In this document: piece by piece, positions 1 to 64,000 of the stretch
Layout of the letters: every line of letters starts with the position of its first letter
Position numbering within the stretch: position 1 is the stretch's first letter
Origin: an uncultured delta proteobacterium
GTDB lineage: Bacteria > Desulfobacterota > Binatia > JACPRU01
Assembly: GCA_963745025.1 (NCBI GenBank)
Contig: CAVUWD010000006.1
Location: forward strand, 96,001-160,000
Length of the DNA stretch: 64,000 bases
Reading direction: 5' to 3'
The notes under the pieces: model-generated
Databases searched by the model: none
The model's input: only the letters and a program-made list of their open reading frames with translations
Told to the model about the DNA's origin: nothing
Position numbers and translations under genes: made by a program

Positions 1-283
1 GAAGCCAGAGACCCGCCGTCTCGCGGCTGGTCACCGCCCAGAGCAACAGCGCACAGCAGAGCGGCGCCACCTCCGCCGTGATCATCACCCGCCGCCGGTC
101 GTGAGAATCCGCGACGGCTCCACCGACGAGGCTCAACCCGAGCGCGGGCAGGAACTGCACGATTCCGATCAGCCCGAGATGAAATGCCGATTGCGAGACG
201 GCGAAGACCTGCCAGGCGATCGCCGCGCGCAGCATCGTCAGCGCCGTCGCCGCCGCGAAGCGGGCCGTCAGATAGAGGCGCAA
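1..283 (-). CDS. MFS transporter (EntS/MFS_3-like), 5' part, runs off window
   Basis: Manual translation LYLTARFAAATALTMLRAAIAWQVF...LGLIGIVQFLPALGLSLVGGAVADSHDRRRVMI contains the MFS motif-A-like GxxADxxDRR; start uncertain. Confidence 0.75.
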   Translation of the reverse strand, partial: MRLYLTARFAAATALTMLRAAIAWQVFAVSQSAFHLGLIGIVQFLPALGLSLVGGAVADSHDRRRVMITAEVAPLCCALLLWAVTSRETAGLWL

Positions 284-315
284 CGGCCCGGAAGACCCCG
301 GCGAGACCGTCGAAC

Positions 316-1125
316 TCACGCAGGCCTGCGCGCGAAGATCTGGACGAGCGCGAGCCGTCGTTCGGCGACCGCCTGGTCCCGCTCCGAGCACTGCGCCTGC
401 CAATCTTCGAATCGACGTCGTTCGACACCGCGCGGCTCGCTCAGGATCTCGGCGACGCGCTCGCCGACGATCTCGCCGATCGTCGATCGCTCCTCGCGGA
501 GCGCCTCGGCCGCGACGGCTCGCGCGTCCGTGAAACCCGCCGCGCGCAGCCCCTCGAGATAGTGCTCCGCGGTCTCGTAAGCCGCGGAGGATAGCAGCGG
601 CGAGCCCTCCGTCCGCACCCATTCCTGCAGCGCCACGTGACCACCCGGCCGCACCACGCGGAAGACCTCTGCGAAGACGGCCGCCTTGTCGGTCTCGAAA
701 TGAAGGGCCTCGGCGCTCCAGGCATGCGTGAAGGAGGCGTCTTGGACGGGTAACCGGGCGAGAGCGGCAAGCCCGACCGCGACTGCACTCTCGAGGTGGG
801 AGCGCCGCACCAAGAGCCGACTCGCCGCCGCGCGATCGAGGCTGCCGTCGAAGGAGACGACGGCACAGCCGCGTCGGCGTGCCAGCCAGCGGGCAGGGCC
901 GCCGAGACCGGAGCTCAAGTCGAGCACGCGCTCGTAGACGCGGAAGATGCCGAGCTCGGACAGGCGCTCGAGCAGCTTCGCTCCGGTCCCCTCCGGATGA
1001 TCAAGTCCGAAGAACGGGAAGTCGCGCGGAGCGGGAGTCCGCCGCGTGATTTCGTTGGTGACCGACGCGAGCGCGGCAGCGAAGCGGCGCGGTGCGGCGA
1101 GAGCGTACGGTCGAAGGCGGTCCAC
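316..1125 (-). CDS. class I SAM-dependent methyltransferase
   Basis: VLDLSSGLGGPARWLA motif I, LPVQDASF, FRVVRPGG. Confidence 0.85.
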   Translation of the reverse strand: MDRLRPYALAAPRRFAAALASVTNEITRRTPAPRDFPFFGLDHPEGTGAKLLERLSELGIFRVYERVLDLSSGLGGPARWLARRRGCAVVSFDGSLDRAAASRLLVRRSHLESAVAVGLAALARLPVQDASFTHAWSAEALHFETDKAAVFAEVFRVVRPGGHVALQEWVRTEGSPLLSSAAYETAEHYLEGLRAAGFTDARAVAAEALREERSTIGEIVGERVAEILSEPRGVERRRFEDWQAQCSERDQAVAERRLALVQIFARRPA

Positions 1126-1148
1126 GGCGGCCTTCGATTATGCGGGGT

Positions 1149-2132
1149 TCACAGGAGCTTCGCGAGGACCGCCGCAACCGCCCAGCCGATCGCGCCGCAC
1201 ACCGGGAACGTGAGGATCCATGCGGTCACCACGTCGCCCACCACTCCCCAGCGCACCGCCGACAGCCGTCGGGAGGATCCGACCCCCATGATCGCCGTAT
1301 TGATGGTGTGGGTCGTGCTGAGCGGAATGCCGAGTCGCGAGGCGAGCTCGATCGCGGTGCCCGCCGCGGTCTCGGCCGCGAAGCCGTGATACGGCTCGAG
1401 TCGGGCGATCTTCATTCCCATCGTGCGGATGATCCGCCAGCCGCCGACCGAGGTGCCGATCCCCATGGTGATCGAACAGAGAAGCACGACGCCGAAGCTC
1501 GGGTGGAACTCCGGCAGCACGCCGCCGAGCACGAGCGCGAGCGTGAACACGCCGATGAACTTCTGCCCGTCGTTGCTGCCATGACTGAAGGCCATGAACA
1601 CCGCCGAAAAGACCTGCAGCCGGCCAAAGACCGTACGGACGCGCCCCGGGCTCCAGCCCCGGCAGATCCATACGATCGACCAGATGAGGAAGACGCCGGC
1701 GAAGAAGCCGAGAAAGGTCGAGAAGAGAAGCCCGATCAGTACCTTTCGCCAACCCTCCCAGAGAAGCACCGACGGCCCGGCGGCGGCGAGCCCCGCGCCG
1801 GAGAGGCCTGCCACGAGCGCGTGGCTCGAGCTCGTCGGCAAGCCGTAGTACCAGGTGAGGACGTCCCAGACGACGATCGCCACCATCGCCGCCGCCACCG
1901 TCACCAAGCTGATCGCGTGAGCGTCGACGATTCCGTTGGCGATCGTTGCCGCAACCGCCGTTCCGGAGAAGGCGCCGACTGCGTTGAACACGGTGGCCAT
2001 GACGATGGCCACGCGTGGCGAGAGCACGCGCGTCGACACGACCGTGGCGATCGCATTGGACGCGTCGTGCCAGCCGTTGACGAATTCGGCGGCCAGCACG
2101 AGCAGCAACACGAAGAAGAGTAGCGCCGTCAC
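1149..2132 (-). CDS. pit: inorganic phosphate transporter, PiT family
   Basis: NGWHDASNAIAT and HGSNDGQK signatures, PLSTTH, hydrophobic. Confidence 0.95.
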   Translation of the reverse strand: MTALLFFVLLLVLAAEFVNGWHDASNAIATVVSTRVLSPRVAIVMATVFNAVGAFSGTAVAATIANGIVDAHAISLVTVAAAMVAIVVWDVLTWYYGLPTSSSHALVAGLSGAGLAAAGPSVLLWEGWRKVLIGLLFSTFLGFFAGVFLIWSIVWICRGWSPGRVRTVFGRLQVFSAVFMAFSHGSNDGQKFIGVFTLALVLGGVLPEFHPSFGVVLLCSITMGIGTSVGGWRIIRTMGMKIARLEPYHGFAAETAAGTAIELASRLGIPLSTTHTINTAIMGVGSSRRLSAVRWGVVGDVVTAWILTFPVCGAIGWAVAAVLAKLL

Positions 2133-2168
2133 CCCAACGTCCCGCCCGCTCCCCTCGACGTCCGCGCC

Positions 2169-2798
2169 TCAGGCGTACTCGAGCGCCACTCCCTCGAGCA
2201 CGTTGGCGACATCCTCGCACCGATCCACCGCGTCCTCGAGGTAGTCGAAGATTTCCTTCCACTTCATCACGTGAATCGCGTCACGCTCCTCGTTGAAGAG
2301 CCGCGCGACGGCCTTGCGGATCAGCTGATCACCCTCGTTCTCGTAGCGGTTGATCTCCATGCAGGTGCGGATCATGCCCTCGCGGTCTTTGAGGTTGCGA
2401 AGCTGCGTCATCGCCTTATGGACCTCCGTCACGGCGTTGATCAGCACCGAGACGAGGTTCAGCACGTCGGGATCGGGCTCGCGCAGCTGGTAGAGCCAGA
2501 CACGCTCGGCTGTGGAATCGATGAGGTCCAGAATGTCGTCGAGGCGGCTGATCAGCTCGTGGATGTCGCCGCGGTCGATCGGGGTGAGAAACGTCTTGTG
2601 CAGCATCTCGATCGCGCGGTGGGTGATCTGGTCTCCTTCGTGCTCGATCGACTTAATCCGCTCGGCATCTTTCTCCGCTTCCTTCGGGTCGCTCAGCATG
2701 TCGCGAAGCAGGCGTGCCGCCTCCAGAGTCTTGGCCGCGTGGCGCTCGAAGTAGTTGAAGAACTCGGTTCCGCCGCGCGGGAAAAGGCTGGCCAGCAT
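2169..2798 (-). CDS. DUF47 / PhoU-like Pit accessory protein
   Basis: EHEGD...TFLTPIDRGDI...ENEGD...LEDAVDRCEDVA; directly upstream of pit; AGGAG RBS. Confidence 0.93.
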   Translation of the reverse strand: MLASLFPRGGTEFFNYFERHAAKTLEAARLLRDMLSDPKEAEKDAERIKSIEHEGDQITHRAIEMLHKTFLTPIDRGDIHELISRLDDILDLIDSTAERVWLYQLREPDPDVLNLVSVLINAVTEVHKAMTQLRNLKDREGMIRTCMEINRYENEGDQLIRKAVARLFNEERDAIHVMKWKEIFDYLEDAVDRCEDVANVLEGVALEYA

Positions 2799-2897
2799 GG
2801 ACCTCTCCTGTTTCGAAAGATCATGGAAACAGACGATGGCGCTCCCATCCGGAGGGAAGCATCCGGACGGGTCTCTACCATTCCCAGGCGGACGTCG

Positions 2898-3797
2898 CTA
2901 CTGCGGCTTCGTCGCCAGCCGATCGAAGACCTCGATCAGTGCTTGCGTCCCGCCGTCTCCCCAGCCAATGGCGGCGACGGCGGAAAAGAGCTGCTGCACG
3001 AGCGCAACACCAGGTAACGGCAAGCAAAAATCCTCAGCTGTCTCGAGGATCAGCCGCAGATCCTTTCTCGCCAGGCGTACGGGGAACCCCGGCGCAAAAT
3101 CGCGCTCGACGATCTTCGGACCGAGGTTCGTGAGCTGCCAGGAGGCCCCTGCCCCCGCCCCCACCGCCTCGATGACTTTGCGCAGATCGAGGCCCGCCTC
3201 TGCGCCGAGCCGGATCGCCTCGCAGGTGGCGAGAAGGTTACCGAGCACGGCGACCTGGTTCACGAGCTTGGCCGACTGGCCGCTGCCGACGGAGCCAACG
3301 TGGGTCACACGCTTGCCGAGCGCGTCGAAGAGCGGCCGACAACGCTCGAACACGGCCGCCTCGCCACCCACCATGATCGACAGCGTGGCTGCAATTGCGC
3401 CGGATTCCCCTCCGGAAACCGGTGCGTCGAGATAGTCCACGCCTCGTTCGCGCAGACGCCGTGCGAATTCCCGCGTGGCTCGCGGCGAGATCGTGCTCAT
3501 GTCGACCACCACGGAGCCCGCGTGGATGCCCGCCGCCGCGCCGTTCGCGCCGAACACGACCTCCTCGACGTCCGCCGTGTCGGACACCATGGTGACGACG
3601 ACGTCACTCAGGCCGGCGACCTCACGAGGGCTGCCCGCGGCCTGCCCTCCCGAAGCAACGAAGGCCTCGAGGCGGGCGGCGCTCCGGTTGTAGGCGACGA
3701 CCGGAAAACTCGCGCGCAGCAGGTTCTCGGCCATCGGGCGCCCCATGATGCCGAGCCCGATCCACCCGATGCGGACAAGGGGAGCACCACGTTCCAT
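2898..3797 (-). CDS. NAD(P)-dependent oxidoreductase, 3-hydroxyisobutyrate/tartronate semialdehyde reductase family
   Basis: GWIGLGIMG, DAPVSGG, KLVNQ motifs. Confidence 0.92.
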   Translation of the reverse strand: MERGAPLVRIGWIGLGIMGRPMAENLLRASFPVVAYNRSAARLEAFVASGGQAAGSPREVAGLSDVVVTMVSDTADVEEVVFGANGAAAGIHAGSVVVDMSTISPRATREFARRLRERGVDYLDAPVSGGESGAIAATLSIMVGGEAAVFERCRPLFDALGKRVTHVGSVGSGQSAKLVNQVAVLGNLLATCEAIRLGAEAGLDLRKVIEAVGAGAGASWQLTNLGPKIVERDFAPGFPVRLARKDLRLILETAEDFCLPLPGVALVQQLFSAVAAIGWGDGGTQALIEVFDRLATKPQ

Positions 3798-3832
3798 GTG
3801 CGTGGGTTCTATCGAAGCGCGCCGTCGAACTT

Positions 3833-3929
3833 AAGAGGCTACCGGCTGCAGGGCTACAGGCTACCGGCTACGCCCAAAGACTCCGCGAATCCTTTCCTGT
3901 AGCCCGAAACCCGTAGCCCGTAGCCTCTT
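3833..3929. repeat. heptamer (GGCTACC/GGCTACA) inverted-repeat element, copy 1
   Basis: Terminal IR AAGAGGCTAC...GTAGCCTCTT, tandem 7-mers on both arms, core AAAGACTCCGCGAATCCTTT. Confidence 0.8.
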
Positions 3930-3935
3930 GGACTT

Positions 3936-5336
3936 TCAGAACTTCGTAATCGCATCGACCTGCCAACGGACGTCGGTATTGGGATTGCGGCCGGGCACGT
4001 CGTCGACCGGCTTGTCGATCCAGGCGGTCGAGAGCAGCGAGAAATTCTTCATGACCACGACACCGGTCTGCAGGATGTGAGCCTTGGTATTGGTGCCCCC
4101 GTTGCGGCCGAAGTCGCTGTTGGTGAACGCCGAGACCACCGCGTCGGTCTCCAGGTATTCGTAGGCGTAGGTGAAGAAAAAGTCTCCAGGGTCCTTGTAG
4201 TTGCCGATCGTGATGCCGCCCTGGTAGCCCATATCGTTGTTGCTGGCTTCGGTATTCTCGACGAAGTCACCGAACACGCGCAGCGGGAACCTAAGGTCAA
4301 AAAGGCATATCGGGATCAGCACGTCCGTACCGACGTTCAGGTCGTTGAACGCGGTGTTGAACTTGGTGATCGTGATCGGTTTGCCGGGAATCGTCGCGCC
4401 GGTCACGGGGTCCACCGTCGGCGCCGTCGTACCGTTCTTGTTCGGCCCCGCCTTCGACGGGTCGACCGGCAGTCCGCCGACGACCTCGCCGTCCGACAGC
4501 GTCACGAAGTTGGTGATGTTGAGCGAGCTGTTGGTGTTGCGCGCCACCGCAATCGAGCTCGGGTTGTTATAGTGGTAGTCGGCCACGCCGACGGTCCAGA
4601 GCGCATCGCCGAGAGCCGCGGTCCCGAGGCCCTGGAAGCCGTAGATCGCCGCCTCGCCGGTGTTGCTGTTCTCCTGGAAGATCCACTGCCCGAGGTTCAG
4701 CGCCAGAGTCCGCAGGAACCCTTCCTTCTCGTCGATGACCTTCAGGCTCTCGTAGAAGCCCTCCGGCGTCAGGTCGGCGTCGAAGACCAGCTGATTCGGC
4801 GTCGGCGGCACGTACATCGGCTGGTCGAACTTGCCGCCCATCAACGTCACCCAGGGGCGCTCCAGGCCGATCGACTTGTACGGCGTGAGCTTGATGTAGG
4901 CGTTGGCGATGTTGATGTTCTTGAAGGTGAACTCGTCGGTGAAGGTCTGATTGTTGGAGATCGGATCGTTGGCGTTGCCGCTCACGAGCTTGAATCCGGT
5001 CTCGAGCTCGTCGCTCGGCTTGATCTTCGCGCCGATGCGCAGCCGGAAGCGCTGGCGGATGCGGTCCGGGGTGCCGTCTTGGAAGAAGGACTCGTTGCGG
5101 AGCCGCACGTCGCCGAAGAGCGTCACCATCTTCACCCACTCGGGCAGCGCCGGGATCGATGAGACGGCTTTCTCGGTCGCCGCCTCCTGCTTCTCCCTCG
5201 CGGCCTTCGCCTCGGCGGCTTCGCTCGAATCGATGACCCCCTTTTCCTGCAAGATTTCCTCGAGCGTCCGCGCGTGCGCCACCCCGGTGGAGAGCACCGC
5301 CGCTGCCAGCCACGCACCGAGCCAACCTCGCTTCAT
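3936..5336 (-). CDS. putative outer-membrane porin (Porin_5-like), copy 1
   Basis: Signal peptide, LEEILQEKGVI, GDVRLRNE...RQRFRLRIG, C-terminal Phe; GAGGAGG RBS before ATG 5336. Confidence 0.85.
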   Translation of the reverse strand: MKRGWLGAWLAAAVLSTGVAHARTLEEILQEKGVIDSSEAAEAKAAREKQEAATEKAVSSIPALPEWVKMVTLFGDVRLRNESFFQDGTPDRIRQRFRLRIGAKIKPSDELETGFKLVSGNANDPISNNQTFTDEFTFKNINIANAYIKLTPYKSIGLERPWVTLMGGKFDQPMYVPPTPNQLVFDADLTPEGFYESLKVIDEKEGFLRTLALNLGQWIFQENSNTGEAAIYGFQGLGTAALGDALWTVGVADYHYNNPSSIAVARNTNSSLNITNFVTLSDGEVVGGLPVDPSKAGPNKNGTTAPTVDPVTGATIPGKPITITKFNTAFNDLNVGTDVLIPICLFDLRFPLRVFGDFVENTEASNNDMGYQGGITIGNYKDPGDFFFTYAYEYLETDAVVSAFTNSDFGRNGGTNTKAHILQTGVVVMKNFSLLSTAWIDKPVDDVPGRNPNTDVRWQVDAITKF

Positions 5337-5471
5337 GGTCGCCTCCTCTCTCTCCACCAGTCGCGCACTGAGCTGGCGAACACCCCGATTGACGCCGTCC
5401 CGCCGCTACACGATGCTACCGGACCGAGTGACTCGGCCGTCCGCGAACGGCCACGCTATTCCCTAGCGGAT

Positions 5472-7181
5472 ATGACGAGCCAAGCCAAGACCGTTGACGA
5501 GCCGTCGGGGTCGTCGTCGCGTTGGCGGCAGCGAATGGCCGCGAGCGGCGTGCCCGCCTGGATGCTCGTCGTGGTCGTCGTCCTTCCGCTCATGCTGTTC
5601 ACCATCGACCTCGGCACACCGTCACTCTGGGATCCCGACGAGGGGCTTCCCGCGGAGGTGGCCCGCGAGATGCTGCTCACTCGCCAGTGGCTGACTCCAC
5701 AGCTGAACTTCGTCCCGTATCCCGAGAAGCCGCCCGCCTATTTCTGGCTGCTCGCTGCGGCGATGCGCGTCTTCGGAGAGCGAAACGAGGCGGCCATCCG
5801 GCTTCCTTCGGTGATCTTGGCCCTCGGCGGCGTCTGGCTGCTCCTCGCCTGGGGATGGCGGCACGTGAGACCGATCGCCGGCACCTTCGGGGCGCTCGTG
5901 CTGTCGACGAGCGCCGGATACGTCGCGGTTGCCCGCCTCGGCATCGAGGATGGCGTGGCGGGGTTTCTTCTCTCGATCGCGCTCTTGGCGATGAGCGAGC
6001 CCCTACTGTCGCGCCGCGCGGCGTTTCCGTGGATTTTCTACGCGGCGCTCGCGGGCGCGACACTGAGCCTCGGACCTGCAGCGCTGGTCCTGCCTCTGCT
6101 GGTCGCGCTTCCGTTCGTCGCGTTGCTCCGCGAGCCGGGCCGCCTTCTCGACCTTCGTCCGCTGCGCGGGCTCGGGATCGTTGCCGCCCTGACGTTTCCG
6201 GTGCTTTTCGCTGCCGCGGCGCGAGATCCCGACTACGTGCGCGGCCTCTTCGGCGAGCACAGCTTGATCCGCTTCCTCGATCCGAACTTCGATGAGGAGC
6301 ACTCCTACTCGCTCGGCTTTTTCACGGCGATCACCCCGGTGCTGATGCTGCCGTGGGGAATCTTTCTTCCCTGGACGCTTCGCGATTCGCTGCGTACCGG
6401 AGGCGAGCGATCGCCCGAGGCACGGCTGTTCCTCCTCGTCTGGCTGACCGCCGACGTGGCGTTCTTCTGGCTCACCGCCGCAAACTTCGTGGCCTACGTC
6501 GTGCTCACGCTCGCTCCGCTGGCGCTGCTCACCGGCCGCTCCTTGTCGCGGTTTCTACGCCGCCCGCGCGCCCAGAGCTGGTACCTAGATCCCATGCTTC
6601 TTGCTCCCGGGATCCTGTTCCTGGTGGTCCTGGCGTCCCCCTTCTTCACCAGGCACTGGCTGCAGAACGAGTATCCGATGTACGCGGACAACATCCTCTT
6701 CGGCTTCCTGCTGGTGCCGTTCGCAGCGGCCGGCATCGGCGCGGTCGTGCGAAGGAACCGCTTCGGCGCGCTCGCCGCGGTGAGCGCCTGTGGTGTGGTC
6801 ACGCTCGCGAGCCTCTATCACTTCGGAGCCGAGACGGTGACGGCGTACAACAGCATGGAGCTGCCGGCGAACTTGATCGCCGTTCGGCTGCCCTCTAACG
6901 CGGTGCTGCTCAGCTACGGCACCGCGGGCCATACCCTCGCGTTCTACTCGGGGCGACCGATCCGCCAGCTCTTGAACGTGCACGAGGCCCGCCCCCTGCT
7001 GAACGCCGACGCGCCGATCGCGTTGCTCACCAAGGAGCGCTTCTTCCCCGAGGTGCGTGCCGAGCTCGACCGCGTGCTCTACGTCTGGTGGGAAGGCGAT
7101 TCGAAGAAGGTGCTGCTCGCCAACATTCCGCCGCCGCCCGGCTCGGACCGTCGCATCCTCTTGCCCGCGCCGCCGACGTAA
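5472..7181 (+). CDS. ArnT/PMT-like (GT-C) membrane glycosyltransferase
   Basis: WDPDEG..AEVAREM, YPEKPPAYFWL, AIRLPS, multiple TM helices. Confidence 0.85.
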   Translation: MTSQAKTVDEPSGSSSRWRQRMAASGVPAWMLVVVVVLPLMLFTIDLGTPSLWDPDEGLPAEVAREMLLTRQWLTPQLNFVPYPEKPPAYFWLLAAAMRVFGERNEAAIRLPSVILALGGVWLLLAWGWRHVRPIAGTFGALVLSTSAGYVAVARLGIEDGVAGFLLSIALLAMSEPLLSRRAAFPWIFYAALAGATLSLGPAALVLPLLVALPFVALLREPGRLLDLRPLRGLGIVAALTFPVLFAAAARDPDYVRGLFGEHSLIRFLDPNFDEEHSYSLGFFTAITPVLMLPWGIFLPWTLRDSLRTGGERSPEARLFLLVWLTADVAFFWLTAANFVAYVVLTLAPLALLTGRSLSRFLRRPRAQSWYLDPMLLAPGILFLVVLASPFFTRHWLQNEYPMYADNILFGFLLVPFAAAGIGAVVRRNRFGALAAVSACGVVTLASLYHFGAETVTAYNSMELPANLIAVRLPSNAVLLSYGTAGHTLAFYSGRPIRQLLNVHEARPLLNADAPIALLTKERFFPEVRAELDRVLYVWWEGDSKKVLLANIPPPPGSDRRILLPAPPT

Positions 7182-7238
7182 CCAGAACTTCATGCCTACG
7201 CGGTGCGCCTGAAACACGGGTTCGGCTACAGCGGCGGC

Positions 7239-7457
7239 ATGAGTCACGAGGTGCGGTGCCCCTTCTGCTCGGCGCGATTCGATCTCTTCGAGGCGGCCTG
7301 GTGCGAGCATGCCGACGAGGAGTCGTCGAAGGTCTGCCCACAGTGCCAGAGCTGCCTGTGCCGTCTACCCGACTACAAGGAGCCTCGCCTCTGGAAGCAG
7401 GCGCCGCTCGCTTTTCGCAGACGGGGCTTCCGTCGAATCTTCGTGCGCTACCTGTAG
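7239..7457 (+). CDS. small Cys-rich putative zinc-binding protein (72 aa)
   Basis: CPFC...WCEH...CPQCQSCLC, GC3-rich codons. Confidence 0.7.
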   Translation: MSHEVRCPFCSARFDLFEAAWCEHADEESSKVCPQCQSCLCRLPDYKEPRLWKQAPLAFRRRGFRRIFVRYL

Positions 7458-7491
7458 AGAACGTTGGTCTCGAAGCTCGCCCCGGTCCTCG

Positions 7492-7687
7492 TCACGCACG
7501 CGGTGAGTGCGTGAAGCGCTGGAGTTTCCGGTCGGCCCGCACGCTGTTTGCGGGGTGACCGGAAACTCCAGCCACCGCGCGGGAGCGCGGAGGCAATAGA
7601 CCACCTCGTGGGCTATTGCCTTGCGCGCTGCGCGCGGGAGCGGTCGGTCGTGATCGCCCCGAGTACGGAGCGATCACGACCGACCGC
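7492..7687. repeat. four consecutive hairpins in convergent intergenic region
   Basis: Stems 7492-7499/7507-7514, 7518-7533/7557-7572, 7591-7599/7613-7621, 7640-7657/7670-7687. Confidence 0.8.
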
Positions 7688-7718
7688 GTTCTTCGTCGCC
7701 CCGGCCGCTCGCCTCAAG

Positions 7719-9500
7719 CTACGCAGCCGGAAACGTGACCCGGACGGTCGTGCCACGCCCGACCGTGCTCTCGATTGCCAGCGACCCGCCATGGGCCTGG
7801 ACGATGTGCTTGACGATCGCCAGGCCGAGGCCGGTACCGCCGAGCTCGCGCGAGCGCGCGCGGTCGACCCGGTAGAACCGCTCGGTCAACCGCGGGATAT
7901 CCTTCTCGGGAATGCCGACGCCATCGTCGCAGACCGCGAGCTCCACGAACGAGCGGCCGTTCTCGACGATGGGACGTGCCATGATGCGCACGCGACTGCC
8001 AGCGCCGCTGTACTTGATGGCGTTGTCGATCAGGTTGATCAGTACCTGTTCCAGGCGATCGCGGTCGGCGGCGAGCGCCGGCACGTCGTCGGAAATCTCC
8101 GCAAGGAGCGCAACGCCCCGCTCCTCGGCTTTCTGTCGCAGCATCTCGATCGGCGCCGCCACCGCTTCGGACACCGCCAGCGGACGGGGGCGGATCTCGG
8201 TCCGGCCGAGCTCGAGATCCGAGAGCACCAAGAGATCGTCGATCAGTCGCGCCAACCGCTCCGAATGCCGCTGGATGACGCCGACGAACTCCGACGCCCG
8301 CTCGGGATCGTTGAGCGCCCCGTGTTGCAGCGTCTCGGCGTAGCCGCGGATCGCCGTCAGCGGCGTGCGCAGCTCGTGGGAAACGTTGGCCACGAAGTCG
8401 GCACGCATGGCCTCGAAATGGCGCATCCGCGTGAGGTCGTGGAGCACCAGGATCGCGCCGTGAACCACCCCATTCTCCCCATCCTCGTCGCCCACGATGC
8501 CGACCGCGCTGGCCGACAGCACGCGGTTTCGCTCTCGTCCGGGAAACGTCAGCTCGCGCTGCACAGCCGCGCCCGACGAGCGCAGCGCCTCCTCCACGAG
8601 GGGAATCAGCTCGGGGTTTCGACTGACGAGAGACAGCTTCGCCCCGACGAGCGCACCACCCGCGGCGAGCTCCAGCTGCTCGACCGCGGCGCGGTTGCAG
8701 ACCACGATCCGGCCCTCGTCGTCGAGCATGACCACGCCGTCGACCATGCTCCGCAAGATCGCGTCGAGCTTCGCGCGCTCCGCTTCGGTGCCGGCGAGCT
8801 GCTCGCGCATTTCGCGCGCGAGCGAGACGAGGTGCCGCTCCAGGGCACCGAGCTCGTCCTGCTCCGGCGGGCTCTGCGCGTCGCCCGCACCGGATAGGAT
8901 CTCTCGGGAGAGCGTCTCGATCCGGCGGATGCGGCCGGTGACCCGCCGCGAGAACCATGTCGCCGCCATTCCTCCGAAGAGGATCACGGTGAAGAGGCCG
9001 TAGGCGAGCGTGCGCCGTACCAGGCTCTTCGTCTCCTCGAGCTCGCGCAGCGGCAGCGCGAGCCGCACGAAGCGACGCTCGGAGCCGCGGCGGTCGGCGA
9101 GCGCCACGTAGAGCATGTCGAAGCCGAGCGTGTGACTGAACCGGGTGGCGACACCCGTTCCCCGCTCGCGTGCGTCGATCACTTCCGGTCGGCCGGCATG
9201 GTTCTCGAGCGATTCGGACGATTCCTCCGACTCGCCGATGACCTGCCCGTCCTCGGCGATGACGGTCAAGCGTCCACCGAGCTCCCGCGCGTGACGCGCG
9301 CAGAGCCGGTCGAGCGCGGCTCCGTGGACATCCCACGGCAGCCCGTCGGCCGCCAGCCGTACCTCTCGCTCGAGGCGGCCGGTCAGTGATTGAACGTAGA
9401 GCCGTTGGAAGGCGCGCGACCAGTAGAGCGAGGCGACCAGGACGACCGCCAGCACGACCGCGAACACCGGCGCGAGGAGCTGGATCGAGAGCCGGCGCAC
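7719..9500 (-). CDS. phoR: phosphate regulon sensor histidine kinase
   Basis: ENHAGRPEV periplasmic motif, HAMP, PAS, FVANVSHELRTPL, ERFYRVDRARSRELGGTGLGLAIVKH. Confidence 0.95.
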   Translation of the reverse strand: MRRLSIQLLAPVFAVVLAVVLVASLYWSRAFQRLYVQSLTGRLEREVRLAADGLPWDVHGAALDRLCARHARELGGRLTVIAEDGQVIGESEESSESLENHAGRPEVIDARERGTGVATRFSHTLGFDMLYVALADRRGSERRFVRLALPLRELEETKSLVRRTLAYGLFTVILFGGMAATWFSRRVTGRIRRIETLSREILSGAGDAQSPPEQDELGALERHLVSLAREMREQLAGTEAERAKLDAILRSMVDGVVMLDDEGRIVVCNRAAVEQLELAAGGALVGAKLSLVSRNPELIPLVEEALRSSGAAVQRELTFPGRERNRVLSASAVGIVGDEDGENGVVHGAILVLHDLTRMRHFEAMRADFVANVSHELRTPLTAIRGYAETLQHGALNDPERASEFVGVIQRHSERLARLIDDLLVLSDLELGRTEIRPRPLAVSEAVAAPIEMLRQKAEERGVALLAEISDDVPALAADRDRLEQVLINLIDNAIKYSGAGSRVRIMARPIVENGRSFVELAVCDDGVGIPEKDIPRLTERFYRVDRARSRELGGTGLGLAIVKHIVQAHGGSLAIESTVGRGTTVRVTFPAA

Positions 9501-9507
9501 GGGATGG

Positions 9508-10251
9508 CTACGACCGCGTCCCGGTCCTGCGCAGCGGCTTGTCGAGCGCGTCCGGCTTGAACTTGTAGCCGAAGCCGCGGACCGTGAGGATCAGCTCCGG
9601 GTTCGCGTCGTCGCGCTCGATTGCCAGGCGGAGCCTTCGCACGTGAACGTCCACGGTGCGAGGCTCCACGTGCGTATCCGTACCCCACACGAGGTCGAGA
9701 ATGTGGCCGCGAGAGAACGCTCGCTCCGGATTCTGCACGAAGAAGCGCAGCAGCTCGAACTCGCGGAGCGACAGCCGCAGCGGCTTTCCGTCGAGGGTGA
9801 CATCGTAGCCGTCGAGATCGATCCGCAGCCGTCCCCGCTCCCACAACTGGTGCGGCCGCTCGACCTCCGGACCGTACGCCCGGCGCAGCAGTGCCTTCAC
9901 GCGCGCCACGAGCTCGCGGGGACTGAAGGGCTTGGTCACGTAGTCGTCGGCGCCCATCTCGAGCCCGAGCACCTTGTCCACCTCGGTGGCGCGGGCGGTC
10001 AGCATCAGCACCGGCACCTTCGCCGTTCGCTCGTCGGAGCGGAGCACCCGACAGACCTCGAGCCCGTTCATCCCGGGCATCATCAGATCGAGGATGACGA
10101 GGTGCGGGCGATGCTTGCGGGCGAACGCGAGAGCCTGCTCTCCGTCCGCCGCGTCGAGCAGCGTGAAGCCCTCCTGCTCGAGGTTGTAGCGAACGAGGTT
10201 GCGGATGTCTGCCTCGTCCTCGACGACCAGAATCTGGCGGCTCTCGCTCAT
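9508..10251 (-). CDS. phoB: phosphate regulon response regulator (OmpR family)
   Basis: Receiver plus winged helix (RTVDVHVRRLR); lies between phoU and phoR. Confidence 0.93.
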   Translation of the reverse strand: MSESRQILVVEDEADIRNLVRYNLEQEGFTLLDAADGEQALAFARKHRPHLVILDLMMPGMNGLEVCRVLRSDERTAKVPVLMLTARATEVDKVLGLEMGADDYVTKPFSPRELVARVKALLRRAYGPEVERPHQLWERGRLRIDLDGYDVTLDGKPLRLSLREFELLRFFVQNPERAFSRGHILDLVWGTDTHVEPRTVDVHVRRLRLAIERDDANPELILTVRGFGYKFKPDALDKPLRRTGTRS

Positions 10252-10943
10252 TCGAGATCGGAGTCTTCCCCGGGAAGCGACGTGGAGTGACGGATCATCC
10301 TGCCGTCGACCATGAACACCACCATCTCGGCGATGTTCGTGGCGTGGTCGGCGATCCGCTCGAGGTACTTCGAGATCAGCAGGATTTTGGTCGCCCGAGA
10401 GATCGTCTTCGGATCCTCCGCCATGTACGACAAGAGCTCGCGATACACCTGATGCGCGAGCGCGTCGACGACATCGTCCTGATCGATCACCTGCACCGCC
10501 CGCTCGGTATCACGCTGCACGAAGGAATCGAGGCTCGTCCTCACCATCGCCTGCGCCTCCTTCGCCATGCGCGGGATGTCGATGTAGGGCTTGAGGGTCG
10601 GCTCCTCGTTGAGCTCGATGGCCCGCTGGCAGACGTTCACCGCCATGTCGCCGATGCGCTCGAGATCCGTGTTGATCTTGAGCGCGGTGGTCACCAAGCG
10701 CAGGTCTCCGGCGGCCGGCTGATGGAGAGCGATCACCTTCAAGCACTCCTCGTCGATCAGGAGGTCGAGCTGATTGACCTCGCGATCGCGCTCGATCACG
10801 TCGCGGGCGAGGTCGGAATCGCGCTCGACGAGCGATTCGATCGCGCGCGCGATTTGCTGCTCGACGAGCCCGCCCATGCGCAGCAGCAGCTGCTGGAGCG
10901 TCTGAAGCTCGCCCTCGAAGTGTCGATCGGTATGGAGGGTCAT
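10248..10943 (-). CDS. phoU: phosphate signalling protein PhoU
   Basis: QPAAGDLR, DLERIGD, LERIADHATNIAE. Confidence 0.96.
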   Translation of the reverse strand: MTLHTDRHFEGELQTLQQLLLRMGGLVEQQIARAIESLVERDSDLARDVIERDREVNQLDLLIDEECLKVIALHQPAAGDLRLVTTALKINTDLERIGDMAVNVCQRAIELNEEPTLKPYIDIPRMAKEAQAMVRTSLDSFVQRDTERAVQVIDQDDVVDALAHQVYRELLSYMAEDPKTISRATKILLISKYLERIADHATNIAEMVVFMVDGRMIRHSTSLPGEDSDLE

Positions 10944-10959
10944 GGTCGTCTCCTCCCGG

Positions 10960-11862
10960 TCATCCGAACCGACCCGTGACGTAGTCCTCGGTCTCCCGCT
11001 TCTCGGGCGCCGTGAAGATCTTCTCGGTCGGCCCGACCTCGACGAGCCTGCCCAGATAGAGGAACGCGGTGCGATCGGAGACCCGTGCCGCCTGCTGCAT
11101 GTTGTGGGTCACGATGACGATAGTGTAGCGCTCGGAAAGTTCGTGGATCAAAGACTCGACCTTCGTCGTGGCGACCGGGTCGAGCGCGGAGCAGGGTTCG
11201 TCCATGAGGATCACCTCGGGCTCGACGGCGATGGCGCGGGCGATGCACAGCCGCTGTTGTTGTCCCCCGGAGAGCGACAGCGCGCTCTCGTGCAAACGGT
11301 CCTTCACTTCCTCCCAGAGCGCGGCCCCGCGGAGGCTCTTCTCGACCGCGGCGTCGAGCACGTCCTTCCTCCGCGTTCCCGCGATCCGCAGGCCGTACGC
11401 GACGTTCTCGTAGATCGATTTCGGGAAGGGGTTCGACTTCTGGAAGACCATGCCGACACGCTGGCGGAGCGCGACCACGTCCGTGCTCCGGTCGTAGACG
11501 TTGGTGCCGTAGAGGAGGATCTGGCCGCGGATGTCGACGTCGTCGATCAGGTCGTTCATGCGATTCAGACAGCGAAGCAGCGTCGACTTCCCGCACCCCG
11601 AGGGGCCGATGAAGGCCGTCACTCGCCGCTCCGGGATCTCGAGATCGATGTCCTGAAGAGCGACCTTCTCTCCGTAGCGCAGCACCAGATTGCGGATCTC
11701 GATGATCGGGCGCGGCGTTGCTTGGACCGACGGTGCCTCGCCTCCCGAGCCGACCCCGGCAAGCGGACCCGCCGGCTCCAGTTGGACGTTCAAGTTTCGC
11801 TCGGTCACCGTGGTCTCCATGGCCGGTCCTTCCGCACGAGGGCGCACTCCGGGAATCTTCAT
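10960..11862 (-). CDS. pstB: phosphate ABC transporter ATPase
   Basis: [37 protein letters not shown]; alternative start ATG 11820. Confidence 0.96.
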
Positions 11863-13478
11863 AGCGCTGCGAGCTGGAACCGCTTTCTCAGCCGGTTCCG
11901 GATGGTGATCGCGGCCAAGTTGAGCAGCAGCACGATCGCCAGTAGCAGGACCGTCGTCATGTAGACCATCGGTCGCGCCGCATCGACGTTCGGCGACTGG
12001 AAGCCGACGTCGTAAATGTGGAAGCCGAGATGCATGAACTTGCGCTCGAGATGGAAGAACGGGAAGAATCCGTCGAGCGGCAGCGCGGGCGCAAGCTTGA
12101 CGACTCCGGTGATCATCAGGGGGGCCACTTCGCCGGCGGCGCGCGCCATCGCCAGGATGAGACCGGTGAGGATCGAAGGCAAGACCGCCGGAAGAACGAC
12201 GCGCCACGTGGTCTCGAACTTCGTCGCGGCGAGCGCGATCGAAGCCTCGCGGACGCCGCGGGGCACGGCGGCGAGCCCTTCTTCGGTGGCCACGATCACC
12301 ACCGGAACGGTGAGGAGCGCTAAGGTTAGAGATGCCCACAAGATGCCGCCCGTCCCGAACGTCGGCGTGGGCAACGCCTCGGCAAAGAACCACCGATCGA
12401 TGGTTCCTCCGATCGTGTAGATGAAGAAGCCGACGCCGAACACGCCGAACACGATCGACGGCACCCCCGCGAGGTTGTTCACGGCGATCCTCACGGCGCT
12501 GACGAACGGTCCCTGTCGAGCGTACTCGCGGAGATAGAGCGCGGCAACCACGCCGAGCGGAGTCACCAGCACGCTCATGATGAGCACCATCATCACGGTG
12601 CCGAAGATCGCCGGAAACACACCCCCCTCGGTATTCGATTCGCGCGGGTCGGTCGACACGAACTCCCACATCTTGGCGAGATAGAAGCCGGTCTTCTCCA
12701 GCGTCCCCATGCGGTTCGGCCGATAGGCGCGCACGAGCTTGTCGAACGGGATCTCGAGCGTGCGCCCGTCCCCCGTCATCGCAACGAGCGTCGTTTTCTC
12801 CGTCTGACGGAGCTGCTCGAGCCGCTTCAGGCTCGCGCCATATTGCTCGTAGAGCGCCGCGATGCGGTCGGCGATCTCGTCGACTTCCGGCCCGCTCGTG
12901 ACGCCGCGGAGCTCGAGACGGCGACGCTCGAGGCGAGCGCGCTCTTGAGCGTAATTGTTTGCTCCGATCTCCTGCTTCTCGATCGAGCGGATCTCCTCGT
13001 GAATCCGCTGCACTTCCGGCAGGCGGGCTTCGAGCGCTCGCCACGCGGCCTCGGGCCCGGTCGCCACCGTGCGCGCACCGTGGCGCACCGCCGAGATCGT
13101 CCCGAAGAAGTTCCCCCACTCGCGGCGCTCGAGCGCCACGAGGTCGTCGGGGCGTTCGCGCCGCACGATGTTTGAATCGTCGATCCAGACGAAATCCGAG
13201 CCGAAGACGTCGCGATCTCCGCGCTTTACCTGGATGCGGTAGCGAACCGGCGTTTCCAGGGAGGCTCCGGGGTTCGGAATCGCCTCTCGCGCGCTCACCT
13301 CACCAACGACGATGCTGCCGCCGTCGAGAGTGAAGCGCTCGAGATCGCGCGGCCAAAAGAATCCGAGGCCGTTGACGAGGATGAGGAGCACCAGCCCTGC
13401 CACCATCAGCAAGCTGAGGGCCAGCATCGCCCCGGCGAGCCACACGAAGGGATCACCGCTTCGCCAGAATGCCTTCAT
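11859..13478 (-). CDS. pstA: phosphate ABC permease PstA, long type with periplasmic insertion
   Basis: [37 protein letters not shown]; ATGA overlaps with neighbours. Confidence 0.95.
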
Positions 13479-15742
13479 AGAGTCCGGTACTTCTGGCGGA
13501 GCCGCAGGCGGATGAGCTCCGCCGCGGTGTTCAACAGGAACGTCAGCGCGAACAGCAAGAGCGCCGCGACGAACAGCACGCGGAACAGCGTCCCGCCATC
13601 CGGTGCTTCGGGAAGCTCGACGGCGACGTTTGCAGAGAGAGCGCGAAAGCCGTTGAAGGGCGACCAGTTCATGATCGGTGTGTTGCCGGTCGCCATCAGC
13701 ACGATCATGGTCTCGCCCACCGCGCGGCCGAACCCGATCATGACGGCCGAGAAGATCCCCGGGCTCGCGCTCGGTAGTACGACACGCACGGCCGTTTGCC
13801 ACGGGGTCGCGCCGAGCGCCAGCGAGCCCGCCGTGAGGTGCGGGGGTACGTTGGCAAGCGAGTCCTCCGCGATCGTGAAGATCACCGGGATCACGGCGAA
13901 CCCCATCGCCAGGCCGACGACGATCGAGTTTCGCTGATCGTACGTCACGCCGAGCGCAGACATGAGCCAGCTTCGGTAATCGCCGCCGAGCAGCGTCGCC
14001 TCGATCCACCGCCCGCAGCCGAACGACAGCCAGAGCCCCGCGATCACTACCGGCATCAGAACGAACACCTCGGTCCCGGGCCGCAGCCGCAGGCGCCACT
14101 CGCCGGGGAGGGTCCGCCAGCCGCCCAGGACGGCGAGCACGAGCGCCGAGGTGATCAAGGGGGAAAGGATCAGTCCCGGCACCACCCGCTCGATGTTTGG
14201 CGCCAGCCACAGGCCCGCCATGAAGCCGAGAACCACGCTCGGCAGCGCCGCCATGACCTCGACCGTCGGCTTGACGATCGCCTTCAGGCGCGGGTGCATG
14301 AACTGCGAAGCGTAGAGGGCACTCGCGAGCGCGATCGGCACGGCGACGAGCATCGCGTAGACCGTACCCTTCAGCGTGCCGAAGAGCAGTGGGATGAGCG
14401 AAAGCTTGGGCTCGAAGTCGTCGGTGCCGCCGGTCGATTGCCAGACGTAGTCCGGCCGGTCGTACCCCTCGTACCAGAGCTTGCCGAAGAGGGCCCGCAG
14501 GCTCACCTCGGGATGAAGGCAATCGACGTCCCAGCGAAGCAGCCGCCCCGCTCGATCGCCCGCGATCAGGCCGTTCGACTTGGGGGCGAAGGAGAGGGCG
14601 GTCGCGCCGGCGTCGCCGGCGCGAAGCTCGAGCAGCGTTTTTCCCGTCGTGCCGTAGTCGAAGCGAAGCGCTCCGCTCCGATCACCGGTCCAGAAACCCT
14701 TGTGTCGGCGCGAGGCTGAGAACGTCGCGACGGGGGTGGCATACGACGGGAAGTCGTGGATGCGGGTGAGCTCGGGCTCGCCTTCGGCGCCGCGCAGGAG
14801 CTGCCAGGTCGCGACTCCGCCTGCCTCGTCTCCGACGACGAACGTGCGATCGCCGATCAAGAAGCCGAGCACGGTGATCCCCGCGCCCGCTCGGCTGGAC
14901 GCCGATTTCGGCATCGTGAGGCGGACCTCGCGTCCGCGTAACTCCGCGCGTACGAGCTCACCTTTGGTGGTGCCGACGAAGAGGTTGTCGCCACGGCTAT
15001 CAGTCGCGAGAGCGGAAACACCGCCTTCCGTGGCGAGGTCGATCGTGCTCCGCGACGCCTGGCGCGTCGTCTCGCCGAGCAGCGAGGTTTCCTCGGTGGA
15101 GCGGACGACGACGATCTGCTTCGCATCGACGGAAGCCGCAGTCACCGAAGCGCCCTCGCGCGCGGCGTGCGCGAGCACCCGAATCGCACGGCCGCCCGCA
15201 TCGATCTCGACCGGCTCGAGCGGCCGCACCTCGCCCTCGACACGGCGGGCGCCGCCGTCTCCTCGAGAATGGAATCCGATCTCGAGCGGCAGCACTCTTC
15301 CGTCGGAAAGCCCGAGCGCCAGCGAGCGTCCGCCGAGGCTCGACACCGCGGTGACTTTCGCGGCTCCGAGCCCCGGCAGGTCGGCGGTCCCTGCGTTCGA
15401 ACCGTCCGTGAGCGACACGAAGCGCATGCCCGCTTCGGTCACCACGGCAGCCGCCGCTTGATACTCGTCGGTCTCGATGGCGAGCACGCGGCCGTCGAGT
15501 GCGGGTTTCACCGCGGCGAGAGGAACGGCCGTCGCCGATCGAAGCAACGGATAGATCTCGCCGACGAGTACCAGCAGGATGGCCAGAATCGACCCGATGA
15601 TGACGACGCCGCCCAGAGTCACGACGTAGCGCGCCGCGCGATCGAGGAACGTGCGCCGAGCGAAGCGGGTCGAGAAGACACGCAGCGCTGGAGCCGTGCG
15701 CTCCGGCCCCACCGCCGAGATCACTTTCGTGTCAGGGGCCAT
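13475..15742 (-). CDS. pstC: phosphate ABC permease PstC with N-terminal beta-propeller-like domain
   Basis: YVWQSTGGTDDFEPKLSLIPL, GRAVGETMIVLMATGN. Confidence 0.95.
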   Translation of the reverse strand: MAPDTKVISAVGPERTAPALRVFSTRFARRTFLDRAARYVVTLGGVVIIGSILAILLVLVGEIYPLLRSATAVPLAAVKPALDGRVLAIETDEYQAAAAVVTEAGMRFVSLTDGSNAGTADLPGLGAAKVTAVSSLGGRSLALGLSDGRVLPLEIGFHSRGDGGARRVEGEVRPLEPVEIDAGGRAIRVLAHAAREGASVTAASVDAKQIVVVRSTEETSLLGETTRQASRSTIDLATEGGVSALATDSRGDNLFVGTTKGELVRAELRGREVRLTMPKSASSRAGAGITVLGFLIGDRTFVVGDEAGGVATWQLLRGAEGEPELTRIHDFPSYATPVATFSASRRHKGFWTGDRSGALRFDYGTTGKTLLELRAGDAGATALSFAPKSNGLIAGDRAGRLLRWDVDCLHPEVSLRALFGKLWYEGYDRPDYVWQSTGGTDDFEPKLSLIPLLFGTLKGTVYAMLVAVPIALASALYASQFMHPRLKAIVKPTVEVMAALPSVVLGFMAGLWLAPNIERVVPGLILSPLITSALVLAVLGGWRTLPGEWRLRLRPGTEVFVLMPVVIAGLWLSFGCGRWIEATLLGGDYRSWLMSALGVTYDQRNSIVVGLAMGFAVIPVIFTIAEDSLANVPPHLTAGSLALGATPWQTAVRVVLPSASPGIFSAVMIGFGRAVGETMIVLMATGNTPIMNWSPFNGFRALSANVAVELPEAPDGGTLFRVLFVAALLLFALTFLLNTAAELIRLRLRQKYRTL

Positions 15743-15767
15743 GGGCTTGCGTCCCGCCCCCGCGGCG

Positions 15768-16752
15768 CTAGTCGACCTTCTTCAGGTCGTCCTCGAGAAC
15801 CACGAGCGGCAACGGGAAATAGCCATCCTTCAGCACTTCCTCCTGCCCGTCCTTGGAGAGCACCATCTTCAGGAACTCGCGCGTGAGCGGCTCCAGGGGC
15901 TTGCCGGTCGGCTTGTTGACATAGATGTATAGGAAACGCGCGATCGGGTATTTCCCGGAATACGCGTTCTCCGCGCTCGCTTCGACGCAGCTGCCGCCCT
16001 GCTCCTTCGACAACCTTGACGGCACGCACTCCCGGCGTCACGTAGCCGATGCCGCTGTAGCCGATGCCGTAGCGGTCCACGGTGACGCCTTGCACGACCG
16101 ACGCCGACCCTGGCTGCTCTTTCACTTCGTCCTTGTAGTCGCCGTTCCCGAGCACGTGCTCCTTGAAGAATCCGTACGTGCCCGAGGCGGAGTTGCGGCC
16201 GTAGAGACTGATCGGCCTGTCGGCCCAGTCGCCCTTGAGGCCGACCTGGCCCCAGGTCTTGATGTCTTCCTTGTAGCCCGAGCGACGCGACTTCGAGAAG
16301 ATCGCATCGATCTGGGGGAAGCTCAGGCATTCGATCGGGTTGTCCTTGTTGACGAACACCGCAAGCGAATCGACGGCGACCCGTACGGCGGTCGGCTTGT
16401 AGCCGAACTTCTTCTCGAAGTCGTCGATTTCCGTGTTCTTCATCGCGCGCGACATCGGGCCGAGCTGCGACGTGCCCGTGATCAGCGCCGGAGGCGCCGT
16501 GCTCGAGCCCTTGCCTTCGACCTGGATCTTGACGTTCGGGTAGAACTTGTTGAACTTCTCGCTCCAGAACGTCATCAGGTTGTTCAGCGTGTCCGAGCCG
16601 ACGCTCGACAGGCTCCCCGAGACGCCCCCGACCGTCTTGTACGGCTCGAGCTTGGGATCGACCAAGGCCGGGGCGGCCCACGCACGCGACACCAGGCCGA
16701 CGGCCATCAGAACCGCCGCCAGCCAGAGATTTCGTTGGCTCTTTCTTCCCAT
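15768..16752 (-). CDS. pstS: phosphate-binding protein PstS; one frameshift near 16010, probably a sequencing error
   Basis: GSDTLNNL, GKGSSTAP, GRNSASGTY in ORF 15721-16752; C-terminus YPIARFLYIYVNK in ORF 15768-16025; GAGGAGG RBS. Confidence 0.92.
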
Positions 16753-16770
16753 TCGTCTCTCCTCCTCTCA

Positions 16771-16813
16771 AACCTACATTGCGTTTGTTACGAGAATGTT
16801 AACTTTCGGTGAC
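16771..16813 (-). promoter_or_regulatory. Pho box (3 half-sites) plus -10 of pstS
   Basis: Minus strand GTCAC-N6-TTAAC-N6-GTAAC-N10-TAGGTT. Confidence 0.85.
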
Positions 16814-16839
16814 GGTTCATCCGGGATCCACACGTCTGG

Positions 16840-18232
16840 TTAAAACTTGGTGAGCACATCCACCTGCCAGCGATAATCCTGATTCGAGTTACGGCCCGGC
16901 ACGTTGTCGACCGGCTTGTCGATCCAGACAGTGGACAAAAGCGATAGGTACTTCGTCAGCACGTAACCCGTCTGGAGGATATGAGCCTTGGTATTGGTGC
17001 CCCCGTTGCGGCCGAAGTCGCTGTCGGAAAAGGCTGAGACCACCGCGTCGGTCTCCAGGTATTCGTAGGCGTAGGTGAAGAAAAAGTCTCCAGCGTCCTT
17101 GTAGTTGCCGATCGTGATGCCGCCCTGGGCGCCCATATCGTTGTTGCTGGCTTCGGTATTCTCGACGAAGTCACCGAACACGCGCAGCGGGAACCTAAGG
17201 TCAAAAAGGCATATCGGGATCAGCACGTCCGTACCGACGTTCAGGTCGTTGAACGCGGTGTTGAACTTGGTGATCGTGATCGGTTTGCCGGGAATCGTCG
17301 CGCCGGTCACGGGGTCCACCGTCGGCGCCGTCGTACCGTTCTTGTTCGGCCCCGCCTTCGACGGGTCGACCGGCAGCCCGCCGACCACCTCGCCGTCCGA
17401 CAGCGTCACGAAGTTGGTGATGCTGAGCGAGCTGTTGCTGTTGCGCGCCACTGCGATCGAGCTCGGGTCGTTATAGTGGTAGTCGGCCACGCCGACGGTC
17501 CAGAGCGCACCGCCCAGAGCCGCGGTTCCGAGGCCCTGGAAGCCGTAGATCGCCGCCTCGCCGGTGTTGCTGTTCTCCTGGAAGATCCATTGCCCGAGGT
17601 TCAATGCCAGAGTCCGCAGGAACCCTTCCTTCTCGTCGACGAGCTTCAGGCTCTCGAAGAAGCCCTTCGGGAGTGAGGTCCTTGTCAAAGACCAACATGT
17701 TCGGCGACGGTGGCACGTACATCGGCTGGTCGAACTTGCCGCCCATCAGCGTCACCCAGGGGCGCTCCAGGCCGATCGACTTGTACGGCGTGAGCTTGAT
17801 GTAGGCGTTGGCGATGTTGATGTTCTTGAAGGTGAACTCGTCGGTGAAGGTCTGATTGTTGGAGATCGGGTCGTTGGCGTTGCCGCTGGCGAGCTTGAAG
17901 CCGCTCTCGAGCTCGTCGTTCGGCTTGATCTTCGCGCCGAAGCGGAGCCGGAAGCGCTGGCGGATGCGGTCGGCAGTGCCGCTTTGGAAGAAGGACTCGT
18001 TGCGGAGCCGCACGTCCCCGAAGAGCGTCACCATCTTCACCCACTCGGGCAGCGCCGGGATCGACGAGACGGCTTTCTCGGTCGTCGCCTGCTGCTTCTC
18101 CTTCGCGGCCTTCGCCTCGTTGGCCTCGACGGCATCGATGACACCCTTTTCCTTCAGGATGTCCTCGAGATCGCGCGCCGCGGCCGTGGTCGCGAGCAGG
18201 CAGACGGTCAGCCACACCAGCCTCTTCTTCAT
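16840..18232 (-). CDS. putative porin, copy 2 (frameshift near 17670)
   Basis: Near-identical to 3936-5336; split into ORFs 17471-18232 and 16840-17688. Confidence 0.85.
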
Positions 18233-18343
18233 CGATCGTCTCCTCTTGTTTGGATCGTTCTCGACCGCGAGCGTTTCGACAGCCCCTAGTGTCGACCTCT
18301 CGTTCGGGCCGATCCGTTTGGTGGCCGACTACACCAGAGGCCG

Positions 18344-18381
18344 GTTACAACCGGAGTGCGAGAACGTGAACGTTTGATGAA
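18344..18381 (-). promoter_or_regulatory. Pho-box-like array upstream of porin 2
   Basis: Minus strand TTCAT-N6-TTCAC-N6-gcact-N6-GTAAC. Confidence 0.6.
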
Positions 18382-18445
18382 TATGGCTGTCCGAGAATGA
18401 ACGCGGAATTTCGGGCACCTGGAGAGCTCACGCACCTGCCCGGAT

Positions 18446-18483
18446 TTCACCGTGAATTCACGATGCGGTGAGCCTCCCGTAAC
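18446..18483 (+). promoter_or_regulatory. Pho-box-like array upstream of single-domain response regulator
   Basis: TTCAC(18446)-TTCAC(18457)-GTGAG(18468)-GTAAC(18479), 11-bp period. Confidence 0.6.
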
Positions 18484-18506
18484 GCCGATGTGCGAACACA
18501 TTGTTC

Positions 18507-19004
18507 ATGAGACTTGAGACGCGCTCGGTGGAATGGCGGGGCGGGAGGCCGGCGTGGGTGACCGAGTCGGACGACGACGCCTGCCCGATCTGCAATCGCA
18601 GCCATCGTGCCGCCGACCGGAGCGTCCCGTCGCGGATTCTCGTCGCCGAGGACGATCCGTCGATCGCCAACCTGATTGCCTACAACCTAAACCAAGATGG
18701 GCATCTCCTCACGGTCGTCGCGGACGGCACTGCGGCGCTGCGGGCGCTCCGCGAGTCGCCGGCGGATCTGCTGATCCTCGATCTCCTGCTGCCGCTGCAG
18801 AGCGGCTGGCAGGTGCTGCGCGAGCTACGCTCGCGGCGCGAGCCGCGGTTCGCCGCGCTGCCGGTGCTCGTGGTGAGCGCCCTCGCGTGCGAGCGGCTGG
18901 AGCGCGAACTCGAGCGGAGCGGTGCGCAACGCGTGCTCGGCAAGCCGTTCTCCGTAGCGGGGCTCCGCGAGAGCGTGCGTGACCTGTTGGAAGGCGTTTC
19001 ATGA
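18507..19004 (+). CDS. single-domain response regulator with N-terminal CxxC extension
   Basis: ILVAEDD, LILDLLLP, VVSA, GKPF; no output domain; start uncertain. Confidence 0.82.
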   Translation: MRLETRSVEWRGGRPAWVTESDDDACPICNRSHRAADRSVPSRILVAEDDPSIANLIAYNLNQDGHLLTVVADGTAALRALRESPADLLILDLLLPLQSGWQVLRELRSRREPRFAALPVLVVSALACERLERELERSGAQRVLGKPFSVAGLRESVRDLLEGVS

Positions 19005-19173
19005 GAGCGTGATCATCCGCTCATGCGTACGTAACCGCCGCAGAGTAGAAGATTCCCGGCGAGGCGATCCGCGAAATCGTCTCGTGAAAAGCGAGAGAGC
19101 CGCCCATCATCCCCGGCTCTCCTCCCGGGGGGCGGCCGGCAATGGCCGTCCCCCCACCCACCCAGCCGCGGAA

Positions 19174-19227
19174 TTCACCTCGATTTCACCCGATGCTCAT
19201 CCCGCCGAAGCCTGCGCCTGTTACCGT
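19174..19227 (+). promoter_or_regulatory. Pho-box-like array plus -10
   Basis: TTCAC(19174)-TTCAC(19185)-CTCAT(19196), then TGtTACCGT with hexamer at 19222. Confidence 0.7.
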
Positions 19228-19249
19228 TCGGGCTGATCGGAGGTGCACC

Positions 19250-19447
19250 ATGTTGCTGCGAATCGCCTGCGTCCGCTGTCGCCTGGCCTCGCTCTGGACC
19301 GACGAGCCGGGTTGCTTCCTGGCCACCGTTTGTTGCGATCCGCGGCGCTGCGAAGCGAAGCTGCTCGACGAGGAATTCCGCGGCGTGAGCCTGCCGCCGC
19401 TCGTCGAACCGCGCGGACCGCGCCCCGAGAGACGGGCCAAGCTTTAG
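19250..19447 (+). CDS. small Cys-rich hypothetical protein (65 aa)
   Basis: GGAGG RBS 6 nt before ATG 19250; MLLRIACVRC...GCFLATVCCDPRRC. Confidence 0.65.
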   Translation: MLLRIACVRCRLASLWTDEPGCFLATVCCDPRRCEAKLLDEEFRGVSLPPLVEPRGPRPERRAKL

Positions 19448-19518
19448 AGCGGCACGCTTCCATGCTACGCATCCCCAGGATCGGGCCCGCCGGGGCCGCG
19501 CCCTCCTCGTTCACTCCG

Positions 19519-20289
19519 ATGCCCGAGAGCCAGTTCAACGCCGTCGCCTTCGTCGAAAACGTCTCCCTCCGGGACTGGGCGACCCTCTTCCCCGCTGCAA
19601 AACGCTCGACTCACGAGCTGCGCTCCGCGCTCGCCGGCGGCGGTGAGGTCTTCGCCTATCCGTTCGGGGCGGTGGTTTTTCGCGATGTGCCGCCGGCACG
19701 GCGCGAAGCCGAGCTCGAGAGGCTTCGCCGGGCGTATCCCGCGCTGTCGCCGCCGGCGACGCAGGAGCAGTTCTCCGTCCGCGAGGACTCGACGGCGAAG
19801 GCCGGGGTGACCCAAGGCGCGCTCGTTCTCGATCAGCTGACCGAGGACCGCATCGGCGTGGTCGCCCACACCGTCGCCCAGAGTGCGGCGCTCGAGTACT
19901 ACGAGCACATCGTGGAGGATCTTTTCGCCCGCACCGACAAGCTCGTCGACCGCCTCGAGATGCGCGGCACGGTGTCGCTCTGGACGCGACCGCTCCATCG
20001 CTTCATCGGCGCCGCGGTGGGCGCCCGCAACGAAGTGCTCGCCGTGCTCCACCTGCTCGACAAGCCCGACGAGACTTGGGAAGACCCGGTGATGAACCGG
20101 ATCTACGACGAGCTGCGGGCCGAGTTCGACCTGGCCGACCGCTTTCAAGCGCTCGAGCTGAAGCTCCGTAGCGTCCAGGAGGCGCTGGAGCTCGTGCTCG
20201 GCGTCGCTCGCGACCGACGCCTTCTGCTGCTCGAGATCGCCATCGTGATCCTCTTCTGCATGGAAGTCGCGGCTGGCCTTCTGCGTTGA
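19519..20289 (+). CDS. RMD1/DUF155 family protein
   Basis: FAYPFGAVVF, AQSAALEYYE, LLDKPDETWED, EFDLADRF, C-terminal LEIAIVIL TM; alternative start 19462. Confidence 0.88.
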   Translation: MPESQFNAVAFVENVSLRDWATLFPAAKRSTHELRSALAGGGEVFAYPFGAVVFRDVPPARREAELERLRRAYPALSPPATQEQFSVREDSTAKAGVTQGALVLDQLTEDRIGVVAHTVAQSAALEYYEHIVEDLFARTDKLVDRLEMRGTVSLWTRPLHRFIGAAVGARNEVLAVLHLLDKPDETWEDPVMNRIYDELRAEFDLADRFQALELKLRSVQEALELVLGVARDRRLLLLEIAIVILFCMEVAAGLLR

Positions 20290-20320
20290 CTGACGACCGC
20301 TTCCGCTCGCGAGCAGCGCT

Positions 20321-20455
20321 CTATCGTGCGCGGAGCGCGGGCGATTCGCCGAAGAGCTCTAGGACGAGCTCGTTGAGCATGCGCTCGACGAGCCGCGAGA
20401 GAACGATCGCGCCGAAGGTCGCCATTGCGACGACGGCAAAGGCGAAGTCCATCAT
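20321..20455 (-). CDS. unannotated small membrane protein (44 aa)
   Basis: MMDFAFAVVAMATFGAIVLSRLVERMLNELVLELFGESPALRAR; ATG overlaps upstream TGA (ATGA). Confidence 0.55.
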   Translation of the reverse strand: MMDFAFAVVAMATFGAIVLSRLVERMLNELVLELFGESPALRAR

Positions 20456-20577
20456 CGCGAACTACCCCTCTCCCCACCCTTGGCCGAAGGGCTCACTCGC
20501 GCCGCAATCATCACGAAGACGACGACGCATACCGAGAACGCGAAGAGGAGGGAAGATTCGGTCGGCATCACACCCAT
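20452..20577 (-). CDS. unannotated small membrane protein (41 aa)
   Basis: AGGAGG RBS 5 nt before ATG; MGVMPTESSLLFAFSVCVVVFVMIAARVSPSAKGGERGSSR. Confidence 0.6.
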   Translation of the reverse strand: MGVMPTESSLLFAFSVCVVVFVMIAARVSPSAKGGERGSSR

Positions 20578-20605
20578 GGCTGCCTCCTATGGCGCTTCTA
20601 CCGAG

Positions 20606-21320
20606 TCAGCGAGAGCGCGCCACCGACGCGGTCTGCGGCTGCCGACCGACGCGGCGGGTACCCCCGATGGCAAAAGCGTTTTCGCCGGCTAGCCTTCCGA
20701 GGCGCTTTCGGCGGTTCCGCCGCCGGTTCCTTCTTACCCGAAAGCCGAGCTCGACCCCGAAGCATCGCTCCCAGAGATCTGCCTTGCGCCGCGCGGCCCA
20801 GAGCTCGAGCAGGGGTTCGCGTCCCGCCGTGTCGATCTCGATCACCTGGCCGCCGTTCAGCCGTGCCAGGCGCAGGTGCCGTACGATCGCCTGGTGGCCG
20901 CGATCGAGACCGTCGGCGACGCGGAGAATCGCCGCCAGCCGTATGATTCGTCTACCCGCCTCGGCGTCGAATTCTTTCAGATCGTCGTGCGTGGGCTTCG
21001 GAGGCGCTCCTCGATGGAAGCGTGCAATCGTGGCGATCCAGCGGACTTCTTCGCGCTCGAAACCGGGCAGCGAGCTATGCAGGATCAAGTACTGCGAATG
21101 CCGGTGATGCTTGAAGTGATTGACGGAGGTCCCGACGTCATGAAGGAGCGCTGCGCACTCGAGCAGCTCGCGCTCCACCGGGCCCAGACCGTGGATTTCC
21201 TTTGCCGAATCGAAGAGCTCGAGCGCGAGCCGTGCCACGTGCCGACCGTGGTCCGGGTCCGCATCGATCAGCGCGGCGAGGGCGAGAACCGCACGACGGC
21301 GAGCCGCGGGCAGACTCCAC
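20606..21320 (-). CDS. stand-alone HD domain homologous to the Ppx/GppA C-terminal domain (5' end disrupted or start uncertain)
   Basis: RRRAVLALA..D.DHGRHVARLALELF...AALLHDVG...HHRHSQYLI...LRVADGLDR aligns by eye with C-terminus of ppx 36874-38430; no in-frame start before 21238. Confidence 0.75.
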
Positions 21321-21421
21321 CCGTTCCGCTCTCCCCAAGCTTCTGGAAGCTCGGGTCTCGCGAACTTCGGACTCCTTTCGGAAGCCGGCCGATATGGAAG
21401 AGCGGAAGCCAGAGCGCTTCC

Positions 21422-21476
21422 GAGATACCACCCTCACCGTTACCGTTCGGTTAGCGGGATGCGATTTTGCGGTTAA
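21422..21476 (-). promoter_or_regulatory. Pho-box-like array plus -10 upstream of HD gene
   Basis: Minus strand TTAAC-N6-atcgc-N6-CTAAC-N6-GTAAC-N11-TATCTC. Confidence 0.65.
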
Positions 21477-21692
21477 CTCTTCCCAGCGGTCGGCGCGCCG
21501 TCGATCGGCGGTGCCTGCGCGCCCGGGTTGGCGGCCGACGGTGAAGGAGCAGCCGAGGAGGGGTGGCGCCGCCGCGTCGTCTGCATCCTAGCTCCCAGTC
21601 AGGCCGACCTGAGCGGCGCCGGTCTCAAGGGCGCCGATCCCCATTCTCGAGCGATCGTCCACGGGCTGATCGGCGCCCGCTCTCGTCGATCT

Positions 21693-21941
21693 TCAGGAGG
21701 GCGACGGGCTCTGCTGGGCCGGGGGATTCTGCCTCACCCGACCGAGTCTCCTGAGCGACCGTTCGATACGACGCGTGACGAGGATCGGAAGAAACGTGCG
21801 AATCCGGGCCGCCGCCGTGAGCTCGTTCAGACCGTCATCGTACAGACGGACGAGATCTTGGCGGGATACGTCGAACTCGGTGGCGAGGCGGTCGAGGTCC
21901 CCACTTATCCTCCGCGCCTCCTGCTGTGCCCCTTCGACCAT
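21693..21941 (-). CDS. small three-helix-bundle (DUF3562-like) protein
   Basis: LATEF...LY...L...ARIRTFLPILVTR motif. Confidence 0.7.
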   Translation of the reverse strand: MVEGAQQEARRISGDLDRLATEFDVSRQDLVRLYDDGLNELTAAARIRTFLPILVTRRIERSLRRLGRVRQNPPAQQSPSPS

Positions 21942-22084
21942 GGTTTCCCGCTCTTCCTCACCGCTCTGCAGCCGGATCTAGCGCGACGACCTTCTTCATA
22001 GCATGACATGCGCGAACCGCAAGGGTCGCGATTCGGCCGGTGGCGGGTCATTCGGCCAGCACTCCCGACGCCGTAACCTCGCGG

Positions 22085-22525
22085 CTATGTCGCCGTATCT
22101 GCGGCCGGTGGCTTCGGTGGCACGATCGGAGCGACGGCGGGACTTTCCTCGATCTCCGGCAACTCCGCGGAGCGATCAACGCGCGTGGCGGTAACTCGGG
22201 ACGATCGCGCCTGCGGGGACGACTTCTTCGCGGCCATCGTCTTGCCCGCCGCGCTTGGCGACGCCGGCTCTTGTGCCTTCCGCTTCGCCTTCTTGCGCGC
22301 CTTGGAGAGTCTCTTCGAAGCCCTGCGAGCGTCCTTCTGTGCCGACTTGGCCACCTTCTTCGCCTGCTTGAGCTCGCGGCGGGCGCGCCGCAGAGCGGCC
22401 TCGGCCGCGCTCACGCTCGCCGTCGCTGCTTTGTAGCCTCTCTCCGCCTGCGCCAGCCCGGCAGCCGCCTTCTGCGCAGCCTTGAGCGCCGTATCCGCAG
22501 CCTCTTCGAGTCGCTTCAGTTTCAT
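22085..22525 (-). CDS. Lys/Arg/Ala-rich coiled-coil protein (146 aa)
   Basis: GGGAG RBS before ATG 22525; low-complexity basic helix; divergent from ppk1. Confidence 0.75.
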   Translation of the reverse strand: MKLKRLEEAADTALKAAQKAAAGLAQAERGYKAATASVSAAEAALRRARRELKQAKKVAKSAQKDARRASKRLSKARKKAKRKAQEPASPSAAGKTMAAKKSSPQARSSRVTATRVDRSAELPEIEESPAVAPIVPPKPPAADTAT

Positions 22526-22646
22526 CTTTCGATCTCCCTCTTCTCCGTGGAGGCCGGCCATCCGCGCAAGCCGGCGGCGACGCATCGGAGCCGCAAAGCA
22601 TACCGAAGTCTTCTCGCGGACTTCAATCGCGGCACGAAATTACCCG

Positions 22647-22700
22647 TTCACCAAGCCCTCACGACACCTTGACCTCACCCCTTGTCGTCCGGTTTAAAGT
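22647..22700 (+). promoter_or_regulatory. Pho-box-like array plus -10 of ppk1
   Basis: TTCAC(22647)-CTCAC(22658)-TTGAC(22669), TAAAGT at 22695. Confidence 0.65.
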
Positions 22701-22707
22701 CTGGCTG

Positions 22708-24825
22708 GTGTCCACTCAACCCGCAACCGCGACCCCCGAGTCCACGAACGAAGCGAGCCCGCCCACGAGCGCGAGCCCGTTTCTCAACCGCGAGCTCTCG
22801 CTCCTGCAGTTCAACCTTCGCGTCCTCGAGCAAGCGCGCGATGCGTCGACTCCGCTCCTCGAGCGCCTGCGGTTCCTGACGATCTCGAGCTCGAACCTCG
22901 ACGAGTTCTTCGAGATCCGCGTGGCGGGGCTGAAGCAGCAGATCGTCGCGGGAGTGGCGAAGGCGGGGCCCGACGGCCTCCGCCCGCACGAGGTGCTGGC
23001 ACGGGTCGCCGAGTTCGCCCGGCAGCTCGTCGTCGAGCAGTACCGCATCCTGAACGAGCACTTGCTGCCGGCCCTCGATCGCGAGGGTATCCGCATCCTC
23101 AAGCGATCCACCTGGAATCCTGCGCGACGGCGCTGGATCCAGCGCTACTTCGAGCGCGAAGTGCTTCCGGTTCTGACACCGATCGGACTCGATCCCGCGC
23201 ATCCGTTCCCGAAAATCGTCAACAAGAGCCTGAACTTCGTGGTCTCGCTCCAAGGCAAGGACGCTTTCGGCCGGCAGAGCGAGCACGCGGTCGTTCAAGC
23301 CCCTCGCGTGCTGCCGAGGCTGATCGCGCTGCCGGCAGAAATCACGCAGGCGCCGTTCGAATTCGTCATGCTCTCGTCGATCATTCATGCCCACGTCGGC
23401 GTGCTCTTCCCGGGGATGGCGGTGAAAGGCTGCAATCAATTCCGAGTCACCCGCAACAGCGACCTATGGGTGGACGAAGAAGAAGTCGAGGATCTACTGC
23501 ACGCGCTCCAAGGCGAGCTCTTCCGGCGTAACTACGGCAGTGCCGTGCGCCTCGAGGTGACGACGAACTCGAGCGCCCCGGTGACCGAATTCCTCCTCGA
23601 GCAGTTCGAGCTCTCGCGTGAAGACCTCTTCGTCGTCGACGGGCCCGTGAACCTCAATCGGCTGTCGAGGCTCTACGACTTCGTCGATCGACCCGATCTC
23701 AAGTATCCGCCGTTCACGCCCGGCCTCGGCAAGGTGCTCTCGGCGAGTGAGGACATCTTCGAGACGATCCGCACGCGCGACGTGGTGCTCCATCATCCGT
23801 ACCAGTCGTTCGCCCCGGTCGTGGAGCTCGTGCGCCAGGCGGCGGACGACCCGAACGTACTGGCGATCAAGCAGACCCTCTACCGCACCGGCAAGGATTC
23901 TCCCATGGCGGAGGCCCTGCTCCGCGCCGCCCGTGCGGGCAAGGAGGTCACCGCGGTCGTCGAGCTCCGCGCGCGCTTCGACGAGCAAGCCAACATCGAG
24001 CTCGCCACGCGGCTGCAGGAGCTCGGCGCCAAAGTCGTCTACGGAATCGTCGGATACAAGACACACGCCAAGATGCTGCTCGTCGTGCGTCGCGAGGGAG
24101 CCAACTTGCAACGCTACGTGCACCTCGGCACCGGCAACTATCACACGGCCAACACCCGGAATTACACGGATCTCAGCCTGCTCACGTGCAACGAAGAGAT
24201 CGGCGAAGACGTCCACAATCTCTTCCAACAGCTCACCGGGCTCGGACGAGTGAGCGAGCTGAAGAAGCTCCTGCAGTCGCCCTTTTCGCTGCACAAGGCG
24301 CTCGTCGAGTTCATCGAGGCGGAGGCGGAGAACGCTCGTCAGGGCAAGCCGGCCCGCATCGCTGCCAAGATGAACGCGCTGATCGAGCCGACCATCATCG
24401 AGGCTCTCTATCGCGCCTCGCAGGCGGGCGTGCCGATCGATCTCGTCGTTCGCGGCATGTGCTGTCTGAAGCCCGGCGTCGCGGGGCTTTCCGAAAACAT
24501 TCGCGTGCGCTCGATCGTCGGGCGCTTCCTCGAACACTGTCGAATCTTCTATTTCCTCGCCGGCGGCACGCATCGCACCTACTGCGGCAGCGCGGACTGG
24601 ATGCAACGAAACTTCTTCGGCCGCGTCGAGGCGTGCTTCCCGATCGAGGACCCGGAGCTGCGCGAGCGTGTCGTCCAGGAGGGCATCACGACATACCTCG
24701 AAGACGACTCCCAGGCATGGGAGCTTCAGGCCGACGGCACGTATCGTAAAGCCGAGCCTCTGGGCCCGGAGCCCAAGCGCGCTCAGGAGGTCTTACTCGC
24801 GCGCCTGGCGACGCGGGTCGGATAG
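22708..24825 (+). CDS. ppk1: polyphosphate kinase 1, copy A
   Basis: FLNRELS, NLDEFFEIRVAGL, HPFP, LHHPYQSF, ELRARFDE, KTHAK, GRFLEH. Confidence 0.97.
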   Translation: MSTQPATATPESTNEASPPTSASPFLNRELSLLQFNLRVLEQARDASTPLLERLRFLTISSSNLDEFFEIRVAGLKQQIVAGVAKAGPDGLRPHEVLARVAEFARQLVVEQYRILNEHLLPALDREGIRILKRSTWNPARRRWIQRYFEREVLPVLTPIGLDPAHPFPKIVNKSLNFVVSLQGKDAFGRQSEHAVVQAPRVLPRLIALPAEITQAPFEFVMLSSIIHAHVGVLFPGMAVKGCNQFRVTRNSDLWVDEEEVEDLLHALQGELFRRNYGSAVRLEVTTNSSAPVTEFLLEQFELSREDLFVVDGPVNLNRLSRLYDFVDRPDLKYPPFTPGLGKVLSASEDIFETIRTRDVVLHHPYQSFAPVVELVRQAADDPNVLAIKQTLYRTGKDSPMAEALLRAARAGKEVTAVVELRARFDEQANIELATRLQELGAKVVYGIVGYKTHAKMLLVVRREGANLQRYVHLGTGNYHTANTRNYTDLSLLTCNEEIGEDVHNLFQQLTGLGRVSELKKLLQSPFSLHKALVEFIEAEAENARQGKPARIAAKMNALIEPTIIEALYRASQAGVPIDLVVRGMCCLKPGVAGLSENIRVRSIVGRFLEHCRIFYFLAGGTHRTYCGSADWMQRNFFGRVEACFPIEDPELRERVVQEGITTYLEDDSQAWELQADGTYRKAEPLGPEPKRAQEVLLARLATRVG

Positions 24826-24939
24826 CGCCGAACGAAGGTACGATCCGCGTGCTTCGCTCGACCGCTCCGCCGCCTCCGCTGCGTCGGCGTTGGCCGTCGC
24901 CGACCCGTCCGTCATTCCCGTCTACGCGAACTGCTCGTG

Positions 24940-24966
24940 GTGAATCGGCCGTAACGACGGAGTGAA
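24940..24966 (-). promoter_or_regulatory. Pho-box-like array immediately upstream of CHAD start (reverse orientation)
   Basis: Minus strand TTCAC-N6-GTTAC-N6-TTCAC; homologous to 33231-33257. Confidence 0.5.
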
Positions 24967-24969
24967 GAG

Positions 24970-25932
24970 TTGAAGGGAAAACACGAAGCGGCGGCGGAAC
25001 CCGTGCAGACGCCAGGCGCTCCTGCACAAGAGACGTCGGAGAATGCCGATGCGCTTGGGTTGTCGAAGCTCGTCAAGGAGCACATCCACGACCTCTCCGC
25101 GGTCCTCGGCAACGTCCTCGCGACAGGGGACCCCGACGCGGTTCACGACCTGCGGGTAGTGACGCGCCGCCTCCAGCAAGTGCTCTCCGCACTCTCGCCG
25201 GCGCCGCGGCCGAAGCGCGTTCAACGCCTCCGCAAGACGCTCCGGCGCGTGCGTCGGGCGCTCGGCGCCTGGCGCAACTACGACGTCATACTCGAGACGG
25301 TCGCAAAGCGCCGGAAAGCCACCCGCAGCCCGCGCAAGCGTGCGGCGTGGACGCTCGTGCGCGAGCATCTCGAGAAGCAACGCGTCGACGAGATGATTCG
25401 TGCTCGGCGGCGGCTCCTCGACAAGGATCTCTCGGGCTTCGCCGATCGGCTCGAGACCGTCATCACGAACCTACTGCAGCAGACGCAGCCGCATGACGTG
25501 CAGCGCGCGGTTCTCGCTCGAGTCGAAGCGGCGTGGCGCGACTGGCAAGCGGCGCTGTCGCGAGCCGAGCAGACGTGTGCAGTGACGACCGTTCACGGGC
25601 TGCGGATCGCAACCAAGCGTCTCCGCTACCGCGTCGAGCTCGCTCGGGCGCTCGGCGACGAAGCGGCCGAGCCGGTTCTCGAATGGGCTCGCGCGGTGCA
25701 GCAGGAGCTCGGCGCCTGGCACGACCACCAAGTCCTGCAGCAGCTCATGGCCGAGTCGCTCGCCCGGCCGGAGGTCCTGCTCGGAGCGGTCGAAATCGTC
25801 CGGGTCGTGCTTGCGGAGCTCGAGCGGGAGCGACACTGCTCCCCGGCCGCCGACATGACGATCGTTCGCCGGACGCGGCCGGAAGACGGCCGCGAGGTGA
25901 TGGGGCGATGGCCAAGTTGGCAGGCGCCATGA
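24970..25932 (+). CDS. CHAD domain polyphosphate-binding protein
   Basis: VHDLRVVTRRL, LGAWRNYDV, VHGLRIATKRLRY, QQELGAWHD. Confidence 0.92.
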   Translation: MKGKHEAAAEPVQTPGAPAQETSENADALGLSKLVKEHIHDLSAVLGNVLATGDPDAVHDLRVVTRRLQQVLSALSPAPRPKRVQRLRKTLRRVRRALGAWRNYDVILETVAKRRKATRSPRKRAAWTLVREHLEKQRVDEMIRARRRLLDKDLSGFADRLETVITNLLQQTQPHDVQRAVLARVEAAWRDWQAALSRAEQTCAVTTVHGLRIATKRLRYRVELARALGDEAAEPVLEWARAVQQELGAWHDHQVLQQLMAESLARPEVLLGAVEIVRVVLAELERERHCSPAADMTIVRRTRPEDGREVMGRWPSWQAP

Positions 25933-26258
25933 TCTTTCACGGCTCAATGGCCGGCCTGCACGTTCCCTGTCAACGCTTCACGTACGCGGTCGCCCGCGCC
26001 CGCGCATGACTCGGGGCGGTGTGGATCGCTAGCGTCCCGAGTCAGAAGTTCGCTGACAAAATCGGGCGATGTTTTCCTGCGACCTGGTTGATCCAAGGGT
26101 CATCCATCGTCGGCTCTTCTAGATTGTGAGAAGGACGTTATCACCCCCGGGAACTGCGGGCGGGCAGAGCAAGCAATTCTGGTGGATTCATCGCTGGTCC
26201 GAACCTTGCAAATCCACGCATAGGATTCCGGATCTCGAGCCGCGTCCACCGTAACGTC

Positions 26259-26510
26259 ATGAACGCTCAAGCCACAGCTGCCCCCGCCCTCGCGAAATTC
26301 GCGCCCCAGATCGCGGAGCTTGCGGCACAGGCGGGTCTGCCTCTCGAAGCGGCAGAAGAGCTCTATCGGGTCGAGTTGGAACGGCTTCGGATGAACGCCC
26401 GTATCGTCGACTTTCTCCCAGTACTCGCGATGACGAGTCTCAAGCAACAGCTTCGCGAACGGCGGCGAAATGGATTATCGCCCGCTCACCAATTCTTAAA
26501 GGAATCATAA
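26259..26510 (+). CDS. small three-helix-bundle (DUF3562-like) protein, paralogue
   Basis: LY..EL..L...ARIVDFLPVLA motif shared with 21693-21941. Confidence 0.7.
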   Translation: MNAQATAAPALAKFAPQIAELAAQAGLPLEAAEELYRVELERLRMNARIVDFLPVLAMTSLKQQLRERRRNGLSPAHQFLKES

Positions 26511-26544
26511 CCTCCCGTTCCCTGGAAGCGTGACAGGATGCGGC

Positions 26545-28464
26545 ATGCAACACCCGCCCACGGCACGTGAGCTGCGTTCGCTGCGAGGCGATCTTCTCCG
26601 CCTGCACCGCTCTCTGGTCGAGAGCGAGCTGGAGCTTGCGGCGAAGCTCTCCGCGATGCCCGCGCTACGGCGTGAGAGCGCTCGCAATCTGATCCACTAC
26701 CTGGCCCTTCGTCGTTACGACGTTCGCGGGCTTCAGGCGCGGCTTGCGAACGTCGGCTTGTCTTCGCTCGGGCGCGCGGAAGCACAAGTCTTGCCGAACC
26801 TGGATCGCGTCTTGTGGATTCTCGGGCGTCTCGTTCTTCGGAGTGCAACACGAACGGCTCCCCTCGACGGCTCAAAAGCAGCCGAGGGTCGGGAGCTCCT
26901 TCGAGAGAATACGAATGGTCTGCTCGGCCCGCCGCCGCCTCATCGAGGCGTGCGCATCATGGTCACCATGCCCTCCGAAGCGGCGAGCGACTACCCGCTG
27001 GTCCGAGAGCTTGTGACTCGCGGGATGGATTGCATGCGCATCAACTGCGCGCACGACGACTCGGTCATCTGGTCGCGAATCGCCGCCCACCTCGACAGAG
27101 CACGGCGAGAGGTCGGGCGGCCGTGCCGGTTGCTCATGGACCTGTCCGGACCGAAGCTTCGAACGGGCGAGATCGAGCCGGGCCCGCAAGTCCTGAAGTG
27201 GCGTCCGCTCCGTGATCGCCTCGGGCGAGTGGTCCTTCCGGCGCGGGTCTGGCTCACGCCAAGTGATTCTCCCGAGCCGGCCCCGCACGAGGGGGACGCG
27301 GTCGTGCACGTCCCGCGTGAGTGGTTGGCCCGCACCCGTGCGGGAGCTCGCGTCGTATTCCGGGACGCGCGCGAAAAGGTCCGCGTGATTCACCTGAGAG
27401 ACGCAGTCGGCGCCTCGCGCGTCGGCGAGTCTTCACAGACCGCGTACGTGACTCCGGGAACCGCGCTGCGGCTCGAAAAAACCGCGAGGCATCGTGAGCG
27501 CACCGCACGCGTCGGACCCTTGCCCGCCACGGAAGGCGGCATCCGGCTCGAGCTCGGCGATACGCTAGTCCTCTCGAGCGCATCTGCCCCGGGAGCAGGG
27601 GCCCTCCGCGATCGGCACGGCAATTTGCTGGCCCCTCCCCGCGTTCCATGCACGCTCCCCGAAGTATTCTCCCAGGTAAAGGCCGGGGAGCGAATCTGGT
27701 TCGACGACGGGCGAATCGGCGGAATGATTCGACGCGTCCGCAAAGACCACGTTCAGGTGGAGATCGTGCAATGCGCCGCGAAAGGAGCCACGCTCCGCAG
27801 CGACAAGGGAATCAATCTTCCCGATAGCGACCTCCGGCTGCCGGCGCTCACCCCCAAGGACATCGAGGATCTGGGCTTCGCGGCGGCACACGCAGACCTG
27901 ATCGGACTGTCGTTCGTGCAGCGTGAATCCGATGTTCTCGAGCTGCGCCGTCGACTGCGCGCGGTGGGAGCGGAGCAAATTGGCATCATCCTCAAGATCG
28001 AGACCCGCCGCGCCTTCGAGCGGTTGGCGGAGCTCGCGCTGGCGGCGCTCCAGCATCCCCGCTCCGGGATCATGATCGCGCGAGGTGACCTCGCTGTCGA
28101 ATGCGGATACGAGCGCCTGGCCGAAGTTCAGGAGGAAATCCTCTGGGTCAGCGAGGCGGCTCACCTGCCGGTCATTTGGGCCACGCAGGTTCTCGAGAGC
28201 TTGGCCAAGACGGGGCAGCCCTCTCGCGCAGAGATCACCGACGCCGCCATGGGAGAGCGGGCTGAGTGCGTGATGCTGAACAAGGGTCCGCACATCGTGA
28301 AGGCGGTCCAGGTGCTGGACGACATCTTACGCCGCATGCAATCGCACCAGGTAAAGAAGACGGCGATGCTGCGCGGGCTTCACATCGCGGCAGCGAACCA
28401 CGGTGAAGGCCTCGGCGCGTCCCATAGCTCAGACCCGCCGCTTCTTACCCGCGTTGAACGGTGA
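26545..28464 (+). CDS. pyk: pyruvate kinase, atypical long form lacking C-terminal regulatory domain
   Basis: RINCAHD, DLSGPKLRTG, LKIET, MIARGDLAVE, ATQVLESL, RAEITD. Confidence 0.88.
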   Translation: MQHPPTARELRSLRGDLLRLHRSLVESELELAAKLSAMPALRRESARNLIHYLALRRYDVRGLQARLANVGLSSLGRAEAQVLPNLDRVLWILGRLVLRSATRTAPLDGSKAAEGRELLRENTNGLLGPPPPHRGVRIMVTMPSEAASDYPLVRELVTRGMDCMRINCAHDDSVIWSRIAAHLDRARREVGRPCRLLMDLSGPKLRTGEIEPGPQVLKWRPLRDRLGRVVLPARVWLTPSDSPEPAPHEGDAVVHVPREWLARTRAGARVVFRDAREKVRVIHLRDAVGASRVGESSQTAYVTPGTALRLEKTARHRERTARVGPLPATEGGIRLELGDTLVLSSASAPGAGALRDRHGNLLAPPRVPCTLPEVFSQVKAGERIWFDDGRIGGMIRRVRKDHVQVEIVQCAAKGATLRSDKGINLPDSDLRLPALTPKDIEDLGFAAAHADLIGLSFVQRESDVLELRRRLRAVGAEQIGIILKIETRRAFERLAELALAALQHPRSGIMIARGDLAVECGYERLAEVQEEILWVSEAAHLPVIWATQVLESLAKTGQPSRAEITDAAMGERAECVMLNKGPHIVKAVQVLDDILRRMQSHQVKKTAMLRGLHIAAANHGEGLGASHSSDPPLLTRVER

Positions 28465-28773
28465 GAGCGCTACAGATCTCGATACGCTTGACCGGCAGCT
28501 CGGCGGTCGGCGCCGAATGCGCACGCACATGGCCAGCACCAATCTGAAAACCGTTTGCGACCGCACGACCTGCGGACCTCGCAGGGACTTGCCAAGAGCT
28601 TGGCGAGCAAAATGAATCTGCCATGTCTCGTCGTTGTGCTCCGTACCGGGTGGGCTACCAGGCGGACGAAGCGCGTTAATTGGGCAGAGGTCTGTTCGCG
28701 AACAGCGGCTCAGGGGCCTGTTGGTTTGCGAGCGATTGGCCTTTTGCCGGACGGCGTGGCATCAAGAAGACTA

Positions 28774-29235
28774 ATGAGCCGAAGCGTGTCGCGCTCCGTG
28801 AAGTTTCTCATCGCTGCGTCACTCCTGGTGTCGTGCTCCGCGCGAATGCCGCCAGCCGCCGTCCGGTGGAATGAGGCAGCGCAGGTTCTGGCGCCCCCAC
28901 CAGATGCTACGGTCAACGAGGGTACGGATCTGGGCTATCTCCGCGTAGAGACCGACACCGACGTACGTGTGAGTGGAAGCCTGAGCTACAACAATGTCCG
29001 CCGTCCGTTCGATGTCTATTCGTCCGACGGCACGCTACTTCACCCAGACGTCAACAACCAGGGTTGGCGGAATGGCGAAGAACCGGCCTCGCTGGCGCTT
29101 CCCCCGGGCCGGTACGTGGTCGCCTCCATGTACGGCACGGCGTACCGTAAGTTGCAGGTCGAGGTCCGCGCCGGCACGACCACTGAGGTGCCGGCGAATG
29201 CCTTACGTGAAGCGCCACGGGTGTTTCCGAACTAA
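28774..29235 (+). CDS. hypothetical lipoprotein
   Basis: Basic N-terminus, hydrophobic stretch, lipobox-like LLVSC; beta-rich domain (LPPGRYVV). Confidence 0.65.
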   Translation: MSRSVSRSVKFLIAASLLVSCSARMPPAAVRWNEAAQVLAPPPDATVNEGTDLGYLRVETDTDVRVSGSLSYNNVRRPFDVYSSDGTLLHPDVNNQGWRNGEEPASLALPPGRYVVASMYGTAYRKLQVEVRAGTTTEVPANALREAPRVFPN

Positions 29236-29516
29236 TCGCCGAGGTATCTGGGCTCGAACCAAAGCGGGTTGCCTCGCAGCTCGGAAGACTTTGGACCGAT
29301 GGACCTGCGCTCCGCGAGGGCCACTACGCGCTGGGAAGTGCCGGCACTCGGCACCCGAGACGATGCGGTCGAGAGCTTCGTCCATCTATTCGCAGGTCGT
29401 CGGGGCCACGGGAAGCCCTAGCGAGCGGCTCCGCACGACCGACGAGAGAGGTCATGGAGTTGAGGCTCCAAGCGCATGGTATCGCACGGATGTGTCAAAT
29501 GGTTTCCGCACCGCCC

Positions 29517-29792
29517 TCACGTGGCCCGAGGTCTCCGATTCCCGAAAAGCACAATGCTGATCGTGGTAAAGACGCAGGTGACAACAACAGTGCCGAGGGC
29601 CAACTCGTTGAAGCCTCCCCTGATAATCAAGCACAGCGCCGTCGCTGCGCCGATCATCTGTCCGATCCCTAACACCAGACGCACCACCGCCCAACGCAGA
29701 TCGTGGTTTACGTCCCGGCGATGCGAATCGGCAGGCAGCTGACCTCCAGCATGCACGACGGGAAGCCTAGCCGGAGAATGTGAAGCCCACAT
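29517..29792 (-). CDS. small two-TM hypothetical membrane protein
   Basis: RWAVVRLVLGIGQMIGA...VVVTCVFTTISIVLFG; start uncertain. Confidence 0.6.
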   Translation of the reverse strand: MWASHSPARLPVVHAGGQLPADSHRRDVNHDLRWAVVRLVLGIGQMIGAATALCLIIRGGFNELALGTVVVTCVFTTISIVLFGNRRPRAT

Positions 29793-30152
29793 GACGGACG
29801 CGTGACGTCAATATTGCGGCTGCTAGCGGCGCCGCCAACGCGGAAGTGCTGCGCGCCAATTCGCACGGAGCTTCATCGGGAGTTCACAGTTAAATGGGCG
29901 GGATCTGTCCGGCAGGCGCGCCGCCGGGGGCCGAGAGGGCGCCGCCTCCGTGTAGGGTCGTGCTCGACGAGCGCACGCAGGCGACATGCAACGCTGTGGC
30001 GCCGCGGCTCGACCGCTGCGTTGCCGGGGTGAGCGCGTCCGCCCCCAATTCGGGGGCATAGGCGCCGGGGGGGTGGGTGGTTACGAAGCCGGGGAGTTGG
30101 GCTACACTCCGCCTCCCCGGCTCCATCCGGCCGGACGAAGGGAGCGGAGGCG

Positions 30153-32329
<2,177 letters not shown>

Positions 32330-32371
32330 TCCGCCGCGGCCTTGCTCCCGTCCCGAGGGCTCGAGCGTGCC

Positions 32372-32512
32372 ATGGAGAGTGATCACGCCGTGCACGCCGT
32401 GGCGTTCCTGCAGGATCTCGCCACGGTGATGCTCGTCGCCGGCGCGGTGACGGTGCTGTTTCACCGCCTGCGCCAGCCAGTCGCGCTCGGCCATATCATT
32501 CGGCGCGGTTGA
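32372..32512 (+). pseudogene. 5' remnant of cation:proton antiporter (CPA2/Kef-like)
   Basis: HAVAFLQDLATVMLVAGAVTVLFHRLRQPVALGHI then stop; resembles the first TM of CPA2 proteins. Confidence 0.7.
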
Positions 32513-32540
32513 TACGCCGCGCGTCTTGATGGTCGTCTCC

Positions 32541-32788
32541 GTGCGCCGGTCAAAACCGGCGAGGCGCAGTGGATGAGAGTTCCATACGGTGAAACAAGGG
32601 GAATCGGCTTGAGCAAAACGCGTCCCGGACTCTGTGCCGGTCGAGCGCGCCAAGTGAGCTCGAGCGGATGCGAAGGCTGCCCGGTTGGCATGTCGCCGCT
32701 ATCACCCGAGGCAGGAGCCCGGTGCGGTAATCCCGCACGCCGGGATCTGTGCGGGGGGGCCGGGGGCAACCCCGGTCCCTACCGCGAC
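32541..32788 (+). mobile_element. internally deleted group II intron (no RT)
   Basis: 5' GTGCG at 32541; domain V GAGCCCGGTGCGGTAATCCCGCACGCCGGGATCT (32715-32748, AGC triad); domain VI ending CCCTACCGCGAC. Confidence 0.85.
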
Positions 32789-32797
32789 AGTCATGGT

Positions 32798-33190
32798 TCA
32801 ACGAGTCGCGATCTTTCGCGTGGCCTCGCTGAGCCGCTTGCGGTGCGAACGGGCGAAGTTTCTTGGCGCCTTGCCGCAACCCTTACGGGCCACGTGACGC
32901 AGCCACTCGGGATCCATATCGACAGCGTCGCACACATTCAGGAACGAAAAAGGATACGCGCGATCGTCGGAAAAAATCCAACGAGCCGCTTCGCGCCACA
33001 ACTGTTCGGGGAAGTCTACCGACACGCATCGGAGGGCATCGTCGAGGAGTGCCACCATCAACTTCCTCGGCCCTTCGGCCGGCCACACGGGTGAATCCTC
33101 AACTTGACACGGAAGCCTTGCACCCTCGGTGGAAACCGGTCTTTGCGTCATGACCTCACATTGTCCCGATAGCCACAAGTTCGACATCAT
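32798..33190 (-). CDS. conserved hypothetical protein
   Basis: GGGAGGG RBS; RKLMVALLDDA...EAARWIFSDD..YPFSFLNVCDAVDMDP.WLR. Confidence 0.75.
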   Translation of the reverse strand: MMSNLWLSGQCEVMTQRPVSTEGARLPCQVEDSPVWPAEGPRKLMVALLDDALRCVSVDFPEQLWREAARWIFSDDRAYPFSFLNVCDAVDMDPEWLRHVARKGCGKAPRNFARSHRKRLSEATRKIATR

Positions 33191-33214
33191 GGGTCCCTCC
33201 CTTTCTTCGCTTCT

Positions 33215-33257
33215 ACGTTAACTGCGCGTGGTGAATCGGCAATGACGGCGGAGTGAA
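33215..33257 (-). promoter_or_regulatory. Pho box plus -10 for gene 32798-33190
   Basis: Minus strand TTCAC-N6-GTCAT-N6-TTCAC-N10-TAACGT. Confidence 0.72.
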
Positions 33258-33260
33258 GAC

Positions 33261-33524
33261 TTGAAGGGAAAACACGAAGCGGCCGAGCCCGTTCTCGAGT
33301 GCGCTCGCACGGTGCAGCACGAGCTCGGCGACTGGCACGACCGACAGGTTCTGCAGCAGCTCATGCCCGAGTCGCTCGCCCGGCCGGAGGTCCTAATCGG
33401 AGCGGTCGAAATCGTCCGAGTCGCGCTTGCAGAGCTCGAGCGCGAGCGATGCTCCTCCCCGGCCGCCGACCGCGACGCCCGATCTAGAACACGAATCCGC
33501 TCTCGTCTTTTCACCAAGGCATAA
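33261..33524 (+). pseudogene. internally deleted copy of the CHAD gene
   Basis: MKGKHEAA joined directly to EPVLE..R.VQ.ELG.WHD of 24970-25932. Confidence 0.85.
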
Positions 33525-33563
33525 CGCGCTGATCGCCTGACCGAAACAGACGCCGTGCATCAT
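33510..33563 (+). promoter_or_regulatory. weak Pho-box-like array plus -10 upstream of acyltransferase operon
   Basis: TTCAC(33510)-ATAAC(33521)-ATCGC(33532), CATCAT at 33558 in the same register as other boxes. Confidence 0.45.
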
Positions 33564-33615
33564 TCGAGGCGTGAGGACGCGGCAAGCCGCTGATTCCTCG
33601 GGGAGGTCAGGGCGG

Positions 33616-34623
33616 ATGACGGAGCTCAGGGATCACGGCGCCTTCGAGCCATCACCCGGTGTCACGTCCGAGCCGATCGCCCCGCCCGCCGATGGCGGCG
33701 AACTCGCAGGCGAGGTTCGGAAGCTTCCCGCTGCGGCCGTGCTGGCGCGGACCGGCCCGCTCGTCGCGTTCTCGGCCGAGGCCGATGCGATCCCTCACTT
33801 GCTCTACGAGATTGGGCGACTTCGCGAGCTGACGTTCCGCGCGGTCGGCGAGGGGACGGGAAAGCGGATCGACCTCGACTGGTTCGATTCGCATTATCTT
33901 CACCTCGTGCTCTGGAACGCGGAGCGGAGCGAGGTAGTCGGGTCGTACCGTTGCGGCGCCACCGATGCGATCGTGCCACGCTTCGGGGTCGATGGCCTCT
34001 ACACCTCGACGCTTTTCGCGTACGAGGAGCCGCTCATCGCCCGGCTCGTTCCGGGGCTGGAGCTCGGCCGGTCCTTCGTGCGGCCGGAGTACCAGAGAAC
34101 GTACTCCGCGCTTTTCCTTCTCTGGCGGGGAATCGGAGAGTTCGTCGCGCGCAATCCTCGCTACAAGCTTCTCTTCGGGGCCGTCAGCGTCAGCAACGAA
34201 TTTCGCGCACATACCCAGCGGCGCATCGTCGAGTTCCTGCGCGAGGTGAGCTCGCTGCCGGCGCTGGCAAGGTTCGTGAAGTCACGTAGCCCGCTCGGGC
34301 CGAGCTTTGCGTCGTCCCGCCGGGCTCATTTCGAGCCGTCGCGTGATCTCGGTTTGCTCGAGAGAGAGGTCCGCGAGCTCGAGCGCGGGGAGCGAAGCCT
34401 GCCGGTTCTGCTGAAACAGTACCTCAAGCTCGGCGGCCGCGTGCTCGGCTTCGCCCGGGACCCGGACTTTCGCGACAGCCTCGACGCGCTAGTGCTCGTC
34501 GATCTCTCGATCGCACCGTTGGGCGCGCTCACCCGGTACATGGGCGAAGAAGGACTCCGCGCATTCCTCGAGTATCACCGTCCGAGCCACACGCGACGGG
34601 ACGAATGCTGGCCGTCGCGATGA
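33616..34623 (+). CDS. GNAT-family N-acyltransferase (OlsB/OlsF-like, Acetyltransf_5)
   Basis: EIGRLRELTFRAVGEGTG, DLDWFD, VVGSYR, LELGRSFVRPEYQ, LPVLLKQYLKLG. Confidence 0.85.
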   Translation: MTELRDHGAFEPSPGVTSEPIAPPADGGELAGEVRKLPAAAVLARTGPLVAFSAEADAIPHLLYEIGRLRELTFRAVGEGTGKRIDLDWFDSHYLHLVLWNAERSEVVGSYRCGATDAIVPRFGVDGLYTSTLFAYEEPLIARLVPGLELGRSFVRPEYQRTYSALFLLWRGIGEFVARNPRYKLLFGAVSVSNEFRAHTQRRIVEFLREVSSLPALARFVKSRSPLGPSFASSRRAHFEPSRDLGLLEREVRELERGERSLPVLLKQYLKLGGRVLGFARDPDFRDSLDALVLVDLSIAPLGALTRYMGEEGLRAFLEYHRPSHTRRDECWPSR

Positions 34624-35789
34624 GAGCAAAGGACGTTGCTCGGCGGCGAATCGCCGAAGCCGCCGATTCACTCGTGGAGCTCAGCCATCGGATCCACGCC
34701 AACCCGGAGGTCGGCTTCGAGGAGGTGCAGGCTTCCGCATGGCTCGCTCGGGAGCTCGAGCGAGGCGGATTCGACGTCGACCTCGGCGTCTTCGAGCTGC
34801 CAACCGCCCTGATCGCGCGTACCGGGCGCGGGGCGCTCGAGCTCGCGATTTGTGCCGAATACGATGCCCTTCCCGAGATCGGCCATGCCTGCGGCCACAA
34901 TCTGATCGCGGCCATCGCGCTCGGCGCTGGGCTCGGTCTTCGCGAGCTCGTCGACGACCTCGGCATCACGTTGACGATCATCGGCACGCCGGCCGAAGAG
35001 TTCGGCAACGGCAAGGCACTCCTACTCGAGCGCGGAGGCTTCGACGACGTCGATGCGGCTCTCATGGTTCATCCCGCACCGGTCGACGTCGCCGAGCCGC
35101 CGCTGCTCGCCTTCGCGCAGTTCGACGTCGAGTATTCGGGCGAGTCCGCCGATGCGTTCGGAGCGCCCGAGCTAGGCGTCGACGCCGCCGCGGCGTTGAC
35201 GATCGCGCAGGTCGCGATCGGGCTCCTGCGACCCCGCCTCCAAGCGACCGATCGGGTGCACGGCATCCTCACCCGCGCGGGCACCACGCCGGAACGGATC
35301 ACCGATCGGGCTCACGGCACCTACATGGTCCGAGCGAGGAACCTCGCGAACCTCGTCGTGCTGGAATCGTGCGTCCGGCGCTGCTTCGAAGCCGGCGCGC
35401 TCGCCGCGGGTGCACGTCTGCGCCTCTGCGAGCCCCACGAACCGTATGCCGAGATGCGGCACGATCACGAGCTCTCCGAGCTCTATCGACGAAACGCCGA
35501 AGCGCTCGGCCGCCAGTTTCCGGACCTCGGAGATCTACTCGAACGGGGAACCGGATCGACGGACATGGGCAACGTGTCGCAGGTCTTGCCTGCGATCCAT
35601 CCGGCGATCGGCATCGATTCGCTCCCGGCCGCGAATCATCAGCCCGAATTCACTGCGCACTGCGTGAGCCCGGCCGCCGATCGCGCCATTCTCGATGGAG
35701 CCGCGGCCCTAGCCGGTACGGTGATCGACATCGGGGGCGACGAAGCGCTGCGTGCTCGTCTTCGCGCTCGGGGGAAACGTCGACCATGA
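34620..35789 (+). CDS. M20 family amidohydrolase (PM20D2/AbgB-like)
   Basis: AEYDALP..GHACGHN, GTPAEE, GSTDMGNVS; ATGA overlap. Confidence 0.9.
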   Translation: MRAKDVARRRIAEAADSLVELSHRIHANPEVGFEEVQASAWLARELERGGFDVDLGVFELPTALIARTGRGALELAICAEYDALPEIGHACGHNLIAAIALGAGLGLRELVDDLGITLTIIGTPAEEFGNGKALLLERGGFDDVDAALMVHPAPVDVAEPPLLAFAQFDVEYSGESADAFGAPELGVDAAAALTIAQVAIGLLRPRLQATDRVHGILTRAGTTPERITDRAHGTYMVRARNLANLVVLESCVRRCFEAGALAAGARLRLCEPHEPYAEMRHDHELSELYRRNAEALGRQFPDLGDLLERGTGSTDMGNVSQVLPAIHPAIGIDSLPAANHQPEFTAHCVSPAADRAILDGAAALAGTVIDIGGDEALRARLRARGKRRP

Positions 35790-35910
35790 CGGGGCGTGAA
35801 GCGGTGGGCGAGACGGTGGCCGTGGCCGAGCCCAGGCTGTTCTTCTTCCGCAAGTTTCTCCGCGAAGGCCGTCGCGTCGCGAGCTTCGCGCCCTCGAGCC
35901 GTAGCCTCCC
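35786..35910 (+). pseudogene. 5' remnant of PmtA/OlsG-like lipid N-methyltransferase, in frame with downstream acyltransferase
   Basis: LFFFRKFLREGRRVASFAPSSRSL; the SAM-binding motif is absent; ATGA overlap with M20 stop. Confidence 0.6.
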
Positions 35911-36022
35911 ACGCGCCGCGCCCCGGGGCGGCCGCCGCGAAGCGCCGGGGTTCGATGGTCGTGCGCAGCCCGAGGATCGGCCGCCGACACCGAGCGCGAG
36001 CGAGCACGCGCACGTCGCCATC

Positions 36023-36877
36023 ATGAAGATTCGCGCCACCGTACGCCTTCTCCTCTTGGCCGTGCTGGTCACGGCCGGCAATGTCTTCGCGAGGATTCGC
36101 CTCGCTCGCTCGGGCGCCCCGCACGCTCGCGCGCGCGAGATCTTCCACCACCTCTCGGGCGCGCTCGTGCGTCTCCTCGGCCTCCGCGTCGAGCGCAGCG
36201 GCAGGCTCCCACGCGGCCTCTGCGTCGTCGTCGCCAATCACCGCTCGTACGTCGACATCCCGCTGATGATGTCACAGACGCCCTCGACGTTTCTCGCCAA
36301 GTCGGAGCTCGCGCGCTGGCCGCTCTTCGGCGCCGCCGCTCGCCTCTGCGGCACCGTGTTCGTCGAACGCGACGACCGCGGGTCGCGCAAACGGGCGCTC
36401 GAGCACCTCGGCGGCCTGCTCGACGGCGGCGAGCGCATCATCGTCTTTCCCGAAGGAACTACGTCGACCGGCCCGGGCTGCCTCCCGTTTCGCCCCGGGG
36501 TGTTTCGTCTGGCCGCCGCGAAGGGCATCGCGGTCGTGCCGGTCGCCATCGCCTATCACGACGCACGCGATGCGTGGGTCGACGATGCGAGCTTCGTCGA
36601 CCATTTTCTCGAGCGTTTCGACGAGCGCCGGATGCGCGTCGTCGTCGCCATCGGGCCGCCGCTCTTCGCAGACGACGCCGAAGCCTTGAAGCAGGCCGCC
36701 GAGCAATGGATCTCGGAGCGCCTAATGATCCACGACCAGGTGATGGGCCTCCGCCGAGCCCGAGCCGAGCGTCTGCGCCTCGCTCGCGTCCGCGAGTCTG
36801 CCGTAGGCACACCCCCTCTGCTGCAATTTTCTTCCCCGACAGGCAGAATGGTGCCGGATTCGATTCCGCCACCATGA
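36023..36877 (+). CDS. lysophospholipid acyltransferase (PlsC/OlsA-like)
   Basis: NHRSYVD (HX4D), FLAKSE, FVER, FPEGT. Confidence 0.9.
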   Translation: MKIRATVRLLLLAVLVTAGNVFARIRLARSGAPHARAREIFHHLSGALVRLLGLRVERSGRLPRGLCVVVANHRSYVDIPLMMSQTPSTFLAKSELARWPLFGAAARLCGTVFVERDDRGSRKRALEHLGGLLDGGERIIVFPEGTTSTGPGCLPFRPGVFRLAAAKGIAVVPVAIAYHDARDAWVDDASFVDHFLERFDERRMRVVVAIGPPLFADDAEALKQAAEQWISERLMIHDQVMGLRRARAERLRLARVRESAVGTPPLLQFSSPTGRMVPDSIPPP

Positions 36878-38430
36878 AGATCGCCGCGATCGACATCGGC
36901 TCGAACTCGATTCACATGGTGATCGCCCGTGTCGGGCGCACGCGCTTCGAGATCGTCGATCGCGCGAAGGAGATGGTCGGGCTCGGGCGCTCGACGCTCA
37001 GCACCGGGCGGCTCTCGCCGGCCGCAATCGACGTCGGCTTCCGGACGCTCGAGACCTTCAAGCGCCTCGCCGAGAAGCACGGCGCCGATCCGATCCTCGC
37101 CGTGGCGACGAGCGCGGTGCGAGAGGCCAAGAACGGCGGCGAGTTCGCGCTCCGCGTCTGGGACCGCCTCGGGCTCCACGTCGACGTGATCACCGGCGCC
37201 GAGGAAGCGCGGCTGATCTTCCTCGCCGCGGCGCACGCGGTCGACTTTCGCCGCCAGCGGCCGATCGTCATCGACATCGGCGGCGGTAGCGTCGAGATCA
37301 TCGCGGGCCAAGGCGCGCAGATCCGTTGGATCGAGAGCCTGAAGCTCGGCGTGGTGCGCTTGACCGAGCGCTTTCTGAGCGCCGATCCTCCCGAACCACG
37401 GGAGATCGCCGCGCTTCGCGCTCATATCGACCGCATGCTGGCTCCCGTGTTTCGGCGCGCACGAAGGTTCCGGCCGTCGCTCCTCGTCGGCACCTCCGGC
37501 ACGCTTCTGAATCTCACCGCCATGGCGGCCTCGCTCGAGACCGGCAAGGCGCCGGCGCGCATCCACAACCGCACGCTTCGCCTCCGGCGGCTCGCCGCCG
37601 TCCGCGAGCAGGTTCTCGCGTGCGACGCCGACGAGCGCTCCGAGCTCGCCGGCCTCGACCGCCGCCGCGTCGATTTGATCCCCGCCGGCGCGGTGCTGGC
37701 GGAGAGGTTGATCGAGGGCTTCGGTCTGGACGAGCTCCGTGCGTGCGACTGGGCGCTGCGCGAAGGCATTCTTCTCGACTTCATCGCCAGCCATGCCGAC
37801 GAGGTGGCCGCCACCGACCGGGTTCCGGACCTCCGGCGCCGGAGCGTTCTTCAGCTCGCCGAGCGCCTCCGCTCCGATGCGGCGCATGGACGACACGTCG
37901 CCGCTCTCGCGCTCAAGCTCTTCGACTCGATCCGCAGCCTGCACCGCCTCGGGCGCCGCGAACGCGAGCTCCTCGAGTTCGCCGCGTTACTCCACGACGT
38001 CGGCCTCTACGTGAGTCACAGCAAGCACCACCGCCATTCGCAGTATCTGATCACCCACGGGGAGCTTCGCGGCTTCGCGCCCGAGGAGATTGCCGTAGTC
38101 GCGGCGATCGCCCGATTCCACAAGGGGGCGCCGCCGAAGCCGTCGCATGAAGAGCTGACCGAGCTCTCGCCCGAGGCCCGGCGGCTGGTGATCCAGCTGA
38201 CGGCGATACTCCGTGTCGCCGACAGCTTCGACCGCAGTCACCACGGCGTCGTTCGCGACCTGAGCGTCGCGCGAAGGAACGGCCGGCTGCGCATCCGACT
38301 CGATACGGCCGGTCGCGACGCGGCCCTCGAGCTCTGGGGAGCCGAGCGCAAGTCCGATCTCTGGGAGAAGTGCTTCGGCGTCGACCTCGAGTTCGAGTTG
38401 GACCGCGAGCGAAAGGAGTCGCTGCGCTGA
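36874..38430 (+). CDS. ppx: exopolyphosphatase / pppGpp phosphohydrolase
   Basis: AAIDIGSNSIHM, ATSAVREA, DIGGGSVE, ALREG, C-terminal HD domain. Confidence 0.95.
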   Translation: MKIAAIDIGSNSIHMVIARVGRTRFEIVDRAKEMVGLGRSTLSTGRLSPAAIDVGFRTLETFKRLAEKHGADPILAVATSAVREAKNGGEFALRVWDRLGLHVDVITGAEEARLIFLAAAHAVDFRRQRPIVIDIGGGSVEIIAGQGAQIRWIESLKLGVVRLTERFLSADPPEPREIAALRAHIDRMLAPVFRRARRFRPSLLVGTSGTLLNLTAMAASLETGKAPARIHNRTLRLRRLAAVREQVLACDADERSELAGLDRRRVDLIPAGAVLAERLIEGFGLDELRACDWALREGILLDFIASHADEVAATDRVPDLRRRSVLQLAERLRSDAAHGRHVAALALKLFDSIRSLHRLGRRERELLEFAALLHDVGLYVSHSKHHRHSQYLITHGELRGFAPEEIAVVAAIARFHKGAPPKPSHEELTELSPEARRLVIQLTAILRVADSFDRSHHGVVRDLSVARRNGRLRIRLDTAGRDAALELWGAERKSDLWEKCFGVDLEFELDRERKESLR

Positions 38431-38699
38431 GCCGGCGGCGCGCCGAAGCTCGAGCCCACACTGCCCGCAAGAAGCTGCGGCGAGGTCAGCGCGGCGCGCG
38501 GCCGCGGCAAATCGGCCCACGCGAAGCGCGAGCGGCTCGAGTTCTCGCCGGCCGCGGCAGGCGTCGGCAGGGCACGGCCGCGCCGAGCGGCGCACCGCGT
38601 CGAGATCGAGCCCGTCTCGACCGGGAGCTCGCACCTCGCCCGGACGCAGCTTGACCGCATCCACCCGCGCTCGCCTGGCCGGAGCGACTGCGACGGCCC

Positions 38700-38835
38700 G
38701 GGAAGTGTCGAGATAGATGGTCTCGAGATCGCGAACGCCGACCGGGCGGACATGGTACCGCCCCAAGCGCTTGCGTCGCACGAGCGAGTCGAAAATCGCT
38801 CGACTCGGCGCTTCGAGCTTGGCCTCGACTTCCAT
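38700..38835 (-). pseudogene. 5' remnant of CYTH-domain protein
   Basis: MEVEAKL (ExExK)...ETIYLDT, similarity then lost. Confidence 0.6.
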
Positions 38836-38904
38836 CCTCGCAGTTGGCCCGGCAGAAGACTTCGTGGCTCAATACGGGCTAGAAGGGGCAGAAGGATCTC
38901 TACC

Positions 38905-39405
38905 ATGGAACTTTATCTCGTTCGCCATGCAATCGCCGAGGAATCGTCGTCGACGGGGCGAGACGCCGATCGCGCTCTCACCAGAGACGGCGAGGCGAAG
39001 ATGCGGCGTATCGCGGAGGGCCTGCGCGCGATCGAGGTGCGGCTCGATCTCATCCTCACCAGCCCGTACCGCCGCGCGGCCGAGACGGCAGACGTCCTCG
39101 CAACGGTGCTCGGCGGCGTGGAACGGCAGGTGCTCGAGGAGCTGGCAGCCGCCGCGAGCATGGCCGGGCTCCTCGCCGCGCTTCGGCCGTACCGGCAGGT
39201 CGAGGCGCTCGCCCTGGTTGGTCATCAACCGGACCTCGGGCATCTCGCCTCGCAGATCATGACCGGCGCGCCCGATCTCTGCCCGCTGCCGTTCAAGAAA
39301 GGCTCCGTGGCCTGCCTCGAGATCGCTTCCCAGCGCGGCAACCTGCGCGGAGAGCTCGCCTGGTTCATGACCCCCAAGCAGCTCCGCGCGCTGAGCGAAA
39401 CCTGA
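38905..39405 (+). CDS. sixA: phosphohistidine phosphatase SixA
   Basis: LYLVRHAIAE, DRALT..G, TSPYRRAAETA, LVGHQPDL. Confidence 0.9.
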   Translation: MELYLVRHAIAEESSSTGRDADRALTRDGEAKMRRIAEGLRAIEVRLDLILTSPYRRAAETADVLATVLGGVERQVLEELAAAASMAGLLAALRPYRQVEALALVGHQPDLGHLASQIMTGAPDLCPLPFKKGSVACLEIASQRGNLRGELAWFMTPKQLRALSET

Positions 39406-39426
39406 CCCCTGAAAAGCGGAGCCGAT

Positions 39427-39467
39427 CCCTCTTCTCGAGCCAACGAAGAGGGACCCGGTCTCTTTTT
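39427..39467. terminator. putative terminator hairpin between convergent sixA and Nudix genes
   Basis: TCCCTCTTC...GAAGAGGGA followed by T-run. Confidence 0.45.
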
Positions 39468-39470
39468 GGG

Positions 39471-40067
39471 TCAGCCGCGGCTGACGACGCCCAGAAAGCT
39501 CTGAATCATGCGGAAGGTCAGCCCCCAGATCGTGCGGTCCCGGTAGATGTACGCCGGCAAGCGCATCGGCTGGCCGTTGATGAAGTACTCGACGATCGAC
39601 TCGTTGGCGGAATCCGCCAGAAACTCGAGCGGAACCCAGAGAACACTCTGGACCTCGTGGTTCGGCCGCGCCTCGACCGGTTCCTCCAGCGCGAATACAA
39701 ACGGGCTGATCACCAGCGGGAGCTGGTGACCGCGCGCGACGCCTTGAACCTCGTCGATCGGACCGATCAGCCGGCCGTGATGGCGCAGATCGATCCCGAC
39801 CTCCTCGTGAACTTCGCGCAACACCGTCTGGAGCACGTCCGGGTCGTCGGGGTCCTTGCGGCCGCCGGGAAAGCCCATGTGTCCCGACCAGGGATCCGCC
39901 TCGTGCTCGGCGCGATGGATGAAGAAGAGATGGACGTCGTCGGCTCTGGGCTCGAGAACCAGGGCCACCGCGGCGCGCGACGGCTCGCCATCGAGCGAGA
40001 CCCGCTGCGCACGGTGGCCGCGCAGCGCGCGCTCGAGTTCCTCGAGCTTCTTTCGCGAAGCTTCCAT
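39471..40067 (-). CDS. Nudix hydrolase, CoA pyrophosphatase family
   Basis: DPWSGHMGFPGG...LREVHEEVG, IWGLT. Confidence 0.9.
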   Translation of the reverse strand: MEASRKKLEELERALRGHRAQRVSLDGEPSRAAVALVLEPRADDVHLFFIHRAEHEADPWSGHMGFPGGRKDPDDPDVLQTVLREVHEEVGIDLRHHGRLIGPIDEVQGVARGHQLPLVISPFVFALEEPVEARPNHEVQSVLWVPLEFLADSANESIVEYFINGQPMRLPAYIYRDRTIWGLTFRMIQSFLGVVSRG

Positions 40068-40153
40068 CCACGGCAATCTTGCCACCGCGCGCGCGGGGAT
40101 ACTACTGGCTGTCGCGTTGCGAGCCGCCGAGAGCCGCGTAAGTCTCCGGACGC

Positions 40154-40762
40154 TCAGAGCTGGGCCGCGGCCTTTGCGAACGCCCGGAGCAGCTCGTCGT
40201 AGGTTCTCGTCACGGGAAACTGCGGGAAGTCTCGTACGACGTTGTCGGGCGGTCGGAAGAGTATTCCCGAATCTGCCGCGGCGAGCATGCCCGTATCGTT
40301 GTACGAGTCGCCCGCGGCGATCACCCGAAACGCGAGGCTGTGCAGTGCCTCGACCGCTTTCCGCTTGCCGTCCTTTTGGCGCAAACGGTAGCCGGTAATT
40401 CGACCCGCACGGTCGATCTCGAGCGTGTTGCAAAACAGCGTTGGCCAGCCGAGCTTGCGCATCAGCGGCTGGGAGAACTGGTCGAAGGTGTCGGAAAGAA
40501 CGATGACCGAACAGGATTCCCGGAGCCCATCGAGAAACGCCGACGCACCTTCGAGGGGTTCCATCGTCCCGATCACCTGCTGGATGTCGGCGAGCTTCAA
40601 GCCGTGGCGATCGAGGATCTCGATCCGCCCGCGCATGAGCTTGTCGTAATCCGGCTCGTCGCGCGTCGTGCGCTGGAGCGCTTCTATCCCGGTGCTGATC
40701 GCCACGTTGATCCAAATTTCAGGGACCAGCACTCCTTCGAGATCGAGGCAGGCGATGTGCAC
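40154..40762 (-). CDS. thrH: phosphoserine phosphatase / homoserine phosphotransferase
   Basis: [31 protein letters not shown]. Confidence 0.95.
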
Positions 40763-40858
40763 GGGATGGACCCTATTTCATGTTGCCGGAGGCGCGCAAA
40801 GCCACGCAATGCCAGGATGCTTGTGAATGTCCCCTGACGACGGCTAGGCTCCGAATCG

Positions 40859-41317
40859 GTGAGATCGCGAACCTCCTTCCAACGCGTGGCAACGGTTTTC
40901 GCCCTGGCAATCTTCGCCGATCTCGCCCTGGCGGCTCCCGCCACGACGGTTCGCGTTCAGTTTCAGGATGGCGCGCTTTCCCTCGTCGCGAGAGCCGCAA
41001 CCGCGGCCGACGTCTTCAAGGCAGTCGCCGACGAGACCGGCGTGCGCTTCGTCGTCGACGCCGAGATCAAACCCGATCCGATCACGATCGACATCGACGC
41101 CATGCCGCTCGAGCGAGCGATCCGCAACCTCCTGACCGTGATTCCCCAGGCCGCCGGGCACACGATGACATACACGCGCGATGGACGCGGCCCACCCCAG
41201 CTGGTGCAGGTGACTCTCTTCGGGCCGGGTAAGGCGCCCGCGGGGGGCCGAGCGACGGTTTATTCCGCCTCCGGACAAGACACGTCGCTTCCGCGGCCGA
41301 CACCGCCGACGCACTGA
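40859..41317 (+). CDS. secreted hypothetical protein (secretin-N/STN-like domain)
   Basis: Signal peptide; LSLVA..A....VF.AVA..TGV.F...ITIDI..MPLE.AI. Confidence 0.6.
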   Translation: MRSRTSFQRVATVFALAIFADLALAAPATTVRVQFQDGALSLVARAATAADVFKAVADETGVRFVVDAEIKPDPITIDIDAMPLERAIRNLLTVIPQAAGHTMTYTRDGRGPPQLVQVTLFGPGKAPAGGRATVYSASGQDTSLPRPTPPTH

Positions 41318-41327
41318 GCGATTCCTC

Positions 41328-42095
41328 TCACCCCTGGTGTGACGCGCGAAGCTCCAGCGCCTTGGCGTACTTCAGGAATACGTAGAACGCCGCCGTCGCG
41401 GCGACGAAGAACCCGGGCCACCCCTCGAGGATTCCGCGGTCGACGACGAGAGAACGAAAAAACCTCCAAGCCGGGGACAGGAGGAGCCGGCCCCCGCCCG
41501 CCCGACCGTGTTTGAGCGCCTCGACCGCGGAAATGTCCGTCAGCCGATTCACCGCCAGCAAGTGCTGTGACACGTCGGCATACGTGAAGTGCAGGAGGCT
41601 CCCGAAAAGCCGGCGGGTGCGTCCCTCGATCAGCACCTTCTCGTGAGGGTTGACACCTCCCCATCTCGCCTTGGAGCGGCGGAACAGCCGCAAGCGGTAG
41701 TCGGGGTACCAGCCGCCGCGGTACCACCAGCGCCCGAGGTAGTGCACCAGCCGGGGAACGTAGAAGCCGTCGATACCGGGAGCGCCGTCGGCGAGCTCGC
41801 GTTGGATCTCCGCGCGGAGCTCGGCCGACACACGCTCGTCGGCGTCCAGGTTCAATACCCACTCGAGACGCGCCTGATCGAGCGCGAACTGCTTCTGCTC
41901 GCGGTACCCCGGCCAGTCGCGGATGAAGATGCGGTGGGTGAATCCGCGGACGATGTCCACCGTCCGATCGGTGGAATGGGCGTCGACGACGACGATCTCG
42001 TCGCACCACGCCACGCTCTCGAGGCAGGCCTGGATGTTGTCCTCCTCGTTGTAACAGACGATGATCGCGGAAATATGCGCCCGCCGAGGTTGCAT
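41328..42095 (-). CDS. family 2 glycosyltransferase (WaaE/LgtF-like)
   Basis: CYNEEDNI, VVDAHSTDRT, LNLDADE, WYPDY..RLF. Confidence 0.9.
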   Translation of the reverse strand: MQPRRAHISAIIVCYNEEDNIQACLESVAWCDEIVVVDAHSTDRTVDIVRGFTHRIFIRDWPGYREQKQFALDQARLEWVLNLDADERVSAELRAEIQRELADGAPGIDGFYVPRLVHYLGRWWYRGGWYPDYRLRLFRRSKARWGGVNPHEKVLIEGRTRRLFGSLLHFTYADVSQHLLAVNRLTDISAVEALKHGRAGGGRLLLSPAWRFFRSLVVDRGILEGWPGFFVAATAAFYVFLKYAKALELRASHQG

Positions 42096-42150
42096 CGGAG
42101 CATCGACTGTCCCCGAGCGTTCGGCCGCTGTCAACCCGTCCAAGGTGACA

Positions 42151-42181
42151 TTGACGCGCCACCGAGAAAACGCTTTAAGTT
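42151..42181 (+). promoter_or_regulatory. sigma70-like promoter
   Basis: TTGACG at 42151 and TTTAAGTT at 42174-42181, about 10 nt before ATG 42191, no RBS. Confidence 0.45.
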
Positions 42182-42190
42182 CAGATTCTC

Positions 42191-42427
42191 ATGCGTCACT
42201 TCCTGCGGGCCGCTTGGCAGCGCTGGAAGCGAATCGCCGAGACGATCGGCCGCTTCCAGGCGAAGGTTTTGTGGGGCCTTCTCTACTTCGTCCTAGTGGC
42301 TCCGTTCGCCTTGGGCGTGAAGCTGTTCTCGGATCCCCTTCGCATCAAGAAGCGGTCGTCGCCAAGCTGGTGGCTGGACAAACCGCGCCAGACCTTAACT
42401 CTGGAGGACGCCCACCGGCAGTTCTGA
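42191..42427 (+). CDS. SxtJ-like small membrane protein
   Basis: W..IAE.IG...LLYFVLVAPF...DPLR...RQF; precedes carbamoyltransferase. Confidence 0.75.
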   Translation: MRHFLRAAWQRWKRIAETIGRFQAKVLWGLLYFVLVAPFALGVKLFSDPLRIKKRSSPSWWLDKPRQTLTLEDAHRQF

Positions 42428-42429
42428 AG

Positions 42430-42492
42430 GGGTTACCGGCTGCACGCCCCCGGCTACCCGCAAGACGAGTCCTTTGCGGTTCCGGTAGTCGG
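42430..42492. repeat. heptamer inverted-repeat element, degenerate copy
   Basis: GGTTACCGGCTGC...GGCTACCCGCAAGA...CTTTGCGG..CCGGTAGTCGG. Confidence 0.6.
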
Positions 42493-42518
42493 TCTGCGGT
42501 ACTGTCTCGACTCCCCGC

Positions 42519-44306
42519 ATGAAGATCCTCGGCATCTCCTGCTTCTATCACGATGCCGCCGCGGCGCTGATCGACGACGGCCGTCTGATCGCCGCGGCCG
42601 AGGAGGAGCGCTTCTCGCGCAAGAAGCACGACTCCGGCTTCCCCGAGGGTGCGATCGAGTTCTGTCTGGAGGCGGGTGCAATCACCGCGCGAGATCTCGA
42701 CTACGTCGTTTTCTACGAGAAGCCCTTCGTCAAGTTCGAGCGCATCTTGACTGACCGCGCTGCAGAGCTATCCCCGCGCATGGCGCTCCTTCACCGACGC
42801 GATGATGACGTGGATGCACGACAAGCTCTGGGTGAGCGCGGTGATCCGCGAGCGGCTCGGCATCGATGGCGCGAAGCTGCTGTTCGTCGACCATCACGGC
42901 TCGCACGCGGCGAGCGCGTTCTATCCCTCGCGCTTCGACGAGGCCGCGATCCTCACCGTCGACGGCGTCGGCGAGTGGACGACGGCGAGCTTCGGCGTCG
43001 GCGACGGCACGAACATCCGGCTGCTGCGCGAGATCCGTTTCCCGCACTCGCTCGGTCTCCTGTACAGCGTGTTCACCGCCTTCCTCGGCTTCGAGGTGAA
43101 CGAGGGCGAGTACAAGGTGATGGGCATGGCCCCGTACGGCGAGCCGCGCTACGTCGACAAGGTGTGGAAGCTGATCGAGGTCTCCCGCGACGGCGTCCTT
43201 CCGCCTGGACATGGACTACTTCGCGTACCACTACTCGCGCGACACCGCCTACAGCCGGAAGTTCATCGACCTCTTCGGCGCGCCACGGCAGCCTGGCATC
43301 AACTTCTTCACCTCGAGCTCGGGCTATCCGCAGCTACTTCGGCCCGAAGCCGGGCAACTACGACCAGCTTCTGAGCGAGAACCAGTACTACGCCGACGTC
43401 GCGGCCAGCATCCAGAAAGTGACCGAGGAGGTCGATGCTGACGATGGTCCGCGCAATCCACGCGGAAACCGGCCTCAAACGGCTCTGCCTGGCCGGCGGC
43501 GTGGCGCTCAACAGCGTCGCCAACGGCCGGATCGTCCGCGAGACGCCGTTCGAGGAGCTCTACGTCCAGCCCGCCGCCGGCGACAGCGGCGGCGCGCTCG
43601 GCGCCGCGCTCTACGCCTACCACGAATTGCTCGGCAAGCCGCGCACGGGCCACGTCATGGACCACGCCTACTGGGGGAAGGAATACGGCGACACGGACGT
43701 CCGCGCGGCGATCGATCGTCGCGGTCTGCGCTACGAATATTTCGACGACGAGTCCAAACTGCTCGATACGACGGTCGTCCGACTCTGGTAGCGGGCAAGG
43801 TGATCGGCTGGTACCAGGGCCGCTTCGAGTGGGGCCCGCGTGCGCTCGGCAATCGCTCGATTCTCGGCGACCCACGCCGCGCGGAGATGAAGGACGTCGT
43901 CAACACCAAGATCAAGTTCCGCGAGCCCTACCGGCCGTTCGCCCCGTCCGTGCTGGCTTCGGAGAGCGAGCGCTTCTTCGACTTGCCGCAGAGCGAGCGC
44001 CATGATCCGGCGCGCTTCATGCTGCTCGTGGTTCCGGTCAAGAACGACGCGGTGCCCGCGGTCACCCACGTCGACAACAGCGCTCGGCTACAGACGGTGT
44101 TTCGCGAAACCAACCCCCGCTACTACGATTTGATTCAACGCTTCGGCGAAGCCACCGGCGTTCCCGTCGTGCTCAACACGTCCTTCAACTTGAAGGGTGA
44201 ACCGATCGTGACCACACCCGACAACGCGCTCAACACTTTCTTCGCGAGCGAGATGGACACGCTGGTGCTCGGCAACCACATTGTGCGAAAATCGGAGAAC
44301 GTATGA
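42519..44306 (+). CDS. NodU/CmcH-family carbamoyltransferase (several frameshifts, likely artefacts)
   Basis: YHDAAAA, EEERFSRKKHD, DGVGEW, EYKVMGMA, AGGVALN, GPRALGNRSI, LNTSFN across frames. Confidence 0.9.
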   Translation: MKILGISCFYHDAAAALIDDGRLIAAAEEERFSRKKHDSGFPEGAIEFCLEAGAITARDLDYVVFYEKPFVKFERILTDRAAELSPRMALLHRRDDDVDARQALGERGDPRAARHRWREAAVRRPSRLARGERVLSLALRRGRDPHRRRRRRVDDGELRRRRRHEHPAAARDPFPALARSPVQRVHRLPRLRGERGRVQGDGHGPVRRAALRRQGVEADRGLPRRRPSAWTWTTSRTTTRATPPTAGSSSTSSARHGSLASTSSPRARAIRSYFGPKPGNYDQLLSENQYYADVAASIQKVTEEVDADDGPRNPRGNRPQTALPGRRRGAQQRRQRPDRPRDAVRGALRPARRRRQRRRARRRALRLPRIARQAAHGPRHGPRLLGEGIRRHGRPRGDRSSRSALRIFRRRVQTARYDGRPTLVAGKVIGWYQGRFEWGPRALGNRSILGDPRRAEMKDVVNTKIKFREPYRPFAPSVLASESERFFDLPQSERHDPARFMLLVVPVKNDAVPAVTHVDNSARLQTVFRETNPRYYDLIQRFGEATGVPVVLNTSFNLKGEPIVTTPDNALNTFFASEMDTLVLGNHIVRKSENV

Positions 44307-44485
44307 AGAAGGCGCTTCAGCGGGCCGCCGGCCGGTTCGGGATCGTCGGCGAGCTGTTCGGTTTCCTCTGGGAGCAAAAGCTCTGGTGGATGATCCCGAT
44401 GATGACCGTGTTCGTGATCTTCGGCCTGCTGCTCGTCTTCACGCAGGGCTCGGCGCTCGCGCCGTTCATCTACACCCTGTTCTGA
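44303..44485 (+). CDS. DUF5989 (SxtK-like) small membrane protein
   Basis: KLWWMIP...GSALAPFIYTLF. Confidence 0.85.
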   Translation: MKKALQRAAGRFGIVGELFGFLWEQKLWWMIPMMTVFVIFGLLLVFTQGSALAPFIYTLF

Positions 44486-44498
44486 GTCGACCGGCCGG

Positions 44499-45746
44499 AT
44501 GCGCGCGCCTCGTTCCGTTCCCTTTCACCGGCCATCGATCGGCGAGAACGAGATCCGCGCGGTCATCGAAACCTTGCGCTCGGGCTGGATCACCACCGGA
44601 CCGCGGGTCAAGGAGTTCGAGGAGCGGTTTGCCGCCTACGTCGGCGCTCGACACGCCGTGGCGGTAAACTCCGGTACCGCCGCGATCCACCTCGGGCTGC
44701 TCGCCGCCGGCCTCGGACCGGGCGAGGCGATCCTGACGTCGCCAATCACCTTTCCCGCGACCACGGAAGCGGCGATCTATTGCGGTGCCGAGCCGCTCTT
44801 CGCCGACGTCGATCCGGTCACGCTGAACATCGATCCCGAGAAGGCGGCCGAGGCACTCGAACGCGAGCACGGGCAAAAGCGCATTCGCGTGCTGGTGCCA
44901 GTCCACTACGCCGGCCAGCCCTGCGCCATGGAGCAGCTCGTACCACTCGCCAAGCACTTCGGCCTCGCGATCGTCGAAGACGCGGCCCACGCCCTGCCCG
45001 CGTGGCGCCGCATGCCGTCTGGGGAGCCCGGGCCGACCCCTGGAGCCGCCGAGCCCGCTCCGCCGGGAGAGCGCTGGTGTATGGTGGGCACGATCGGCGA
45101 TCTCACGGCATTCAGCTTCTACGCGACCAAGACGATCACCACCGCCGAAGGCGGAATGATCACCTGCGAATCGGAGGAGGCGGCGGAGCTGCTACGAAGC
45201 CTTCGCCTCCACGGGCTCTCGGGAGACGCCTGGAAGCGTTACCGGTCGGAGGGGTCGTGGCGCTACGACGTGGCCCGAACCGGCTACAAGGACAACATGC
45301 CGGACGTGCTCGCGGCGATCGGCGTCGAGCAGCTGAGACGTGCCGACGAGCTCGCCGCGGCGCGCCGCCGCCTGGTCGACCTCTACCGGCAGATCCTGCG
45401 GCCGCTCGAGGAGCACTTGATCCTGCCGGCGGCGGAGACGCGCGCCGTCCACGCGTGGCACTTGTTCCCGATCCGCCTCCGTGATGCCTCACGGCGAAAC
45501 CGCCTGATCGAGGATCTGCGCGCACGCGGCATCGGTGCGAGCGTCCACTTCATCCCCGTTCATCTCCATTCGTTCTACGCCTCGACGTACGGCTACCGGC
45601 GGGGCGACTTCCCGGTCGCGGAGGCGGCCTTCGATTCGCTGATTTCGCTGCCGCTCTGGCCAGGACTCTCCGACGACGACGTGGGCTACGTCGCCGAAAC
45701 GATCGGCGAGCTGCTCGAGGACAAGTCGACGCCGGTCGCGAACTGA
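44499..45746 (+). CDS. DegT/DnrJ/EryC1/StrS sugar aminotransferase
   Basis: SGWITTGP, VEDAAHA, FSFYATKTITTAEGGM, SLPLWP. Confidence 0.93.
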   Translation: MRAPRSVPFHRPSIGENEIRAVIETLRSGWITTGPRVKEFEERFAAYVGARHAVAVNSGTAAIHLGLLAAGLGPGEAILTSPITFPATTEAAIYCGAEPLFADVDPVTLNIDPEKAAEALEREHGQKRIRVLVPVHYAGQPCAMEQLVPLAKHFGLAIVEDAAHALPAWRRMPSGEPGPTPGAAEPAPPGERWCMVGTIGDLTAFSFYATKTITTAEGGMITCESEEAAELLRSLRLHGLSGDAWKRYRSEGSWRYDVARTGYKDNMPDVLAAIGVEQLRRADELAAARRRLVDLYRQILRPLEEHLILPAAETRAVHAWHLFPIRLRDASRRNRLIEDLRARGIGASVHFIPVHLHSFYASTYGYRRGDFPVAEAAFDSLISLPLWPGLSDDDVGYVAETIGELLEDKSTPVAN

Positions 45747-45969
45747 GGCGCGTGGGCCAGCTTAACGTCCGCACCGAGCCCGCTCCGCCGGTCGATGGGC
45801 GCAGGGGATGTGATGCGTCCGCAATGCGTCCGAAAAGTTTAATCGATTGGACTCTTGCCGCTCGTTGCGCGCACGGTAGGTGGTCGAAAACCTCGGTTTG
45901 CGAAACGCTCAGCAGGAGAGCGGAAGAACTCCGAAGCGGAGCACCCGGCGGCACCCCTTCTGACGTCGC

Positions 45970-46425
45970 CTACCCCGCCGCCTTCTTCTTCGGCGCTTCC
46001 TTCTTCGGCGCCGCGGCTTCCTTCCTCGGCACCTTCTTCTTGCCCTTCCCCTTCGTCTTCGCCGCTTCCTCCTGCCCCGTCCACTCGATCATCGAGACCG
46101 GCGCGGCGTCGCCATGGCGGATGCCAAGCTTGGTGATCCGGGTGTACCCCCCCGGCCGGTCGCGGAATCGCGGCGCGAGCACCTCGAAGAGTTTGGTCAC
46201 CGCGTCACGGTCGCGCACGCGGTCGAACGCCCGCCGGCGAGCGTGCAGCGTCGCCTGCTTGCCGAGCGAGACCAGACGGTCGGCGAAGCGGCGGAGCTCT
46301 TTCGCCTTGGCGTCGGTCGTGCGGATCCGCTCGTGCCGAATCAGCGCGGTGGCAAGGTTACGCAGCAGCGCCTTCCGGTGCGCGCCCGAGCGGTTGAGCT
46401 TACGGCCCGATTTCTGATGTCGCAT
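45970..46425 (-). CDS. rplQ: 50S ribosomal protein L17
   Basis: [20 protein letters not shown]; Lys/Ala tail. Confidence 0.97.
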
Positions 46426-46428
46426 GGC

Positions 46429-47451
46429 TTACGCGCTCTCTTTTTCCTTCTGCAGCCGGCGCCGCTCGAGCTCCTCTCGGGGCAGGAAATTCTGCAGCTT
46501 CAATCCGAACGAGAGCCCCATGCCGGCGAGCATCTCCTTGATCTCGTTCAACGATTTACGGCCGAAGTTCTTGGTCTTGAGCATCTCCGCTTCGGTCTTC
46601 TGCACGAGCTCGCCGATGTACTTGATGTCGACGTTCTGCAGGCAGTTCGCTGCCCGCACCGAGAGCTCGAGTTCCTCGACTGGCCGGAACAGGTTCTCGT
46701 TCAACACCTCCGTCGTAGCGGTCAGCGCGACTTCAGCTTCGGGCTCTTCCTCGAAGTTGATGAAGAACGACAGCTGGTCCTGGAGAATACGCGCGGCATA
46801 CGCAACCGCGTCTTCGGGCCGCACGCTCCCATCCGTCCACACCTCGAACGTCAGACGGTCGTAGTCGGTGCGCTGACCGACGCGCGCATTGGTCACCGCA
46901 TAGTTGACCTTGCGGATCGGCGAGAACGCCGCGTCGAGCGGGATGGTCCCGACCGGCGCTCCCTCTTCCTTGTTGCGCTCGGCAATCACGTAGCCTCGAC
47001 CCACCCGGATTGCTAGATCCATCTCGAGGTGCGCATCTTTGGAGAGCGTCGCAATATGCTGCTCCGGATTGAGAATCTCCACGGCCGGCCCGTGTTTGAT
47101 GGCAGCCGCCGTCACAACGCCTTCGCCTTTGACGTCGATCCGCGCGGTCTGCGGCACGTCCTCGGTGACCTTGACCCGGACTTCCTTCAGATTCAGGACG
47201 ATGTCGGTCACGTCCTCACGCACGCCCGGAACCGTCGAGAACTCGTGCAGCACCCCGTTGATACGTACCGCGCTGATTGCCGCTCCCTGCAGCGAGGAGA
47301 GTAGAATGCGGCGCAGCGAATTGCCGACGGTGATGCCGAAGCCACGCTCCAGCGGCTCGGCCACGAACTTGCCGTAGTTAGCGGCGAGGCTCTTCTCCTC
47401 GACCTCCAATCGCTTCGGCTTGATCAGATCTTTCCAGTTTCTCTGAAGCAT
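46429..47451 (-). CDS. rpoA: RNA polymerase alpha subunit
   Basis: [26 protein letters not shown]; GGAGG RBS. Confidence 0.97.
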
Positions 47452-47504
47452 GAGACCTCCTGATCGGAACGGCGGTACGATGGTTCGTGCCGCGTCCGGA
47501 GCGG

Positions 47505-48131
47505 CTACTTCGAATACAGCTCGACGACGAGCTTCTCGTTGATCGGCGCGGTTAAATCGGCACGGGCCGGCAACGCTTTGACGCGCCCCGTAAACGTCTG
47601 CCGATCGACTTCGAGCCAGTCGGGAATTCCTCGGCGTTGCGAAGCTTCCAGGGCTTCGGCGATGCGAGCCACCTGTCGGCTCTTCTCGCGGATCGTGATG
47701 ACGTCGCCCACTTTCGCCAGGTACGACGGAACGTTCACCTTGCGTCCGTTGATCGTGCAATGGCCATGGCGCACGAGCTGTCGACCTTCCGAGCGCGAAT
47801 TGGCGAAGCCCATTCGGTACATCAGATTGTCGAGCCGGCGCTCGAGCAGAATCAACAGCGACTCGCCGGTGACCCCCTTGCCCCGCTCCGCGATGTGGAA
47901 GTAGCGACGAAACTGTCGCTCGAGCACGCCGTAGATGCGCCGGAGCTTCTGCTTCTCGCGGAGCTGGATCGCGTATTCCGAGAACTTCGCGCGGCGCTGA
48001 CCGTGCTGGCCGGGAGGATAATTACGCCGCTCGATCGCGCATTTGTCGGTGTAGCAGCGCTCACCCTTGAGAAACAGCTTGACGCCTTCCCGGCGACAGA
48101 GACGACATACGGAATCGGTATATCTAGCCAT
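47505..48131 (-). CDS. rpsD: 30S ribosomal protein S4
   Basis: MARY...[20 protein letters not shown]. Confidence 0.97.
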
Positions 48132-48152
48132 AAACCCTCGACGCGTATCGCA

Positions 48153-48638
48153 TCACACTCTCCTGCGCTTGGGCGGCCGACAGCCATTGTGTGGAATCGG
48201 CGTGACGTCGCGGATGATATGGATCTGGAACCCGGCCGCCTGAAGGCTCCGGAGTGCCGATTCGCGCCCGGCTCCCGGACCTTTCACGTAGACCTGTACG
48301 GTGCGCATGCCGTATTCCTGTGCCTTGCGCGCCGCGCTTTCGGCGGCGAGCTGCGCGGCGAACGGTGTTCCCTTGCGCGAGCCCTTGAACCCGACCGTAC
48401 CCGCGCTCGCCCACGACAGCGTGGCACCTTGCGGATCGGTGATCGTGACGATCGTATTGTTGAAGGTCGAATGGATGTGGGCGACCCCCTCGGACACGAC
48501 CTTCTTCGCCTTGCGCTTCCGCGGGACTTTCTCGGGCGCCGCTGCCCCCGCCGCGGCGGCTCCGGGACCGCCCCCCGCGGTCGGCTGCGTCTCGGGCTTC
48601 GCTTCCGGCGTCGTCTCTGGATTCGCTTCTTTCGCCAT
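48153..48638 (-). CDS. rpsK: 30S ribosomal protein S11 with N-terminal extension
   Basis: [26 protein letters not shown]. Confidence 0.97.
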
Positions 48639-48793
48639 CAGTGCTCCGTCTTCGTTCCGACTGTTTCGATCGTGCTACGGCATCATTCCAGGCGGATGAG
48701 CTGCGGGCGTGGGATGCCCGCATGACCCGTGCCCGCTTCATGTCGGTCGGCTCCATCCACAATGCGATCGTCCGCTTTCGACTTTTGCTCCAT

Positions 48794-49177
48794 TTACTTC
48801 GCCTGAGGCGGTGCCTTCTTCCCGGCCACGGTCTTGCGCGGCCCCTTGCGGGTGCGAGCGTTCGTGTGGGTTCGCTGCCCGCGTACTGGCAGATTTCGGC
48901 GATGCCGGAGCCCCCGGTAGGTGCCGAGGTCCATCAACCGCTTGACATTGAGCGCAACCTCGCGACGGAGGTCTCCCTCGACCTTGTAGCTCTGGTCGAG
49001 GATCGAGCGGATACGTGCGATCTCATCGTCGCTGACCGCATCGGTCTTCTTGTTGAGATCGATCTTGGCCTCGGCGAGGATCTTCCTCGACGAGTTCCGC
49101 CCGACGCCATAGATGTAGGTGAGCGCGACTTCTATGCGCTTGTTCCTCGGAAGGTCAACTCCTGCGATGCGTGCCAT
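48794..49177 (-). CDS. rpsM: 30S ribosomal protein S13
   Basis: [26 protein letters not shown]. Confidence 0.97.
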
Positions 49178-49259
49178 CAGTGGCGGCCTTTCCTGATTTC
49201 GTGAGGCTCTCTCTACCGTTGCGGCTTTTCGGCCGGTCGATCCGCTGACGGAACGGCTT

Positions 49260-49373
49260 TCAGCCTTGCCTCTGCTTGTGACGAGGATTCTTGCACTGAA
49301 TCCGAACCACTCCCTGGCGGCGAATCACTTTGCAGTCTTTGCAGATCTTCTTGACCGATGCCCGAACTTTCAT
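49260..49373 (-). CDS. rpmJ: 50S ribosomal protein L36
   Basis: [14 protein letters not shown]...HKQRQG. Confidence 0.95.
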
Positions 49374-49380
49374 GAGCGTC

Positions 49381-49599
49381 TCACTTTTGACGATACGTAA
49401 TGCGTCCCCGCGAGAGGTCGTAAGGCGAGAGCTCAACCGTGACTTTGTCGCCGGGGAGGATCTTGATGTAGTGCATTCGCATCTTCCCGGAAATGTGCGC
49501 GAGCACCTTGTGCTTATTGTCGAGTTCGACACGAAACATCGCATTCGGCAGAGATTCGAGCACCGTGCCCGTGACTTCGATCGCTTCTCCCTTAGGCAT
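49381..49599 (-). CDS. infA: translation initiation factor IF-1
   Basis: [22 protein letters not shown]. Confidence 0.97.
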
Positions 49600-49616
49600 A
49601 TCGTTTCAGTCTAACC

Positions 49617-50378
49617 CTATAACTGCGTCAGCACCACGGGGCCTTCGGCGGTGATCGCCACCGAGTGCTCGAAATGGGCAGAGAGGCTGCCGTCTCGCGT
49701 GACCGCCGTCCAGCCGTCGTCCTTGACCATGACGCCGGGCTCGCCGAGGTTCAACATCGGCTCGATGGCGAGGACCATCCCCTCGCGCAGCAGCCGCCCT
49801 CGGCCGGGCTCGCCGAAATTCGGCACCTGCGGCTCCTCGTGGAGCCGGCGGCCGATGCCGTGACCGACGAACTCGCGGACGACCGACAGCCCGGCTCCCT
49901 CGGCATAACTTTGGATGGCATGCGACAGATCGCCGAGCCGGCTGCCGACATTGATCGTGCGGATTCCCTGCCACAGCGATCCGCGGGTGGCGTCCAGCAA
50001 GTGCTGAGCTTCTCGAGAGATCTTGCCGACGGGCACGGTCACCGCCGCATCACCGAAATAGCCCTCGACGGCGACGCCGAAGTCGAGCCCGACGATGTCC
50101 CCTTCCTTGAGGGCCCGAGAGGCGGGAATCCCGTGAACGACCTCCTCGTTGATCGAGACGCAGAGCGAGGCCGGAAACACGCGCGTGCCCACCCGGTATC
50201 CCTTGAAGGCGGGGACGGCGCCGCGCTTGCGCGTCATTTCCTCGGCGATGCGGTCGAGATCGAGCGTCGTCACGCCCGGCTTCACCTCGTCCTGGAGGCG
50301 CTGCAGCACCTCGGCGACGATCTGTCCGGCACGGCGCATGCATTCGAGGTCTTCTTTGGACTTGAGCTCGAGCTCCAT
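49617..50378 (-). CDS. map: methionine aminopeptidase type I
   Basis: VVHGIP, GHGIG..LHEEP, SAHFEH. Confidence 0.95.
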   Translation of the reverse strand: MELELKSKEDLECMRRAGQIVAEVLQRLQDEVKPGVTTLDLDRIAEEMTRKRGAVPAFKGYRVGTRVFPASLCVSINEEVVHGIPASRALKEGDIVGLDFGVAVEGYFGDAAVTVPVGKISREAQHLLDATRGSLWQGIRTINVGSRLGDLSHAIQSYAEGAGLSVVREFVGHGIGRRLHEEPQVPNFGEPGRGRLLREGMVLAIEPMLNLGEPGVMVKDDGWTAVTRDGSLSAHFEHSVAITAEGPVVLTQL

Positions 50379-51028
50379 CACGCGGCCTTCCGCAGGGCAG
50401 TGAGGATCTGCTCGAACACCTCGTCCGTGCCCTTCGCGCCATCGACCTCGCGGAGCATTCCCTTTTCGCGAAAGTGCTGTCGCAGCGGTCCCGACTGCTT
50501 GTCGTAGACCTCCATGCGCGCCTCGATCGTATCCTCGCGATCGTCGGCGCGCTGGTAGAGGTCGCCACCGCAGCGGTCGCACGTCAGATCATTCGCCGGG
50601 GGATTGAACTGCACGTGGTACATTCCGCCGCACTGACGACACGTACGTCGTCCCGACAGCCGGACGACCAGTTCCTCACGCGGCACCCACAGGCTGACCG
50701 CGCCGTCGAGGACCAGGCTCCGACGCTCGAGCATGGTCTCGAACGCTTCGGCCTGAGCGACGGTGCGCGGAAAGCCGTCGAGCAGAAACCCCGTGCGGCA
50801 ATCCTCCGCAGCGAGGCGCTCGTCGACGATCTCGTTGATCACCGAGTCGGGGACCAGCTCGCCACGGTCCATGTACTCCTTGGCTTGCTTGCCGAGCGCG
50901 GTGCCGTCCGCCACGGCCTGGCGCAGGATGTCCCCGGTGGAGATTTGCGGAATGTGGAAGTGATCCTGCAACAGCTTCGCCTGCGTTCCCTTTCCGGCGC
51001 CCGGAGGTCCCAAAAGAACGAGCCGCAC
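50378..51028 (-). CDS. adk: adenylate kinase
   Basis: GPPGAGKGTQ, LLDGFPRT, Zn lid CxxC..CxxC. Confidence 0.97.
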   Translation of the reverse strand: MRLVLLGPPGAGKGTQAKLLQDHFHIPQISTGDILRQAVADGTALGKQAKEYMDRGELVPDSVINEIVDERLAAEDCRTGFLLDGFPRTVAQAEAFETMLERRSLVLDGAVSLWVPREELVVRLSGRRTCRQCGGMYHVQFNPPANDLTCDRCGGDLYQRADDREDTIEARMEVYDKQSGPLRQHFREKGMLREVDGAKGTDEVFEQILTALRKAA

Positions 51029-51034
51029 GTGCGC

Positions 51035-52345
51035 CTACCCTTTTCTCCCGCGAATCCGCCCGCGCTTCATGAAACCCTCGTAGTTTCTCGTCAGCAGGTG
51101 AGTCTCCATCTGGGCGACGGTGTCCAGCGCTACCCCGACGACGATGAGCAGTGCAGTACCGCCGAAGTAGAATGGAACGTTGACCTGTCGAATCAGCAAG
51201 GTCGGCAGGATGCAGACGGTCGCAACGTAGATCGCGCCGCTGAGCGTCAGGCGCGTGAGAATGCGGTCGATGTACTCGGCCGTTCGCTGCCCGGGGCGGA
51301 TTCCGGGAACGTAACCGCCGTACTTCTTCATGTTGTCGGCCACGTCCACGGGATTGAACGTGACCGCCGTGTAGAAATAGCAGAAGAAGATGATCAGCCC
51401 GATGTAGACGAGGTCGTAGATCACCGTTCCCGGCACGAGCAGGTCGGAGACCAGGCGGGCGTACGGATGCTCGATGAACTGCGCGATGGTCGCCGGAAAG
51501 ATGAGGATCGAGGACGCGAAGATCGGCGGAATGACGCCGGTCGGGTTGATCTTCAGCGGCAGGTGCGAGGTTTGTCCGCCGTACATCTTTCGGCCGACGA
51601 CGCGTTTCGCGTACTGTACCGGGATTCGCCGCGCGGCCCGCTCCATGAAGATGATGAAGCCGATCACCAGAACCATGAAAGCGGTGAGCCCGAGCAGCAG
51701 GAAGAGCGACATCTCGCCTTCCTTGAAGAACTGATACGTGGTGATCGCCGCGGAGGGAAAATTGGCAACGATGCCGGCGAAGATGATGAGCGAGATGCCG
51801 TTGCCGATGCCGCGCTCGGTGATCTGCTCGCCGAGCCACATGATGAAGGCCGTGCCCGACGTCAGGGTGATCACGGTCATGGCGCGGAAGCTCCAGCCGG
51901 GGTGAAACACGACCGAGCCGCCGCCGGGCGCCTGGATACGTTCGAGACCCATGCTGATGAACGTACCCTGGATCACCGACAGTAGAATCGTGCCGTAGCG
52001 CGTGTACTGCGTGATCTTGCGCCGTCCGAGCTCGCCCTCCTTCGAGAGCTTCTCGAGATACGGGAAGACCACGGTGAGAAGTTGTAGGATGATCGAGGAC
52101 GAGATGTACGGCATGATCCCGAGCGCGAAGATCGAAAAGCGCTCGAGCGCGCCGCCGGAGAACATGTTGACGAGACCGAGCATCGTGTTGCGCGCCTGCT
52201 CGAAGAAGGCCGCCAGCGCCTGGCCGTCGATTCCCGGAGTCGGGATCGCCACGCCGGTGCGATACACAGCGAGCATTGCCAGCGTGAACAGTATGCGCCG
52301 GCGAAGCTCGGGAACGCGTGTGGCATTTTGGAATCCGTCGAGCAT
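51035..52345 (-). CDS. secY: preprotein translocase SecY
   Basis: [26 protein letters not shown]-like. Confidence 0.97.
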
Positions 52346-52350
52346 GCCGT

Positions 52351-52803
52351 CTACGAGGTCGCAGTCGCCTCGACCGTACCACCCGCGGCGACGATCTTCT
52401 CGCGCGCCTTGGCGCTCACTGCGGCCACCTTGATCGTCAACGCCTTGGCGATTTCGCCGTCGGAAAGGATCTTGACCGGGCCTCGGCCCTTGACGACGCG
52501 CTCGCGGCGCAGGGTCTCCTCATCGATCACCGTACCCGCCGCGAATCGCTCCAGCCGTTCGAGCGACACGACCTCGTAGCGGACCCGCCGCGCGTTGTGG
52601 AAACCTCGCTTCGGCAGCCGGCGGGCGAGCGGCATCTGCCCGCCCTCGAAGCCCGGGGTGACCTTGGCGCCCGTTCGCGACCCGGCGCCCTTCTGTCCTC
52701 GCCCCGAGGTCTTACCGAGCCCCGAGCCGATGCCGCGGCCGAGCCGCTTCTTGCCTCTCACGGCGCCCTTGGCGGGCTTCAAGCTCCTCAGATCAACCGG
52801 CAC
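52351..52803 (-). CDS. rplO: 50S ribosomal protein L15
   Basis: [19 protein letters not shown]. Confidence 0.96.
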
Positions 52804-53002
52804 GGTTTGCGTCCTCCACCTCGACGAGATGCGCGACCTTCTGGATCATGCCGAGAACCGCTGGCGTCTTCGGCAGCAGGCGTTCATCGCCGATGCGCCG
52901 CAGGCCGAGACCGCGGATCGTCTGCCGCTGCCGCTCGGTGCTGCCGATCTCGCTTCCTCGCAGGCGCACCCGGATCTGTGATGTCTGCCCTTCGCTCGCC
53001 AT
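52793..53002 (-). CDS. rpmD: 50S ribosomal protein L30
   Basis: GLGLRRIG...GMIQKVAHLV, operon position. Confidence 0.92.
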   Translation of the reverse strand: MASEGQTSQIRVRLRGSEIGSTERQRQTIRGLGLRRIGDERLLPKTPAVLGMIQKVAHLVEVEDANRAG

Positions 53003-53012
53003 CTTGGTTCCC

Positions 53013-53528
53013 TCAGCCGCGTAGCTCCTCGAGCGACTTGCCCCGCCGTCCCGCGATCTCTTCGGGCAGGCGGAGATTGCGGATGCCCGCGAGCGTCGCC
53101 TTGATCATGTTGTGCGGATTGTTGGAGCCAAGACATTTTGTCAGCACGTTGCGCACGCCCGCGAGCTCGACGACGGCGCGGACGCCGCCGCCGGCGATGA
53201 TCCCCGTGCCGTCGGAGGCGGGCTTCAAGAGCACTCGCCCCGCGCCGAAGATGCCGGTCACTTCAAATGGAATCGTGCCGCCGACCATCGGTACGGAGAC
53301 CAGGCCCCGCTTCGCGCGCTCGATGCCCTTGCGGATCGCCTCGGGCACCTCGTTCGCCTTCCCCATGCCGAAACCGACGTGCCCGTTTCCGTCGCCGACG
53401 ACCACCAAGGCGCTGAAGCTGAAGCGCCGGCCGCCCTTGACCACCTTGGCCACGCGATTGATCGTGACGACCTTCTCCTTGAATTCGAGGCCTTGGGGAT
53501 CGATTCGTTCGATGGGCGGCAGCGGCAT
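53013..53528 (-). CDS. rpsE: 30S ribosomal protein S5
   Basis: [22 protein letters not shown]. Confidence 0.97.
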
Positions 53529-53543
53529 GAGCGAGAGTCTCCG

Positions 53544-53909
53544 TTAGAGCTTGAGGCCCGCCTCGCGGGCGGCATCGGCGAGCGCCCGGATGCGACCGTG
53601 ATAGAGAAAACCGTTACGGTCGAAGATCACCTGCGAGATCGATTGTTCGAGACACTTCTTGGCGACGAGCTCGCCGACCTTTTTTGCGGCGTCGAGCTTC
53701 TTGGCTTTGTCCGCTCCCGCACGAAGCTCGGTGGAGAGCGTCGAAGCGGAGACCAAGGTCTTCCCGGCCTCGTCCGAAATCACCTGCGCGTAGATGTGCT
53801 TGGCGCTGCGAAAAACACACAACCGAGGCTTTGCATCCGTGCCGCGCACGCGGGTGCGCACGCGTTGCTGACGGCGCTTGCGATTGATCGTTTTCACGTT
53901 GTCGAACAT
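53544..53909 (-). CDS. rplR: 50S ribosomal protein L18
   Basis: [19 protein letters not shown]. Confidence 0.95.
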
Positions 53910-53925
53910 CGACGTCTCCCGAAAA

Positions 53926-54477
53926 TCACCCCGCCCCTGTCGTGCCCGCGGCCTTGCCCGCCTTGCGACGGATGGTCTCTTCGGCGTACTTGACGCCTTT
54001 GCCCTTGTAGGGCTCGGGGGGCCGAAGGTCGCGGAGCATCGCCGCCGTCTCACCGAGAACCTGCCGGTCGGCACCCTCGAGCGTGATCACGGTCTGCTTG
54101 TCGACCTTGGCGCTGACTCCGGCTGGCAACTGAAAGATGATCGGGTGGGAATAGCCGAGCAGGAGCTGGATCAGGTCCCCTTTGACCTCGGCCCGGTAGC
54201 CGACGCCGTTGATCTCGAGCACCTGTGAAAACCCCTGATTCACTCCGTGGATCATGTTGGCGAGAAGCTTCCGCGTGAGCCCGTGAATTCCCCGGCTGTG
54301 ACGCGTTTCGTCCTTCCGCTTCACGACCACCTGCCCGTCGCCGATCTCGACGCTCATGGAAGGTTCGATGCTCATGTCGAGCTTGCCCTTCGGGCCTTCG
54401 ACGTGAACGTTCCGGCCGTCGAGCTTGACCTTCACGCTCACCGGCACCTGAATCGGAAGCTTACCAATTCGCGACAT
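53926..54477 (-). CDS. rplF: 50S ribosomal protein L6
   Basis: [14 protein letters not shown]. Confidence 0.97.
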
Positions 54478-54487
54478 TTGCCCTTTT

Positions 54488-54572
54488 CCTGTAGCCCGAC
54501 GCCGTCACAGTCGCTCCCGTTGGTCGCGACCAGCTCCGACGGAGTCTCCTACTGAAGTAGCCTGTATCCCGT
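54488..54572. repeat. partial heptamer element between rpsH and rplF
   Basis: Minus strand GGGATACAGGCTAC...GAGACTCCG...GGGCTACAGG. Confidence 0.5.
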
Positions 54573-54581
54573 GACCTCTCA

Positions 54582-54977
54582 TCACCACACCGAGCAGAGC
54601 ACCTCGCCGCCGACGTTCTCCTTGCGCGCCACGCGGTCGACGATCACACCCTTCGGCGTCGATAGAACGGAGATTCCGAGGCCTTTGCGGATCATCGGAA
54701 TCTCGCGACCGCCGACGTACACGCGCAGGCTCGGCCGACTCACGCGGCGGATGCCGGAGATCACCGGCCGGCGAAACTCGTCGTAGCGGAGCGACACCCG
54801 CATGAGCTTCCGGCCGTCGCTGTCGTTGACCGTCACGTCGCGAAGAAAGCCCTCTGCGACGAGCACGCGAGCGAGCGCTTCCTTGAGTCGCGACCACGGC
54901 ACGTCCGTCGAGTCCTTGCGGGCTCGGTTCGCGTTACGAATGCGGGTGAGAAGGTCGGCGATCGGATCGGTCATCAT
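54582..54977 (-). CDS. rpsH: 30S ribosomal protein S8
   Basis: TDPIADLLTRIRN, SRPSLRVY, GGEVLC. Confidence 0.96.
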   Translation of the reverse strand: MMTDPIADLLTRIRNANRARKDSTDVPWSRLKEALARVLVAEGFLRDVTVNDSDGRKLMRVSLRYDEFRRPVISGIRRVSRPSLRVYVGGREIPMIRKGLGISVLSTPKGVIVDRVARKENVGGEVLCSVW

Positions 54978-54988
54978 GAGGTTCGTTC

Positions 54989-55173
54989 CTACCAGCAGGC
55001 CTTGATGAGGCCGGGGATCTGTCCCTTGAGCGCGAGATTCCGAAGGCAGATGCGGCACATTTGGAAGCGGCGGAAGAATGCCCGCGGCCGTCCGCATAGT
55101 GGGCAGCGATTGTGCCGGCGCACCCGGAACTTCGGTTTCCGGATCGCCTTCATCAAATGCGAGGTTCGGCCAC
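54989..55173 (-). CDS. rpsN: 30S ribosomal protein S14, Zn type (1-nt deletion near start)
   Basis: RCPLCGRPR...CRICLR; 185 nt from GTG to stop, one base short of a whole frame. Confidence 0.92.
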
Positions 55174-55191
55174 CGTTCCTCCTCGTTGAGC

Positions 55192-55738
55192 CTACGCCGC
55201 GCGGAACGGCATGCCGAGAGCCTTGAGCAGCGCTCGCCCTTCGTCGTCGCTCTTCGCGGTCGTACAGATGTTGACCGTCAGTCCCTTCACCTTGTCGATC
55301 TTGTCGAGGTCGATCTCCGGGAAGATGATCTGCTCGCGGATGCCGAGCGAGTAGTTCCCGCGCCCGTCGAAGGCCTTTTCCGAGACGCCCTTGAAGTCGC
55401 GCACGCGCGGCAACGCGGCGTTCACCAGACGGTCGAGGAACTCGTACATGCGATCGCCGCGCAGCGTCACCATGCAACCGATCGGCAGCCCCTCGCGCAG
55501 CTTGAAGTTCGCGATCGCCTTCTTCGCCTTCGTGACCACCGGCTTCTGTCCGGTGATCGCTGCGAGCTCCGCCGACCGCCGAGTCGAGGATCTTCGCGTT
55601 CTGAATCGCCTCGCCGAGCCCCATGTTGAGGACGATCTTCTCGAGCCGCGGCACCTCGTAGACGTTCTGGTATCCGCGCTCCCTGCGGAGCGCCGGAATG
55701 ATTTCCGAATGGTAGAGCTGTCTCAGTCGCGCCGGCAT
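55192..55738 (-). CDS. rplE: 50S ribosomal protein L5 (frameshift near 55575)
   Basis: [12 protein letters not shown], then FKLREG...FDGRGNY in another frame. Confidence 0.93.
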
Positions 55739-55755
55739 GTCGTTGCCTTCTTCCG

Positions 55756-56082
55756 TCAGCTGTCGATCTGTTCGCCGCACCGGCGGCACACACGCACGCG
55801 CCTGCCGTCCTCGAGCTGCTTGCGGCCGACCCGCACCGGCTCGTTGCACTTGCCACACAGGTACATGACGTTGGAGATCGGCAGCGGCGCCTCCTTCTCG
55901 ACGATGCCGCCGCCTCCTTGCTGGCCGCGCGGCTTCTGATGGCGCTTGACCATGTTCAGTCGCTCGACGAACACGTGTGCGTGATCGGGCGCGACGCGCG
56001 TCACCTTGCCGGTCTTACCGCGCTCGCGGCCACTCACCACCAGCACCGTATCGCCCTTCTTGATCTTTAGCTTCGCAGGCAT
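55756..56082 (-). CDS. rplX: 50S ribosomal protein L24
   Basis: [16 protein letters not shown]. Confidence 0.95.
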
Positions 56083-56181
56083 TGTTAGCGCAGCCTCCGG
56101 GCCGCAATCCAAACGCGCGATGGGGATGCGGCCCGGTATCTCCTATCTTCGTGCAAGAACGCGATTTCCTACCGTAGTCCT

Positions 56182-56552
56182 TCAGAGCACCTCGGGAGCG
56201 AGCGAGATGATCTTCATGAACTTCTTGGCACGCAGCTCGCGGGCGACCGGACCGAAGATGCGCGTACCGATCGGCTCGTTCTGATTGTCGATCAGCACCG
56301 CCGGAGTTCGATGTCGAAGCGGATGTAGGAGCCGTCCGCGCGACCGATCTCCTTGGCCGTGCGCACGATCACCGCCTTCACGACGTCGCCCTTCTTCACC
56401 TTGGCGTTGGGAATCGCCTCCTTCACGGAAACCACGATGACGTCGCCGATCGAGGCATAGCGCCGCTTCGATCCCCCCAGCACCTTGATGCAGAGCACCT
56501 TGCGCGCGCCGGAGTTGTCGGCGACGTCGAGAATGGTCTCCGCCTGGATCAT
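56182..56552 (-). CDS. rplN: 50S ribosomal protein L14 (frameshift near 56305)
   Basis: ADNSGARK; [13 protein letters not shown]...LAPEVL in another frame. Confidence 0.94.
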
Positions 56553-56714
56553 GAGTCCCTGCTCCGATCGCCGGACCGAGCGATGCGGCCGAGCGCCAAG
56601 TAGCGCTAGGAACGACGACGAGGAATACCCGAAGCGGTATTCCGAGGAGGAGAGACGACGCGATACGCCGGCGATCGGCTGCAGCGCGACGGGAGGCGGT
56701 CGGAGTAGGGACTC

Positions 56715-56984
56715 TCATACCTTCGCCCGCTCCAGCACCAACTTGAGGCGCCAACGCTTGTCACGGCTCAGCGGACGAGTCTCCTCGATTCGCACGCGGT
56801 CGCCGATCTCGCACTCGTTCTTCTCGTCGTGCGACCTTGAAGGTCTTCCGCGCGCGCACGAATTTCTTGTACTTCGCGTGCTGCACCAGCCGGTCGACCG
56901 CGACGACGACCGTCTTCTCCATCTTGTCGCCGACGACCACGCCCTCGCGGAGCTTACGCAGCCGCGCTCCGCGCGAACATTCAT
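56715..56984 (-). CDS. rpsQ: 30S ribosomal protein S17 (compensating frameshifts)
   Basis: [10 protein letters not shown] in shifted frame; HDE...[13 protein letters not shown]. Confidence 0.9.
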
Positions 56985-57199
56985 GACCGAACCGCGCCTT
57001 TCTTCCCGTCCGTCTCTCGTCGCGCGCGGATCACGGTCAGAACCCGCGCCAGATCCTTGCGCGCGTGCCGTAGCTTCATCGGGTTCTCCGTCTGACTCGT
57101 TCCCTTGCGCAGACGGAGGCGGCAGAGCTCGTCGCGGAGCTCGCGTTCCTTGACCGTCAGCTCGTCGATCGCGAGCTCGCTGAGTTCTTTAGCCTGCAT
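56981..57199 (-). CDS. rpmC: 50S ribosomal protein L29
   Basis: MQAKEL...RKDLARVLT. Confidence 0.92.
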
Positions 57200-57616
57200 G
57201 GTGTCCGGTTCCCCGCGTGCGGATTTGCGTCGAGAGCGAGAGCTTGCTGCCAGCGAGCGAGAGCGCTTGACGTGCAACCTCCGGCGTCGACGCCTTCCAT
57301 CTCGAAGATCATGCGCCCGGGCTTGATGACCGCCACCCACACCTCCGGTGCGCCCTTGCCCTTTCCCATGCGCGTCTCGGCCGGCTTCTTGGTGAGCGGC
57401 TTGTCGGGGAAGACCCGTACCCAGACGCGGCCGCCGCGCTTGATGTGGCGCGTCAGCGCGACGCGGGCCGCCTCGATCTCGCGGGCCGTGAGCCAACCAC
57501 GATCGACGGACTGGAGCCCGTAGTCGCCGAAGGCGAGGCGTCGAGCCCCGCCATGCCAGCCCTGGCCGGCGTCCCTTCTGCATCTTCCGCCACTTGACTT
57601 TTTCCGGTGCAAGCAT
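57189..57616 (-). CDS. rplP: 50S ribosomal protein L16 (frameshifted)
   Basis: [11 protein letters not shown]; [20 protein letters not shown]. Confidence 0.93.
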
Positions 57617-57625
57617 CGATCATGC

Positions 57626-58290
57626 TCACCCGCCGAGCGCGGCCTGCTGCTCCTCTTCCTGCCGGGTCAGCACTTCGCCGCGGAAGATCCACACCTTGAC
57701 GCCGATCACGCCGTACGTCGTTTTCGCCTCGGCCGATGCCGTAGTTCACGTCGGCGCGCAGCGTGTGGAGCGGCACGCGCCCTTCGCGATACCACTCGCG
57801 GCGCGCGATCTCCGAGCCGCCGAGCCGCCCGCCCGACTGAATGCGGATGCCCTGCGCGCCCATGCGCATCGCCCGCGCCACACGCTTCCTTCATCGCGCG
57901 GCGAAACGCGACGCGACGCTCGAGCTGCAGGGCCACGTTCTCGGCGACGAGCTGCGCGTCGAGATCCGGACGACGGACCTCGTGGATGTTGATGTACGTC
58001 TCCTTACCGGTCATGCGCGTCAGCTCTTGCTTGAGCTTCTCGATCTCGGCGCCCTTCTTGCCGATGACGATGCCGGGCCGCGCGGTGTAGATGTTGATCT
58101 TCGCCTTGTTCGCGGCGCGTTCGATCTCGATCTTCGAGATTCCGGCGTGGTAGAGGCGCTTCTTGATGAAGTTGCGGAGGCGGATGTCCTCGTGAAGCAG
58201 GCTCGCGTAGTCGCGCTTGGCAAACCACCGCGAATCCCAGTTCTCGATCACGCCGAGGCGGAATCCCTTCGGATGTGTCTTCTGTCCCAT
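57626..58290 (-). CDS. rpsC: 30S ribosomal protein S3 (frameshifted)
   Basis: [13 protein letters not shown]; [11 protein letters not shown]. Confidence 0.94.
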
Positions 58291-58292
58291 GC

Positions 58293-58729
58293 CTACTCCC
58301 CTGACGTTTCGTCGAGGACGATCGTGATGTGGCTGGTGCGCTTGAGGAGCGGCGTCGCACGACCCTGCGCGCGCGGTAGGAACCGCTTGAGCGTCGGGCC
58401 CGGACCCACCTACGATGCGCTTCACGAAGAGCGAGTCGACGTCGACGTTCTGGTTGTTCTCGGCGTTGGCGATCGCCGAGCGCAGCATCTTGGCGACGAT
58501 CTTCGCGCCCTTGCGCGGCGTGAACTCGAGCACGGACAGCGCCTCTTCCACACGCTTGCCGCGGATCAGGTCGCACGACGAGGCGAACCTTCTGCGGCGA
58601 GATTCGCACATACTGGCCCAAGGACATCGTTTTCGGACGCAGGGAACGACGCTGCTCGGCGCGGACCCGCTTCTTGGTCCGCCGCTTCGCCTTGTCGACC
58701 CGATCGCTTCCCTTCGATGGAGGTTCCAT
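58293..58729 (-). CDS. rplV: 50S ribosomal protein L22 with basic N-terminal extension (frameshifted)
   Basis: [10 protein letters not shown]; SAIANAE; [15 protein letters not shown]. Confidence 0.9.
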
Positions 58730-58733
58730 TGAC

Positions 58734-59086
58734 CTACGCCTTCGGCGCGGGCGCCGGAGCGGCGGCCGCCGGGGCGGCTGCTCCCGGAGCAATCGCCGCC
58801 CGGGTCGACCTCACTTCCGTCTTACGGTCGCCGGAATGCCCGTGGAAGGTGCGGGTCGGGCGCGAACTCGCCGAGCTTGTGACCGACCATGTTCTCGGTC
58901 ACGTAGACCGGGATGAACTTCCGGCCGTTGTGCACCGCAAACGTGTGGCCGATCATGTCGGGAACGATCGTCGAGCGCCGCGACCACGTCTTCACCACGC
59001 TCTTCTCGATTCGCCTCGTTCAGCGCCTGCACCTTCTTCAGGAGATGCCCGTCGATGAAGGGCCCCTTTTTGATCGAGCGCGCCAT
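58734..59086 (-). CDS. rpsS: 30S ribosomal protein S19 with Ala/Pro tail (frameshifted)
   Basis: [10 protein letters not shown]; [21 protein letters not shown]. Confidence 0.92.
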
Positions 59087-59097
59087 CAGTGTCTCAC

Positions 59098-59922
59098 CTA
59101 CTTCCGTCCTCGCCGCGTGACGATGTCCTTGTCGGTGCGCTTGTTGTGTCGAGTCTTGTATCCCTTGGTCGGGACACCCCACGGCGTCTGCGGGTGATTG
59201 CCCTTCGAGCGCCCTTCGCCGCCGCCGTGCGGGTGATCGACCGGGTTCATGGCGACGCCGCGGACGCTGGAACGCTTTCCGAGCCAGCGTGTACGGCCTG
59301 CCTTGCCGATCGAGATGTTCTCGTGATCGAGATTTCCCACCTGACCGACGGTAGCCCGGCACTCGACGCGGACTCGCCGAAGCTCACCGGAGGGCATCTT
59401 CAGGAGCGCGTACTCCCCTTCTTTGGCCATCAACTGAATACCCGCACCCGCACTGCGCCCGAGCTGCGCGCCCTTGCCGGGCCGGAGCTCGACGTTGTGC
59501 ACCACCGTGCCGAGAGGAATCTGCGCGAGCGGCATCGCATTACCCGGCTTGATGTCGGCGCCATTCCCGGACACGACCTCGTCGCCGACGCCGCAGCCGA
59601 CGGGCGCGATGATGTAGCGCTTCTCGCCGTCGCGATAGTGAAGCAGCGCGATGCGCGCCGACCGGTTGGGATCGTATTCGACCGCTGCGACCCGCGCCGG
59701 AATCCCGTCTTTGTCGCGCTTGAAGTCGATCACGCGGTAGTGTTGCTTGTGACCACCCCCGACGTGCCGCATCGTCATGCGACCAAGGTTGTTGCGCCCG
59801 CCCGTCTTTCGGCGGGGCTCGACGAGGCTCCACTCCGGCTCGCTCCGTGTGATCTCGGCGAAGTCGTAGCCGGTCATGAAGCGGCGGCCCTTCGAAGTCG
59901 GCTTGTACGTCTTGAGACTCAT
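59098..59922 (-). CDS. rplB: 50S ribosomal protein L2
   Basis: [25 protein letters not shown]. Confidence 0.97.
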
Positions 59923-59928
59923 CGGTCG

Positions 59929-60219
59929 CTACGCTCCCTCGAAGAAATCGATCGTCTGCCCCTCGGCGAGGGTCACGTACGCCTTCTTCCAGTCCGATCG
60001 CTTGCCGCTTCCCTTCGCGGTGCGCCGGCGCTTGCCGAGCAGGCTCACGGTATGGACCTTCTCGACCTTCACCTGAAAGAAGCTCTCGACCGCCTTGCGG
60101 ATCTCGTCCTTGTTGGCGTCGCGCCGCACGCGGAACACGACTTGGTTCGAAGTTTCGTTGACGAGCGTCCCCTTCTCGGTGATGAGGGGCGAGACCAGCA
60201 CTTCGAGAGGATGGCTCAT
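59929..60219 (-). CDS. rplW: 50S ribosomal protein L23
   Basis: PLITEK, WKKAYVTL. Confidence 0.96.
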   Translation of the reverse strand: MSHPLEVLVSPLITEKGTLVNETSNQVVFRVRRDANKDEIRKAVESFFQVKVEKVHTVSLLGKRRRTAKGSGKRSDWKKAYVTLAEGQTIDFFEGA

Positions 60220-60872
60220 GCCGAGAGACGCTCCTGGAGGCTCTTCAGCGCCTCCGCCGTCAGAACGACGTGCTCGTGACCGAGCAGGTCGTAGACGTTC
60301 ACGCCCGCCACCTCGATCACCTTGACGTTCGGCAGGTTCCGCGCCGCACGTTCGAGCTTTGCGTCACCGGTCGCAAGCACGATCAGCGCGGAATGGATGC
60401 CGAGCGCTTCGATCGCCTTGACCATGTCCTTGGTCTTGCCGCTTGCGAGCTCGAGCTTGTCGACGACGAGCAGCCGTTCCTCGCGGTTCTTCGCCGACAG
60501 CGCCACGCAGAGCGCGCGCCGGCGCGCGGTGATCGGCATACGATACGTATAGTCGCGGGGCAGAGGCCCGAATACGGTCGCACCACCCACCCACTGAGCC
60601 GCACGGATACTGCCCTGACGCGCACGGCCGGTGCCCTTCTGCTTCCAAGGCTTCTTCCCGCCGCCGCGCACGTAGGCGCGCGTCTTCGTCGCATGAGTCC
60701 CGCGGCGCCGATTGGCGAGCTGCATCTTCACGCTCTCGTAAAGAAGGTGTGACCGCATCGGCAGAGCGAAGATCGCCGCCGACAGCTCGATTTCGCCGAC
60801 GGCCTGCTTTGCCTGCGAGTAGAGAGGGATGCGGAGCCCCGCCTGGAGCTCCGTCGAAGGCGTTTCAGTCAC
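60216..60872 (-). CDS. rplD: 50S ribosomal protein L4
   Basis: KPWKQKGTGRARQGS. Confidence 0.96.
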   Translation of the reverse strand: MTETPSTELQAGLRIPLYSQAKQAVGEIELSAAIFALPMRSHLLYESVKMQLANRRRGTHATKTRAYVRGGGKKPWKQKGTGRARQGSIRAAQWVGGATVFGPLPRDYTYRMPITARRRALCVALSAKNREERLLVVDKLELASGKTKDMVKAIEALGIHSALIVLATGDAKLERAARNLPNVKVIEVAGVNVYDLLGHEHVVLTAEALKSLQERLSA

Positions 60873-61518
60873 GGACCACTCCCTCGCCCTTCACGGCGGG
60901 CCGGATGAACAGCAGGCCGTTTTTTCCGCCCGGTACGGCTCCGCGAACCAGCAGCACGTTGTCTTCGCCGCGCACCGCGACCACCGCGAGGTTCTGCGCG
61001 GTCACGCGCTCATCGCCCATGTGACCGGCCATGCGCTTGTTCTTGAACACGCGGCCGGGATGGGTACGATTACCGATCGAGCCGCCGTGCCGGAAGTACT
61101 CGTGCGTGCCGTGCGTCGCCGGAAAGCCGCTGAAGTGGTGGCGCTTGATGACGCCTTGATAGCCGCGGCCTTTGCTGACGCCCGTCACATCGACGAGGTC
61201 GCCTTCCTTGAAGAGATCGCCAACTTTGACCTCGGCGCCCACCTCGAGCTCGGCGCCACCACGGAACTCGCGCAAGACGGAGGCCATCTTGCCCGCCTTC
61301 TTGCGGTGCTCGCGCTCCGCTTTGGTCAGGCGTTGCGCCTTCGTTTCGCCGAAACCGAGCTGAATCGCCGAGTACCCGTCCGTCTCGCCCGTACGCTTCT
61401 GCATCACCGTGCAGGGGCCGGCCAGAATCACCGTGACGGGCACGAGTTCGCCGCCCTTGGCGAACACCTGCGTCATCCCGAGCTTCTTACCGATCAGTCC
61501 GAATCTACCGAGTGCCAT
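60865..61518 (-). CDS. rplC: 50S ribosomal protein L3
   Basis: [19 protein letters not shown]. Confidence 0.96.
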
Positions 61519-61534
61519 GGCTCTGCCGTGCTGC

Positions 61535-61843
61535 TCACTGCAACTTGATCTCGACGTCTACCCCCGCCGCGAGGTCGAGCTTGCCGAGAGCGTCGATCGT
61601 CTGCTGCGTGGGCTCGAGGATGTCGAGCAGGCGCTTATGGGTTCTCATCTCGAACTGCTCACGTGACTTCTTGTCGACGTGCGGCGAGCGGTTCACCGTG
61701 AATCGCTCGATTCGCGTGGGCAGCGGGATCGGGCCCGCTACCCGGCCGCCGGTGCGCTTCACCGTCTCGACGATGTCCTTCACCGACTGGTCGAGGAGCC
61801 GATGGTCGTAGGCCTTGAGGTGGATGCGGATCTTCTCGTTCAT
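61535..61843 (-). CDS. rpsJ: 30S ribosomal protein S10
   Basis: [24 protein letters not shown]. Confidence 0.97.
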
Positions 61844-61850
61844 TTCGCTC

Positions 61851-61942
61851 CGGCTACCGGCCACCGGCCACCGGCTTCCGGCCACCCGCAAGAGACTCCA
61901 CGAAGTCTTTGCCGGTAGCCGGTAGTCGGAAGCCGGTAACCG
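61851..61942. repeat. heptamer inverted-repeat element between tuf and rpsJ
   Basis: (CGGCTAC/CGGCCAC)n-CCGCAAGAGACTCCACGAAGTCTTTG-(CCGGTAG)n. Confidence 0.8.
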
Positions 61943-61948
61943 TCCTTT

Positions 61949-63139
<1,191 letters not shown>

Positions 63140-63177
63140 GTCTCAGCTCCTCCCCGCGCCCCGCCCCTCGGGGCGTC

Positions 63178-63240
63178 CGGCTACCGGCTGCCGCCTACCG
63201 GCTAAACACTCCTGGCTCCTCTCGCGATAACCGGTAGCCG
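63178..63240. repeat. heptamer inverted-repeat element between fusA and tuf
   Basis: CGGCTACCGGCTGCCGCCTACCGG...CCGGTAGCCG. Confidence 0.7.
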
Positions 63241-63249
63241 TCCTTTTCC

Positions 63250-64000
63250 TCACGCTCCCACCGCTTTCGCCGTGATCTCCTCCGAGATCGTCTGCGGCGC
63301 CGGCTCGTAGTGTGAGAACTGCATCGTGTAGGTCGCACGCCCCTGCGTCATCGAGCGTAGATCGGTCGCGTAGCCGAACATCTCCTTGAGCGGTACGTTG
63401 GCGGGGATCACCTGCGCACCCGAGCGGCTCTCCATGCCGTGCACCCTGCCGCGACGGGCGCTCAGGTTGCCGATGACGTCACCCATGAACTCGTCCGGCG
63501 TGACCACCTCGACCTCCATGACCGGCTCCAGCAGCACCGGCTGCGCATGCGCGCAGGCTTCCTTGAACGCCATCGATCCGGCGATCTTGAACGCGATCTC
63601 CGAAGAGTCGACCTCATGGTACGAGCCATCGAACAGGGTCACTTTGATGTCGACGATCGGGTAGCCAGCGAGCACGCCGTTGTCCAAGGCTTCGCGGACT
63701 CCCTTCTCGACCGCGGGAATGTACTCGCGGGGGATCACGCCGCCCTTGACCGCGTCCTCGAACTGGAACCCGGATCCGGGAGGGAGCGGGGAAACACGCA
63801 GCTTGACGTCGCCGTACTGACCGCGGCCGCCGGTCTGGCGTACGAACTTGCCCTGACGTTCGACCTCGCGGCGAATCGTCTCCTTGTACGCCACCTGCGG
63901 CTTGCCGACGTTGGCGTCGACTTTGAACTCGCGCAGCAACCGGTCGACGATGATTTCCAGATGAAGTTCGCCCATCCCGGAGATCAGGGTCTGGCCGGTC
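63250..64000 (-). CDS. fusA: elongation factor G, 3' part
   Basis: [27 protein letters not shown]. Confidence 0.97.

Follow-up and report, generated by a model that had tools for sequence, protein, structure and literature searches.

The classical proteobacterial Pho regulon comprises pstSCAB-phoU, phoBR and ppk-ppx, and we also observed blocks of neighbouring pst, phoU, ppk1, ppx, CHAD and sixA genes in proteobacterial MAGs. Phosphorus-free aminolipids substitute for phospholipids under phosphate limitation, and the C-terminal part of the E. coli PPX binds long polyphosphate (polyP) chains. According to the accessible part of a published definition, PHO boxes consist of 11-nt direct-repeat units (PMC4415409). 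CHAD domains are described in the accessible parts of two reports as specific polyP-binding modules (PMC6537752, PMC6771595). For AlgP, a histone H1-like protein of Pseudomonas aeruginosa, the available part of PMC9239181 reports localisation to polyP granules and a requirement for their even spacing.

Here we analysed a stretch of 64,000 nucleotides (the window) from an uncultured member of the Binatia, in which a sequence-only reading had proposed a phosphate/polyP island of about 38 kb. The island was recovered at 1.1-40.8 kb of the window, its right end thus lying slightly further out, at about 40.8 kb. It has the same gene families as the classical Pho regulon and a predicted PhoB-type control logic.

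Gene content and conserved order

Gene identities were assigned by Pfam and NCBIfam, and pit, pst and phoR/B/U were found in one locus with ppx, CHAD and sixA, as had been proposed.

1149-2132, minus strand: pit, PHO4 family (PF01384, 294.5 bits)
2169-2798, minus strand: PhoU_div/DUF47, partner of pit (PF01865, 103.5 bits)
3936-5357, minus strand: Porin_5 copy A, intact (PF16930)
5472..7457, plus strand: ArnT-like PMT_2 glycosyltransferase (PF13231; NF009784 below cut-off), then Cys-rich protein
7203-7457, plus strand: Cys-rich, zinc-ribbon-like protein of 84 aa (probably 72 aa)
7719-9500, minus strand: phoR (Pfam domain set)
9508-10251, minus strand: phoB (Pfam domain set)
10248-10943, minus strand: phoU (Pfam domain set)
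10960-16752, minus strand: pstB, pstA, pstC, pstS (Pfam domain sets)
16840-18232, minus strand: Porin_5 copy B, beside pstS (two overlapping ORFs, each matching Porin_5)
18501-19004, plus strand: lone receiver-domain protein (PF00072 only)
22669-24825, plus strand: ppk1 (all four PPK1 domains: PF13089, PF02503, PF17941, PF13090)
24970-25932, plus strand: CHAD (PF05235)
30153-32260, plus strand: second, divergent ppk1, ppk1B (tblastn pieces, frames 3>1>2>3>2)
33261..33524, plus strand: internally deleted CHAD copy (79% protein identity to CHAD residues 231-303)
33511..36877, plus strand: OlsF-C/GlsB-like N-acyltransferase, M20 amidohydrolase and OlsA-like O-acyltransferase, including a candidate PHO box at 33511 (PF13444, PF01546, PF01553)
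36874-38430, plus strand: ppx (PF02541, PF21447)
38905-39405, plus strand: SixA (PF00300; TIGR00249, 110.8 bits against a cut-off of 74.5)
36874..40762: conserved right end of the island, with ppx and SixA (plus strand) followed by Nudix (PF00293) and HAD (PF00702; both minus strand)

In a tblastn search of the whole genome (5.65 Mb, 92.65% complete) with the island proteins as queries, every match to pit, pst, phoRBU, ppk1, CHAD and sixA was located inside the island, and just one further ppx-like gene outside. The core gene order is common to the island and the related genomes G301, G303 and G306, and is also seen in L170/L171. The order phoR-phoB-phoU-pstBACS is maintained in all three genomes, and HAD-Nudix-SixA-ppx in these and in L170. 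What emerges is a Pho-regulon and polyphosphate supercluster, conserved within the lineage, that holds essentially all recognisable genes of the genome for its five tasks; gene identities, conserved order and concentration in one place are direct observations. The assemblies of G301 and G306 are visibly rich in indels.

Further genes differ in their distribution. Pit and PhoU_div are present in G303 and gone from G301 apart from a 3′ remnant of pit. The lipid genes were found in G301 and G306 and are absent from G303 and L170; here the NCBIfam ornithine- and glycine-lipid models score below their cut-offs. The lone receiver has PF00072 and no other Pfam domain, in agreement with the earlier description, and the receiver part of PhoB is its top NCBIfam match. 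Its counterpart in G301 (79% identity) has a candidate box 53 bp upstream.

Duplicated genes

Two ppk1 genes and two porins had been claimed. The first ppk1 is intact and 91% identical to that of G301, but ppk1B (42-54% identity to the first over the aligned pieces) is disrupted in this assembly by four frame changes, with zero nonsense codons and maintained gene length. Public contigs show 1-nt indels in it at 30303, 31649/31650 and 31765. The porins, 85-91% identical, both match Porin_5, but only copy A is intact; in copy B a frameshift near 17666, placed by tblastn at 17660-17670, divides the reading frame. In G301 the HIBADH-like and PMT_2 genes have no porin gene between them, so the site of copy A is empty there, and the position of copy B beside pstS is the ancestral one. 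In the short CHAD copy (73 residues), 23 nt identical to the CHAD start are followed by a stretch that matches CHAD nt 689-885 at 90% identity. We regard ppk1B, porin copy B and this short copy as damaged duplicates. A CYTH remnant, also suggested, was not recovered: PF01928 did not match anywhere in the window at E<=1, and eight CYTH-CHAD queries matched nothing but the CHAD domain.

Accessory genes

Two slots with variable small genes flank ppk1-CHAD. They contain two DUF3562 genes, a Lys/Arg/Ala-rich coiled-coil protein of 146 aa and a Ppx C-terminal domain; a DUF155 gene adjoins.

19243-20289, plus strand: DUF155/RMND1 membrane protein (PF02582, 95.9 bits)
20606-21238, minus strand: stand-alone Ppx domain III/HD-like ORF with Arg-rich tail (PF21447 and PF01966, without PF02541)
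21693-21941, minus strand: DUF3562 copy a (PF12085, 31.9 bits)
22085-22585, minus strand: basic coiled-coil protein (ORF, pI 11.3; 146-aa form 22085..22525, divergent from ppk1)
26259-26510, plus strand: DUF3562 copy b, downstream of CHAD (PF12085, 28.6 bits)
26530-28464, plus strand: long-form pyruvate kinase (NF011314/PRK14725, 784 bits against a cut-off of 642)

The genes in the slots are dispensable: G301 retains DUF3562a only (64% identity, at the same place), L170/L171 the basic protein only, and G303 and G306 have none here. The segment 25924-33273 (7.3 kb), which includes DUF3562b, has no counterpart in G301.

Both DUF3562-like proteins of the sequence-only reading exceed the PF12085 cut-off of 26.3 bits, and they are the only copies in the genome. 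The AF2 model of copy a has three helices (pLDDT 76), and a structure search returned zero significant neighbours. Of 300 other genomes in a phylum sample, 6 carry DUF3562, and 46 of 47 pattern matches were confirmed as true members by HMM. Among 54 distinct DUF3562 genes outside the genus, a pho/polyP marker was located within 10 kb at 30, within 5 kb at 26 and within 1 kb at 15; the positives are not independent, as they include kin, and represent about five lineages with markedly different gene orders. The count excludes L010 and L011, which belong to a single genus; since both are negative, their inclusion gives 30 of 56. As a base rate, positions no more than 10 kb from such a marker make up 1.4% of the genome. 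The arrangement phoU/DUF3562/ppk1 was found in six proteobacterial MAGs, CYTH-CHAD followed by DUF3562 at nine Burkholderiales-type loci, and, in a Nitrospirota MAG (L106), DUF3562 immediately preceding phoB; at loci from the bacterium's own phylum, DUF3562 is linked mainly to pst and phoBR. Where a marker lies within 1 kb (n=15), the closest is CYTH-CHAD in seven cases, phoU in six and phoB in two. At the remaining 24 of the 54 loci no marker was found within 10 kb; metK, HMA_2, MgtE, a zinc-ribbon protein or a metallophosphoesterase is encoded nearby instead. No canonical PHO box was detected upstream of DUF3562 at 15 of 16 proteobacterial loci scanned. The sixteenth (L107) has one match within 400 bp upstream, but inside the preceding CYTH-CHAD gene. 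Canonical boxes precede ppk1 or pst at three of the 16.

The very basic coiled-coil protein could likewise be confirmed by its pI and its conserved homologues: eight clusters of 135-146 aa, with 59-91% identity and an invariant KARKKAKRKAQ stretch. In all three outside contexts seen it is located beside ppk1 (L170/L171) or beside DUF3562 and the Ppx-domain gene (L169 and G307). These two organisms have the complete trio, L169 in the same order as the island.

The stand-alone Ppx HD domain, too, is supported by Pfam and by homologues. It is 61% identical to residues 317-507 of the island ppx and retains the HD-like motifs. The ORF starts at a GTG at 21238, and the homology extends to 21313. At E<=1e-10 we detected 589 proteins of 129-412 aa, many of them 200-250 aa with domain III only; some lie on contigs of 27-417 kb, and their starts are alike. 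The Ppx-domain-only protein is a real, recurrent stand-alone form.

The gene announced as RMD1 is a DUF155 (RMND1) member. From its homologues, translation probably starts at 19519 (19519-20289, 256 aa, C-terminal TM helix). Its AF2 model (pLDDT 83.7) aligns with 8zah_A at Z 11.0 over 168 residues (rmsd 4.1). DUF155 was found in 8 of the 300 other genomes sampled from the phylum. Three of these eight loci have sixA-CHAD/phoBR/pst, ppx-sixA or pstS within 10 kb, and the other five are negative for pho/polyP markers at this distance.

For other genes the proposed accessory role was not supported. The pyruvate kinase, called atypical before, belongs to the known family NF011314/PRK14725, is the sole pyruvate kinase match in the whole genome and is unlinked to polyP genes elsewhere; among 25 relatives a full-length counterpart was found in G204 only (57%). 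It is ordinary housekeeping cargo. One of two announced Cys-rich mini-proteins was recovered (7203-7457), whereas the second could not be identified with confidence. The conservation of this protein is limited to this bacterial family, with six clusters among 5.8 billion proteins and none in 300 other genomes of the phylum sample. It follows PMT_2 in G301 (86%) and G306 (71%), its companions being the ArnT-like glycosyltransferase and phoR. The two putative micro membrane proteins (20321-20455 and 20452-20577) have no homologues beyond strain-level contigs, and the stretch 20458-20513 is deleted in one public contig; they are not supported.

The gene-neighbourhood comparison of the uncharacterised ORFs was mostly favourable. 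The idea that they are accessory parts of polyP granule assembly or regulation and of phosphate-starvation remodelling gained support, as linkage to Pho/polyP genes, for DUF3562, DUF155, the basic protein and the Ppx-domain protein, and none for the pyruvate kinase, micro ORFs, CYTH remnant and Cys-rich protein. The small accessory genes are real genes which vary among very close relatives and recur beside pho/polyP genes in distant lineages.

Candidate PHO boxes

No E. coli-type PHO box was detected in the window. Candidate boxes were found as 11-nt periodic (G/T)T(A/C)AC repeats clustered in the island promoters:

16787..16853, minus strand: array upstream of pstS (xT[AC]AC units, 11-nt period)
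18447, plus strand: before the lone receiver
19175, plus strand: before DUF155
21453: before the Ppx-domain gene
22648, plus strand: before ppk1
33511, plus strand: before the lipid genes

The motif was picked by eye from four promoters that were later counted. Its two-unit form matches 151 times genome-wide (0.027 per kb), with nine matches at seven sites between 16.8 and 33.5 kb, located in, or bordering on, the intergenic stretches that precede genes. By the gene call seven of the nine are intergenic; of the other two, one coincides with the 3′ end of porin B and the second lies within the short CHAD ORF. The pstS array is the sole three-unit array in the entire genome, and GTAAC repeats are present upstream of pstS in G301 (two units) and G306 (three units). 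Candidate sites are maintained at pstS, receiver and lipid genes in G301, where the same lipid-gene box lies 60 bp upstream, and at pstS and the Cys-rich gene in G306. The nine matches found ahead of ORFs in the rest of the genome belong to unrelated genes, e.g. those for peptidase M1, a helicase, an aldo-keto reductase and a DcaP porin. Candidate PhoB control is proposed on the 11-nt direct-repeat design, which is that of the published definition in its accessible part (PMC4415409).

Proposed function and alternatives

The best overall explanation, which we consider probable, is a Pho/polyP supercluster under PHO-box control with accessory genes as polyP helpers. Phosphate would be taken up by pit/PhoU_div, pstSCAB and a porin and sensed by phoR, phoB and phoU; ppk1, CHAD and ppx would synthesise, bind and break down polyP; SixA and the lone receiver may trim the phosphorelay; and the OlsB/OlsA-like aminolipid pair with the ArnT-like glycosyltransferase could remodel the envelope to spare phosphorus. 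PhoB would turn on the units through the candidate boxes before pstS, receiver, DUF155, Ppx-domain gene, ppk1 and lipid genes. The accessory genes are most likely polyP-binding or -regulating helpers expressed on phosphate starvation, as judged from their neighbourhoods. The basic protein and the Ppx-domain protein may bind the polyanion, DUF3562 may be a small three-helix adaptor or regulator, and DUF155 may deal with a counter-ion or signal at the membrane. We infer a role in polyP granules from linkage to Pho/polyP genes, not from granule localisation.

The small genes and duplicates might instead be unrelated cargo of a recombination hotspot, brought together in the two slots without functional meaning. 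Slot contents do vary among genomes with 91-98% identical ppk1, and 25924-33273 carries the housekeeping pyruvate kinase, a lipoprotein with paralogues elsewhere, a multi-copy ORF family, the disrupted ppk1 and the deleted CHAD copy. However, the linkage of DUF3562 recurs in some five lineages whose gene orders differ considerably, G307 and L169 have the basic protein, DUF3562 and the Ppx domain together away from the slot, and candidate boxes precede several of the genes; hitch-hiking appears unlikely. Somewhat less improbable, though still doubtful, is that DUF3562 modulates Pho signalling through PhoU, PhoR or PhoB rather than acting on granules, with the other accessory genes perhaps being separate stories. 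The phoU and phoB neighbours within 1 kb, the position before phoB in L106 and the pst and phoBR linkage in the own phylum point this way. Against it, CYTH-CHAD is the most frequent closest marker and pairs with DUF3562 at nine loci, the island has DUF3562b after CHAD and DUF3562a with the Ppx-domain gene, and in G307 no pho gene is found within 17 kb of the DUF3562/Ppx-domain pair on the visible side.

A further alternative, to which we give more weight but which we do not favour, concerns the duplicates: the frame breaks could be assembly errors, and the organism would then have two working ppk1 and two porins. All breaks in ppk1B are length-preserving frame changes, single-base indels among public contigs lie at or near three of its four breaks and at porin position 17666, where one base is missing from a contig of run X3, and the G301 and G306 assemblies share this tendency to indels. 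On the other hand, the five breaks are confined to two genes while the other ~35 island genes read through, the reading of the window at 17666 is shared by contigs of run X1, the adjoining CHAD copy is shortened by a 665-nt internal deletion beyond the reach of indel error, and ppk1B lacks a counterpart in G301, G303, G306 and L170.

Comparison with known systems

Compared with the classical Pho regulon, the supercluster fuses uptake, sensing, polyP turnover, SixA, Nudix and lipid remodelling in ~40 kb, holds all such genes of the genome in one block and interleaves them with extra small genes. The repeat core T[AC]AC of its candidate boxes is nearer to the GTTCACC than to the CTGTCAT type. 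As in ornithine- and glycine-lipid synthesis (OlsB/OlsA, OlsF, GlsB), an N-acyltransferase and an O-acyltransferase of the same families are encoded next to each other, here behind a candidate PHO box, but all equivalog scores are below cut-off and an M20 amidohydrolase gene lies between the two.

The predicted DUF155 fold is CorA/Mrs2-like: the model begins with an alpha/beta domain, followed by a long helical stalk and, at the C-terminus, a membrane helix. VIA-align gave Z-scores of 11.0 for C. jejuni CorA, 9.8 for yeast Mrs2 and 8.7 for M. jannaschii CorA, barely above unrelated helical proteins. DUF155 differs in one predicted membrane helix instead of two, and it has no GMN motif and no Pfam relation. 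In contrast to Ppx/GppA, the stand-alone Ppx-domain protein lacks the N-terminal PF02541 catalytic domains, and is therefore not expected to be an exopolyphosphatase, and has an Arg-rich tail.

Like AlgP, the basic protein is small, very basic, Lys/Ala-rich and polyP-linked, and it is encoded divergently from ppk1. However, KPAA repeats are missing and no sequence relation to AlgP could be detected; the protein has an N-terminal coiled coil and one invariant KARKKAKRKAQ block and is lineage-restricted (the eight clusters). Similar to the CHAD "phosins" on polyP granules, a CHAD protein follows ppk1, in this case without the CYTH domain of CYTH-CHAD proteins. New with respect to known CHAD systems is DUF3562 as a small neighbour, which follows CYTH-CHAD at the nine loci elsewhere and CHAD in the island.

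Gene content and extent of the island

Because the G+C content of the window is about 65%, genes were called by codon bias, and they were named with Pfam and NCBIfam. The following features make up the phosphate/polyphosphate (polyP) island:

1149-2798 (-): pit and PhoU_div
between PhoU_div and porin A: 3-hydroxyisobutyrate-dehydrogenase-like (HIBADH) gene
3936-5357 (-): Porin_5, copy A
5472-7457 (+): ArnT-like PMT_2 glycosyltransferase, followed by a Cys-rich ORF of 84 aa
7719-16752 (-): phoR, phoB, phoU, pstB, pstA, pstC, pstS
16840-18232 (-): Porin_5, copy B
18501-19004 (+): lone receiver
19243-20289 (+): DUF155/RMND1
20606-21238 (-): ORF with Ppx domain III/HD only
21693-21941 (-): DUF3562a
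22085-22585 (-): basic coiled-coil ORF
22669-24825 (+): ppk1 (ppk1A)
24970-25932 (+): CHAD
26259-26510 (+): DUF3562b
26530-28464 (+): pyruvate kinase, 644 aa
28774-29235 (+): predicted lipoprotein, 153 aa
30153-32260 (+): second ppk1
33261-33524 (+): short CHAD piece
33571-36877 (+): OlsF-C/GlsB-like N-acyltransferase, M20 amidohydrolase and OlsA-like O-acyltransferase
36874-38430 (+): ppx
38905-39405 (+): SixA
39471-40762 (-): Nudix and HAD genes, beyond the span first given for the island

With the island proteins as queries, all matches of the 5.65-Mb genome to pit, pst, phoRBU, ppk1, CHAD and sixA were found within the island. Regions within 10 kb of such a marker make up only 1.4% of the genome, so the island is real and far from a chance grouping. 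As a Pho/polyP supercluster, its core is ordinary, though unusually complete. The sequence-only reading had described a locus of about 38 kb for phosphate uptake, sensing and polyP turnover; the gene identities and their concentration were confirmed, whereas an intact second ppk1, an intact porin B, a CYTH remnant and the micro ORFs were not.

The central polyP genes are well supported by domain content. All four PPK1 domains (PF13089, PF02503, PF17941, PF13090) of ppk1A score above their cut-offs in a single frame, the CHAD gene at 24970-25932 reaches 113 bits with PF05235 (cut-off 25.6), and SixA reaches 110.8 bits with TIGR00249 (cut-off 74.5). The ppx gene at 36874-38430 has both the PF02541 catalytic domains and domain III. 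For the lipid genes, family-level Pfam matches were obtained, and the best NCBIfam matches amount to 222.7 bits for OlsF (cut-off 620) and 111.1 bits for OlsA (cut-off 300).

Some further features of the locus are noted here. In PstA (539 aa) and PstC (755 aa), both long forms encoded at 11859-15742 (-), a large N-terminal extension precedes the permease domain, and PstC shows weak beta-propeller-like matches. In the gap between porin A and the HIBADH-like gene (3798-3935), GGCTAC(G/A)GG-type repeats make up an inverted array that could form a long hairpin. The lipoprotein at 28774-29235 has two paralogues in the genome (51% and 48%); downstream of it, about 0.9 kb lacks a convincing coding signal. 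An ORF of 130 aa at 32798-33190 (-), without a Pfam family, has at least eight paralogues (31-40% identity), which lie on eight further contigs, and a similar ORF adjoins the DUF155 gene of a further relative (G204, locus L145). Downstream of the island, an ORF of 190 aa at 42802-43374 (+) matches only the middle of a carbamoyltransferase N-terminal domain (profile positions 122-228 of 346) and may be a fragment. A likeness of the 56-aa ORF at 32342-32512 to the N-terminus of Kef-type antiporters was considered and discarded, as neither a Pfam match nor a paralogue in the genome was found.

Disrupted copies and cargo

The apparent richness of the locus owes in part to damaged duplicates and ordinary cargo. 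In a self-comparison, porin B is 85-91% identical to porin A and changes frame near 17666. The second ppk1 is 42-54% identical to ppk1A across the aligned pieces, and its domains are spread over frames 3, 1, 2, 3 and 2, with four frame changes, no nonsense codon and a preserved length; of the two ppk1 genes read earlier, this copy therefore does not have one intact frame in the present assembly. The short CHAD piece is an internally deleted copy, in which the first 23 nt are identical to the CHAD start and are followed by the counterpart of nt 689-885, with 90% identity. In public contigs, single-base indels occur at or near the frame breaks (at 17666, 30303, 31649/31650 and 31765), so that the breaks reflect either young pseudogenisation or assembly indels. 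At 17666 the contigs of one run (X1) have the same sequence as the window, and the internal deletion in CHAD cannot be an indel error. In the same-genus genome G301 and the same-family genome G306 (L027-L033), tblastn returns the pst and pho genes in many pieces of differing frames, which suggests indel-rich assemblies and calls for caution with frameshifts in this genome group.

Several other parts of the earlier reading were not borne out. For the CYTH remnant, PF01928 gave no match at E<=1 in the window, and CYTH-CHAD queries match only the CHAD part. The only other ppx-like gene of the genome (G000:C16, about 899979-900305) adjoins a weak (13-bit) CYTH-like stretch. The pyruvate kinase, taken as atypical and as a polyP accessory, belongs to the known family NF011314/PRK14725 (784.4 bits, cut-off 642, residues 9-621) and is the sole pyruvate kinase found in the genome; a full-length counterpart is present in only one of 25 relatives, and there it is not near polyP genes. 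The hydrophobic ORFs of 44 and 41 aa found no support, and one public contig deletes 20458-20513. The Cys-rich protein was also dropped as a polyP accessory: it is conserved, but within this family only, with six clusters and no match in the 300 phylum genomes, and there it keeps company with the glycosyltransferase and phoR; its link to polyP does not go beyond co-location.

Conservation and variable slots

Among the 25 relatives compared, ppk1 identity amounts to 91% in G301 and to 70-81% in four genomes of the same family. The gene order in G301 is HAD-Nudix-SixA-ppx-OlsA-M20-OlsB-CHAD-ppk1-DUF3562a-DUF155-receiver-porin, continued by pstSCAB-phoU-phoB-phoR-Cys-rich ORF-PMT_2-HIBADH. Two genomes of the same family, G306 and G303, keep the core and have no DUF3562, DUF155 or receiver at this place; the lipid genes are also absent from G303. 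Nucleotide alignment of the window with G301 revealed four segments without a counterpart there, namely porin A, 20294-21622 (Ppx-domain gene and 44-aa ORF), 21943-22616 (basic protein) and 25924-33273 (DUF3562b, pyruvate kinase, lipoprotein, second ppk1, multi-copy ORF and short CHAD). A closer relative than G301, represented by two metagenome contigs (L170/L171), has ppk1 and ppx 97-98% identical to those of the window. Here CHAD lies directly beside ppx, only a 66%-identical basic protein, divergent from ppk1, is located between ppk1 and DUF155, and both the lipid genes and the 7.3-kb segment are absent. This difference in content despite such high identity indicates that the accessory genes turn over quickly, and the comparison as a whole describes the island as a stable core with two fast-changing slots flanking ppk1-CHAD. 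In G301 (L030), pit and PhoU_div (1310-2881 of the window) are lost except for the last 59 codons of pit, so this low-affinity uptake pair is dispensable in the genus.

DUF3562

The two DUF3562 copies, a and b, score about 31.7-31.9 and 28.4-28.6 bits (PF12085, cut-off 26.3). They are the only copies in the genome and both lie in the island. Few members of the phylum sample carry the family (6 of the 300 other genomes). A degenerate DNA pattern derived from the conserved DUF3562 helix found 47 stretches in a species-representative genome collection, 46 of which are true members according to the HMM. Thirty-nine loci were taken on as genomes, in which PF12085 matched 51 places; the eight left out comprise three in genomes already counted, three that coincide with phylum-sample contigs already included (G216, G133, G100), one of the same genus and the false match. 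About 10 kb on each side of 50 places, together with four phylum loci, gave 54 distinct DUF3562 genes outside the genus. As markers we used a tblastn set of pho/polyP genes fixed beforehand and CYTH-CHAD proteins recognised by neighbour clustering and Pfam.

The association with pho/polyP genes that the sequence-only reading had proposed for its unknown ORFs held for DUF3562: a marker lies within 10 kb at 30 of 54 loci, against a base rate of 1.4% in the genome of the window, within 5 kb at 26 and within 1 kb at 15. Two loci of one genus (L010, L011) were omitted from the 54; both are negative and would give 30/56. The 30 positive loci represent about five lineages and not 30 independent events. 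In six unclassified proteobacterial MAGs, DUF3562 is located on the opposite strand between pstCAB-phoU and ppk1 (then ppx, CHAD, sixA), and in nine Burkholderiales-type loci it directly follows CYTH-CHAD. It directly precedes phoB in a Nitrospirota MAG, and five genomes of the window's own phylum have pst or phoBR within a few kb. At the remaining 24 loci the neighbours are metK, HMA_2, MgtE, a zinc-ribbon protein or a metallophosphoesterase. A second context can be recognised in Nitrospirota, Brocadiales and the own phylum, with metK at 13 loci, an HMA_2-domain protein at 17, MgtE at 4 and a 98-aa zinc-ribbon protein at 7 (among others L099, L100, L115, L117, L120, L123, L124, L128 and L130).

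The family consists of small stand-alone proteins, with 1,999 clusters at E<=0.001 in a profile search; among the best 150, all but one have 65-133 residues. AF2 predicts a three-helix bundle (pLDDT 76), for which Foldseek returned no PDB neighbour at E<=0.001. A complex prediction of a Herminiimonas-type CYTH-CHAD protein with the adjoining DUF3562 protein scored 0.01 (mark 0.32), which is evidence neither way. A search of a literature library returned no paper mentioning DUF3562 or PF12085. A Pfam family without function can now be assigned to Pho/polyP biology, and its presence in culturable Burkholderiales (Janthinobacterium, Herminiimonas) makes genetics possible.

The Ppx-domain ORF and the basic protein

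The ORF at 20606-21238 has PF21447 and PF01966 only; without PF02541 it does not qualify as a Ppx/GppA exopolyphosphatase. A reading of the ORF as a decayed remnant of ppx was rejected, since stand-alone homologues are common and conserved, and in two other organisms (genome G307 and contig L169) the ORF has a DUF3562 partner. At E<=1e-10, 589 proteins of 129-412 aa match, many of them 200-250 aa long with domain III only, and some are encoded on contigs of 27-417 kb. The closest homologues (82% and 67-71% identical) have similar starts and Arg-rich tails. For the basic protein, eight homologue clusters were found, with 59-91% identity, 135-146 aa and an invariant basic block. It adjoins the Ppx-domain gene and the DUF3562 gene in G307, and in L169 the order basic protein-DUF3562-Ppx domain is that of the window. 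A Ppx paralogue without catalytic domain and a lineage-specific basic protein adjoining ppk1 are available as testable candidates.

DUF155/RMND1

Bacterial DUF155 proteins are relatives of mitochondrial RMND1, the product of a human disease gene without known molecular action. The island gene scores 95.9-98.2 bits with PF02582 (cut-off 27); in the phylum sample, 8 of the 300 other genomes have DUF155. The neighbourhood check was positive in part: three of these eight loci lie within 10 kb of sixA-CHAD/phoBR/pstSCA, of ppx-sixA or of pstS, and the other five have no pho/polyP gene at this distance. A start at 19519, chosen from homologues, yields 256 aa with a C-terminal membrane helix. The best whole-length matches of the AF2 model (pLDDT 83.7) are channels of the CorA/Mrs2 family, with Z scores of 11.0, 9.8, 9.3, 8.7, 8.5 and 8.1 for six entries, only slightly above unrelated helical entries. 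Foldseek gave no match at E<=0.001, with TBP-like half-domain and Mrs2 entries at E 0.002-0.012. CorA/Mrs2 proteins have two C-terminal membrane helices joined by a GMN motif, whereas DUF155 has one hydrophobic C-terminal helix and no GMN; the predicted resemblance is one of fold only. A search of the literature library for a link between RMND1 and CorA returned nothing relevant. What emerges is a link between a bacterial RMND1-family protein with a CorA/Mrs2-like predicted fold and phosphate/polyP genes.

Candidate PHO boxes

E. coli-type PHO boxes (TGTCA-N6-TGTCA, <=1 mismatch) were counted 0 times in the window and 1.75 times in shuffles. At 16 proteobacterial loci none convincing was found before DUF3562, the sole match within 400 bp falling inside the preceding CHAD gene. 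Inspection of the upstream regions by eye revealed xT[AC]AC units with an 11-nt period, a motif picked after viewing four of these promoters. Two-unit matches number 151 genome-wide (0.027 per kb), from which about one would be expected in the island; nine were found there, at seven sites between 16.8 and 33.5 kb. They precede pstS, the receiver, DUF155, the Ppx-domain gene, ppk1 and the lipid genes, with one before DUF3562b on the opposite strand. According to the gene call, seven of the nine matches fall between genes, another at the 3' end of porin B and the last within the short CHAD ORF. The sole three-unit array of the genome is located at pstS. G301 has such sites before pstS, the receiver and the lipid genes, and G306 before pstS and the Cys-rich gene. 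PHO boxes have been defined as direct repeats of 11-nt units whose core differs between species, GTTCACC being one example (PMC4415409), and the T[AC]AC repeats of the island fit this design; being chosen post hoc, they are candidate sites. Validation of the motif on other Pho genes failed, as the nine upstream-of-ORF matches outside the island precede unrelated or family-less genes.

The accessory set

To our knowledge, few proteins of polyP granules are known beyond PPK, CHAD proteins and AlgP. The new content of the island is a set of accessory genes: DUF3562, the Ppx paralogue without catalytic domain, the basic coiled-coil protein and DUF155. All four are real genes that vary between close relatives and recur beside pho/polyP genes. 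The proposal that the uncharacterised genes are accessories of the polyP system is partly supported: the neighbourhood evidence favours it for these four and not for the pyruvate kinase, the micro ORFs, CYTH and the Cys-rich protein. From composition, domain ancestry and neighbourhood we infer that the accessory proteins may bind polyP or sit on granules. In a more specific reading, which we offer tentatively and consider rather unlikely in this full form, DUF3562 would be a widespread, undescribed polyP component that here forms, with the stand-alone Ppx C-terminal domain and the basic coiled-coil protein, a Pho-induced granule coat or regulator module, and DUF155 would be a CorA-like membrane protein coupling counter-ion handling to polyP storage. 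The island supplies testable, comparatively supported candidates for how bacteria build, organise and regulate polyP granules, and the linkages of DUF3562 and DUF155 in particular merit experiments.

None of the new proteins belongs to the CHAD 'phosin' or AlgP families. The closest known analogues are the CHAD 'phosins' (PMC6537752, PMC6771595) and AlgP, an H1-like protein of the granules of P. aeruginosa (PMC9239181). AlgP and histone H1-like proteins carry tandem KPAA-type repeats in a disordered C-terminal domain, whereas the basic protein has none in an alignment of nine homologues, and the likeness between them is one of composition alone.
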